Made by a program: the position numbers and the translations under genes
NCBI GenBank assembly: GCA_052426225.1
Contig: JBNJNM010000009.1
Location: 620,001 to 684,000, forward strand
DNA length: 64,000 nt
Origin: Zancudomyces culisetae HAW-14-8
Lineage: Eukaryota; Fungi; Kickxellomycota
Direction of reading: 5' to 3'
Part shown: positions 1 through 64,000 of the stretch, piece after piece
Numbering within the stretch: the stretch's first letter is position 1
How the letters are laid out: each line of letters begins with the position of its first letter
The notes under the pieces: generated by a model
Database searches by the model: none
The model's input: the letters and a program-made list of their open reading frames with translations, nothing else
Told to the model about the DNA's origin: nothing

Positions 1-28
1 TTGCGCGCTTCCTCTGCGCTATGATGCT
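1..28 (-). tRNA. 5' part of a probable initiator tRNA-Met, truncated by the window edge
   Basis: The minus strand from 28 reads AGCATCA-TA-GCGC-AGAGGAA-GCGC-G-CAA. It has A1, a GCGC/GCGC D-stem and a short D-loop like eukaryotic tRNAiMet (yeast AGCGCCGTGGCGCAGTGGAAGCGCGCAGGG). The anticodon lies outside the window. Confidence 0.7.
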
Positions 29-29
29 T

Positions 30-101
30 TTCCGCAACGGGGAATCGAACCCCGGCCACGACGGTGAGAGCGTCGGATCCTAGCCACTAGACCATTGCGG
101 A
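30..101 (-). tRNA. tRNA-Glu (anticodon CTC)
   Basis: 72 nt. Acceptor stem TCCGCAA/TTGCGGA, anticodon arm CGACG-CT-CTC-AC-CGTCG, T-arm GGTTCGATTCC. Confidence 0.97.
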
Positions 102-457
102 TGTAGTTTGTCGTAATAATCATAATTCGTGTAACCATGATTATTAAGTTCATCATGTGTCATACCAGTTCGGGTATGACCACTTGATGAAGATGCACCA
201 CTACCCCGTAGTGTGATGTGCATATTAGGGTGCTCGGGTGAGCTGTTTCCCCTATACAATGTCGGTGAGATACTGCTCACGGACATTGGTTCTGGGCTCC
301 TACGGATTTGGAGTTGACGGACACTTTCTGTCAACTCCCCAAGAGTCCGAGGACTTAAAACCCCAGTCTCTTGGTCCATGCTACTAGCCGTGCTCAGGCT
401 GGAGCTAGTTTCAGAATCCCTCTTGGATTTGCTCTTGGTATAAAAGAAATAGTTCAT
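80..457 (-). CDS. LTR-encoded Ser-rich small protein, copy 1; about 116 codons inside the LTR, then read-through into the tRNA
   Basis: Clear homologue of ORF 12707-13120 with mostly synonymous differences in the core. GC-richer than the surrounding LTR. The stop at 80 lies inside tRNA-Glu and is therefore incidental. Confidence 0.7.
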   Translation of the reverse strand: MNYFFYTKSKSKRDSETSSSLSTASSMDQETGVLSPRTLGELTESVRQLQIRRSPEPMSVSSISPTLYRGNSSPEHPNMHITLRGSGASSSSGHTRTGMTHDELNNHGYTNYDYYDKLHPQWSSG

Positions 458-954
458 GATGTTTGGTTATTTATTATATGTATATACTTTTAAAGTTTGT
501 TTTATTGAGTTTATTAACTATACTATTTAATCCGTAAAGTAGGACATGGATAAAGTTACCTAATAGACTACTCTATCAATTATATATATGATTAAAAACT
601 TAAATGCTAACCTAGTTTTTCAATATAATAAATTAACTATAAACTATTATTATGCTGTTAAGTATGCTAATAGTTTTGTTCCATAATTGCAGCATACGTG
701 CAATTAAGATTATGTGTGGGAACACATAATCATTAAAATTATTTGATGTTCAGTATGAAAACATATTTCGTACTAGAATCATCATTATTGAATGGACTCA
801 GCATGTAGAATTTATTTCATGCTGAGTCGAAATTAATTTGAACAAATATTTAAACGACAATAAAAATTATAAAAATTGGCATTCCGCAATGAGTGTACAA
901 CAAAATTTCTTGTACACTATTCGATTTTGCATTACAATTCGGCTTATTGCGACA
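109..954 (-). mobile_element. Solo-LTR-like unit U1 (846 bp) carrying a small ORF
   Basis: Termini TGTCGTAAT...ATTGCGACA are imperfect inverted ends. Exact 4-bp duplication AGTT at 105-108 and 955-958. Homologous to the unit starting at 12763. Confidence 0.85.
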
Positions 955-958
955 AGTT

Positions 959-1355
959 TGATATAGCTTTCTAAATATATGTTTAAAAATAGACTATTAG
1001 CTAAACTATTATTTAATACTTATTAATTATAACAAAATCTTTAAATATTGTTTAGATAATACTGTGTTAATTTTAATAAAAGATTGGTGTCGTTACCATT
1101 TTGGATACTAAATCCTTCTTTTTATATTGAAATGACTATAAACATAAATGTTGTATAAAAGTATTCTAAAGTATAAAATATTCTCGATATTAGAAAAAGT
1201 CTAAAAACTAATTCGAGATTCCTAGTAATAAAAACTTATATTAAATATATAATTAAACGTTATCTAGAAAGTAATTAATAAAGTTTTAATAATTTGATAA
1301 TAATTGTTGTATTAACTCAATTCTAGATGAGGTGTACTTCTCTAAAAATATATCA
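959..1355. mobile_element. Solo-LTR-like unit U2
   Basis: TGATATA...TATATCA inverted termini, flanks AGTT / TGTT (3 of 4 match), AT-rich. Confidence 0.65.
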
Positions 1356-1360
1356 TGTTT

Positions 1361-1823
1361 TGTTAGCGAAACACAGGTTTACATCACAATATTGTTTATT
1401 ATATATTTATTTTGATAGATATACTATACTAAGTACTATGTTTAATATTGATTTCACTATAGTAACTATGCTAAAACAAATAGACCAAATTTAAATAAAC
1501 TATATTTATTTGATGATGTAATACTAAATGATTATCTAGCCATATTTATACATTTTAAAAATGACTATTACAATATTCTGAAATAATTTTATACAAATTA
1601 ATAAAATAATCCTATAAAATATATATTAAATTGAACTAGTGTGTTGCTGTAGAAAAAATCCAGAATGATAAAAAAAACTAGGCAACACATAATATAATAA
1701 ATAACCTATACTAAATAATATCTTATATTAAATGATAAACTAAATATTAATATAAAAGTATATGAATAACTGGTAAGTTAAAATTATATAATGACTAGAG
1801 GTAGCTCTAGCCACTATATAACA
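1361..1823 (-). repeat. 3' LTR of E1
   Basis: Direct repeat of 6294-6753, preceded on the minus strand by GGGAGGGCGTAC. Confidence 0.95.
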
Positions 1824-1835
1824 GTACGCCCTCCC

Positions 1836-4800
1836 TTAAGCGTGGATGCCCTCATCCCGCTCTCGATTTTTAAACCATTTTAATTTTGATTTGAGTGTTG
1901 TAGTCACTTCGGGGATCATGTTTGTACTTGAAATATACTTCTTCAGCATGTCGCCATTGACCAACTCTCGATTTCCGTTGAGGTCAAATATTATATAAGC
2001 CCCTTTGTTCAGTGCTCTTTCAACTTCATATGGACCTTCCCAATAGCTTTCGAATTTCGCTCGTTCCATTTCGACTCTTTTCAAAACTTTATCACCTATC
2101 TTAAATTTGTAAATTCGAACATCTTGATTATACCGTTTTTCCATATTTTTTTTAGCAATCACTGAATTTCGAAATGCTAAATTCCGTAATTCGGGCAAGT
2201 CGGTTTCGAAACACTTAACTCGACTCAATACATTCTCTTCGAAGTTTTCAATCTTACCGTTATATGTCCATGTGCTCGATAAATCTATTTTTATTCCATA
2301 CATTAGCTCAGAGGGTATTAGTCCTGTAGATTTATTTTTTAAGGTCCTAATTACTAATATGGTTTTCCAAATATATCTATCCCAGTTTTCTTTATAATAT
2401 TTGCATTGTTTAGTTAGTATGTTTACAAGTGTTCTATTTAGTCTTTCGACTTGGCCGTTACTTTGAGGCCGATATGAAGTCGTTGGTCTATGTTTTAATC
2501 CTAACCATTCAAAAACGTTTGTCGTACTATCCGAAACAAAGCTTGACCCTCTATCGCTAATAATTTGTTGCGGTACCCCGTAATTTGCGACAATTTCATT
2601 GATAATAAAATTAATTACTGTTTCACTTAGTAGATTTTTTACAGGAATGGCGATTGGCCATTTTGTAAAATAATCTACAGCAGTTAGAATGTACCTATTT
2701 TCATTTTTAGAAATTGGAGCGATTGGACCAATTGCGTCGATTCCAAAAATTTGAAATGGTTTACTTGTAAAAATCGGATAAAGTTCATTGTTTTTCGTTT
2801 TTCCACCCTTATGTAATTGACAAATATGACACGATTTAACAATTTCTATAACATCATTATACAAATTTTTTCCAGTATATTTTTCAGTGACACGCCTCCA
2901 AGTGTTTTCAATACCCTCGTGTCCTTCGTTATAAATATTTGAAATTATTTCTTTAAAATTTCGTTCATGTAAAACTTCCTTAAAAACTTTTTTTACTTTT
3001 TTAAATAATTTTCCATCCTTTAAATAATATTGTCTAGCTCGATTTCGAATCTTTTCACGGTTTTTTACTTCTGCACCTTTAGGATATTGCATTGTTGATA
3101 AGTATTGTAACACATCTACATATTCAATTATATCCATAGAACAAACATCCAATACAATATTATATTCATTATTTTCCACAGGCATGTTCCTAGATAACAT
3201 GTCTGCAGGATTCAATTTTCCTGGCAAATCTTCTATTTCATAATCATAACACCTTAGAATCATTGCCCATCGTGCAATTCGCCCAGTCAATTCAGTTCCA
3301 TTAAAGATTTGCAACAGAGACTTATGGTCAGTTTTTATTCTAAATTTTCTCCCCCATAAATAATATTTAAATTTCTTAACGGACCATACCACCGCTAAAG
3401 CCTCAAGATGGCTTATAGAATAATTTTGCTCAGCTTTATTTGTCGAACGGCTAGCATATTCAATAACTCTTTCTTCACCTTGAACTACTTGCGACAACAC
3501 CGCACCTATGCCTATTACTGAGGCATCAGTTGTCAATACAAACTCTTCATTCCAATCTGGGAAGCCTAATATTGGAGCAGTAACTAATTTTTCCTTTAAT
3601 TCACAAATAGCATCTTCATGTTCTTGGTCCCAACTCCATTTACAATTCTTGCGCAGTAGTTTGTTCAAAGGTGAGGTAATCTTAGAATAACCTTCTATAT
3701 ATTTTCTGTAGTACCCTGTTAAACCCAGGATGGATTGTAGTTCTTTAACAGATTTTGGTGACTTAATATTTTTGATTGCTTCAATTTTCTTAGGGCTTGT
3801 ACCAACACCTCTTTCTGATATCACATGTCCAATATATTCCAGTTTATGTTGTCCGATTACACATTTGTCTTTATGGAGTTGTACATTATGCTTTCTCAAT
3901 AAATTGAATACTTCAACTAAATCCTTTAAATGTTGTTCTTTATTTTGTGAATATATTATTATATCATCAACGAATACTATGGCTTTTTTCCAGAGAACTT
4001 CCTTTAGTACAATCTCCATAGCTCTCTGAAATGTAGCTGGACTATTAGTAAGTCCGAAGGGCATGACATTATATCGGTAAGTACCAGACCCTGGAATTGC
4101 AAAAGCTGTTTTATCTTTATCATCTTCTTTCATTTTAATTTGCCAGAAGCCGCTTAAAGCGTCTAATGACGTGAATATTGTTGAACCAGACAAAGACATA
4201 AATATATCATCGATTACTGGAAGTGGATACGAGTCTTTACGAGTAACTGAATTTAATCTTCTATAATCTGCACAAATTCTTAGATTCCCATTTTTCTTCA
4301 CAACCACGACAACCGGCGCACACCATTCCGAGATACAGGGCGAAATTACTCCTTTCTTCTCCATTTCTTCTAGTTCTTTGCGCACTCTTACTTGTGTTTG
4401 TTGCGGCATACGATACGGTCGAAGTTTTATAGGTTTGTCATCTGTTAAGTCAATTTTATGTTCTATGACATTAGTCTGTGTTAACTCAGTTATATCGTTT
4501 ACAAATATATCCTTGAAATCTTTGACTATATTTTTGAATTCTGTATCATACTCTGTTTCATACATTTGTACATCTTCCTTCAGTAAAAGATATATTTCTT
4601 TTTCTGATGTATAATTGCCTTTTTTATTATGAGTTGCCAGTTTAGTAGTTATCTCTGCGTGGTCAATAGGTAAACGCATTTCAGGTATAGCAAGATTTAA
4701 TGAAACTCTATGTTCGAGCAGCCAGTCCGTACCTAGAATAAGAATATCCTCATTACGATCCATAACCCACAAGTTTGCTGGGAAACTAAAAGATGATATC

Positions 4801-6215
4801 TTTAACGGCACTTCGCTTACTCTTCCTATTGTGGTATGACGCTTACCATCAGCAGTGACGATAACTTGTTTATTAAAATTATCAGGGCATAAACCCCATT
4901 CTTCTACTAAGTTTGTGGTAACCACGGAGCATGCCGCACCCGAATCAACAACAGCCCACAAACTTTGTCCAAACACTTTTACTAAAGTTTTGCAATTAGA
5001 TAATTTCCTTTCTTCAACATCAAACTCGTTTACCTCTGATGGTTTTTTATTTTGAATATATTTAACTAACTCCTCCTTCATTGAAGTAGAATTATCTAGC
5101 AACTGCAACACATTTACTTTGAGTGATATTTTTTCTAACTCTTCAACTAAGGAAAATGGTTTAGATGAATTAATATTTCCAGTTTCGGATGATGTAATTG
5201 TAGCTGAGATAGAGTTATCCTTTCTAATACTAGATTGACGGTTAACTTGTGATGGATCTAGTTCTTGAAGTCTCGGTCTACCAACCCTTTTTGGAACTTC
5301 GTTTTCATTTTCTGGGTTATTTTTTCTTTTATCGACAGCGAATACCTCATTTGGTTCTTCAGTAGTATCATCTGAAATTTGGATAAAATTTATACTTTTT
5401 TCCGACTCTTTATTAACTGTATTTGGATTATTTTTTCCCTCAAGTTGAGGGCATTGATATTTAAAATGACCTTCCTTTTGACAGTGGTAACAAACGAGCT
5501 TTCTAGGACCAAAGTATCTAGGTTTGTTAAAATCTACTTCTTTTAATCTCTTGTCAACAACCTCATCCACCTTATTTAGAAGATTGACACTAAGTTCGTC
5601 AAACATCTTTAAAAACTGACCAAAAGGTTTTTGATCTTTGACAACTTCTTTGACATTTTTTCCACTTTTACTAGCCGCGTTACGACTATATTCCCTGGGT
5701 TTTGAATCCATTTCCTTATTTGTAGACTTGTTATGACTAAGTGGTGATTTCTTTTCTTCTTTTAACATACGTGTAATAATGTTACTCCATCCAGTTATGT
5801 TTTCATCCTCAAGAATTTTTTTATATTTAGGTTGTAAAGTACTCGTCAACCAATCTGTTCTTATCCCATCGCTGGTAATTTCTGCCGTATCAAGCAGTGA
5901 CTCAAGCTCAAGCTCCAGCTCCTCGATAGTATCAAACCCAATTTGTTTAATTTCTCTGAGTCTATCCCATACTTGCGACTTTGACTTTTTAATTGCAAAA
6001 TTCTTCTTAAATAGTTCCACAAATATATCCCAACTGGAGAAATCAGATTTAAATTTCTTATATCAGATTTTTTCATTATTTCCAAGGTATAGCTTTACAA
6101 AGTCGATCCAATCTTCTTTACTCCATTTGTTCAACTTGGCCATAAGTCTGAATTCCTCGATCCATTCCTCAGGATCTGTAACAGTATTCGCCAAGAATAC
6201 TTTGGGTACATTCAT
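1836..6215 (-). pseudogene. Gag-Pol polyprotein of E1 (single frame, one in-frame TGA at 6063-6065)
   Basis: CCHC knuckle CYHCQKEGHFKYQC, protease VDSGA, RT FVDD, RNase H TDAS, integrase D-D-E core and GPY motif. ORFs 6063-6266 and 1836-6020 share a frame, and the TGA sits where sister elements have Trp (IWY/IWF). Confidence 0.9.
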
Positions 6216-6274
6216 CTTAATATGTAAATTCGTCGTAAAATTTATTACCAATAAATGGATAATCACAATTTACG

Positions 6275-6292
6275 ATCCTGTCGCTGACGCCA
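6275..6292 (-). other. Primer-binding site of E1 (tRNA-Ser-like)
   Basis: TGGCGTCAGCGACAGGAT is complementary to a tRNA 3' end ...TCCTGTCGCTGACGCCA, typical of tRNA-Ser. The identity is by recall. Confidence 0.75.
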
Positions 6293-6293
6293 C

Positions 6294-6753
6294 TGTTAGC
6301 GAAACACAGGTTTACTTCGCTATATTGTTTATTATATATTTATTTTGATAGATATACTATACTAAGTACTATGTTTAATATTGTTTTCACTATAGTAACT
6401 ATGCTAAAACAAATAGACCAAATTTAAATAAACTATATTTATTTGATAATGTAATACTAAATGATTATCTAGCCATATTTATACATTTTAAAAATGACTA
6501 TTACAATATTCTGAAATAATTTTATACTAATTAAATAAAAATCCTATAAAATATATATTAAATTAACTAGTGTGTTGCTGTAGAAAAAATCCAGAATGAT
6601 AAAAAAAACTAGGTAACACATAATATAATAAATAACCTATAATAAATAATATCTTATATTAAATGATAAACTAAATATTAATATAAAAGTATTGAATAAC
6701 TGGTAAGTTAAAATTATATAATGACTAGAGGTAGCTCTAGCCACTATATAACA
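6294..6753 (-). repeat. 5' LTR of E1
   Basis: Direct repeat of 1361-1823, followed on the minus strand by G + TGG PBS. Confidence 0.95.
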
Positions 6754-6757
6754 TTTT

Positions 6758-7129
6758 TGTAATATAAATAGCTTTATTTATATATTTTAATGTTGTAGCA
6801 ATATAAACATTCTTCTATTTCTTAGTATTATCTTAAACTAAATACTCTTTAAGCCTAGAAGCCTTATTAGATATATTGTGTGTTAGAATCATTTATTTCT
6901 AATAATTAAACTGAAAAAATCTGATAGTAAAACTCTCACAAAAACATACCAAACCTATATAAACATACTATGATAAAATTTTAAGTGGATACAATTATTA
7001 CTGTTTACCACTTACGTAATTTTATACAATAAAAACTAAATATATTTTAAACATTTAATTAACTAGAAAAATTTCACTAAACAACTAAATAAAAATAAAC
7101 ATATTAGAAAATAAAGGTACTATATGACA
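6758..7129 (-). repeat. 3' LTR of E2
   Basis: Direct repeat of 11479-11849. Confidence 0.93.
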
Positions 7130-7141
7130 GCACCCCCCCTC

Positions 7142-10100
7142 TCAACCGAAAATGTCCTCATTTTGTCGAACTTGTTTATAGGTATGCAACTTGGGCCTGA
7201 GACGACTGGTAATTTCAGGAATCATAAACTTCGATTCATAATATAGCTTTAGTAAATCTCCATTTACTAAATCACGATTCCCGAGATGATCTGAAATGAG
7301 GTAAGCACCCTTCGTGAAACGTTTAAGAATAGTAAAAGGCCCTTCCCATAGATTTTCCAACTTACCACGCTCGTACTCAACTAATTTTAATACCTTATCA
7401 CCAACTTGAAATTTAGTAGATTTAACTGATTTATTATACCTTACTTTCTCTGCTTCTTTAGCTGCAACGGCTTTTTGAACTCCAATCTTTCTCAACTGCG
7501 GTAAGTTACTTTGCATCAATTTTAACCTACTTTCAATCTGTTCTACTTCATTCTCGATGATACCGTTCGTTTGCCAAGTCGAAGGTATTAACATGTCCGT
7601 ACCGTACATCATTTCTGCTGGTGTGTAACCTGTACTCTTACTCTGCATAGTCCTCATAATCAACAAAACCTTCCACAAGTATCGGTCCCAGTTGCCCTTG
7701 TCCTTGCGGCTGATTTTTTGAAGTAAGTTCATCAATGTTTTATTCAACCTCTTAACCTGTCCGTTACTTTGCGGACGGTATGAAGTTGTTGGACTGTAAT
7801 TAATCTTTAGCCATTCAAATACTTCAGTTGTTATGTTGCTAACAAAACTAGATCCCCTGTCCGTTATGATCTTCTGGGGTACTCCATAGTACGTAACAAT
7901 ATTATTAATAACAAAATCCACTATTGTCTCACTGAGTAGGTTGTCGACGGGAATGGCGATAAGCCATTTAGTACAATAGTTAATCGCTGTTAGGATATAA
8001 CGGTTTCCCGATTCTGATACTGGGTTGATAGGACCAATTGTGTCCATACCCAGAACTTCAAACGGCTTCACTGCATGAATCGGCTCCAAAGGATGTTTTC
8101 TGCTTCGCCCATCCTTGAACACCTGGCAGGTGTGACACCGCTTCACATAGTCCGTTACCTGCTTGTATAAACCTCTACATACGTGTTCGCTACTTACTCT
8201 TATCCAGGTATTCTCTATTCTTTTGTGTGTTTCGTCGTGCACACTCCTTATTAATTCCAAACGTTCGACTTCTGAAATAACTTTTTTAAGCTTTCCTTTG
8301 ACCCACTTGTAAATTATTCCATCCTTCAATAAATACGATTTTGCTTTCTTGATTATTTTTAGAATATCTTCTTCATTCAAGTCCTTAGGCAGCGCACCTT
8401 CTACTAAAAATTGTTTCACTAAATCGTCTTCGTTATACTTCATAGTAAATACCTCGACTGAATCTTCTTCCTGCCCCTGTGAAACTCCGTTTCTTGACAA
8501 ATGGTCGGCTGGGTTAATCTTTGCTGCTATATGTACTATTTCAAACTCGTAGTTTCTTAAGAACATTGCCCATCTGGCGAGTCTACCACTTAATTCTGTC
8601 CCGTTAAACATATTTAAAAGTGCTTTATGATCTGTTTTTATAGTAATTTTTCTACCATATAAATAAAACTTAAACTTTTTAACTGCCCATATGACCGCCA
8701 AACCCTCTAAGTGACTTATAGAGTAGTTTCTCTCCGCCTTGTTTGTCGTGCGACTTGCAAACTCTACTGGTCTTTCTTTACCATCTATTACTTGAGATAA
8801 TATAGCCCCTACTCCACTAACTGCAGCGTCGGTCGTAACTATAAACGGGTGGTCCCAATCTGGATGCGCGAGTATAGGAGCCTCTGTCATCACTTTTTTC
8901 ATTTTCTGAAAGGCTTCTTCTTGCTGTGACCCCCAATTCCATTTAACTCCTTTCTTTAACAACTGTGTTAACGGACCTGCCAAAACTGCATATCGTTCTA
9001 TAAATTTTCTATAATAGCCAGTCATACCTAAAAATGACTGCACTTCCTTAACGCTAGATGGTGGTCTCATTTTAGTTATTGCCTCAATCTTGTCTGTACT
9101 TGTAGCAATCCCCTTACCAGAAATTACATGACCTAAGTAATCTATTTCTGTTAGTCCTATCTTGCATTTATCCTTATGTAATTGTATTTTTCCTTCTTCT
9201 AAAAGCCCTAATATCTCTCTTAAATCCTGTTCGTGACACTCAAGACTTTTTGAAAAGACAATAATATCGTCCACAAAAACCACAGCTTTCTTCCACAACA
9301 CTTTTTTAAGAACCGTTTCCATTGTACGCTGAAATGTTGAGGGGCTATTCGTCAACCCAAAAGGCATGACATTATATTAATAGCATCCTCCTCCTGGCAA
9401 TGCAAATGTAGTTTTTTCTTTATCGTCTTCAGCCATTTTAACTTGCCAAAAACCGCTGAGCGCATCTAAAGTTGTAAAGATGCACGCACCGGCTAAGGCC
9501 ATAAACAAATCTTGAATTATCGGCAACGGGTACGAATCTTTAATTGTTACCGCGTTGAGTTTTCGATAATCAGCGCATATGCGCAACTTACCATTTTTTT
9601 TCTGAACCACTACAACCGGAGAGCACCATTCCGCGTTGCTGGGCGCTATAACATTTTGAGCCAACATTCTATCAATTTCTTTACCCACCTCCTCTTGTAA
9701 ACGGAAAGGAATCCTATATGGACGCTGCTTTATAGGTCTGTTTTCTGTGAGTAAAATCTTGTGTTCTGTCACGTCCGTTTGCTTTAGCTGATCAATATCT
9801 TCTACAAATAATTTTTCATAATCTTGTAAAACTGCTTTTAACCCACTAGATAATTCTCCCTGTATACCAACCGGCGCTTCTGTGACTAGGTATAAATCCC
9901 ATTCTTCCCGTGGCTTGGCACTTTCTTTAGTTGTTACCAACTGCGTAACAACCTCAGCCCGATCAACTGGAAGTCTTAATTCAGGTATTGCTAGATTTAT
10001 ACTTGCTTTATGTTTCAAAAGCCAGTCCATACCCAATATAATAGTTGGTATCGCGTTGCCTAGTACTACCAACGAAGCCTTAAACTCTATCCTGCTTATC

Positions 10101-11437
10101 ATAATAGGAACTTCAGTAACCACACCTAGAGTTTCATGTCTTTTACCGTCTGCAGTGATAATAACATGTGAGCTCTTATGGTTTGGTTCCAATCCAATCT
10201 TATTCAGCGCACCCGTGGTTATCACTGAACAAGCTGCACCGGTGTCCACCACCGCCTTCCATTGTAACTGATAAATTTCCACCGTCATACTACAGTTTGT
10301 AGTAGTTTTCTCCTGTAACCTAATCTCATTAATCGCTGCCCTAGGTGCTACTTCAGCTATATTTCTCCAATCCTCAGCAATTTTTTCTGAATTTTGTAAC
10401 AGCTGAATCATACTAATCTTAGGGTAAACTTTTTCTAACTCCTCTCTTAAATTAAAACTTTTATTTTTTTCAACGCTTGGCACGCCAGGGCGGTTTACCT
10501 TTTCAATACGAGCTCCACTATCCTCCTGTTCACTAGTATTGCGAGATTTCACAGGTCTTCCTACCCTCACCAATTGTTCATCTGCCTTTCTCTTTTCCAC
10601 CATAAGAACTTCATCAGATTCCAGTACTTCTTTATCCACTGATATATAATTCACCTTTTTATCTGAACTCTCTGACTTCAGTTGAGGACACTCGAATCTC
10701 CTATGCCCTTTTGCATGGCAATATTAACACTCCCACGTGTTTGGGCGCTCGACTTTAGCGCTACTTCTTGACGTGATATTCGCCACTACTGTCTTGTCTA
10801 ACTTTTCTAAGAGACTAACACTAAGGTCTTGAAACGTTCTTAGGAATTCACCAAACTGTGCGGATTCTGTTGTAAGATCTTTTACAGATTTTCCTGCTCT
10901 AGAAGCGGCATTCTTAGTTGATGCCTTAGTAGGCTTCCCAGATTGCTGAACAGCATTCTTGATACTACTTCCTTGCTCCAGCTTAGTAACCAACTGAATC
11001 ACTTGCTCCAATGTCAAATCGTCCCTGTCTGCCAGCTTTTCTCGAATATCATCCGAAAAAGTGCTAATAAGTGAACCCAACTTGGTCACTTCTTCCTTAA
11101 TACCTACCTGATTTCATAACTTTTCTAGTTCCATCTCCAACTCGTCTAGACTACCGAAATCTGTTCGCTTGATGGTCCCTAGTCTACTCCAGGCTCTACT
11201 AGTAGTTAAAACAGAACTAAACTTTTTAGTAAACTCCTTTGAGAATGCCTCCCAATTAGTGAAACTCTTCTTATTCCGCTTGTACCAGATAGTTTCAGAC
11301 TTCCTAAGCCACAGATTAACTAATCCTACCCAATCTGCATGATTCCACTTGTTAATTTTCGCAATGAGCTGGAAATCTTCTAACCAGTCTTCGGCACTAG
11401 TACCATTTCCACTCTCAAAGATTGTAACTTTATCCAT
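7142..11437 (-). pseudogene. Gag-Pol polyprotein of E2 (single frame, three in-frame stops)
   Basis: ORFs 11114-11437, 10724-11089, 9377-10654 and 7142-9367 are all in one frame. Zn knuckle C*YCHAKGHRRFEC, VDTGA, FVDD, RNase H, integrase and GPF motif are present. Confidence 0.9.
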
Positions 11438-11456
11438 TTTTAATTAATATTATCCA

Positions 11457-11477
11457 CGATTCCGGCAGAAGGCACCA
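11457..11477 (-). other. Primer-binding site of E2 (tRNA-His-like)
   Basis: TGGTGCCTTCTGCCGGAATCG is complementary to ...CGATTCCGGCAGAAGGCACCA. The GGCACCA end is typical of tRNA-His. Confidence 0.7.
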
Positions 11478-11478
11478 C

Positions 11479-11849
11479 TGTCATATAAATAGCTTTATTT
11501 ATATATTTTAATGTTGTAGCAATATAACTATCTTCTATTACTTAGTATTATCTTATAACTAAATACTCTTTAAGCCTAGAAGCCTTATTAGATATATTGT
11601 GTGTTAGAATCATTTATTTCTAATAATTAAACTGAAAAAATCTGATAGAAAAACTCTCACAAAAACCTACCAAACCTATTTAAACATACTATGATAAAAT
11701 TCTAAGTGGATTCAATTTTGACTGTTTACCACTTACGTAATTTTATCCAATAAAAACTAAATAAATTTAAACATAAAATTAACTAGAAAAATTTCACTAA
11801 ACAACTAAATAAAAATAAACATATTAGAAAATAAGGGTACAATATGACA
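11479..11849 (-). repeat. 5' LTR of E2
   Basis: Direct repeat of 6758-7129. Confidence 0.93.
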
Positions 11850-11853
11850 TGTG

Positions 11854-12539
11854 TGTTGTAATTTTAGTTTGCAGAAAATTTCTCAGGAAATTTCCGCAAC
11901 TAAACCTACAAAAAGTTTTGCTAATATAGGGGGATTTTTACTGGAGAAAGTTATACTTTATTTAACCAGTCAACCCTACCTTTTTAGCTTATATTTAATT
12001 TAGTTTTATGTATTTATTACTGCAATGAATGCGATAAAACTGGGTAAAATTACGCCCAACTTCTAAAATTTGGTGTGCAAAACAATCAATTTTGGTAGAA
12101 AAATTAGACTCTGATACCTTTCTGATACCCTTTGAAAATTGTGTTACGCTTCACTATCTATGTATTTTTTTGGTTTTAGATAGGTTTTTGCTCAAATCAC
12201 AAATTTCAATTTTATATAGTAAAATATGGTATTTTAGAACTAATTTAAATTGTATTTAATGAATAACTTTAAAAAATATATATTTAAAACCACCAAACTT
12301 GTGGTGGAGTTATAAGTTATAACTAGTACCTGACTAGCTATTTTATTAGAACTTTATATAATAGAAACTTAAAATAAAACAATTAAAACTGAATATTTCT
12401 CCAACATTTGGGTAATTTAAACCCAAGAAATCCCAGATTTGTTGCTCGAACACCCGAGATAACCGTGGTTATTCGGTGTTTGAGAAGCTGTATGCTGTTC
12501 ATCCAATAGTTTAGCTTGGATGGAACTAAGCATACAACA
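11854..12539. mobile_element. Solo-LTR-like unit U3
   Basis: TGTTGTA...TACAACA inverted termini. Exact TSD TGTG at 11850-11853 and 12540-12543. Confidence 0.85.
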
Positions 12540-12543
12540 TGTG

Positions 12544-12759
12544 TGTTGTATAATTACATGTTTAACGTCCTACTGAGTAATATAATTACCCAGATTATAC
12601 AGGACGGGACTTTTATAACTATTCGCAGGACTATAATTATTTTGGGAGAAAAAGATAATTTATTAATTAATTCAAAACTTTACTATTAAAGAATAAATAT
12701 TACTAATTAATTAACCAATAAAATACAAGATAATAAATTATAGTTTCTATTAAATAACA
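12544..12759 (-). mobile_element. Solo-LTR-like unit U4 (same family as U11, opposite orientation)
   Basis: Its reverse complement aligns along 20441-20663 (for example AAAAGTCCCGTCCTGTATAAT...CAGTAGGACGTTAAACATGT). TG...CA ends. Confidence 0.85.
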
Positions 12760-13120
12760 GACTGTAGTCGTTGTATTCAAAACCCTGTGAGTTCTGAATA
12801 CTAGTCTCTTCACGTGACATACCGGTTCGGGTGTAATCACTGGATATCGATGCACTGCTACCCCGTAGCGTGATGTGCATCAAGGGAGGCTCAGTTGAGC
12901 TATTATCAATATACAATGTCGATGAGATAGTACTCACGGACATTGACTCCGGGCTTCTACGGATTCGAAGTTGACGAACACTTTCCGTCAACTCCCCAAG
13001 TGTTCGGAGGCTTAACACCCCTGTCTCTTGTTCCATGCTACTGCCCCTGGTGCTGTTTGATGTGGTGGAAGAATCGCTCCTAGATCCATTCGCACCTTTA
13101 CCAAAAAGATAGTTGATCAT
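12707..13120 (-). CDS. LTR-encoded Ser-rich small protein, copy 2 (reads through into unit U4)
   Basis: Homologous to ORF 80-457 (M[DE]QETGVLS.RTLGELTESVRQL.IRRSPE.MSVS.IS.TLY...MHITLRGS). Confidence 0.7.
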   Translation of the reverse strand: MINYLFGKGANGSRSDSSTTSNSTRGSSMEQETGVLSLRTLGELTESVRQLRIRRSPESMSVSTISSTLYIDNSSTEPPLMHITLRGSSASISSDYTRTGMSREETSIQNSQGFEYNDYSLLFNRNYNLLSCILLVN

Positions 13121-13544
13121 TATTTTTGTTTTAGTTTTGCTGCTGTTTAAAAATCTTTATTTAGATAATCTTTATTACTAATCCGTATGGTAATTCATGG
13201 ATGATGGTTTCTTTTCCACCATGTATCCTTTAAATATAAACTAATAAAATTAATTTGTTCTCAAAAAATAATATAAACATAATTAAATATAACTTATATA
13301 TAATATTTAGGTATGATAATATTGATGTAGTTTGAAAATGTATTTGAACATTTCCCATACTACATTCATCAATATTGAATGGACGCAGTATGAAGAATTA
13401 ATTTCACACTGTGTCAATTAATTTTATTTTTTTAATTTTTAAATTATGTCAACATTTTAATTCAAACTTTGAAAAATATGGAAATGTATATCCATGCATT
13501 AATACTAGTTGAATATTTTTCTCATTATGATGTAGTATACTACG
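12763..13544 (-). mobile_element. Solo-LTR-like unit U5 carrying a small ORF (U1 family); right boundary approximate
   Basis: Starts TGTAGT. Shares the ORF and an upstream 34-nt hairpin with U1. Probable degenerate end ACTACG near 13544. Confidence 0.7.
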
Positions 13545-13545
13545 A

Positions 13546-13872
13546 TGGGAACTAAAATTTATTGAGATTTATCATCTCAAATTTTATCTATCTAGTTATT
13601 GATTTTTATAGGTTATCTTTATTTTTAGATTGGACCTGTTTCCCCTTGTGGTTTTTGTCCAACGAATATTAGTTATTTATTTTTAGTTATAGTTTGATAG
13701 ATTTTATCAGAAATTGGAGGTAAAAGTAATCCCCCACTTATTTCTAAATAAAAATAATCTTTTAACAAAATAAAATTAAATCTCGCTACAATATATACTA
13801 TTAGTACAACAATATAAATAAATACATTAATAATCATATTTAGAATAAACAATGGGAGCTATTTATTCGACA
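13546..13872 (+). mobile_element. Probable truncated solo-LTR-like unit U6 at the junction of the two arms
   Basis: Ends TTCGACA 5 nt before E3. Its T-rich-then-A-rich profile resembles the plus-strand LTRs. Left terminus not identified. Confidence 0.45.
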
Positions 13873-14241
13873 CATTGTGTCGTATAATATTTTATACTTT
13901 ATATAAATAGTGTATGGCAATTGATGAAATTCAATAGAAATACGTAATCAATATTATTTTAGAAATTGGACTCTATTTTCCTTGGCAATTTTTTTTAGGT
14001 TTTTTAATGAGAAATTTCGATAGTAAGTTTTGGTTCTTATCTTATCTTTTTTGAAAATAAACACATATACTAAGAGTTTGCAATATTTAGCCATTAGTAG
14101 ATATTTTTAAGATCATTATAACGGATTAAGTGAGCCCATTAATCGAAGCCACAAGTAGATTCTACGCCACTTATATCCCTAAAACCAACTTAACTATTTA
14201 ATAAACGGATTTTCTATATAAACATACAAATTCGTTATCAG

Positions 14242-14258
14242 TGGTGATCCAGTCAGGA
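14242..14258 (+). other. Primer-binding site of E3 (tRNA-Val-like)
   Basis: TGGTGATCCAGTCAGGA is complementary to ...TCCTGACTGGATCACCA, resembling fungal tRNA-Val(UAC) 3' ends. Confidence 0.7.
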
Positions 14259-14301
14259 CATAATTTGCTTGTGAAAAAACTTTAATGCAGATTAAAAACT
14301 A

Positions 14302-17300
14302 ATGATTTCTATAGAGAAATTTTGTGCCGCTACAATCGACGATCCAAAAGAGTGGATCAAAGGATTCAGGCTATTCTTTAAACTAAATAGATATGACGAG
14401 GAGGATGGGATAGATTTAGTTCAGTTCTATCTCGGTATTCAAGAAAAGATATGGTATTTGAGAAACAGAAAAAAGTTTACAAACTGGGAAGAGTTAAAGA
14501 AGCTATTTATTGAGAGGTTTGTCAGTAAGACATCAGATCATAAGGCTATAGAGAAGTTGAAGAATATTAACCAGCAAGATTTTGACTCCACAGACGAGTT
14601 CGTTTTTTCTTTAGAATTGGCACTATCTAAGTGCAGTATAAATGAAGAAGCACAAAAAGTAAATTGATTAATCAGTGCGGCAAGCCCTAGAAGTCGGTCA
14701 AGAATTTTGGAATCTGAATCGCGCGAATGGGACAAAGTAGTTAGTTTAATCACTACTAGTTTCGAACCTTCGGCAGACAGCCGCAATTCAGACGTGCCAC
14801 GAGATAGCAATAACAACCAGTATCGCACACAAGGAACAGGAAAGTCTATAAAGGAAATGACAGAGCAAAAAATTGGTTATAATGAAATGTTATCAAAGAT
14901 GGAAGAGTGGAGTGTGAATATTCTGACTAAGGTAGAGGAAGTAGTAGAGAAAAAAGTGGACAAGCTACTTAGTGAAAGGGTTTACCAGCGTCAGCAAAGA
15001 ACTCCATATTGCACCAACTGTAAGGTTTCAGGCCACTATAGACACCAATGCACTTCCGCTACTCCTAGCAAACCGGATAATGACCAACCTAAAAAAGAAC
15101 TTAACACTATTGAAGTTGTTTCCGATAATGAAGTAGATAATGATTTTTATTTGGTACAAAGACCTAAGCCAAATAAACAGGTAAACAAACCATATTCAAA
15201 AAATAAAACTCTAGTAGATAAAAAATTACCTGAAGTGAATAAACCTACTTCAGTAATTAAAACAATAAAGTATGTTAAAATGGAGGAGATAACGATATAA
15301 AAATGAATACAGAGAGTTCAGTGACAAAGCAAGTTGAAAACAGTACAAATAAAAAAGTAAAGTATGGCACTCGAATTTCAGAAAACATAACTCCATTCAA
15401 CATACAAAAGGATTTAAATCAATATTATCCAAAAATCAGTTTAGCACAACTTTTAGACGCATCCCCAACACTCAGTTCAGAATTAAGTGCTCTGTGTAAA
15501 AAGGTTAAAAAACTAGATATAAATGAAATCAGAGTACTTCCTCAGAAAATTAGCAATTGTCGAGTGCTAGTTTCAGTTTTTAACAGGAAATACTGGGCAG
15601 TGGTGGACACAGGTGCTGCGTGCTCAGTGACTACACCAGCTATAGCAGAACAATGGGGTTTGGAGCCAAATGAGTGGACTAAACAGGTGTTGGTGACAGC
15701 TGACGGAAGTAGACATTTGACAGGAGGTGTACTTAATAGAGTCCCTATAGTAATTGGAAATCACACTTTTGAAGCCGAGTTTATTGTAATGAACCGTAAA
15801 GATAATACTTTAATTTTAGGCAACGACTGGCTCTATCGACATCATGCAGTTCTTGATCCTCGTAGTGGCGAGTTAAAAATGAATACTTACTCCGAACTTT
15901 TGATAGTACCAATGAAGTCTTTAGCCGAGAAGTCTGAAAGTATTACGTTAGACTCAGAACTGTACTTACTGTTAAAGGCAGATGAAGTAATAGACTTGAA
16001 GAACGCATTTAGCGATCCACGTTTAACAGAGTTAAAAGAATTAAATAAAGATTTATTTGTTAGTGACATAGGTGAATTAACACAAACAGATACAACCGAA
16101 CATCGAATTGAATTAACGGATAACACACCGATTAAACAACGTCCGTACCGTATACCCCATCATATGTTACAGCTAGTACGAAACGAATTGACTGAGATGG
16201 AAGCGAAAGGAATTATTTCTCCCTGTTACTCCGAGTGGTGTTTTCCTGTAGTGATTGTACGCAAAAAAAACGGTAAACTCAGAATCTGTGCCGATTACAG
16301 AAAGTAAAATAATGTCACCAAAAAAGATGCGTATCCACTGCCAACTATTGACGACATCTTTATGACTCTTTCGGGAAATATAATATTCACTAGCCTTGAT
16401 GCCCTCAGTGGCTTTTGGCAGATAAAAATGGCGGAAAAAGATCGAATGAAAACAGCGTTTGCAATCCCCGGCAGCGGTAGCTATTGCTACAACGTTATGC
16501 CCTTCGGCTTAACCAATAGTCCGGCATCCTTTCAGCGTCTTATGGAGGTTGCATTGGCTCCAGTTCTGTGAAAAACTGCTGTTGTGTTTATAGACGACGT
16601 CATAATTTATTCTAAATCTATCGAGCAACATTTAGTACATCTACAAGAGGTATTTGATTTATTACGAGAAAATAAAATTCAGTTACATGCTGACAAGTGT
16701 CAAATAGGTATGAAGAAGATCAGCTACTTGGGACACATGGTATCCGCAGAAGGAATAAGTACAAGCAGCAAAAAAATAGTAGCGATAAGGGAAGCTAAAA
16801 CTCCTACAAACGTAAGAGAGTTGCAGTCGTTTCTGGGTCTAACCGGCTATTATCGGAAGTTTGTCGACAACTATGCGTTAAAATCAGCACCCTTAGTTAA
16901 GTTGTTAAAGAAGACAGAAGTATGGAACTGGACAAACTTACAGGACGAAGCGGTACAGAAGCTAAAAGATAGTTTGAGTAGTGCACCTACACTAATACAC
17001 CCTAATTGGGATGAAGAGTTTATTCTGACTACCGACGCTTCTATCGAGGGAATCGGTGCTATCTTGTCGCAGAAGATCGAAGGCGGTGAAAAACCTATAG
17101 GTTATGCTAGCAAAGCTACAAACAAACACGAGCGAAATTATTCGGTCACTCACCTTGAGGGTCTTGCTGTAGTCTGGGGCGTCAACAAATTCAAACACTA
17201 TTTACGGAGTAAACATTTTTTAATACGAACAGACCACAAGTCACTAGTTAACCTATTTAATAGTAAAGAAGTTACCGGTCGTGTCGCTCGATGGGCGATG

Positions 17301-18617
17301 ATTTTGCGAAATTACAATTATACAATCATACACTGTGAAGGTAAATCGAATCCGGGTGACGCCTTGTCGAGATTAGAGGTTGTTACAACGTCGGAAGAAA
17401 CACTTGATATATTTGAATTACATTTTTTATCTTATGAATCTATAAAACACTATTTATTAAACAATCTTATTTGTTCGAAATGAGCAAAACACAAAAAACA
17501 AAGTCAAAAAAAAAGCAAAAAATTATAAAATTATACAAAACAGTTTATTTAAAATTAGCAAAGGAGTTTGGAAAAAAGTTTTATATAACAGCGAAATAGA
17601 AGATATAGTAAAACAGGTACACGAAGAAAATCATGAGGGCATAGAAAACACCTGGCGGAGAGTTAGCAGAGAGTATACAGGCAACAGACTATTCGAAACA
17701 GTGAAAAAAACCGTCAAGGAGTGTCTAACTTGTCAAAGTTATCAAGGGCATCGCACTAAGCGCAACGAGCTACAGCCTATTTATGTGTACAAACCTTTTA
17801 GTATTTTTGGTCTCGATGCTATTGGACCAATAAGTCCAATATCTAAGCATGGCAATCGTTTTATACTTACTGGTATCGACTATTTCACGAAGTGGCCTGT
17901 CGCGGAGGCAGTACAAAACATCCAGTCAGACACTATAATAAACTTTATTATCACTCATATAGTTAAAGATTTTGGTACACCAGATCAGATTATCACTGAC
18001 AGAGGTGCTGGCTTTATTAGTGAAGCTGCGGACAACTTTTATAAATATTTAGGTATACGACACACACCGACAACTTCCTACCGACCGCAAAGTAATGGTC
18101 AGGTAGAACGTCTAAACCAGACCTTAAAAAACATTCTAGCTAGACAGTGCAAGAAGGATAAAGAAAACTGGGACACTTACATGTGGAAAAGTCTCTTAGC
18201 AATTCGAACAATGCGTAATCGCAGTACAGGCTATAGTCCCGCTGAACTTCTTTACGGTGTTAAAATCACTACACCGGCAGTATGGTCTCCTCCAGCTGAG
18301 TCGAGCGATCTTGACTCCGCTATACAGGAAAGAATCGAAGCTATCGGAACAAATATACCGGAACTAAGAAATATAGGGTTATCTCGCAGTGTTAAAGCTA
18401 AGCAGATTATGAAATCACATTATGACAAAAACATTACAAATTTCAAATTTAAAGTATATGAGATGGTTATGAAGCTTGTAGAACACGTCACAGACAAGTT
18501 TCAAGAAGTATGGGAGGGCCCATACAAGATAGTACAAAAATTAAATTTTGGAGCTTACACAATCATGGATTCAGATGGCAATCGCGACATCGTCAATGGA
18601 GATTCCCTAAAGCAATT
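14302..18617 (+). pseudogene. Gag-Pol polyprotein of E3 (in-frame stops, two frameshifts, truncated)
   Basis: Fragments carry CTNCKVSGHYRHQC, VDTGA, FIDD, TDAS, integrase and GPY. Stops at 14665, 16305 and 16569. Frame changes near 15300 and 17480. Confidence 0.9.
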
Positions 18618-18849
18618 AATTTCGATAGTAAGTTTTGGTTCTTATCTTATCTTTTTAGAAAATAAACACATATACTAAGAGTTTGCACTATTTAGCCATT
18701 AGTAGATATTTTTAAGATCATTAAAACGGATTAAGTGAGCTCATTAATCGAAGCGACAAGTAGATTCTACGCCACTTATATCCCTAAAACCAACTTAACT
18801 ATTTAATAAACGGATTTTCTATATTAACATACAAATTCGTTAACACACA

Positions 18850-19252
18850 TGTCATATAGCGAAATGTATGTGTTGGATTTTTTTCCGAAAGGTTTTTTTT
18901 ATCCAATCTAACACCTATCAATAGTTTATTTTTATTCTTAATTATTTAGTATTTAATATCAAAAAATGGCACGTAGGTGCAGAGAAAAAACAACATATAT
19001 AATTAGTTTTTTGAATCTAACTTTTTTTACATAATCAATAACTATTAGTTTTATTCTTATTACCTAATAGCACTATCGTAAATAAACAAATCAAGATTAA
19101 TAGTATAAGTATCTAAGTATAAATATAATAATTAAAACATAAACAAGCATACACGGTTAAGATACTAGCTACACAACCGGAACCAGAAGTAGCTGAATTA
19201 AACAGCAGGCTACTCAAACGTACTGATCAGATAGTACATAAAAAATATAACA
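18850..19252 (+). mobile_element. Solo-LTR-like unit U7
   Basis: TGTCATATAG...TATAACA. Exact TSD CACA at 18846-18849 and 19253-19256. Confidence 0.8.
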
Positions 19253-19257
19253 CACAT

Positions 19258-19810
19258 TGTTATATAATGAGTAAACATACCTATATGTTTATCATTTATA
19301 TAAATATTTATATGATTTTATGATATTTTCTTGTAAATATTTATTATTTATCATATTATACTTAATTGTTTGACTTAATTGTTTAATATTTGTTTGTAGT
19401 TTATACATATTTATTTATTATTAGTAAACACAGAAGTAGTCTGTGCATATTTTATTAGTATATTTTAAGTAGTATTTGTTTATGCAAATCATGAATGTTT
19501 GCATATGTTTATTTATTTGTAAAAATCATGTTTAGTTTTTTTATCTTTATGGTTTTTCTATGACATGATAAGAAAGTAAAAAAAAAGTAGTTTATTAGTA
19601 TAAATTAATTTCTATTAGTATTTGAATTTTGTATAAATAGGTTGTTTAAAAGACCTAATAGAAAAATACCAATTTAATAAAGTTGGTTCTACACAGGAAC
19701 TTATAGTATTATAGTGAAAACTTATAATAAAATAGTATATAGTATAATTACTAAAATAGTTTCCAACTAATTGATAAAACAAAAATTCTCAATCTGAGCT
19801 TTTGATAACA
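19258..19810 (+). mobile_element. Solo-LTR-like unit U8
   Basis: TGTTAT...ATAACA. TSD ACAT at 19254-19257 and 19811-19814. Confidence 0.78.
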
Positions 19811-19813
19811 ACA

Positions 19814-20067
19814 TGTTGTATGCCTACAATAGGTGAAACATTTCCATTGGTTAATTGTGTTTTGTAATTTTTAGTTAGATTTTTTGTAGATTTTATTGTA
19901 TAAAATTGAAATTTTTGTTTAACTAAATAAATGTCCTCTTTTGCCTAATCAAAATAACTATATAATAATTCGCAGCATATAGTAAAAGGTAAGTAAAATG
20001 ACCCATCCCGTGTGTTATTTGGTGTAAAAAACACTAAATGGGACGTTAAACATGGCAACACACAACA
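19814..20067 (+). mobile_element. Solo-LTR-like unit U9
   Basis: TGTTGT...ACAACA. Its 3' end GGACGTTAAACATGGCAACACACAACA resembles the end of U11. An alternative end at 20060 would give a CACA duplication. Confidence 0.7.
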
Positions 20068-20070
20068 AAC

Positions 20071-20436
20071 TGTCGTATAGTGCCAAATACGACTTTATTC
20101 AAACATTTTTAGTTATTTTAATACTTAGTTTTATTGGTTAATTGAAATAATATTTTTTAGGAATTTTATTGGTTTAATTACGTAACCGTAAATAAGTGAA
20201 ATTATTTCGGTTTCGATTCAAAATATATTTAGTATTTATTTTAGAGGAAGGAGAAAAGAGAGAGATATCAGATTCGAGATATAACAATAAAAATAGGTTT
20301 TGGAAATTCAACGTAATTATTGATTACGCGATTCAACGACTATATAGTATTTAAAATATAACGATAATACTAGTTATTGAACAATTATATATATATATTA
20401 AACAAATAAAGTATAAATAAATTCATTTATACAACA
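20071..20436 (+). mobile_element. Solo-LTR-like unit U10
   Basis: TGTCGTATA...TATACAACA. TSD AAAC at 20067-20070 and 20437-20440. Confidence 0.8.
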
Positions 20437-20440
20437 AAAC

Positions 20441-20663
20441 TGTTATATAGTGGAATTATATACCTGTATTTCCTTGTATTTTATTGGTTAATTTAATAAG
20501 TATTATTTTAAGCATTAAATAGTCTAGTTTTGAATTAATTAATAAATTGTCTTTTTCTCCCACAATAATTATAGTACTATTATATAATAATAAAAGTCCC
20601 GTCCTGTATAATACTGGGTTATTATATTACTCAGTAGGACGTTAAACATGTAAATATACAACA
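20441..20663 (+). mobile_element. Solo-LTR-like unit U11
   Basis: TGTTATATA...TATACAACA. TSD AAAC at 20437-20440 and 20664-20667. Homologous to U4. Confidence 0.85.
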
Positions 20664-20667
20664 AAAC

Positions 20668-21056
20668 TGTCGCATCAAAGATCGACAGATGGGCGTCTCA
20701 CTCGGGTTATAGCGAGTGAGATGTGATGATTTACCTAGTGCTTTTCACCTATGAGGTTTTTCACTATGCGTAAATCATCATTTCCCAAATATTAATTAAT
20801 TTCGGATGGTTTTTATATTATTCATAGTATTTTAATATATTAGTATATACGAGGAAAATGCATTTAAGCACTGCTTTTTCTCTTCTATGTTTTTAGCATC
20901 TTATTTTCGGATTAGTATATAGTATACACTTTATTATAATAAAACAATATTAACAAAAGAACTAAGGTCCTACCGCTTACTGGTAGTAAATAAACATAAT
21001 ACTAGTGAAAGCAGTAAAGTCGGATAAGACCGACAAACGGAAAATAAATTCCGACA
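20668..21056 (+). repeat. 5' LTR of E4
   Basis: Direct repeat of 25603-25991, TGTCG...CGACA. Confidence 0.97.
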
Positions 21057-21057
21057 G

Positions 21058-21075
21058 TGGGGGCTTGACCGGGGA
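21058..21075 (+). other. Primer-binding site of E4 (tRNA-Pro-like)
   Basis: TGGGGGCTTGACCGGGGA is complementary to ...TCCCCGGTCAAGCCCCCA, typical of tRNA-Pro. Confidence 0.75.
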
Positions 21076-21214
21076 CAGCCAAAAACATCTTAATAAAGAA
21101 AATAAAAATTCAAAAAATAATAATAAAGTATTAATTAACCAGCACACAGTTGTCGAAAGTATTACCAATACTAAGACACTACGAGAATTTGTCAATTCTA
21201 AGAGACCAGAAATC

Positions 21215-24200
21215 ATGCAGTTACCAAAATTTGATTCCAAATCCATGATGGATGCTACAGAATGGATTGAAGACTACGAGTTATTAGCATCGTACAACAG
21301 GTGGAGTGATACAGAGAAAGTGGAGTTTATGCGCATTTACTTAGGAACCAAGGAGACCATTTGGTTTAGGAAGTACAAAGGAAAATTCAATAACTGGGAA
21401 ACCACTAAGACAATGTTTACAAACAAGTTCAAAGAAGAGGACAGCAAGTATGCAGTGTGGGAGAAACTCAACGGAATGAAGTTAGACGAATACCAGGACA
21501 TGGATGAGTTTGAATGGGAGTTAGAGGAGTTATTTGAGAGGGCAGGAATTAAGGATGATGACTACAAACTTAATTGTTTTGTAAGAACAATTAACACATC
21601 ACTGAGAACCCAAATAAACAGTACCAATCCCAAAACATGGGAAGAGGCTTTTGTTCTGATTAAAAACCTTTTAACTACAAAACAAGTGAACAAAGTTGTC
21701 GTTAAGGACAGTACACAAAGATATACTGGAATTTCAGTAGGGCCAGTTATGGAGAAGTCGCAAATAAAAGAAGAAGAATTGGAAAGCAAGATTGAGGACA
21801 GGTTGCTAGGCAGGTTGGAGAAATTATTTGCAGCACAGCGTGCAGATATTAATGCAGACGTAGATAAATTAATCGAGTGTAGGTTCAAGGAGCGAGATGA
21901 ACGTGATAGGAGACAAGGACAGTATAACAAGATTGTGTGTGAATCTTGCGGAATACGAGGGCATAATAAATATGAGTGCAGAAGAAGAAATGGTGGTACA
22001 AACAACCGCGAGGACCAAAAGGTAACTAACCCAAATGTGAATATAGTGGAGTTAGTAGAAGAAGCGGGGAACGTTGATGAAGAAGTTTTTGCACTTGAGA
22101 AACGCCGCAGAGAGAGTGAAAGTTCACAGAGGGAAAGCGGAAAACGTAGTAAAAATAATAACCAAGAAGGACAAGTTTCATTGCAAAATATTGAACCCAG
22201 TGATCCAACAAACTTACTTGCAGATACTAATAACAACACAAATATTAGAGCAGCTAGTAAAAACGAGTTTTCACTGGCCGAAGAGTTGAAAAAAATGCAG
22301 ATCAAAATATCCTTACCTCAACTTTTGGATATTTCTCCAGCAATGTGCGACGAGTTTTACACGTTTGGAATTTCGGCAAGGCGGCCCGACGTTAACGAGT
22401 TAGTCGTTGACAGCATGCAAAGCACCAACTGTAAGGTTAAAGTAACTATTTTTGGAGTAGTAGCGGCTGCCGTAATCGATACAGGAGCTGCATGCTCGAT
22501 AATAACTTTAAAATTATTAAATAAATGTGGAATTGAGGCGGACAAGAAAAGTACTCAGTCTATAATCACAGCAGACGGCAATCGCCATCCGGTACTGGGT
22601 ATTGTACATGACGTACCTATAAAAATATCAGATACAACTTTTCCAATAAACTTACTGATTATCAACCGTGATGACGATGCGCTTATTTTAGGAACCGATT
22701 GGCTCGTAAAATATAAAGTAAAAATTGATCTTTCAGTTCCAAAGTTAATACTACCTCTGGAAAATTCGGATATCCACATAATGCTTAATCTTTTTATACC
22801 AGTCGAATTAAGTAATCACAAAGAAACGGAGGTCTATTTTTTATTAAAAGAATGTCAAAGTGAATCAGATGAAGACATTATTTTAAAAAATATGTATACA
22901 GATCTTTTGGAAGAATATAAAGATATTTTTGTAAGTGATCTGCAAGAGCTAACACAAACAACAGTAGCCGAACATATAATTACATTAACTGATAATAATC
23001 CAATCAAGCTCCGACCTTATAGAATACCCAAAACATTGCAAGAGGAAGTTAAAAAGGAACTTAAGCTCATGGAAGAAAAAAAAATCATATCACCATCGCA
23101 ATCGGATTGGTGTTCTCCACTGGTGGTGGTGTGGAAGAAAAACGGGAAGATGAGGATCTGTACAGACTACAGACGTCTTAATGCTATAACCAAGAAAGAC
23201 GCATACCCTCTCCCATCGGTGGAAGACCTATTCATGGCGTTGTCAGGTGCTAGAATATTTAGCACACTTGACGCCATGAGTGGGTTTTGGCAGATCAAAT
23301 TAAGAGAACAGGATAAAGAGAAGACAGCGTTCTCCATTCCAGGACACGGAAGCTTCCATTATAACGTCATGCCGTTTGGCTTAACCAACAGCCCGGCAAC
23401 GTTTCAAAGGACCATGGAGAAGGTCCTGTCCCCAGTTTTGTGGAAGTCAGCAATAGTTTTTGTAGATGATGTAGTTGTGTTTTCTGACTCTCCAGAACAG
23501 CACAAAGAAGATCTTAGGACAGTATTTAACCTATTTAAAACGCAAAAAATCCAACTGCATAGAGACAAGTGTCATATTGGAAAAAGGGAAATCGAGTATT
23601 TAGGTCACCACATTAGTGACAAGGGAATTTCAACCAGTAAAAGTAAAGTTGAATCAATAAGTAAAATAATAGCACCAACTAATGTTAAAGAATTACAATC
23701 AGTATTGGGATTATTAGGTTACTACCGTAAATTTGTAAACAACTTTGCGAGCATCGCTAAACCACTTACAACATTATTAAGAAAAAATACAGCATGGAGT
23801 TGGGACAATGAGAAACAAGAGTCACTAAATATTTTGAAGCAGGCATTGATGGAAGCACCTGTTCTAATACATCCGGACTGGACAAAGCCATTTGTCATAA
23901 CCACAGACGCAAGCAAAAACGGTATAGGCGCAATTTTATCACAAATGACTGCAACTGGTGAGAGACCAATCGAATATATCAGCAGAACCACAAACGTTCA
24001 CGAACAGAATTATTCCATCTCACACCTCGAAGGACTTGCAGTGGTGTGGGCTGTGACAAAATTTAAGTACTACATTTGGGGAACCAGGTTTACAATACGA
24101 ACCGATCACAAATCACTTATGCAACTATTCAACAGCGCAGAAATCACAGGTAGGCTGGCCCGGTGGGCCATGATTTTGCGTAACTATGATTACGACTTGG

Positions 24201-25588
24201 AACACATAGCGGGTAGCACAAACCCAGCGGATATCTTATCACGTAATCCTTTAACCGTAGCAAACGAGGAACCCTTAGAAGTTTATTCAATTGATTTGGC
24301 ATGGTACGAAGCAATTAAACATTTTATCAGCACCTCAGAGTATCCACACAATGCAACACCGGAAATCAGGAATAAAGTAAGGAATAGAGCCAAACAAGTT
24401 TTAGTCAAAGGAGGGAAGCTTTATAAGAAAGTTGGACAACAGTACAAAGAATTATTACATGAAGTTAATGTTGAGTTAGAGGTGAGGAAAATACATGACG
24501 AATGTCATGAGGGCATTAGAAGTACACTGAGAAGAGTTACCGAAAAATACTGTGAAAGAGGGTTATTCAAAGTTGTTGAGAAGGTAGTAAAAACATGTAA
24601 TACATGTCAGTTTTATGATGGAGGAAAATCTAGAAAACATGAATTGGAACCGATTATAAGCTCAAGACCATTCGAAATTTTCGGCATAGACGCCGTGGGT
24701 CCTATTTCACCTGTAACAGAAAGTGGCAATAGGTACATTTTGACTGCAATAGATTATTGCACAAAATGGCCTGTAGCGGCAGCAGTCTCTAACATCACCA
24801 GTGAAACAATTATCAGCTTCATCATGAACCATATTATTCAGCATTATGGCATTCCGCAGCAGATAATAACCGATCGAGGCTCCGGCTTCGTAAGTGAGGC
24901 TACCACTAATGTATTCAATTGGTTAGGAGTTGAACACACTCCGAGTACCTCCTACCGACCGCAAAGTAACGGCCAGGTAGAGAGGTTAAACCAGACACTT
25001 AAGAATACTTTACGGAAACAATGTAGGACTGACATGAAAAATTGGGATCTTTTTCTTTGGAAATCATTATTGATAATAAGAACATTGGTATCCAAATCGA
25101 CTAAATATAGTCCAGCACAGTTACTATATGGAATTCAACCACAGTTATCAACAACATGGAAATATAATGGCGAGATAGAGAACGAAGAAGAGCTAGTCAA
25201 TTCTCGTATTTTAGCCATAAACGACCAATTACCCGAACTTAGAAAATTAGCTCACCAGCATAACCTAGTAGCAAAAAAGCGTGATGAAAAAAGCTATAAT
25301 AAGAGAGTAAAGATATTTAAATTTAATATTGGTAATACTGTACTTAGGTTAGTAGAAGGAGATAAGTTAAAGCTAGGCAAAACATGAGAAGGACCATACC
25401 AAATTACTAGGGAGTTAAACAAAGGGGTTTATGTAATTACTGATAACACAGGAAGGAGAGAACTGTGTAATGGAGACAGCCTGAAACTGTACCGCGAATT
25501 CGAGCACATGATTCCAGATGTAGGCCCACGACTGCAAACTCGACTTAGAAGATTCAAACAAATTCGCGACCCTTCAATTCGCGCTTAA
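21215..25588 (+). pseudogene. Gag-Pol polyprotein of E4 (single frame, one TGA at 25385-25387 in the WEGPY motif)
   Basis: The ATG at 21215 aligns with the sister Gag starts. CESCGIRGHNKYEC, IDTGA, FVDD, TDAS and integrase are present. The frame continues EGPY... to TAA at 25588, next to the PPT. Confidence 0.92.
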
Positions 25589-25602
25589 AGGGGGGGGAGA
25601 AC

Positions 25603-25991
25603 TGTCGCATCAAAGATCGACAGATGGGCGTCTCACTCGGGTTATAGCGAGTGAGATGTGATGATTTACCTAGTGCTTTTCACCTATGAGGTTTTTCACT
25701 ATGCGTAAATCATCATTTCCCAAATATTAATTAATTTCGGATGGTTTTTATATTATTCATAGTATTTTAATATATTAGTATATACGAAGAAAATGCATTT
25801 AAGCACTGCTTTTTCTCTTCTATGTTTTTAGCATCTTATTTTCGGATTAGTATTTAGTATACACTTTATTATAATAAAACAATATTAACAAAAGAACTAA
25901 GGTCCTACCGCTTACTGGTAGTAAATAAACATAATACTAGTGAAAGCAGTAAAGTCGGATAAGACCGACAAATGAAAAATAAATTTTGACA
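25603..25991 (+). repeat. 3' LTR of E4
   Basis: Direct repeat of 20668-21056, ending 8 nt before tRNA-Met. Confidence 0.97.
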
Positions 25992-25999
25992 AAACATGT

Positions 26000-26072
26000 G
26001 CTTTGGTGGCTTAGTCGGTAGAGCGTGAGTCTCATAATCTCAAGGTCGTGAGTTCGAGCCTCACCCAGAGCA
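26000..26072 (+). tRNA. tRNA-Met (elongator, anticodon CAT)
   Basis: 73 nt. Acceptor stem GCTTTGG/CCAGAGC, anticodon arm TGAGT-CT-CAT-AA-TCTCA with the T31:T39 mismatch typical of elongator Met, GTTCGA T-loop, and a T5 run at 26078-26082. Confidence 0.97.
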
Positions 26073-29000
26073 CTATATTTTTATAATTAATTATTTATTT
26101 TTTTATTCAGTGATATTATCCTATCTATTTTAAGCTAACGTGATTGCTGGGATTGGTAATTTCTGTTGTATTATATTATAGATATTATATGTTTTTTGTT
26201 ATGTTTTTTCACTAATGTGATGGCTGAGTTTGGTATAGCACTGATTATTACAGTTATATTCATGTCGCTGATCACATCTCTGGTTCTGATTGCCGCAATA
26301 GGAACGTTTTTAATAACTTTTATTATTATTATAATAATAATAAAACACTAAGTAAACTATATCAATATCAAGTGCCATTTCCTATTAGTAAGTAATTAAA
26401 ACTTATTTGTAAAGTATTATCTGTTAAGAAAGGCTAAAGATGCTATTTTTGTTGTCCGCTCTCGTTATTTTCGCTTTGTTATTCACTTTACTATCTTAGA
26501 TCGTTTTTACTATTTATTCTGCTAGCTCTCGTTGGTAGTTATCTTCTATTACGGAATCGTAATTGATTCGCTAGCAAAAAGTTTGTAGCCTTTATTCTAC
26601 AGAAGTACATCGATTTCAAACTTTATGCTAACGAATCAATTGCATTACATTCTGGTTTCAAAATCTAATGAGACCAAGCATATATAATTATTTTCGATCG
26701 AGGTCATTTTCGTTTCGTAGCATAACGGCCTTCGAATTTAATGAAGATTTGAATTCGACAAGAGATAATTTAATCCATATACAAGTTTAGGAATAACTTT
26801 AAGTTAATTACATTTGATACTTTAATTTAGACACAAAAAGGTGTATATAATCGAACAAGAGCACTATAATATTCCCTTGATTTTCGTATATATATGAGTA
26901 CTATTAGTCTACATTAACTATAATATGTGATCAATATTCAATATGTATAAGAACTATAAAGTCAACTTATAATATTGCTTCAAACATTAAAGCTATTTAT
27001 AATAATTTTTTTGGTTAGTTTTTATTATTTTTTGTGATAAACACGTACTATCGACATACAATTGACATTTATTGCACCGTTAGCCTTTTCGTTGGATAAT
27101 TAATTCACATAGCGTTTTCAACAAATAATGATTACAATAATACATAGAAATTAGTAAACTTTACTTTATGTTTATTAATATCATAACGATATTAAAACTA
27201 GTAAACACATTCATAATCAGCAAACATCACTATTTAGATGATTCAAAATTTGATATAATTGAGATAACTGTACTATACCACACTATCCAGTCACTTTAGC
27301 CGAAAAATAATCAGATTAGTAATTGCATAATCTATATTAAAATGTTTATTTTTATCCACTAATTAAATAAGCATATTTATATACTTATATTATTATTTGG
27401 CTGTCTAAACTAAAAAGTGTTTATACAAAAACTTTATATGAGTTTCTTAATAGATATACGTCTACAATTTACTTATAGCACTACTTATCCGCTTCTTTCC
27501 AGTAAAATAAGTTTTTATTGTTGTAATTAAAGATATAATTTATATAGCAGTTAAGAAGGAATAATTTCGCTTATTACTCTATTATTTGCTATATTTAGCA
27601 TTTTTTTGAAAAAGTGGTCTTGTTTTTTTTTCTAGTATCTCAAATTCGTTAAAATGATGTTGTTTTTTATTTTATTTTGTCAATCCTTAAAATCAATTTT
27701 AATGTTAGAAATTGTTCTACACTTTATCACATTATTACCACAAGGAACAAAAAAATACTTTAAAAGTATACACTTAATGACTACGAGATAGTTTTGCTTA
27801 ATATTAATAGAATCAGTAGTAGTTTTCCCTGTAATTATTAAAGCATTGTTAACATAATATCATTAAATTGTATTATCATACAATGAAGCGAATTAATCAG
27901 CTAAAAGTAGTACTTCACCCATCAACTTGGATCATTATTATTTTTTATTTTCCAATTATGCTGCTAATTTAGATAATTCAGTAATTATGTATACTTTAGT
28001 GGGTAAAGTATTAAATATAAAATAAGTGAAATTTGAATTATTCTTATACTACTAATAATTTCAAAATACTACCGATTCTTAGTTAATAAATGTTTAAACT
28101 TTTTTTGTGGCCTTTAGTTTATAAATTCGTATATATAAAGATTAAATTATAATTGTTATTCGTATTAATTAATAATTCATATTCTAATTAGAATTACTAT
28201 AAAGCCTTTTCATATTTACTTTGTATGGAGTTTTATTGCCGACTATACTGGAGAAACTATACTAAATATAAATACATCCTTGATTAACATTGGATTTTGA
28301 TATGCAGAAAAGCAAGTTAATACTTACAAAGTTTGAAAACCATTTATACAATTGATAGATATGGTTAAAATAGTATAACATGAACCAGAGTTGGTACAAC
28401 AAGAGTAATTCAAATTATAAGCTTTTATTTTTATAGATATTCCTATATTATTTAATGTTAATGTGAGTAGACCTTATTATTCAGAAAATAATTTCTATAT
28501 ACGGGACAGGTTTATGATAAGCATGATAAGGCCAAGGTTAAGGACAGTTAAAAAGTATAATATCTGTATTCAAAAATTCACCATGACTGGTATTTTTGTT
28601 CACGAGGTCATTTCAATGATTTAGGCTACATGGTATGTGGACTCCCTTAATTGACTTGTCCATTTTTATTAGTTCCCTTATTCGAAAGTGTAAGAATATC
28701 AACTAGCAGAAAGATATTCTGATTAATTTAAACTCGATCTACACTAATTGTCATTATGGGCAATGAACTATCATAGTTATGTATACACGTTGGTTTATTG
28801 TATTTATTGTTAGAAGGATATAAAGAAACGGTATAAGCTTTTAGCAATGTATTTTGCTCGATATAATTTAGAGTTTGCAGTATTATAATTCTTAAATTGC
28901 AATAAAATAACTTGATGTGTAATGGAGCGCTTATAATCGTAAATTGAACAGTAGAGTATAAAAATAGATTTAGTGGCCAGATATGGAATGGTTAAAAGGG

Positions 29001-29678
29001 AGGGAGGGTAATCATGCTAAAATGATTTGATATACTGTTGTTCACCTTTCCTGAGGAATAGTAAAGTTTGTTTTCCTCTCAACTTATACTCACGTGATTG
29101 ACATTTTTATCAGCAGGTACTTGGCATGAGTAATAAATCATCAGGTGACGGCTAGTTTAATGCATATTTAAGGATGATGATTAAGGATAAAATAAAATGT
29201 GGGGTGGTGGGGGGAGGATTTACCAGAGCTTGGTTTTAGAATGGTAAAATTGGCAACGTGGCAGCAGCGGGTTTGATGCTCTGGTTTGATTGGGGTTAAA
29301 TAATTGGGTCGCAAATACTCCTGGTAACTAAAAGCAGTTCATTGGGTAGGAGATTAAAAAATTGGGGATGTGGGAATTGGGGGGAAGGGAGGGAGAGAGG
29401 AATGAGGGGAGGAAAGGATGAAGCTGCAAGTGAAATTTTTGTAATCGTATCTAATTCGTCGAAGTCACTATGGGTTGGTAATTATCATTACATTATTAAC
29501 CAGGCAAAGTTCTTTGATTATAGTAATTTCCATTCCCGCAAAAGCCAAAAGCGGTCAGGTTGAAAATACCCTGTTTTATAGTGTTTATTAATTAATCGTG
29601 ATTGTCAACTATTCCAAAATATCACGTAATAGCGTGGAAAAGTCGGTAGTAGGTAGTGGGTAGTGGGTAGTGGGTAGG

Positions 29679-29728
29679 GAGAAGGAGAAGGAGAAGGAGA
29701 AGGAGAAGGAGAAGGAGAAGGAGAAGGA
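29679..29728 (+). repeat. (GAGAAG)n microsatellite
   Basis: About 8 tandem hexamer copies, preceded by (GTAGTGG)n. Confidence 0.9.
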
Positions 29729-31654
29729 GTTTAGGAGAGTGTTTAGGAATGTGCATGATGGAAAAAAGATTCGGATGGCGATTATATGTGTGAATGTGCA
29801 TGTATGTGTGTATGTTGAATAAATCGTGGATAATAACTTAGAGTGACTAATATGTGCATTTATATTTGTTATTAGCAACATCATTTTGCGAAATGTGAAA
29901 ATGTTCATAGAACAAAAATACGGACAAACTGTCGAAAAGGAAAACCGATATGCGACAAAACTAGTCGGGTTAGGGCGCTTACATTGTATGGGTGTTTTGA
30001 AAAAAACCAAGCTAGTTTGTTATAAAAAATCAAGCAAAAAATAATACAAATGACAATAGTTACAATAATAACACCAAAAAGAACGAGATAAACATCTGCA
30101 TGATTTATAGTTTTGTACTTTTTTCACTTTTGGGATTTTGAACCAGATAGCTAAAGTTGAAGTAGAAATAATGATAAAAGCCTGGTGAATAAACTAAAAA
30201 ATAATAATAAACTTTAAAAACAGGCGATGATTTTGTATTTTTGAAAAGTGGGGTTTGTCGAAAATTAACTAGATTGTTTGGAGTCAATTTATATTAACGG
30301 CATGTAAAAACAGCAAGTTAAAATGAGCGTGAAAATAAAAAAAGGGCCTAGAATAAAGTAATTGTTGCGTTAGTGTGAGGAGGTGGATGGAGGTGAAGAG
30401 GAGGGTGGTGGATGTGAATGGGAATGGAAATAGGAGGACATGGGAGGAAGTGGGAGGTAGGAGGCGAGAAGTGGTGGTTTGCAAATATTTAATAGCTCAA
30501 TAGAGGACAAAATGGAATACCAGAAAAATTCTTGGTAAATTGTGGGAGAACAAACTAAAATCTTTGCCCAAAAAGAAGCAGTGTTGAATTGCCCATTAAT
30601 TTTTATGGTAAAAATAAATGCAAATAGATGAGAGAGTAAACAGGAGGTAAAGTGGAAGCAGCTTGGATTTGTTATGCAAAGTAATGCAAGTTCAAAAAAA
30701 AAAGTACAAAGCAAGCAAGAAACAGAGTTGATTATGCAGGGTTTAAAGGTAAAAAGTGAGCGGGGAGGATAAGAGATAATGATGGGTCAAATAGAAAATA
30801 AAGCGAAATGGAACATGAAAAAAAATTTTTTTATATTGTAGTCTGGAATTTATGCGTTTTGGACAAATTTTTATAGTGATATTTTCGAAATATGAACAAT
30901 TTTGAATGTTTTGAAATATTGGTAATAGATTAAAATATCCACCAAAACTAATGGAATTAACGTAATATAAAGAAATGCGTTTTAAAGGGAGGAGAAAGTC
31001 GAGGTTCAAAAAAAAAGTAAAGTAAGCACAAAAAAATTTTTCCTAAAGTTTAAATTGAAAAAATTAAAGCGGGAGGAAAAAGAAAAAGAAAATACTATAT
31101 AATATATTGTTTTATCTAGAAATAAACGAGATTGAGTCAGTGCGATAACTGGGTCAAGTTAAAACATAAAGGTAACTCAGCAATATTTACAAGTCTATTT
31201 GAGATTAGCAGTCTGGGGATTAAGGGCAAGACAAAATAAAAGAGGAGAAAAAGTAGATACAGTTTAGTAAATTCAAAACACTAGACAAATTCAATCGACA
31301 ACTAAAAAATAGAAAACAAGAGAGAGAGAGTAGGACTGGACGAATTAAAAAAAAAGAATTCAACCTACAAGCACAAAAAAATAATAACAAAAGGAGAGAA
31401 AAAGGGGCACCAACAAGATATTCTTTTAGAAAACTTCAATAAAACAAACAAACAGTGATACATAAAATTGGGCAACGTAAATAAAATTATAAAACTGGTG
31501 TGGCAATTAACCCATATATTGCCAACAAGTTACAAACCGCCTTAGAAGTAGATCTTTTAGAGAGAAAAGAGATAAATTGTAAAGAGGCGAGCTATAGAGT
31601 AATAGACAATATTCAAAAAAAAAAGGTAAGGTAAGGAAACAAGAAAAGTGAAAA

Positions 31655-32419
31655 ATGGCAATATCATCATACCAGAATATGGGCGGCGCGATTCGAAAGC
31701 CAATTGGCAAGACAGGGAGCCAGTTGGCAAATTCATTTTCGCTGATAGAAGTAAATGGGCATTTCCGGTTTTTGATAATGGATTGTCCGACGGACAGCAC
31801 AATATCACTGTATTTGAAGGAGTTTTCGCGGCTGAATGTGACAGATGTGGTACGAGTGTGCGAGCCGACGTATAATAGTGCGAAGCTGCAGGCGTGCGGG
31901 ATAAACGTGATGGATCTTCCATTTAAGGATGGAGAGGCACCACCACCGGGGATTATCAAGGAGTGGTTGCATTTGGTGTACCAGCGCGAGGCGGAGGCAG
32001 CGAAGCGACTGGAGCAGAATCCTATGCCGACAACGATAGCAGTGCATTGTGTGGCAGGGTTGGGGCGAGCGCCGGCACTGGTGGCAGTGGCGCTGGTGGA
32101 TTTTGGGCGAGACCCGGTAGAGGTGATAGAGAGTATTCGGCGGAAGCGACGAGGCGCGTTTAACAAGACGCAAATTACATTTTTGGTGGAGCAGTACAAG
32201 CGGTCGTCGGCAGGACGCGGGCGGATGGCGGCGCACAGCAAGACGCTGGGGTTGGTGACGGGAGGAGCTAATGGGGCAGCAGGAGGAGGAGGGAGTACGA
32301 ATGTTAGTCCAAGCTCGTCTACAGCAGCGAATGCGGGAGGGAGTGGGGGTGCGGGTAGTGGGCAAAAGGAGTCTAAATCGTTTTTTAAAAAGATGTTTGG
32401 GGGCGGCAGCTCACATTGA
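31655..32419 (+). CDS. PRL/PTP4A-like protein tyrosine phosphatase
   Basis: P-loop HCVAGLGRAP, VVRVCEPTY, LPFKDG and IRRKRRGAFN are all PRL-family motifs. Confidence 0.9.
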   Translation: MAISSYQNMGGAIRKPIGKTGSQLANSFSLIEVNGHFRFLIMDCPTDSTISLYLKEFSRLNVTDVVRVCEPTYNSAKLQACGINVMDLPFKDGEAPPPGIIKEWLHLVYQREAEAAKRLEQNPMPTTIAVHCVAGLGRAPALVAVALVDFGRDPVEVIESIRRKRRGAFNKTQITFLVEQYKRSSAGRGRMAAHSKTLGLVTGGANGAAGGGGSTNVSPSSSTAANAGGSGGAGSGQKESKSFFKKMFGGGSSH

Positions 32420-33289
32420 CTAGCCGGAATGGTTTTTTTAATATTTAGTTATATAGTAAATAGTAGTCAGACGAGAAAATATGATGAATATAGCAATGAT
32501 AAATCGGAGAATAAAATAGTTAGCCTTACATTTGTATATACAAATAAAAAAGTCAATAATAAAGCTAGAGTTGCATCTTTTTTTTTTTATTTTTTTTTAT
32601 TTTTGTTATTTTTGCAGATATTATTCTTTGTTTGCAAGAATTACAAATTGGTAAATGTTGAGGGATAATTTGGCTGTTTATTCTGGTATTTTTTTTTAGT
32701 AATTTGGAAACCAAAATTTGGTTTTTATTTAGAAAAAAGTAGACTGTAAGGAGGGGATTTAGTCAGAATTTGGCAGGATAGGGTAGGAGGAATTGAAATA
32801 CAAAGTAAAAAAATTTAGCAGATGGATTAGTAATTGTAATATTAAGTAAAATAAAATAAAATGTAATAAAATATAATATAAAGCGCAGTTATGTATAATT
32901 ATAATAAGCATTTGTCTTTCAACTAATATTAATTGTGAAAATTAAAAAGAAAAGAAGAGAAAAGACATTTGCTTGCTTGTAATTAATAGAAAAACAATAT
33001 ATAAAAAGGAATAACAAACAAAAGAAAAAGAAAAAGAAATAAAAGAAAAAGAAAAAGAAATAAAAGAAAAAGAAAAAGAAATAAAAGAAAAAGAAAAAGA
33101 AATGAATGATAGAAACAGGTTCGAGATAAAGAAAAGGAGTTTTTCAGATATGCAAGGCAAGTTTAAAATTAAACATAGATTTTTAAAAGATTGAGATAGA
33201 GGTAGAGGTCAAAAGTTTAGCATTCAAAAAAAGAGTAAAAGTAAAAAACAAAATTTAAAAAAATAATAGAAGATAGAGGCAAGAATCAA

Positions 33290-35890
33290 ATGAGGGGTAA
33301 CAACACAAGAGTAGAAGATAATAGAATGAAAAGGCGGGAATATACAACGTTGCGGATACGGCTAACAAGCACAAAAATACCAAATTTGCGAGATCGGACA
33401 GCACTTCCGGCAGAAATACGGGCGCGGGTAGAGAGGCGGCGGCAGGAGGCTAGGGAGCGGCAGGAGAGGGAGCGGGAGTTGGTGGAGATTCGGCGGGCGC
33501 AGCAGGATGTGGAACAAGGGTTGGTGCCACGGGCGGCACGGCTGGATTTTGCGGGGGAGGGGGAAGGGGAGGGAGGGGTACAAGGAGAGGATGCGGTAGT
33601 AGGAAGGGGAATGAGCAGAGGAATGGGGATGGGGATGGGGATGGGAATGACAACGGGGGAGGAAGGGTATGATATGGTGCGTATACCACGGCGTGATGAG
33701 GTGAGTGGGTTGTTTGAGAAGGGGGATTATATATACTTGAAGTTGAAACGCGACCATAGTACGCGGCCATTGTGGATATGTCCAGGGTCGGCACAGATAA
33801 TCTTGGAGGCGTTTTCGCCAATAGCGGCGCAGGCGATAGATTTTCTGATAGCAATTAGCGAGCCAATCAGTCGGCCCAAGTATGTACATGAGTATAAGCT
33901 GACGCCGTACAGTTTGTATGCGGCGGTATCTGTGGGGTTGGAGACGAGCGATATATTGGAGGTGTTGGATCGGTTGTCGAAGGTGCCGATACCAGAGGAT
34001 GTGGTGCGAGCAATCAAACAGTGTACGGTGTCATACGGCAAAGTGAAGCAGGTATTGAAACATAACCGGTATTTTGTGGAGTCAAGCCATGCGGATATAT
34101 TGCAGAGGTTGTTGAAGGATCCGATTATTAATGGAAGTAAAGTAGGAGACGTGGAGGAAATGAAGGAAGGAGGTAAAATGATGATAGAAAGAAAAGGAGA
34201 GGAGGTAAAAAAAGTAGAAGCGGAAGTGGAAGTGAAAGAGGAGGAGATTATAAAGGAAGAAATAAAACAAGTAGAAGAAGATGAAGAGGAGGAGGAGGAG
34301 GAAGAAGAAAAAGTATATGCGTTTGAAATCAATGCGTCACAAGTAGAGGTGGTGAAGAAGCGATGTAATGAGATGGATTATCCAATGTTGGAGGAGTACG
34401 ATTTCCGCAACGACACAATCAATGCGAATCTAGAGATAGATTTGAAGCCGATTACGGTGATTCGGCCGTACCAAGAGACATCGCTGGCCAAGATGTTTGG
34501 AAATGGGCGGGCACGTAGCGGGATTATAGTGTTGCCGTGTGGAGCAGGCAAGACGTTGGTGGGGATAACGGCGGCGTGTACGATTAAGAAGAGCGTGTTG
34601 TGTTTGTGTACGAGTGCGGTGAGTGCGATGCAGTGGAAGCAGCAGTTTCTGCAGTGGAGTACGGTGAAGGAGCATCAGATAGCGGTGTTTACGTCGGATG
34701 TGAAGCAGCGGTTTGTGGGGGAGTCGGGGGTCGTGATAAGTACGTTTTCGATGGTGGCGAACACACGCAAGCGGTCGTACGAGGCGCAGAAGATGATGGA
34801 TTTCCTGCACAGTCGGGAGTGGGGGTTTTTGTTGCTGGATGAAGTGCATGTGGTTCCAGCAAATATGTTTAGACGAGTGGTGACGACGATTGCAGCACAT
34901 ACAAAGTTGGGGTTGACAGCGACGCTTGTTCGAGAAGACGACAAGATTGACGACTTGAACTTTTTGATTGGCCCGAAGCTGTATGAAGCCAACTGGATGG
35001 ATTTGGCGGCACGGGGGCATATAGCGTCGGTTCAGTGTGCGGAGGTTTGGTGTGACATGCCGCCCGCGTTTTATGCTGAATATTTGCGCGAAAAGTCTCG
35101 CAAGCGGTTGTTGTTGTATGTAATGAATCCTACGAAATTCCAAATGTGTCAGTATTTAATCAGCTACCACACAACTCGAGGAGACAAGATTATTGTGTTT
35201 ATCGATAATGTGTATGCGCTCAAAGCCTATGCCCACAAACTCAAGCTGCCGTACATCTACGGAGGCACTCCTCAGCAAGAGCGTATGCGGATTCTGCAGC
35301 AGTTCCAGCACAACCCGCTGCTCAACTGTATCTTTTTGTCCAAGGTTGGCGACACTTCGATTGATTTGCCCGAAGCCACGTGTCTTATCCAAGTCTCTTC
35401 GCACTACGGCTCGCGACGACAAGAGGCCCAGAGACTCGGGCGCATTCTTCGAGCCAAGCGTCGTGCGGACGATGGTTTCAATGCGTATTTCTATTCGCTG
35501 GTTAGTAAAGACACCATCGAGATGTTTTATTCGACCAAGCGACAGCAGTTTTTGGTTGACCAAGGTTACTCGTTCAAGGTGATTACGCGGCTTGATGGAA
35601 TGGAATCTCTTCCCGACTTGGTGTATAATGACCGCGACAGTCAGCAGGAGCTGCTCAATACGCTGCTGATGGTCAATGAGTCGGCTGCGTCTATCGAGCG
35701 GCAGCATGACGACAACAACAATGAGGATGGAGACGATGAGTCAATGCATGTCTCCAGATCCAAACTCAGCGATCTTACTGGTGTTGACAAAATGGCCTAT
35801 TTGGAATACAAGGACTCTTCTGCGCTTCGAACTAAAATGAAACGCCATGCTTTATTCAAAAAACTTTTACCGTCCAAACAAAAATCCTAA
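33290..35890 (+). CDS. SSL2: TFIIH helicase/translocase XPB (Ssl2/Rad25)
   Basis: [62 protein letters not shown] short upstream exon (33102-33156) is possible. Confidence 0.97.
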
Positions 35891-35898
35891 GCTGAATT

Positions 35899-36986
35899 TT
35901 AATAAAACTTTTGTACTAAATATTGTTGGATTTGTGGATATATCACGTCGGATTCGTTTCCTTCAAACGTCTTTAAAATCCCGCGCTTGGCATAGTATTC
36001 CTTCAGTGGCTCGGTTTCTTCTCGGTACTTGACCATCCGTGCCTTGATAAACACCTCCACATTGTCGTCCGCCCGGTGCTCCAGCGGTTCTCCTGTCACG
36101 TCGTCGATTCCCCACACTCGTGGTGCGTTGTATGTGCGGTTGTATACTCGTCCTGATGGCACGTGCACGTACCGGTCGACAATCCGGCTGAGAATTTCTT
36201 CTACCGACACTTCGAGTGAAAGCACTGTGTTTATGCTCATTCCCATTTTATCCAAAACTACATCTAGTTCTTGTGCTTGTTTTGCTGTTCGTGGAAACCC
36301 ATCAATTATCCAATTCTATTTTGTATTTTTTTTTATATTATTATTTTTATTTTTTTAATCCACCACCATTACCATTACCATTATCATTACCATTAAACAT
36401 TATTAAAAAGTTTTATTTTATTCTTATTTTATTTACTTATTCTTATACTTATACTTACCTGGTTAATAACAGATCCCAACTCGTGTTGTACAACTTGAAC
36501 CATTAACTCATCCGGAACAAATTCTCCTCGCTCAACAAGTTTGGCCACTTGTTTGCCAATTTCGTTGCCTGCACTGATACTTTTGCGAAGCAAGTCGCCA
36601 CTGCTAATCGCTGTCAAGTCGAAATCCCCTCGCAGTTTCTTGGTTTGTGTGCCCTTGCCCGAGCCCGGTGCGCCCAAAATAAGCGAGCGGATGGGAATTC
36701 CACTACGTGTTACAGAATACTGTTGGTGGCCAACCTGTACACTGACATTTACACTGTCATTTGCATTTGCATTTGGATTTGCATTTGTGGGTATTGGTTT
36801 GTCTTGTATCTTTTCGGCCGATTCCTGCTCACTACAGCGCAGTTGCGTTTGGGATTGCGTCGATTGGTACCTTGCAGCACTACACGGTAAGGTTCTGGTA
36901 CCTATTACGGCGATCGCGCCAAGTTTTTGTATGGAAGTTACTCGGTTCCACAACTGTCGGTTGGTTATTATTATTCCCCGGTTCAT
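35899..36986 (-). CDS. Mitochondrial adenylate kinase (AK3/Adk2-like), 2 exons: 36459-36986, 35899-36315
   Basis: GAPGSGKGT, ISSGDLLR, FVPDEL, and WIIDGFPR after a GT-AG intron at 36316-36458. LID HVPSGRVYN, DDVTGEPL..RADD. Presequence-like N-terminus. Confidence 0.92.
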
Positions 36987-39191
36987 TAATAAATGTATAT
37001 TATTACAATTCAAAAAAAAAAAAAAGTAAATAAATAAGAGTCTTTTTTTTTATTATATTTAGAGTTATTCTACAAATGTTTATGGTTAACTAGCTAGGAC
37101 ATTCACATATACTTGGACATTGGAAAAAATTTAAATAAAAAAAGAATAAAGCATTTGTTGGAATATAGTTTAAAGAAAAAGTGACTTTTGATCTTATCAC
37201 CTCTTTTTTTATATTTATTTTATATTTTAGTATTTTACTTTATTACAAATATTAGTATTTTTTTTAAAAAAAAATATTAATATGGGAATAATCAAAAGTT
37301 TGGAAAAAAAAAAAAAAAAAAAAGTATTGGATATGAAAACTAGACGAAATTTTTTCACATTTATCCTTCATTTATTTTTTTTCTATATTATTAAATTTTT
37401 ATTAATCTAATATTCCATTTGGCAATCTAGAAATTCCAGGAAAAAAAATAAAATATAAAGTCACTGTTATAACAAATAGTTTACAAATTCAATCCATAAT
37501 CGTATGATAATTCCAATCCTTGCAACACATAATGTAATTCGTCAGTAATGCTGGTATACAAGCATGAATGTATGAATATGTGTATGTATGAATGTGTGTG
37601 TGTCGATTATACTTTAGTTATTTATCAAGATGATTTTTTCAAACTTGTAGTTTTTAAAAGCAAAAAAGTAAAGAGAATAGAGAATAAAGAGATGTAGAAT
37701 AAAAAGGCTCATTTTTGCAATCCCTTTTTTACTTTTTACTTTTTAGTTTATTTTTTTAACATGCTCTTGTTGATCAAAGAATACACCAATACCACCATCC
37801 CCCCCCCCCCCCCTTCTTTCCCCCTCTCCTCCTTTTCCCCATCTCTCTTTGTTGTGATTATCATCCATTTTATACTTTTGTATATACACAAATCATTTAC
37901 ATCTAGTACTACCTGTATTGTTTCAAAAGTATTGCTTGTATTTAAAATATCACGCTTTTTTTTCTATTTCCTTTTCCTTTTCTTTTAATCTATTTATTTT
38001 CATATCTTGCATTCACATTCTCGCTTACTCTACACTATCACTAATATATTATTTATATTACATGAAAATGTATACAACTAAAAAATAATAATAAAAAACC
38101 TGGTAATTTGTTTGGTTTCATATTTATTTCCTTTTTCGATTATTTATTTATACTATAATTATTCTAGATATATTCATATTCATATTCATGTTCAAATTTG
38201 TATTTATATTCATTCAACTATAGAATGTGAAACAGAAAAAGAAAAAGAAAAAACTAGTATTATGCCCGGAATATAAACTCTACAAAGATTTATTATTATT
38301 TTTATGATCAATTCAAAATACCGAATATTGTATCATGTCCCATCTTTTCTAGTTCAAAAATAACCTTTTTCTACTACTCTTTTGATTATAAAATAAAGGA
38401 AACTGAAATGGAGTTTAAATAGTGTAGGAATTGGAGTGATTTAATTTCAGACTAGCTTGGGCTTGTAGTGATGTAGGTTTATACTTTTTATACTGTATTG
38501 TTTAGTCCTCAATCTCTCTGTCTATCTCACTATCTCACTATCTCACTATCTCGCTACCTCTGAGTCCAGCGCCAAGAATGAGGAAAAAATAACATGAATA
38601 AACCTCGCTTTCTATCTCAATTTCCATTTCCCCTCACCCTTTCCACTTTACACTCTCTATCCAAATCGAATCAATTTACGATTAATTCTATATACTAATA
38701 ATAATAGTAATAATCACATATTTTCTGCCTTTGTTTAGTGCTTTTTGGTTCAATATCCAAATATTACTATATTTTTTTATTTAAAAGTGTTGAGCTTTAA
38801 TGAGCATTTTTTGTTATCATCGTTTCATTGGCCAACTTCTTATACTCATAGACTATTGGCCAGATTATCTAAATCCAGGCATTATTATAAAACTATTTTG
38901 GAAAATAAAATAAAAAATTGAAAACCAAAACATTCAAAACTAATATTTGTTTTTTTTTAAAAGCCAAATATTTTAATTCAGCCAACTATTAATTGCAAGT
39001 ATTCAATCTATTGCAACAATTATAAAGAAATTTTAAAATTAGTAAATTTGATATACGTTTAATCTGCTTTATTTTACTACTCTTTTAACCCCTTCCTTCT
39101 CCCCTCCCCCACCTCACATTCAGTTTTCACAACATTCAAAGAAATCGAATTAATCGAGTAAATAAATCGAATCCTACGAAACCTTGTCAAT

Positions 39192-39683
39192 ATGTCGGAA
39201 GCAGTCGATTTCTGTCCCGCTTACAGCACCTTTTTTGGATTTGGCGGAGTGGCAGCCGCAATGATTTTCACCGCGGTCGGGTCGGCGTACGGAACGGCCA
39301 AGTCCGGAATTGGAATCGCTGGTGCGGGCACATTCAATCCACAACTGATTGTCAAATCCCTCATCCCAGTCATTATGGCTGGTATCATTGCGGTGTACGG
39401 GTTGGTTTCCGCAGTGCTCATTTCGGGTGCACTGAATCCCCACGAACAATACTCGCTGTATTCAGGCTCGATTCATTTAGCCAGTGGCTTGTGTGTTGGA
39501 TTAACCGGGCTGGCTGCGGGCTGGTGTGTCGGAGTCGTAGGTGATGCGGGTGTGCGTGCATATGGTAAAGAAAACAGAATGTTTGTGTTTTTGATTCTGA
39601 TTCTGATTTTTGCCGAAGTCTTGGGGCTGTATGGACTGATCGTTTCGCTAATCCTCAACACAAAGATCTCTAACAATTGCTAG
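39192..39683 (+). CDS. VMA11: V-ATPase V0 proteolipid subunit c'
   Basis: Four hydrophobic helices. [25 protein letters not shown] is c'-type rather than c-type. Essential Glu in [10 protein letters not shown]. Confidence 0.88.
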
Positions 39684-42600
39684 ACATCCCCTCCCTATAA
39701 TACACCTTTTCGCCCAGTTGGTCTAAATATGCTTGCATTTGAAGATTTTAGCGACATTTCAAGTGCTCGTTAAATCAAAGTTTTAAATTTAATATTTTTT
39801 TCTAGATCAGTCATTTGGAAAGGAAAAACAAAGTGAGTGTGGTGAAGAATATCTAGATATTTTTCATCGGTTATTAGCTTGAAGGCTCGATTGTAGGTGT
39901 GTTGTCCCAGTAACCTTCTTTATTGTATTTCTTTCTGTTTATACATATACTATATATACAACTAGTTTTCATTTATCCGTTATTTTCATTTATTCATTTT
40001 ATTGTTGGTGTTGTTTGGTTTACGCTATTATGTGTGCCAATGTGTTTATTTTTATAGATTATCTTGTGAATTCAACATATTTAATATATAAAACCCTTAC
40101 AAGACTTGACCCAAATTGGTTAGCAAACAAACAAGCAAAGTGTAAAGATTATACTGTAGCAGTTGGATATACAGTGACGTATGCATGCTTCCATGAGACT
40201 CCTACTTTTAAACAGTGTGTAGCAAAATGTACGTGGAATCTGATGTTACCTTGCCCAATCTCCCTTCCCACCAATTACTTGTATGTATTAAAACACCTAT
40301 TGCAGGCAAGATAGGTCTAATGTATTACCAAGTGTGTCAAGTAAAAGAGGAGGCAAAGGTAGAAAGCAGAGATTAAGAGGAATTAATAGATCAAAATATT
40401 CCAATTGTGTGAGACGTGTCTTTAGGTAATACCAGATGGTAGCTGTATCAATTTGTGGCAGTATTTTTCTCTGCTGTAAACTTTAAATATATGTTGGTAT
40501 TAGGTGTCGCAAATAGTTGGTGGTAAAATGTGCATAATATCCGAAAAAAATCGAGAGAGAATATTAGGTGGGAGGTGATACTTGTATTTTGTATTGGGTT
40601 TAATTATTAAATAGCAGGCTAATACCTCTACTACTACTACTACTACTACAAATAAAGATTAAAAAAAATGAAAGTGGAAGGTTTGAAACCAAGTGATGAA
40701 ATGGACAACTGGTCAATTTTTAGAGCTTGGTTATGGAAACACGATAAACAAATTGCATGACATATTGTAAATATGGTATGGGAATAGGAGTGAAATAGGA
40801 ATAGAACAACAACTGTTTATTGTGCAAATGTGGAAAATAAAATTTACGCAAACGGGCTCAATGTAGTATGAGTATAAAATATTGTGACTTCAAAGGTTTT
40901 CTTTTTTAAATTAAAGTTCGATAACATGGCTAATTTGTACCAGGTAACAAGGTTAATGTAACAACAATAAAAAGTTGCAGTAAAATAAGGTTCAACATAA
41001 AGGGCAAAAAAAAAAAGACAAAGCTAAAAAGGACCGGAATTAGATATTCAAGCCAATACTGTCAAGGCAGGATTAGTAATTGTGAACTAAAGTACAAGTT
41101 CAAATACACATTGATTCTCATAAAATTAGAGTGAAAAAGAAAAGGGATAAAGTGATAAATAAATGAAATGTTTGTTACATTAGTGTGTGGGTTAAGATTA
41201 ATAGTTGGTAATCGAAGGCTATATCCGTTTTTGGAAGAGTTTTTAGAAATTTGTGATGGGGTCTAGTTGGGAGGTATTATTTATTTAATTGATTATTTTT
41301 ATTTTTATTTTGCAAAGAAACGCGAACCAAAACATGTTAATATGAGGTGTGCTAAAAGTGATAATGATGGGTTTATACAGGATATTGATATTATTGTTTG
41401 TCTAAATGGTATTTAAAGTATTCAAAGATCAGTACAAAAGAAAAGCAAAGCAAAGAGGTTAAATGAAAGGAGTTAAATAGGACAGGGATGAAGATCAATG
41501 TTCCCAAGAAATGAAAAACGTCATTGTGCTTTATTCTAAACATTAACTATTGATTGCTCAAGCTTTTAATGTCTGGTTTAGTGGGAAAGAAATGTTGGAA
41601 CACGTTTATTTTGGCAAATTGCTAAATCCCATTCACATTGATGGATTTTATTAATAAATTATTACATTTAAATAAAATTAATACCTGAATATATTACCTA
41701 AAAGAATAACTTTATCGACGAGAATATCTAAAAAAGAAAAACCAGAGAAATATTTCACTGGCAAAAAAGCAGAAACACTAGTAGAAAAAGCAATTTGCGG
41801 GAAAAATGTAGAAAACGCAAGAAAAGAATATAAAATCAATGCAAACCAGCAAAGTTTCGTGTTTTATAGTGGGTTTTTGGTGCCACAACAACATTAGCAA
41901 ATTAAAATAAAGTGGTGGTAGAATCAGATTTAGAGTAAACAAAACTGATTCACAAAACAAGATGGAAGAGGGATGGGGTTCTAGAGCCAACTCAGACAAA
42001 AAATGAAGGTCAGGGTTGCTTTTTGGATGGACTGGGTGTGGGGTGAGGAGGAAGGTAAAAAAAAAATACAGGGTAAAAAGACATTTTTTTTGTAGTGTGT
42101 GCAAAATGGGAGCCTGAAAAGAATTTCAAAGTTGTTATGTATCAGGTGTCATCAATGGTACAATAGCAGCAAAAAAAAGCAAGTCAGTAAGGTTAAATAG
42201 TTACATTTTTTATGAAAATAGGCAATAGATAATGCGAAAAATGTAAATAAAAAATATTTAGAGTTCGACATAGTTGTGGGGGAAGGGGCAGGAGGATGGG
42301 GAGGATGAGGGGAAAGAGGAGGAGGTTGAAAAAAAAAACAAAAGATTCTTGGGGAAAAAATAAAACCAAATATATTTTATACTGGAAACAAGTAATTATT
42401 GCCAATTTTAGTGATGAAAATGTGAATGATTTCTTTTTATTTACTTATTTATTTATTTGTTTTGGTGTTTTTTTTTAATGTAAACAAAAACAAAAACATA
42501 TACAAAAACAAAAATATATATGATATTTGCATTATGTAAAATATGCAAAAAGAGAAAATAAAGTTAATAATTGTGGTTACGCGGTGGTGGAGAAGTTGGT

Positions 42601-43077
42601 TTTTTTAGGTGGTTTGTCAAGACGATTATTGTTTTATCCCAGATGGTAATGCAAAACAAAAAAAAAACATCACCAAACTAAACAGAAAAAAAGAGGTGTA
42701 CGAGATATAATAATCGAGCTTTTATTTTATTTTTGTTTTTTCTAAAAAAAATAGAAAAAGTAGATTCCACAATCTGTTTAATATCACTATTATTTTATAT
42801 TATATTGTTATTATTATTGATGGTGGTTGTAAAAGTTAAAGCTTTTTAATTGTAAATTAAGATTTGGATATTGTCACTAAAGGGTTTAGAACGTATACCA
42901 AAATAAAGAAAGGACAAGAAAGGACAAGAAAATAAAAGAGAATAGTAAATAGAATAAATACATATAGCATAAGAAAAGATCAAAGCTGAAATGAACAGAG
43001 GAAAAACAACAATAGCATTGACAGAACAGACATAAATATAAATATAAATATAGATATAGATATAGATATAACAAACA

Positions 43078-46000
43078 ATGTTTTCGAGAAAACCTAGTAA
43101 AAAAGGCAATGAAGTAGGTGCGGAAGGAGGAGTAGATGGCAAAAATGGGACTTCGGTAAAGGGAATGTGGGCCAAGCTGAAGGCCAACACTGAAAAGATC
43201 AACAAGGATATTCCATGGGTAACAAAAGATAAAGAAAAAGAGAAAGAAAAAGAAAAGGAAAAAAAAGATAGAAAGAAAATAGAAGGGGTAGAAAGAGGTA
43301 GTGAGAAATACAATATACAGCAAGTAAAAGGTCTTGTTCATCAGGATGACAGTGAGGATCTTCTTCCACTAGTTTCAGGGACAGGGAGCGAAAATCGGTT
43401 TGTACCATTGATGGTGCAAAGGCAGTGGTTTGAAAGTATAATAAATTGCAAGTTGCTGAGTGTACAAATGATTATTGCAGAGTACCCAAATGTGTTTGCG
43501 ATCAAGCGGGCAGAAGCAACGCCATATCACGACGCACTGGTAGAAATAGCAAACCATGCGCTGGGTACAGATACGCGGGGAATGGATGGGTTGCAGGTGG
43601 CGATTATGGTGTATAAAAACTCACATGCAGACTGGCGGCTGGGACGAGGGGTTAATAGCAGTGGGTACAAGCTGAGCGACGGGCAGATGCGCGAGATTGT
43701 GGCTATCCGGGAGCTTATTCTGGAGGAGATACTGACCAAGATACCTACCAAGTATCTAAACAAAAATACATTTGGAAAATTCAAAAACACAACGATGCAT
43801 GTTTCGGCGTTTTTCAATGATACAAACTTAGTGAGGCGGCTGTTATCAATAGGTTGTGATCCGCGTGTGTGTAACGAGTTGGGATTTACACCATCCATGA
43901 TAACAACGGAGACGGGGGTGAAACAATTATTGGAAGGGTATAGTGAATATAACAGGGGATATACTTCAGAAACGATACAACGAGAGGCAGGCGCCGATCA
44001 GCGAGGGGATGCGACAGTACCGATGGTAGAAAGTGAAGGAACAGAAGGAGTAGTAACTCGAGATGATGGATATGGGCCAGAGACATATTCTGAAGAACTA
44101 AATGCAGAAAGACTGTTAATGGATACGTACTTTGGGATGGGAGAAAATGAGGGCTATTACAATAGCAATTCAGATAGTAAGAGCTACAGCGGAAACCTGG
44201 TACGCAGGCTTTCTACGGTGATAGAGGTGGACGAAGAGGAGTTGTTTTTGGAACAGAATGAACATGAGGAATTTCCAGATACTGCACTTGATATCAGTAT
44301 GGGATCACTGGTGGGAGAACCTATTCTGGAGAGCTACGAAGAATTAAGAGGGTACAAGGAAGGACAAGATGGTGATGAAAAAGAGGAAGAAGTAGATGTG
44401 GAAGACAGAGAATTGATGAGTAAAGGAGGTGATGGTGGTGACAGTGGTGATAGCAGTGCTGGAGATCCAGAACATTCCCAAGCACAACCACAAGAATGTA
44501 TACCAAAGATTGAGACAGACCAGAGCAAATCTTTGTTGGATAAACCGCAAACACAGAGTTTTACATTGCAAGAAGAAGAAAAGGAAAAAGAAAAAGCAAA
44601 AGGAAAAGGAAAAGAAAAGGAAAGCAAAGAGGGAATGAAAGGTAAGGGGAATGAAAAAGATAAAATGGATGTAGATGTAGATGTAGAGGCAGATGTAGAG
44701 GCAGAGGAAGCCAAAAAAAAACTAGACACGGTTGAATCAAGCATACCGGCAGGGTTTATGGAGGATATACTTTTAGAAAATGTAACAACAACCAGTGATT
44801 ATGGATCGATTATATTGACAGAGAGTATTGGAAATGAAATAAACAAGTTTATGACAGAAGATGTGATGAGTGTGACCAGCGAGGTATCGAATGTACAAGA
44901 TCTTGAAGTTGATGAACCTAGAGAACGAACAAGAGATAGAGACGGAGAAAAGCAACAGCGGTCAGATCGGATGTTTTTCAGTTCGCCAAAGAAACATCCG
45001 TTTTCACCTCAGCTTTATGAGCTGATAATGAGTCCAACGGCAACAGTAGCAAGCAATACAACTCCAAAGAGCGAAAGTAAAAAAGAGAAAAATAAATCAT
45101 CCTCGTCGTTTTCTGCAAAACCAATAGCGGGCAATACATCACCAACGAAAACTAGCAATGGTAAACAAAAGTCAACAACAACAGTAACAGCAGGAGCGGC
45201 AACAGCTACAGCAACGACAACAGCTACAGCAACAACAGCAGTAGCAGTAGCAGTAGCGACACTAATTAAGCCACTGACACCTGTTTCGCCCAATGGCAAA
45301 GAAAACAAGTACTACAAGGGTTCTAGCAGCGGAAGTATTGGTGAACACAACGGCGGGAATGCTAATAATGGTAGCAACGGAAATATCAGTGGTAGCAGCA
45401 GCAGTGTTTTGGCTAAAAAGGTATTCGAAAGGCGAAAGCAGCAAAAGCTGCATAGCGAAGGCACGTTAAATACAGCTGTAAAAAAGACTAAAAAACATGT
45501 AGAGTCTACTACTACTACTACTACTACCAGTAACCCAGGGATATCAATGACACCAACTTCGTCATTTAATAATAGCAATCCGTCATTATCTAGTTCAAAG
45601 TCTAGTCCAACGAAAAAACCCAAGGCGGAAAGAGTGAAAACGCATGTGGCAAAACTCAACAAGAGTGATGGGATTACTCAGCGGATAGCTGTGTTACTAG
45701 ATAACAGCAATTCGAGTATTAATTCGATAAATAGCGATGGTTTTAATAGTAATGGTAATAGTAGTGGTAATAGCAATAATAATAGTAGTGGTAATGTGAA
45801 TGTGAATTTGAGTGGAGGTGGAGGTGGAAGTAGGAGTGGAAGTGGGAGTGGGGGAGCAAATAATAAGGACAAGATGAGAAAACCGATTGTTACAGGACCA
45901 AAGGGTAAAGTGGCATTATTACAAATGAAGTACGAGATGGCGTCCAAGTCTAATGAGGATATTGTTGTACAAAAGAGTAACTATTCACTGTCATCACTTA

Positions 46001-47366
46001 AAACAAGTATACCTGACATTACAATTACCACCAGCAATACGAATACGAATACAAATACGAATACAAATACCGAAAGTAATAATGATTCTGGAGAACCTGT
46101 TGTAACAAGTGCTGAAGGGAAAACCCATCCCAGTTCGATTAAATCAATAGCCAGTTTGTCAGAGTTTGATAATGACAAGGCGAGTAATACACCACAGCCA
46201 AACAACCGGCGGGAGAGTGGTACGCTTGAGTTGATGAGGAAAAATGGAATAGTTCAAGATAGGTTGCAGATGTTTTTGGAGACGGGAAATGATGCTGCCA
46301 AAAGACAGCATATTGGAAACCCACAGACATCAGGAAAGGCTAGAGCCAAAGATACGCAGGTCAGTAAAGAGAAGGAGCCTGATGTTTCAACAAGTGTTGA
46401 TAACTTTAGTATGAGTAGTATTGGCAGTGAGGTTGATAAACCTGACCAAGACAATCAAGATCAGTTGGATCAGTTGAATCAGGATCAAGTGTATGAGAGT
46501 GAGGAAAAAGAGGAAATCGAACAAGATATACTTGTACAAGAAGAAGAGGTTGAAGAAAAAGAGGTTGAAGAAGAGGAAGGAGAGCTGGATATACATACAC
46601 AGGAATCTATAGATAATAAGAGTGAAATTGCAAAAGATATTGAGATTGATGAGAACAATAGTGACAGTTTGGATAAATTGGAGCTGATGGCGAGTCAAAT
46701 AATAGAAACAAGATCGATCCAACAAAAAGAAAGCGAGAGTCATGAAAGTTTGGATCAATGGATGCAGGTTTCAATGACGTCGACTGATAACGAGGGTATT
46801 GTAGAGCTTGGAGATGAGGACAAGCCAAGTGCAAACCAGCTGACTCTACCACGGATTTTTATTGACAAGGATGGCAAGGTCAAGCGCAAGTCGTTTTTGG
46901 ATGATATTGTCATTACTGGGGCTTCAAAAGCTACGACAACTAGTGGTGTGGCCAAGTCGGCTACACAAGCGGGTGAAGGTGTCAACGCAAATACAAATGC
47001 TAACGCAAATACAAATGTAAATACAAATGTAAATGTAAATGTAGGCGAGAAACAAAGCAGCCGTCCAGTATCGTTTGCGCAAACCATGGAGTTGGAATTT
47101 ATTAATAAACTGGAATCTATTTTGCCAACCACTGAACCAAACCCCAATAACAATGCTAATAATGGTGGAAGGCCGAGCCTAAAGCGGTACAGTTTGGGAG
47201 AAAGCAATAGGATTCGGACATCTATAACTGAAAAGGATTTGGGCAAATTTTCCACTCTTGGACAGAATGAAATTGATCAAGAAAATGAAGATGAAGATGA
47301 AGATGAGCAAGAAAATGAAAATCCCGGTATTGGTGAGAATGGAATATCAAAGTCAAAATCAAAACC

Positions 47367-47397
<31 letters not shown>

Positions 47398-49092
47398 TCA
47401 ACACCAACACCAACACCAAAACCAAAACTGAAAACCAACGGAGAGGGGCAAAAAGAAATTGAAAATACATTGCCATGGTACATTACTCCGTTAAGCGGAG
47501 CGCCAATCAACAACTTCTTTGCACTGCCAGAGCCGCGTTATGAGCAAGGGTACTTGTATCTAAAAATCAAGAGTATAGAAGAGTACAGCAACGATACAAC
47601 CAACATTGGCGATGCTGGCAAGCTGTCTATAGCAGTTCGAAATGGGTACGACTCGTTGGATTTTAGCGTTATAGATTTGCGCAATCTCCAGAACGGACGG
47701 ATGGCAGTGAACCAGGAGGCTATTGTAGCTGTTGATCCATCCAAGCCAATAACTCTGTGGTTGCGACACGGTGCTTCGTCGCCAGACTTGAAGAAGCGCA
47801 ACTTTGGCATTTTTTCGTCGTTTATAAACATGAATGAAAAGATGTTGCGGAAACTGATGGCCAAGCACAACAACAATATGTGGAAGCTGTGTTTTTCTGG
47901 CGGCAAAAACGGTGGCAAGGCGGCAAACATGTCGACTCGGTCATCACGACTACATCTGACTTCCAAACGCAAGTCCATTAGTGGAGTTTTCAACAATCCT
48001 AGACATCGAAACAAGTCGGTCAAGAAAATTGCAAAGGAACGAGGTTACAGCTCGGATTCGGAACAGATGGATGACGATATCAATTCCAATGAAAATGAAA
48101 ATGAAAATGAAAATGGAAACAATGGTGAAGGCGAGTATGATAATTCACAGAGTAATTTTGGTAGTATTGGCAGTGCTCACCGACGAAGAAACTCGACTGG
48201 TCAATATTCCTCTGATAACGAACATGAAAACAACCACAATAATGGCAACAGCGATGATGATGGTGACAATGACAGCGACAGCGACAGTGACAGTGATGAT
48301 GTTAGCCAGCTCAGAATCCCTGGCCCAATAGCAAACATCAAATCCACCATTGTAACTCCTTCCCAGCTCAAATCCTTTTACTCCAATGCCTCCATCGCCT
48401 CCTCCACTGCTTCCCCAACCACCAAATTCGAAACCATTGGTTGTGCCGCAATCAACGTGTTAGAAATGCTTGACGAGGTCTATCTGCGCTCGCTTCTCGA
48501 CTCGTGGGATGTCGTTGATGTGTGGGAACCCAATCTCGTGTGCCGTCTGCAGCTTCAGATGTTTTTTATTCCCGTTGTCAACAGCTGTATTAGTCCCAGC
48601 AGCTCCAAAAGCAACACGACGATGCTGCCTCCTCCAACAAAACTGCCCTGCAACCTGCTGGAGTGCGCAAACTCGCTTGCCACTCTTGACTGGCACAACC
48701 GCATCTGGTGCAATGGATTTCTTAGCCAGCTGGGTGGCGATCTGAGGTATTGGAAGCGCAGGTACTACCGACTGGTTGGCGGTTTTCTGCTGGCCTACAG
48801 CCCTACTGACTTGCAGTCCAGCCGCTGTGTTATCGACATTTCTGCCGTCAAGCGCCTTGTCGTTCTGGCCAACAAGAACACTTCGACATCGTCCATTAAC
48901 AACCTGGCTGATGTTGTCAAGTTCAGCTTCCGTCTGTATTTTTACGACAATTATTCCATCGACTTTTATGCCGACTCGGCTGCCGACCTCAAAAAATGGT
49001 CTGCTGCCCTCTCCACCATCGTTAATAACATTCCAAAAATTCCTCTTTGGCTTGTCAAACTTATTCACGATGATATTTCTTCTCGTCTCTAG
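43078..49092 (+). CDS. Large anillin-related Bud4/Mid2-like protein with an N-terminal ankyrin-like repeat and a C-terminal PH domain
   Basis: 2004-aa ORF. NTTMHVSAFFNDTNLVRRLLSIGCDP..CNELGFTP is ankyrin-like, and the middle is a long low-complexity region. GYLYLKI...LQLQMFFIP and GFLSQLGGDLRYWKRRYYRL resemble the Bud4/Mid2 AH and PH domains. Confidence 0.8.
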
Positions 49093-49263
49093 TTACTTTT
49101 ATTTATTACATTCTTTCTCTTTTTCTTTTTCTTTTTCTTTTTCTTTCTCTCATTTTCTTTTTTAAAAAAAATAATAATCTAAAGCTAGAATCATTTTCTT
49201 TTCTTTTTATATTTATATTTATTTGATTATAACATATTATATTATATTATATTATATTTTATT

Positions 49264-50910
49264 TTATAACTGCAGTTTTGTTGCTGTAAATATCATTGCT
49301 GCATATCCTCGCATTTGCTCATTGCTGCTTCCCATAAGAACTTCCATATACCCATTCATCTGGTCATCATCCAGTACAACCACTTGTGCCTCCTTTGCAA
49401 TTCGTGGAACTATTTTAACTACTCCCTCCTTCCTCTCTTCTACACTGCCTCCCTTCCAAACCATCTCTACATACATCCGCTCCATCCTCTCCACTGTCCG
49501 TATAAATACCTCTTCAACCACGCCCTTGTTCTCCAGGATGTCCTGTGTCTGGTTCACCATCCCCAAATACCGCTCGCTGCTTTCATCTACCTCTACCTGA
49601 TTGCTTCTTAGATACTCCTGGCACTCTTTTTTTGAAAATATTATCTCCCCAATTCTATTCTCATGTTAATATTCGCATTTATTATATCTGTATCCCAGTT
49701 TTATCAATATTTCCATTTCAATCCGTTAATAATTTTCTTACCCAATCTCGCAAAGTCGCCCATTTACTTTCGTACATATCTCTTGGTTAAACTTGCTGAA
49801 TTCGCCAAATGTAAAGCTTGTCTTTAGTGTAATTCTATCCATTAGTATTTTGTTTATTAGCCAAAAAATGTTTTAATACATATTTCCTTTTCCCCTTTTC
49901 ACCTTTTCCCCCACATTTATATTTGACTTACCCTCCAACAACCTCTTTTACAACTTCCTCGACTACCTGCCTCACTCTATTCCATCCAACATTCAAAAAA
50001 TACCAACTCAACAACAGGTAGTTTTGCTCATTCTTACTAAACCGCTTGCCTCCATTCGAAACCGTCTTGCCTCCTCCCTCCCTCTCCTTTCCAGTTAATT
50101 TGTCTAGAGTCGTCCCTACCCCTTCGTACTTGTCCACCTCGTATTTTTCCATAACCGATTCATCATACAACTGCTGCCCAATAATGCTCAGCTGAGTAAA
50201 AACCAGTATCGCCAGTAGTGTCTGGCAATATATTATCACATAGATTTTGGTAAAACCTATTTATTTATTTTTATACCATCATTTCAAAACCAAGCCATAA
50301 ACCCCCCCCCCCCCCCCTGCCCATACGACTTTTTATTAAAGCTAAAATAATCATAAAAATAGCTTGTTCAACTTACTTTGCAACATCAAACTCTGCCATA
50401 TTTCGACCTTCTTTCTGCCATTTTGTCTCTCCAATTCCTTTCTCTGCTCCTCCTGAACTGCTCGTTCGTGTTCATCAATTTCTTGATCCTCTGCATTTCC
50501 CACCTGCTCCTGTTCCTGCCGTTTTTTACTGCTCCCCAGTGATTTCAATTCCTCTACCAATTCCTCTACCCGGATTTCATTTTCAATCTGCTCCTTCAAC
50601 TCACTGGATAAACTCAACACTGTGAATTTGCAATCTTCTAGGTTGCGCTCAAATCGCTCCATAATACTACATGATACCACGTCTTATTAGCAAATCATGT
50701 TCTAACCATATACCTAAAGAATAAAAATAAATAAATTAAAGCTTACTTGCTACTGTCCCATCGTCCCTTTCTGCTGTTTTCCTGAAAATCCCTCAGCATT
50801 TGTTTCATGTACTCCAGCGAATAATACAATCCACCTACTATTCCACCGACAACAACCAGTTTTGTCGAATGGCGGGTAAGAAAATTCCTTGTCTTCCTGG
50901 CAATCTCCAT
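49264..50910 (-). CDS. PEX3: Peroxin-3, 5 exons: 50747-50910, 50377-50666, 49932-50256, 49742-49834, 49264-49654
   Basis: N-terminal basic patch and TM (RNFLTRH...VVVGGIVGGLYY), ERFERNLEDCKFTVLSL, KKVEIW, FTKIY, EQNYLLLSWYFLNVGW. All four GT-AG introns keep the frame. Confidence 0.9.
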
Positions 50911-51665
50911 TGTTCCTTTAGTATCTTTATTCTTACTCTTTTTTTTTATATTATTTTGCCACAGGTTATTATTTTTCAATTCAGAGATACTAAATCATTT
51001 AATTTTCCTCCCTGTGCTTTTTTTGCGCTATATTTAATTCGAGCTAATCTAACGCGGTTATATTTATTCGCCTTTTCAAGAAATTGATTCCAATGTTACA
51101 AAAACTGGAATAAAAATGTGAAAGTTGGACCAAACAACCCAACTGGCCAGTAAACTAGTCACCAGTTTTCTAGTTTTGATTTTGGTGTTTCTTGAGCAAA
51201 ATTTTACAAAATCAATAACTAACAACACGTACTGCAGCCCGAGTTAGCTATCTATTACAATATATATATATATACCTCTTTCCCCACCTTCCCCCCACTA
51301 ACTCAACCAAAAAGTCATCTTTTGGGTAAGATTTTAAACCATATATTACACATTGATTAGTAAAAGTTTCACTACCTTTTGTGTAAATACCCATTCTTTG
51401 TATGGAGTGTCCTTGAATACTCTCAACCCTACACTTTTTTTTCTCTTTCTTTTTTGCCTCTTACCCCCCCCCCCCCCCCCCCTTTTTCTCAACTAAAAAA
51501 TAATATCTGGGACACGTCGTCACATCTACCTGATTAATCAAAGCTTTGAAATCTGTGTATCAATTTTCCACTTTGTAGCTCTTTATTTAAAATTCACAAT
51601 TTTAAATAAACCAAAATTAAAAGCAAAAACAAAAAATAGTGCAAATAGCGATGGGTCACAAGCAG

Positions 51666-52901
51666 CTATGAAAATATTAGCTTGGTCTCATCAACTATCC
51701 CAAGCTCGGTAAGTGCGATAAACTCTTGGCTGATCTGGTCCATCAACTGAGCTGACCATACTACATCCACGTCTGTACTCTCATCGAAAGCCCACTCAAA
51801 CCGCGAAATGTACGCATTCAGATTGTTTAAGAGCGCTCTAGCGCTACTATCATCTCCATCAATCTTTTCAACATCAAAGTAGTCGTTTCTGGTCAGGCCG
51901 AACACTTTCTTCAGTCGTTTCTCAATGTAGTTTGTAATTGCGTTGTAACGGAGTTTAAGTGAAGCATGCTCTTGAGTACGATGGTTGGATTCTGCCAGGT
52001 TCATGTCTTTATAATATAGCTCCTGAACTGCCTTCATTGAGTTAAAATACAAACCAAGAGGACTGTACTGGCCGAGTGGTCTTTTATTTTGATTTAAAAC
52101 ATCTGTGTGTGAAATGGAACTGTTTATACACGAATGCATCACACTGGTTACATCAGTTTCCTCATGATTGGCTTGGTTGTCTAGATAAAATCTAAGAAAA
52201 GCAGCTCTTTCTTTGGCTAAAGTAGCGGATAGTTGTTCGTATGTATCAAGTAGCTCCTTTAACTGACTGACCAGATCATTGATGCTATCAATCATGAATA
52301 CATTACCCGCGCCCGTAAATCCTTGAAAATTACCGGATATATTGATCGCTATGCTTTCAAGTAGACTTGAATAATTTAGTGAAGCTGATGCTGTGATGCT
52401 TTTAATTGTTTGTAATATGCCTACTAGTTCAGATCTATACTGCGCAATCAGCTGGGTATCATCATGATAATAGAATAAATAGTACGAGAGCGCCTCCGTT
52501 TTGGTTTCAAGGCTGTGAAAATACTCATTATCAACAACAAACTCTGGTGCGGTATTCAGTGCAGTATCTGGGAGTCCAGTGAGATGCACTATCATTTTTT
52601 CGATACGTGAACTACTGCCTTCAAGCATACTTGCACTTTCGGTAAAATACTTGGATATCATTTTTGGTAAATAGGTTTTGTCCTGGAAGTTTTGACAATC
52701 TTTAATAACCATATTTTGTGAAAGTGTATGGCCTAACGAGTCTGCGTTTAGAATACAGGTATGAAAGTTGTAGCTAGGCCATATCTCCTCCTCCTTATGC
52801 GTATCGTAGCATTCATTAAACTCTGGAATACTCAGGCTAAACACGGTTTTTATCAAATTGGTGGCAACGGTGCCTAGTAGAACCCTAGACTTTACTCTCA
52901 T
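51666..52901 (-). CDS. Hypothetical protein, possibly secreted
   Basis: Intact 411-aa ORF with a moderately hydrophobic N-terminus. No family recognised. Confidence 0.75.
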   Translation of the reverse strand: MRVKSRVLLGTVATNLIKTVFSLSIPEFNECYDTHKEEEIWPSYNFHTCILNADSLGHTLSQNMVIKDCQNFQDKTYLPKMISKYFTESASMLEGSSSRIEKMIVHLTGLPDTALNTAPEFVVDNEYFHSLETKTEALSYYLFYYHDDTQLIAQYRSELVGILQTIKSITASASLNYSSLLESIAINISGNFQGFTGAGNVFMIDSINDLVSQLKELLDTYEQLSATLAKERAAFLRFYLDNQANHEETDVTSVMHSCINSSISHTDVLNQNKRPLGQYSPLGLYFNSMKAVQELYYKDMNLAESNHRTQEHASLKLRYNAITNYIEKRLKKVFGLTRNDYFDVEKIDGDDSSARALLNNLNAYISRFEWAFDESTDVDVVWSAQLMDQISQEFIALTELGIVDETKLIFS

Positions 52902-53638
52902 TTTCTTTTCACTTCAGGATTACTTTAAATAAATAAAAAAGAAGTTTCATAGCGTTTGTCAAGTGTTAACATAAGAGTATTTATATTTTTGATCCACTTG
53001 ACATTTTGTTCCTTTACCTTACTATTTACCACATAAAATCCGACTTGACCATATTCACAATGTAATACATAGACGAGTATGTAGTTAAATTAGCACCAAG
53101 GTTTTTATATTAGTTTTTGTTAAAATAGCATGAAAATAGTAACAGGGCAGAATAAGGCCTCAGCGTTATATTGGCTTACCTATTTCGTCTTTATCTTGAT
53201 TTTTATAAGAGCCTGTTGAAATTTCTAATAAAAAAACAAAACATCAAGCCAGATATATATTGCTTTTTTCCTTTCCCGAACGCCTCATTTATCTTAAGTT
53301 ATAATACATATTCACTGTTCTTATATTTCTCTACCTGATATTTTCGTTTAATTAAGCCCAAACCAAGGGTTTTAAAAATACCTATTTTAACCTTTTGCGA
53401 ATACTATTTCTACTCTATTTAAATCACTACCAAATCATAACAGCGTTCCACTAGTGCTGTAAAAAGCTAGAAAGTGACTCTAGTTTTCATTTACTCCATC
53501 CTGTGGTTAGTTTTTACCTATAATTCTAATGTTTTCAACTCCAACTTCCACTCCGAAACAGTTATAAATAGAAATGTAATTACACTAGCAATATTTATTA
53601 TTATTATCAGCCAGTACATATATGGAATAAAATAGAAA

Positions 53639-53683
53639 ACCAAATCAAACCAAACCAAACCAAACCAAACCAAACCAAATCAA
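53639..53683 (+). repeat. (ACCAA)n microsatellite
   Basis: About 9 pentamer copies, two of them degenerate. Confidence 0.85.
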
Positions 53684-54905
53684 AACAGACAGGAGTTAAT
53701 AAAACAGGTTCTTTTCATGTTAAATGCATTTAGTAAATAGATACCACATAAAGCTACAAAAAATAATCCTATACACTATCTACCTAAACACTTCTTCTCC
53801 GTCCCTCTAGGGATCCCATACCCACCAGGACTTGGTTCAATAAGGTTGTTTCTGCTCTGTGTATATCTAGGATGGTTATTTTGACCGGATAAACTGTACA
53901 TAAAAATAACATATGCTTCAATTCAGTCAGAGGTATTATGCTAGCTTACTGGTTTAACCAAGGTCGAGAGCAAAACTATCAACTCGTAGTTGTTGGATTC
54001 TATAAGATCATCCTTCTTGTGTACTGGTATCACAATAATACTGCATTGTCACAATGATATCATCATTGCTTTAAATAGTTTACTGACTACGCTAAATACC
54101 ACGAGTGTTAACAGTGATGTGTATTAATCCTCGTTTTGTATATGTTTTCATAATTTGTTTTGTATCATGGATACCTTCTGTCTTGTTACTAGGGGTCATT
54201 TTAACATCACTACTACTTCTCCACTATTTTATCTTTTGTTTGCAACCCCCAGTATCCAGATGCTGTTCAAATTGCATCTCATCCCGCTTAGTAGAGTCTC
54301 TCTATTGCCTGTAAGATTCTTGAAGAGATTGCCAAAATGCTGAACCATATCGTTTTCTTGATACAGTTATCGGACGTCAGCACATCTTACTTGTTCTAAA
54401 CTGAACTTCTGCTCATAGTTGACATCGTCTTTTCTATTTGTGCGTTGATTAGCTCTCTGAATTCTTAGGATTGTGGTGTACCAAAGATCTGTTGTATCAT
54501 CAAAATCTTTGAGCTATCTCTTCTGCCTCTAAATTGATATCAGCTTTAATTCTTGTGTTTTTACATGGATATACTGCTCTTCCGGTGCCTCACTTATCTG
54601 TTGACTTCACCTTTTGTTCTGCTATGCTCTTCCTATCTGCTCATTTATCTAGAAAGCTGAGTTTCTTTTTGTACTTTCTATTAGTGTTGCTGGAGTAGCC
54701 GCATTTTTTAAATTATTCAACAATCTTATGTTTTCTAAAGTTTTCCGGTTCGAATATGAATAGGTTTTTATTTATATTTTTAATATTCAGTTTTTTTAAG
54801 TACAATGTATGCCAAAAGAATAAAATGGAAAAAGTGATATCGATACCAAAATGGTAGTATCATTTTAAATCATAGTAAAATTATATAAAAACTTATGAGG
54901 TGATA

Positions 54906-55754
54906 CTATTCTGAGCTGGCACTTTCTACGCTAGGACTATCCTGAGCTGGCTTAATATTGCGTTGTGAATTATTAGTAGCCTGTTGAACTCCATTAGCAA
55001 CCCCATTAACCACGTTACCCACAGTATTCCCGATAGTTCCCACTCCTTTAGCAACTTCGGAAATCACGTTACCCACAGTACTACCAATAGATCCAACCCC
55101 ATTAGCAATTTCAGAAACCGCGTTGCCCGCAGTATTACCACCAGATCCAGCCCCAGAAGCCAAATTACCCACAGTATTACCAATAGATCCAACTCCACTA
55201 GCAATTTCGGAAATCACGTTACTCACAGTACTACCTATGGATCCAACCCCATTAGCAACTCCAGAAATCGTGTTACCCACAGTATTACCACCAGATCCAG
55301 CTCCATTAGTAACGCCAGAGAGTAAGCTACCCAAAGCATTACCACCAGATCCAGCTCCATTAGTAACGCCAGAGAGTAAGCTACCCAAAGCATTACCACC
55401 AGATCCAGCTCCATTAGTAACCCCAGAAAGTAAGTTACCCAAAATATTACCACCGGATCCCAGTCCACTAATATTTCCTGAAGTATTACCACCCAATCCA
55501 AATATACCAGTAACTCCAGAGAGTAGACCTCCTAGCAAATCACTCAAAAGGCCACGATCAGCAAGTTCTGCTTCCCTGGAATTTCGCAGCATTGAGCGTC
55601 GAAGACCATGCGGAAGCCCATTCATATTTACTGCTGCCATTCGTTGGTTTTGGTATGCATTGAAAACTGGGTTTGCATATTGATTCACTGGTGTGGCATT
55701 TGCTGCGAGCATTGCACATGCAACTGACACTCCTGTTAATGTAATCTTGACCAT
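54906..55754 (-). CDS. Secreted Gly/Ser/Asn-rich protein with 18-aa tandem repeats
   Basis: Signal peptide MVKITLTGVSVACAMLAANA. 54-bp repeats encode GNALGSLLSGVTNGAGSG / GSTVGNVISEVAKGVGTI. Confidence 0.85.
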   Translation of the reverse strand: MVKITLTGVSVACAMLAANATPVNQYANPVFNAYQNQRMAAVNMNGLPHGLRRSMLRNSREAELADRGLLSDLLGGLLSGVTGIFGLGGNTSGNISGLGSGGNILGNLLSGVTNGAGSGGNALGSLLSGVTNGAGSGGNALGSLLSGVTNGAGSGGNTVGNTISGVANGVGSIGSTVSNVISEIASGVGSIGNTVGNLASGAGSGGNTAGNAVSEIANGVGSIGSTVGNVISEVAKGVGTIGNTVGNVVNGVANGVQQATNNSQRNIKPAQDSPSVESASSE

Positions 55755-57699
55755 TTCTCTTTAATGTGTTTACTTTGCAATAGTTAATAGTATCTTGAAA
55801 AGATGGTGATGCTTATTGTGCTGATAATGTTATTGTAATAGTTGTTGTTGATGATGTTATAGACTATGTTGTATCTACGAGCAGCAGGCCATGGTTTATA
55901 TATTCATCCTTTTTCATACTTTATACTAAACGGATAAAAATAACTACTTTTTAGGTTAGCCACGCCAAATAATGAAGCTCATTCATTTTGCTTTTATAAT
56001 TCAGATTCTATTTTTAGGTAAAACCTTGTATATAATGTTCTATCAATCGGTTAATCAGTAAAAATAATTATTAGGAATTAGGTACTGTTTTTCTATTTAT
56101 TATTGTTTTTTTTACACACATCAACGATGTAAAAATTCAGATCTGATATCATATGATAATGATATGTGTACTGAATGATGACTATATTTGGCATAAAAGA
56201 TCAAAAAAAACAATCCACAGTTCACTCATTCACACATTCCCGTTTTGTACACAAATACTCTGGTGTATACTGGAAAGCGAACCACCAGGCTTTCATCAGT
56301 AAGGCGAAAAACCACTAAGCTTTATGTTTTATAATCCGGCTTACATAGTTGATGTATTGGAGATGAGAAGATTGTGGTTCTAAAATAGTCCTAATTCATA
56401 ATCTACTCTTTATTTTTTATTTAATTTTTATTTTTAGTACTATTAATATTCGGAATATGAGTACACACATCAGATTTTGATTCTAAAAACCCGTGCTTAT
56501 ATAAAAACGAACACAAAAATATCATAACAGCATCTGGTTGTGAAATCCATTACTTTCACTCCCGCTACTATCACATCTACCAATAGCATATTAACTTGCT
56601 CCGCTTTATTATTTTATTTCTGTATGAGATTACCATATATATACATATTGATCTAATTAGTTTTTTGTATCATATGAATATTAGTAACAATTAGACAATA
56701 TAAATCCCTTACCAATCTATAAATCTCGTAGTGACTTATTTATTGAGTGTCAAGACTTTCCTTTTACGTATTCAATTGAAATAGTTTAAAACACCAATTA
56801 ATTAGCTTTGAATATGCGTTCTTATCAAGAAAAAAAAAACAATAATGTGCTTGAACCAATGTGATTGTAATAACTTAAATAAGCTGAATATCACCCTAGT
56901 TTGATAAAATTGAAATTATTAAAACCATCACTGCTTTATGAAACTGGTGTTTCATGGCTTGTTTAATTATATAAAATCAACAAATACAATATATACATTT
57001 TGTATAAATAGATTTATATATAGATGTATATATAGATTTATTACTTTTATATACGCTGAAGTTTTATTCTTTGATAAAAATGTGATATATTATATGTTAT
57101 TCAATGGCCAGGTTAGAGAGATTAGTAAATTGGCTATTTTTTATTGAAATTTGCATTGAAGATCTATTATCATTAAGACTTGATGTTATCGCTACAATCA
57201 AGCTACACTACTGAAAAATACAATATTAATAAACCAAGATAATTTGCACAAACAGTTCTAGTCGATTTAAACCCACAAACTTTATGTTGAAGTGTTGGTA
57301 TCGCAAATTTATATTTTCAAGTATGCGTTAATATACTTTTGAAAAGTCATCACTTCCTCCTTTTTCTTCCGCTAACTACTCTTTTTCACTTTTACGTTAC
57401 AATAAAATTATCCTTCATAATTCAGTAAGACAAACAACCGTGGAGACTAAACTTACTGATTATGTTTGTGACAATAAGCCTATGTTTTTTTGACTGACTG
57501 AAAGCTGATCAACCGAGACAAGTTCTGCTTAACACAAAATCTTTTACGATTGAAATAAAACTGAGGTTAGTCATCTGGTTTATAGTTACTCTAAATAGAA
57601 AATAATTTCTGCTTCTGGTAGATCAGAATTCTCAAACATAATAATTTGTTAACAATAATAATGGACAACTTTAAAAGCTCATTGAAAAATCGAGTTTTG

Positions 57700-58620
57700 T
57701 AGAACCAACGATAGCAAGAAATGTGATGATTTTGGAATAAGCGTCTTGTCAACCAACTTCTCTTTATCCTTCTAAGAAATTAATACTCACTAGATATTGA
57801 TTCAAAAACATTGGCTCTGCTCTGAATCAAGTTGAGATAGATATTTTTGATTGGCAAACTCTATCTAAGAATCTCATACTCTACAGTTCAGTTAGGAGTA
57901 TTGTGTGAGACTTTCTCCCTTGCGGGTCGAGTAACAGTCCTGGTGGGTCTCTTTTAAAAAGAAATTTTTTTATTTTATAAACTCTATCAATATCAAAACT
58001 GGTTGTATCAACTTGCATCGTATGGCAATTGGTATACTATTGTTTTTCACAAATGAATACCCTCATAAATGCAATTGTCCGTTTTTTCTTGCTATTATTT
58101 ATTTTTTCTAACGATTCGCACTTATCAATGGCAAGTAAGCCCAAATAGGTATACCTCTCAACGACCAGGATGTTGTATTTTGTACTTTGAATTGAATAGT
58201 ATTTTCTGTATTGGTTGCCATGGTTCTGCAACTATCAGCATTTACAAACATTTCAAACTTTTCAGCCTAATTACTATTTAGTATTTACAATTAAATTCAT
58301 TTCCTCTTTATGCTTCAGCCAAAGGTGCGTTGTATAATCCCTTTATAAGTTTCAGGTAATTTTTTTTTATTACTACAACTTTTACTTTGATAGAGTGCTT
58401 CTTGAGGCACTTTATTATACGTTTTCACAAAGTCAATAAAAGTTATCCAAGTTTTTTGCTTTTTCAATTTTTTTCTTCTTACCATTTCATAAATGGTTGC
58501 AGTTTGCGCAAAACATTCTTCATGACTTCGAAAACCTGCTTGATCTTTTGCTAGTAGGTAGGAAATGTGTTTCAATCTTGATAACTGAATCAGCTCAGAT
58601 ATAATTTCACCGTGTTCACT
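57700..58620 (-). mobile_element. Degenerate non-LTR retrotransposon (LINE) reverse-transcriptase fragment; boundaries approximate
   Basis: QAGFR....C..Q...IYE..RR.......WITFIDF.K.YNKVP (early RT motifs) and a downstream YTYLG, broken by stops and frameshifts. Confidence 0.8.
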
Positions 58621-59049
58621 CTCATCCACCTCTTTCTTTTTTTCAATATCTTTATGAAACTAAGCAATATTGTGTATTTAGAAAAGATAACCACGATTCC
58701 TTTAGATTCACTATTTATTGATTGAATTATATGTGCTGTGTGTATGCTGTTTAAATCAGAAAAATAGACACCTGATTAACTATTGTTAATTTGTAAATAT
58801 CGTGTATCATCTTCCTCGTTATTTATTAATATCAGTTATCACTATCAATCAAATACCTTGTTTTTGTTCAAGCAATATCAATATTGTGAGATACAAAATA
58901 TTTTGTTCTGAGTGAAAATTAATTCGTTTTTGCGCTGTATATCACATGAATTATAGATATGCCACCTATAAACTACAGCATCATGAATTATTTATATATG
59001 AATTACTAATTAAACATCAACACATAGATCAAAACAAACCATAAACAGA

Positions 59050-60114
59050 TCTAAAATATTAAAGTCAATACCAATGATAAGATAATTACTAATGTCAATT
59101 CAGTATTTTGGAAAATAGTTAGGGGCGAAAATGAGAGTACCATAACCTATAGAAGTCTCTACTTTATTGGTCGTTGAATAGTCAGGCGAGGGCCGTGCAG
59201 TTGTATTCAATAGGTACGATTTTTCAAGCCCTGTGACATTTACAAACCAGTCAATGTAGCTGTATACATGAGTATAATGATTTGTTTCAACAACTTTTTA
59301 AGAACCATTCATACCATCCTCAATTCTAGCCGAATTACTGGCAATTCCAACAAGTAAATTAGTCCCATTATTCATGTACGCCAAGAGGTTCCATGGTTAT
59401 CATATAACGAAACTTTGCCATCCTTTACTAGTACACATATAATATTCTTGATGTTGTCAGGCCAGTTGTAATTGGTCCGTTTACAATTACTTGAAGAAGG
59501 TGGTTGTCTAATACTCTGTAGTGAATAAACTATTCCAGTTTCTAGATTACGTAAAACGTAATCCCAACCTGCTGTAACCAAATTCATATCATCCGTTACA
59601 TTTCCACTGTAAATCGCTACTGGTGTGACAATATCTTTTGATACTAGAGAATTTAGTCCTATAATTGCTATGTCATTTTTCCATCTTGATAAAGAAAACT
59701 CAGGATGAATATGTATCTCGCGCGCTTCAGATACTCTGGTGTTATGGTTCTTTGACGTCCCACTACTGATAATGTTGATATATGTTTAGAATCTCACGTT
59801 AATCCGCCGTAAGGGCCTAAAAAACAGCTAGCTACGGTTACTGCTGTTCGATTAGATATTAGTGAAATACTGCAGGTTCTGGAATTAGGTAACCCTGAGT
59901 ACGCAGCCAAGACTCCAATATACCGAAAATCTTCTCTGTTTGCTGGTTCCCCATTTAGGATTCACGCATTGTTAATGAGGTCATTCGCTCCGCTCTGTGA
60001 TATATCAATATTGCAGCCTACATTATCAACTGAGGAACCGTGTACAGCAGCAATGCCCCCAAGCGAGAGTGCTGTGAGGATATGTTTACAAAGTGATTTG
60101 TTGTTCAACTTCAT
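59050..60114 (-). pseudogene. Trypsin-like (S1) serine-protease homologue, disrupted; 3' end approximate
   Basis: Signal-like start at 60114. Activation site *ILNG (TGA at 59962-59964, probably from CGA), TCSISLIS...VTVASC, and in another frame IHIHPEF....NDIAII and LVTAGW. Several stops and frameshifts. Confidence 0.8.
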
Positions 60115-61000
60115 TGTTATTGTTGTTATATATTATTCTTGTATCTGTCGATTGTTAAAAGAATTAAGATTAAGTGTAATTAGATATTTTAATGATGGAG
60201 CTGCTCAGTTTATATAGTATTTCCTACATAATCAAAAATGAAATCCATCTACAATTCACTGCTGATTAAAAACGGAAATGAATTAAATTGATGAAACCAT
60301 TAGCACAAATGAATCTTGTATTTACCATCTTTGTAGATTATTTGAGGGTAATGTAGGTAGATTATACTGAATGTTTGTTGGATAAATAAACACTCGACTA
60401 ATAGTATATGTCAAGTAATGAGAAAATACATCTTGAGAAACACCAAGTCTCAAACCCATGTAATATTCATTTCTTAGAGCAAATAAAAATAAACTGAAAA
60501 CGAATAGATCTACTGAATAGCACACTGGAAATCTTTAGGCCTTTCATGGTTGGTAGTTGTATAAGATGTGCTGTTTTTTTCAGCATTTGGTTTTATCTGC
60601 CAAGAGTACATACCAGTCAGGCGGTATGATACATGCCAAACACCTCAGCACAAGCATGGTAGTCAATTAATTCTAAACACTTGGTCGATGCTTGTATCAA
60701 CACAAGTAATTAAAGATATTGAAAAGGATAGCTAGTGTTATGATATCTATGAACAGTCCGATTTTGGTACATGTGGTTTTTTTAATTCTGTATGCTCATG
60801 GATTATTTATCCCTGTTTCCATAGATACTATATTTAATCAAAACGTAAAGAGTCAGAAGTGAAGTGTTATTCTAAAGATATTTGCTATTCTTAAAACTGT
60901 AGTTATACTTTTATATTTATATTATCACCAGTACGGAATGAAATATTAAAAAAAATAAAATTAACGAGAGACATTAGAACAGACTAGATTCCTAACTCAA

Positions 61001-62388
61001 TTAATCAAACAACTCGGGTGTAATATCACTATTCACCGCACATTCGCTCTGTAAAGACTTGATTGATGCACGTTGTGCTTTTTGTACAAACTCGCATAGC
61101 TTTTCTAAGGGCAACTTATTCTCAGTATTCTTAAAATTATAGTCACTCCTACTCAATTGTGCCATGAGACCACCCATAAAACTATCCCCTGCCCCATTGG
61201 TGTTGACTATCTCGGATGGTGGAGTTAGTGCGGGTATGCTTTTGAATATTATATCTGGTGTCTCAGACTGGCTGCCATTAGATCCAAAATCTTGGTTGGT
61301 GTTAGTGTTTGGTCCAAATGCTGATGTTGCGATTACTACTCCCTTCGAACCCATAGTTATAAGAATGGTTGGGAACAGTTTTATCACTTGTAGAGATCGT
61401 GTAATCAACTCTCTGCTAAACTCGGGGTATTTCTCGCCTATTTGTAGTTTGTTTAAGAAAGTACCGTTGTTTAGTATACTCAGTATTTAGACACTAATCC
61501 AAGTGCAAGTAAAGTGGTTTTGTACAAAATATTCATAGACTCTTACAATAGTAGTCAATATTTTCCACATCTTCCTTGATCAGTCCTGTATCAATGGCAT
61601 GTTTGGCCATGATTTCCAGTTCTGAAAAGTTGGGTGTTATACAATCAACAGAGGCGCGATTGTGATTTATAGCCTCGATTAACCTTAGTGATTTTGGTAG
61701 CGATGTTGGTTCGAAAAAGGCTATTCGTGCATATTTTTGTGTTTTTTTAATCAAGGTTCATTTATTATGAGATCAATAGCATAGCTAGCAGTATATAATG
61801 AGTTAATATTCTTACTTGGAATTCCTAGATTGCTACATGTTTCTGTAATCTCTGCCATAGTAGCATATGTTATATTCCCATCAAATACAACATTTTTTGG
61901 TTGTATTTTCACTATTACATCAGAGGCCTATGTAAATAACAAATAAACTAGAATTCATTACCAAAGCAAAACGATACATTCTCTTATAAAATGAGTTGTT
62001 TACTAACCTGACTGGGAGTGAGCTGCTCGACAACATCCATATCAGCAACTCCTGCTACCAGATCACCGTCGTAGTTGTGTATTGTGTTATAAACCGCTGA
62101 TCCATAATCTGGGTTACTCAAAAGATACTCAGTATTCATATTTATCTTCTCCAGTTCGCTTTTGATGGTATTTGCAAAGGGATCGCCTCCGACCATGGCA
62201 ACCAAATAAACATCAGCGCCAGCCAAATGCGCAGCTCTGGAAATATTCTGCCCAACCCCACCAATGAATGATTGTACTTTGCCTATATATGAAGTTGGTT
62301 TAAGCGCGCCGCCATCTTTACTCAGGTTTGCGTTCCTTGTATCGGATATTCTTGATATTATATCGATTGTACAACACCCTATCACCAG
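61001..62388 (-). CDS. PfkB-family kinase (pseudouridine-kinase-like); exons 62008-62388, 61816-61927, 61547-61720, 61001-61437; 5' exon(s) unresolved
   Basis: GGVGQNI, VGGD, VAGVADM, VVFDGNI, FFEPTS, ITPN..EL, ITMGSKGV, VNTNGAGDSFMGG. The GT-AG introns keep the frame. The start may lie as far up as ATG 62852. Confidence 0.85.
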
Positions 62389-64000
62389 CTATTTAGTTAT
62401 ATATTTTCCCATCATGAACCACCATTCTAAAAGGAAAATATGTACAATAAAGTAGGGGTTTTAGAGGCATAGGTTTACCAATTTTTTGTTGTTTCCAATA
62501 CAAAATCTCCTGGTCTGAATCTGTGTAAACCCATTTTGATATCCAACAAGGGTTGTGTTAAATCCTCTTTTTCTATTCAAGTCCTGATTAAATTTATGTC
62601 AATTAAATCGATATGCCAGTTAGTACCATAGTTCACGCAAAGAGTTTAAAGCTATACTTTGTATTTTTAATTCAATGGATATATTTATAATTAGATGTAA
62701 GTAAGGATTGTGTACACTTACTTTGCAATTGCCGATAAACCCAGCTCTAGAGAAAGTATATTATATAAAGATATTAAAGTAAGTACATTTACTTCATCCT
62801 GGTTGGTGCAACTCTTTCTCAATCGTACAACACTTTTCAATATTCTGAACATGTGTTAGTATATTAAGATATACCCGATACTCTGGTTAATATGCTGATG
62901 TGTCAATATTAAACTAAATAGTGGTGAAATGCAATAATTAATATTTCAAAAATTACCTGGTGGAAAAGGCATGATAGTTATTCACTACAAAAAGTAGATA
63001 AAGTTGACAAGTCGAGTGAATATAAAGTATGTTAGATATGAAATAATAGTGAGACTACTAAATAGTGCATAAAATATTAAACTAGTTCTCCAAATTTATA
63101 TTTCATACACTAATTTGTAGAGCACAAGACATGGTTGGTACTTACCCTGCGTATATGTAGATATATGTGATGGTATATCGTCATTTTTAGTTCTAAGGCA
63201 AGTATACTCCCTGATAATACACGCTTTTTGGGGGTTACCCATCTTTTGGAAGGCACTGAGTTTTGCTAGGCCCCCGGTTTGAATTGATCGATTCATAATA
63301 CGATGCATGTTAATTTCCTAGTTTTTGGTTGAATTTCGGTAAAATTAGTAGTCGTGAATTAAATGAGCTTAAAGTCTTTGTTGAATATTGTTAGATACCA
63401 ACTATATATTTAGTAATATTTTTATGTTGTAGTTGACTGTGATGATAACAAGATTTTTTTTTGATTGCTTTTATCAATGGAGCGTTTTTTTGAGACGATC
63501 AAACTGTAAAATAATCACCATATTGGAACAAGGCTTTAATTGCTTCATTCTGATTGATGGAATGAGATTTTATAGATCCACTAGATTTTTAGAAACATAT
63601 GATTTTTTTTTGCGATACTTTTCCAAATGCATGTGTTTAATTTTCTTGTTTCAAGTAGCCTGACATTATTCACACAACCTAATTAATTAGCTGGATGAAT
63701 CTTTTAGGACATAAAAGGAGGCAAGCATCGCCTTTCAAGACAGTGTTTGACCATACTCAGATTATTAAAGGTATAATTTGACATGAAAGTCTAGGATAGA
63801 TATTGTCTGTGCAACGAAGTGTGTTAGCTTAGTGTTATTACAGTGATATCATTCAAATCCTGGTTTCTGTGATTTTTTATTTTACACTGGTTTGGTTAAT
63901 ACAAACTCTTTAAAGCACAAATGAGTAGTGTACATAGTGCAAGGCTTGCCAAGTTGAAGAGCGGTGACATTGAGCGTTATAGCATTTTGGGTTTTGGGTT

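Follow-up and report, generated by a model that had tools for sequence, protein, structure and literature searches.

What could fill the whole interval between two tRNA genes with retrotransposons that stand next to one another and never inside one another? This question is raised by a stretch near the start of our window, by which we mean the 64,000 nt of Zancudomyces culisetae DNA analyzed here. This insect-gut fungus belongs to the Harpellales; a Z. culisetae protein matches the genome at 99%, and the XPB sequence of the genome is closest to those of Harpellales. An earlier note on this DNA had read the stretch as an array of abutting TG...CA units anchored by two divergent tRNA genes. Both anchors, tRNA-Glu(CTC) and tRNA-Met(CAT), were called by ARAGORN and by Rfam at the positions given in Table 1, and the 25,898 bp between them were confirmed to be a pile of retrotransposons. 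The parse into units stood as well: four Ty3/gypsy elements and 11 solo LTRs, representing about 12 LTR families, make up 15 un-nested units that fill 25,824 of the 25,898 bp, with none interrupted by another. TG starts and CA ends were found in 14 of the 15, the exception being M3, both of whose ends are decayed so that its boundaries are good to a few nt only. Each of the 11 solo units has matches at other genomic sites among LTR families of many copies, and the boundaries fall on identical bases. The spacing is close, with spacers of 3-8 nt.

Table 1. tRNA anchors, spacers and retrotransposon units of the stack, in window positions.
Feature	Position	Strand	Evidence
tRNA-Glu(CTC), left-arm anchor	30-101	-	ARAGORN; Rfam 57.5 bits
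7-nt spacer TGTAGTT	102-108		AGTT at 105-108 is the tRNA-side copy of the U1 duplication
U1, 846-bp solo LTR, young family	109-954	-	duplication AGTT/AGTT
U2, 397-bp solo LTR	959-1355		flanks AGTT/TGTT, 3/4 positions match
E1, full-length Ty3/gypsy element	1361-6753	-	LTRs 463 bp, 97.2% identical; flanks GTTT/TTTT
E2, Ty3/gypsy element	6758-11849	-	LTRs 372 bp, 94.6% identical; TTTT vs TGTG, without matching duplication
M1, 686-bp solo LTR	11854-12539		duplication TGTG/TGTG; best other copies 93-94% identical
M2, 216-bp solo LTR	12544-12759	-	inverted relative (84%) of R5
M3, ~760-bp solo LTR	12763-13526	-	related to U1 (68%); other copies ~92% identical
M4, old 342-bp solo LTR	13531-13872		83% to copy in locus L013
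E3, defective Ty3/gypsy element	13878-18845	+	LTR pair; 228 shared bp 96.9% identical
R1, 403-bp solo LTR	18850-19252		duplication CACA/CACA
R2, 553-bp solo LTR	19258-19810		duplication ACAT/ACAT
R3, 254-bp solo LTR	19814-20067		duplication AACA, restored only once R4 is removed
R4, 366-bp solo LTR	20071-20436	+	duplication AAAC/AAAC; left copy shares last A of R3
R5, 223-bp solo LTR, abundant short (TRIM-like) family	20441-20663	+	duplication AAAC/AAAC
E4, full-length Ty3/gypsy element	20668-25991	+	LTRs ~390 bp, 98.5% identical; duplication AAAC/AAAC
8-nt spacer AAACATGT	25992-25999		holds AAAC duplication copy
tRNA-Met(CAT), right-arm anchor	26000-26073	+	ARAGORN; Rfam 65.4 bits

The 5' end of tRNA-Glu is oriented toward the stack; on the same minus strand, an apparent second tRNA follows this gene and is cut off by the window start. 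The polarity of the stack flips between M4, the innermost unit, and E3, where just 5 nt separate one arm from the other and no original intergenic DNA is recognizable. As the note had proposed, the units whose sense is known (9/9) all point toward the tRNA of their own arm. The sense strand of U1 was taken from a full-length copy in locus L001; other copies of this family are 98-99% identical, and in the full-length ones 5376 bp lie between one LTR start and the next. The end that M1 turns to the tRNA is the same as at four other tRNAs. E1 carries a single gag-pol ORF of 1394 aa and E4 one ORF of 1460 aa, together with a polypurine tract and a primer-binding site, while the pol of E2 is divided between two ORFs and the pol region of E3 is broken into at least three ORF pieces. 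E3 has a complete 5' LTR (363 bp) and a 3' LTR without about the first 135 nt; a recombinant origin with a foreign 5' LTR was rejected in favor of the simple loss of ~135 nt at the 3' LTR start.

All four elements E1-E4 encode PR-RT-RNaseH-IN in Ty3/gypsy order, and Pfam identified in E1 and E4, in order, zf-CCHC (E1), RVP, RVT_1, RT_RNaseH, Integrase_H2C2 and rve. The other marks of Ty3/gypsy LTR elements are also present: direct LTR pairs with TG...CA ends, a PBS-like TGG... following the 5' LTR in E1, E3 and E4, and a stretch of purines ahead of the 3' LTR of E4. The integrase core aligns to that of Ty3 in PDB 7Q5B (E=1.6e-17). Pfam detected no chromodomain in the integrases of the window's elements, so the contact mode of Ty3 should not be assumed for them and tethering to TFIIIB is put forward as a candidate mechanism. 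Judging from insertion position, the integrase complex would be placed by Pol III initiation factors (TFIIIB/TFIIIC) on the tRNA gene, as in Ty3 and Tj1.

Target-site duplications were read by removing units sequentially from the tRNA outward, with 14 units scored. Perfect 4-bp duplications flank eight of these (AAAC for E4, R5 and R4; AACA for R3; ACAT for R2; CACA for R1; AGTT for U1; TGTG for M1), and at least eight such perfect flank matches among 14 units have a chance probability of about 4e-15. The 4-mers listed in the earlier note (AGTT, TGTG, CACA and ACAT twice each, AAAC four times) were all found at the claimed junctions. The AAAC copy next to tRNA-Met lies at -8 to -5 relative to the mature 5' end. 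The duplication of R3 was altered by the R4 insertion, which makes R3 older than R4 and the proximal unit the younger of the two. The remaining six cases are imperfect: U2 and E1 match at 3/4 positions, and E2, M2, M3/M4 and E3 are unmatched, indicating that part of the stack has been rearranged or mutated. Parsing other arrays, as had been suggested, yielded further duplications in loci L004, L016, L020 and L028 and in a second stack (C9:219448-239999). Every readable case, in the window and elsewhere, is 4 bp long, with CTGT, GCGA, ACAG, TTTT, AATA and AGAT adding to the motifs above. In the second stack, the GCGA duplication of an element whose LTRs are 100% identical was cut inside the terminal GCGACA of an older LTR, leaving CA plus ACA adjoining the tRNA, and equal LTR-end remnants of 5-6 nt adjoin at least eight other tRNAs. 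Two insertions duplicated the first base of the tRNA itself (ACGG in L004, ACAG in the second stack). The cut site is set by distance from the tRNA, not by sequence.

Occupancy across the genome was estimated from a sample of tRNAs picked by Rfam score, not by repeats (the Rfam scan scored 63 candidates), with distances counted from the mature tRNA 5' end. A repeat-family LTR end lies 2-14 nt upstream in 33/49 sampled tRNA units (median 8), and 28 of these 33 ends fall at 6-10 nt. Integration by elements of at least 12 LTR families occurred mostly at -10 to -4, with a 4-bp stagger, and one class lies at -3 to +1. The 3' LTR is usually the one beside the tRNA, and the element is usually transcribed in the direction of that gene. 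For the youngest family, whose copies are 99% identical to the protein query and each occupy a 1479-aa open frame, 11 of the 12 checked copies directly adjoin a tRNA and share its orientation. The positions of seven of these tRNAs, of at least six isoacceptor types, were predicted from pol coordinates before the genes were found. The sole exception is an older copy (98%) that carries a stop codon and has already been displaced by a later LTR. Among the 16 proximal LTRs of known sense, 14 are forward and two reverse (P=0.004), and full-length elements adjoining tRNAs are all forward. These data bear out the proposal that many families reuse one position-specific site, with newcomers landing proximally and pushing older units outward; it is supported by the chain of duplications, by elements that cut the last bases of the preceding LTR at a constant distance from the tRNA, and by the placement of the youngest family. 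The orientation specificity that was proposed alongside it holds as a strong bias, not as an absolute rule, given the two reversed LTRs. The forward bias may also arise through selection after insertion. No LTR was found upstream of three 5S rRNA copies, all in rDNA repeats, where homogenization may hide insertions, making this weak evidence; the targeting may therefore not extend to all Pol III genes.

Some tRNAs are abutted by one LTR only, with unique DNA on its far side, an arrangement that is hard to reconcile with the idea that the elements aim at the ends of LTRs, at junctions between LTRs or at chromatin rich in repeats and that the tRNAs only delimit an island of repeats, as in the centromeres of fission yeast. 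That idea draws on three observations: every junction has the form CA-N3-8-TG, which might in itself attract insertions; one distal element whose LTRs are identical lies precisely where two LTRs join; and no Pol III gene was found in 14 repeat-dense loci of 10 kb. However, at least nine of these 14 loci have a facing tRNA within 30 kb, counted on a partial tRNA list (chance ~5%), and the 14 probably represent the interior of deep stacks. Moreover, the distance of the cuts from the tRNA is constant even where they fall within the end of an LTR or on the first tRNA base, and the youngest family is found directly at tRNAs in 11 of 12 copies. Targeting of junctions or chromatin is thus a very improbable account of these positions. 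A centromeric reading was rejected outright: stacks are present at many sites per contig and so do not mark one centromere.

If newcomers arrive beside the tRNA, units should be older with distance from it. In each arm the LTRs of the proximal full-length element are less diverged than those of the inner one (98.5% identity for E4 against 96.9% for E3; 97.2% for E1 against 94.6% for E2). Along the left arm, unit identity declines away from the tRNA (rho -0.98); the right arm shows no significant gradient (rho -0.58). In the second stack a distal element also carries 100% identical LTRs. After it come three solo LTRs, 98.7-99.9% identical to their best copies, and then element A, with LTRs that are likewise 100% identical. 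Turnover may be very fast, or recombination may refresh some copies; the high identity of the intervening solo LTRs softens the apparent contradiction. The stack is a chronological record, but a lossy one: E2, M2 and E3 are without matching duplications, and E3 has lost ~135 nt of its 3' LTR. The comparison with a CRISPR array is no more than an analogy, and a role as a small-RNA trap is speculative.

A second alternative, which we consider unlikely, is that recombination, gene conversion and rearrangement among stacks with common LTR families produced most of the unit order, in which case position would not reflect arrival time. In its favor are the unmatched flanks of E2 and E3, the truncated 3' LTR of E3, the 5-nt meeting point of the arms, the existence of shared-LTR tandem arrays, and the 100% LTR identity of both the distal and the proximal element in the second stack. 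Against it stand the eight perfect, mutually consistent duplications in the window together with those of the other loci, the agreement of LTR divergence with position in both arms, and the proximal placement of the youngest family. Recombination accounts for the losses but not for the order.

An assembly artefact, with repeats wrongly joined, is extremely improbable. Repeats make up nearly 100% of the region, which would favor such an error. The published assembly, however, was built from PacBio HiFi reads, every junction bears its own short duplication in keeping with one insertion history, and dozens of tRNAs show this architecture. In an independent assembly of Smittium culicis, too, a full-length element lies shortly upstream of a tRNA cluster in forward orientation, with the junction inside a run of N.

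Precise integration at Pol III genes is known from budding and fission yeasts and from social amoebae. Tj1 of Schizosaccharomyces japonicus (Ty3/gypsy; Guo, Singh & Levin 2015, PMC4600332) has a host in which about 10 related families cluster with tRNA genes. Tj1 makes a 5-bp duplication and also hit 5S genes, and its host is an ascomycete with centromeric tRNA clusters; Z. culisetae is a zoopagomycete whose stacks lie at many dispersed tRNA genes. Tj1 targeting was seen in de novo events, and the targeting described here is deduced from genomic copies. Ty3 of Saccharomyces cerevisiae (reviewed in PMC5911963; intasome-TFIIIB structure PDB 7Q5B) has the gene order found here and integrates precisely, a few bases from the Pol III start site, sparing the internal tRNA promoter. 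It makes a 5-bp duplication, inserts in either orientation and has very few copies per genome. Sequence identity is low, and the targeting may be shared by descent or convergent. In Dictyostelium, the DGLT-A, Skipper-2 and TRE families target tRNA genes on the upstream or downstream side, and displacement of earlier inserts by later ones at one tRNA is already noted there (Spaller et al. 2016, PMC5006619). What is new here is therefore the host lineage, the number of families and the depth, not the principle. Z. culisetae also has a separate old LTR family downstream of tRNAs, like Skipper-2 and TRE3. DGLT-A lies 13-33 bp upstream in either orientation and has no full-length copies, and Dictyostelium is not known to have stacks of 15 ordered units with intact duplication chains. 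Yeast Ty1, Ty2 and Ty4 form multi-family hotspots of elements and solo LTRs upstream of tRNA genes, but they insert over ~1 kb and often nest; here the site is fixed to a few bases and the units abut in order.

Such integration is not known to have been described before in the early-diverging lineage concerned (Zoopagomycota, Harpellales). The stacks supply a second natural case of the same-direction rule that was called unique for Tj1, now across many families, which opens the asymmetry of the integrase-Pol III contact to comparative study. Because insertion order is kept without nesting, the stacks offer a simple means of ordering and dating transposon invasions. Most tRNA genes of this genome now have an LTR end as upstream sequence, with a possible effect on Pol III initiation. 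The stacks also explain the loss of most retroelements from short-read assemblies of this fungus. A bolder reading, less likely than not, is that Harpellales carry an independent, highly diversified and still active radiation of retrotransposons aimed at tRNA start sites, with Tj1-like orientation and a 4-bp cut, which has replaced the native DNA upstream of about two-thirds of tRNA genes. LTR ends and Pol III initiation would then co-evolve, and the stacks would be datable, stratigraphic records of successive invasions and perhaps sources of silencing small RNAs.

Very probably, then, the 26 kb were filled through repeated integration, directed at Pol III genes, by a diversified group of Ty3/gypsy LTR retrotransposons. 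Each newcomer entered the few bases that remained between the tRNA and the preceding LTR end, sometimes clipping 1-4 bases of that LTR, and so older units were displaced outward without nesting. LTR-LTR recombination would have turned most elements into solo LTRs, and recombination between stacked relatives would delete entries and create shared-LTR tandems. The tRNA genes would remain functional because their promoters are internal.

The tRNA-Glu and tRNA-Met genes bounding the stack have 5' ends that point at each other, and 25,824 of the 25,898 bp between them are taken up by 15 units with spacers of 3-8 nt. Repeat analysis and self-BLAST gave four LTR pairs and hence four elements, E1-E4, whose ORFs encode protease, reverse transcriptase, RNase H, and integrase in Ty3/gypsy order, with an additional zinc knuckle in E1. 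E1 and E4 each contain a single long ORF, the coding regions of E2 and E3 are fragmented, and the 3' LTR of E3 lacks about its first 135 nt. Whole-assembly searches showed that every piece between elements belongs to a multi-copy LTR family whose copies share start and stop bases. Every unit but the decayed M3 starts with TG and ends with CA, and none of the 15 is interrupted by another. This parse matches the four elements and about 11 solo-LTR-like units, abutting rather than nested, that an earlier note had read from the window, and all of the 4-mers it quoted are present at the junctions as claimed.

Features of the stack and its flanks (window coordinates)
Feature	Position	Strand	Remarks
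tRNA-Glu(CTC)	30-101	-	ARAGORN + Rfam
U1	109-954
U2	959-1355
E1	1361-6753	-	LTRs 97.2% identical
E2	6758-11849	-	LTRs 94.6% identical
M1	11854-12539
M2	12544-12759
M3	about 12763-13526		decayed ends
M4	13531-13872
E3	13878-18845	+	LTRs 96.9% identical over shared 228 bp
R1	18850-19252
R2	19258-19810
R3	19814-20067
R4	20071-20436
R5	20441-20663
E4	20668-25991	+	LTRs 98.5% identical
tRNA-Met(CAT)	26000-26073	+	ARAGORN + Rfam
Downstream solo LTR	26166-26601	+	about 435 bp, TG...CA, old

Two long solo LTRs, U1 and M3, are 68% alike overall and have in common a stretch of about 290 nt that is richer in GC (76% identity; 138-428 and 12795-13085). R5-type LTRs derive from a very short TRIM-like element, in which two 223-bp LTRs flank an interior of roughly 560 bp that contains a PBS and a PPT. 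This element is abundant, lacks coding capacity, and often adjoins tRNAs (about -1014 to -8 from tRNA-Arg at sampled locus L028; about -12942 in a second stack on the same contig), so it presumably relies on the integrase of an autonomous relative.

Where sense strand was known from full-length copies, tRNA-proximal LTRs were 14 forward to 2 reverse (P=0.004), forward meaning that the 3' LTR adjoins the tRNA and transcription runs in the tRNA's direction. Full-length elements directly at tRNAs were forward in every case. Sense is known for nine units in the window, and every one is aimed at the tRNA of its own arm, bearing out the arm-specific orientation that the earlier note had described; the polarity switch lies between M4 and E3. 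This orientation bias could also stem from selection after insertion. In both arms the LTRs of the proximal full-length element are less diverged. Identity drops steadily with distance from the tRNA in the left arm (rho -0.98) and is flat in the right arm; these values mix two measures, a unit's match to its best copy elsewhere or the identity of its two LTRs to each other, and the trend is only suggestive.

To ask whether the tRNA itself is targeted, we sampled the highest-ranking tRNA genes in an Rfam scan of the assembly, a selection independent of repeats, and compared their upstream DNA. Tabulating distances to tRNA 5' ends, one part of the check that the earlier note had called for, placed a repeat-family LTR end 2-14 nt upstream in 33 of 49 independent tRNA transcription units, which is a lower bound because the repeat library spanned about 1% of the genome. 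The median distance was 8 nt, with 28 of the 33 at 6-10 nt. In one test family (copies 99% identical to the protein query, each within a 1479-aa open frame), four copies had earlier been seen to stop about 420 nt short of a tRNA. For eight further copies we predicted a same-strand tRNA about 420 nt beyond the pol end and inspected that spot alone: in seven, a tRNA lay exactly there, with spacers of 7-9 nt, and these tRNAs represent at least six isoacceptor types. The eighth copy is older (98%, with a stop codon); its own LTR is adjoined by another LTR, and it is therefore already displaced from the tRNA. At L004, L016, L020, and L028 too, abutting units whose duplications are consistent are stacked upstream of tRNAs.

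Many tRNA genes form same-strand tandem pairs 1-7 nt apart, repeatedly Ala-Lys and also Gly-Pro and Lys-Arg (L004, L021-L027, L046-L048, L070, L001; window 1-101, where a tRNA-like 5' half follows tRNA-Glu at 1-27), and these pairs are probably dicistronic. Two inverted Ala-Lys pairs about 30 kb apart (L023 and L051; C21:2978271-2983917 and C21:2949140-2949590) are 100% identical over the upstream 400 nt, which indicates a recent inverted segmental duplication.

The insertion position is set by a ruler, not by a sequence motif. The second stack lies at C9:219448-239999; the two LTRs of its proximal element are 100% identical, and the duplication is GCGA. The left GCGA is the truncated end of an older LTR whose family usually terminates in GCGACA, and between the right GCGA and the tRNA come CA and then ACA. 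The cut made by the newcomer therefore lies at -9 to -6, although this position fell within the previous LTR. Because newcomers cut within the end of the previous LTR, 5-6 nt remnants (CGACA, GCGACA, ACGACA) lie beside at least eight other tRNAs. A closer insertion class (n=4) has the LTR end just 3 nt from the tRNA; in the two cases in which the duplication was read (L004 and the second stack), it takes in the tRNA's first base.

The duplications also record the order of insertion. In the right arm, AAAC flanks each of E4, R5, and R4, and the left AAAC of R4 takes in the last A of R3. R3 is at present flanked by AACA and AACT, and excising R4 with one duplication copy leaves AACA on both sides; R4 therefore arrived later than R3, within R3's duplication, which is direct evidence of order. 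With R3 peeled away likewise, R2 is flanked by ACAT, and R1 by CACA. Read from tRNA-Met, the right-arm junctions fit a single history of 4-bp target duplications, with all six insertions at positions -8 to -3 from the mature tRNA 5' end. From the tRNA-Glu end, duplications are perfect at U1 (AGTT) and M1 (TGTG), the flanks of U2 and E1 agree at three of four positions, and comparison of flanks gave no matching duplication at E2, M2, M3, M4, or E3. By chance, perfect matches at 8 of 14 units would arise with a probability of about 4e-15. Part of the record has been lost to recombination and deletion, as shown by the units without a match, the shortened LTR of E3, and the separation of the two arms by CATTG alone. 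The chronological log envisaged in the earlier note is supported, but it is incomplete; that note also raised the stack as a possible small-RNA trap locus.

Tandem arrays in which successive elements have one LTR in common occur at C6:1001075/1006451/1011827, C12:1000162-1014673, and C12:1891118-1898669 (spacings of 5376, about 4712, and 2379 bp), and at least one ends at a tRNA. Such arrays are the expected result of same-family stacking at one site with recombination between neighboring LTRs.

The solo LTR downstream of tRNA-Met belongs to a family distinct from those upstream, whose copies number at least 45 (78-88% identity), none of them seen in full length. It lies about 10-120 nt downstream of 13 of 18 tRNAs examined, in either orientation (also at L003, L012, L016, L020, L024, L027, and others), and represents a second lineage, one that targets the downstream side and recalls Skipper-2 and TRE3 of Dictyostelium. 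On small contigs (C1:10608, 23885, 37067; C4; C22:388481), 5S rRNA genes repeat at intervals of about 13.2-13.3 kb, which places them in linkage with the rDNA repeat rather than at dispersed sites.

The window's XPB helicase gene has its nearest relatives in Harpellales fungi, and a protein annotated from Zancudomyces culisetae has a 99% match in the genome. The assembly (27.1 Mb in 25 contigs, largest 5.24 Mb) matches the published PacBio HiFi assembly of this species (27.2 Mb, 26 contigs, 5.2 Mb; PMC12611240), a paper that mentions neither tRNA nor LTR; our literature search found no paper joining Harpellales, tRNA, and retrotransposon. In Smittium culicis, a relative whose LTRs are identical sits upstream of a tRNA cluster in forward orientation, with the junction within an assembly gap; a Val-Glu-Met cluster in this species has spacers of 2-3 nt.

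The behavior of these elements is that of Ty3 and, closest, of Tj1 of S. japonicus, which always inserts in the tRNA direction, at 5-11 bp upstream of the mature 5' end (PMC4600332; review PMC5911963); by inference, integrase would be tethered to TFIIIB/TFIIIC. That later inserts at a single tRNA push earlier ones away has been mentioned for Dictyostelium (PMC5006619), so the principle is not new. The elements here differ in several respects: the duplication is 4 bp rather than 5 bp, no LTRs lie at the three 5S genes examined, no chromodomain was detected, many families are concurrently young, and the stacks stand out by their depth and order.
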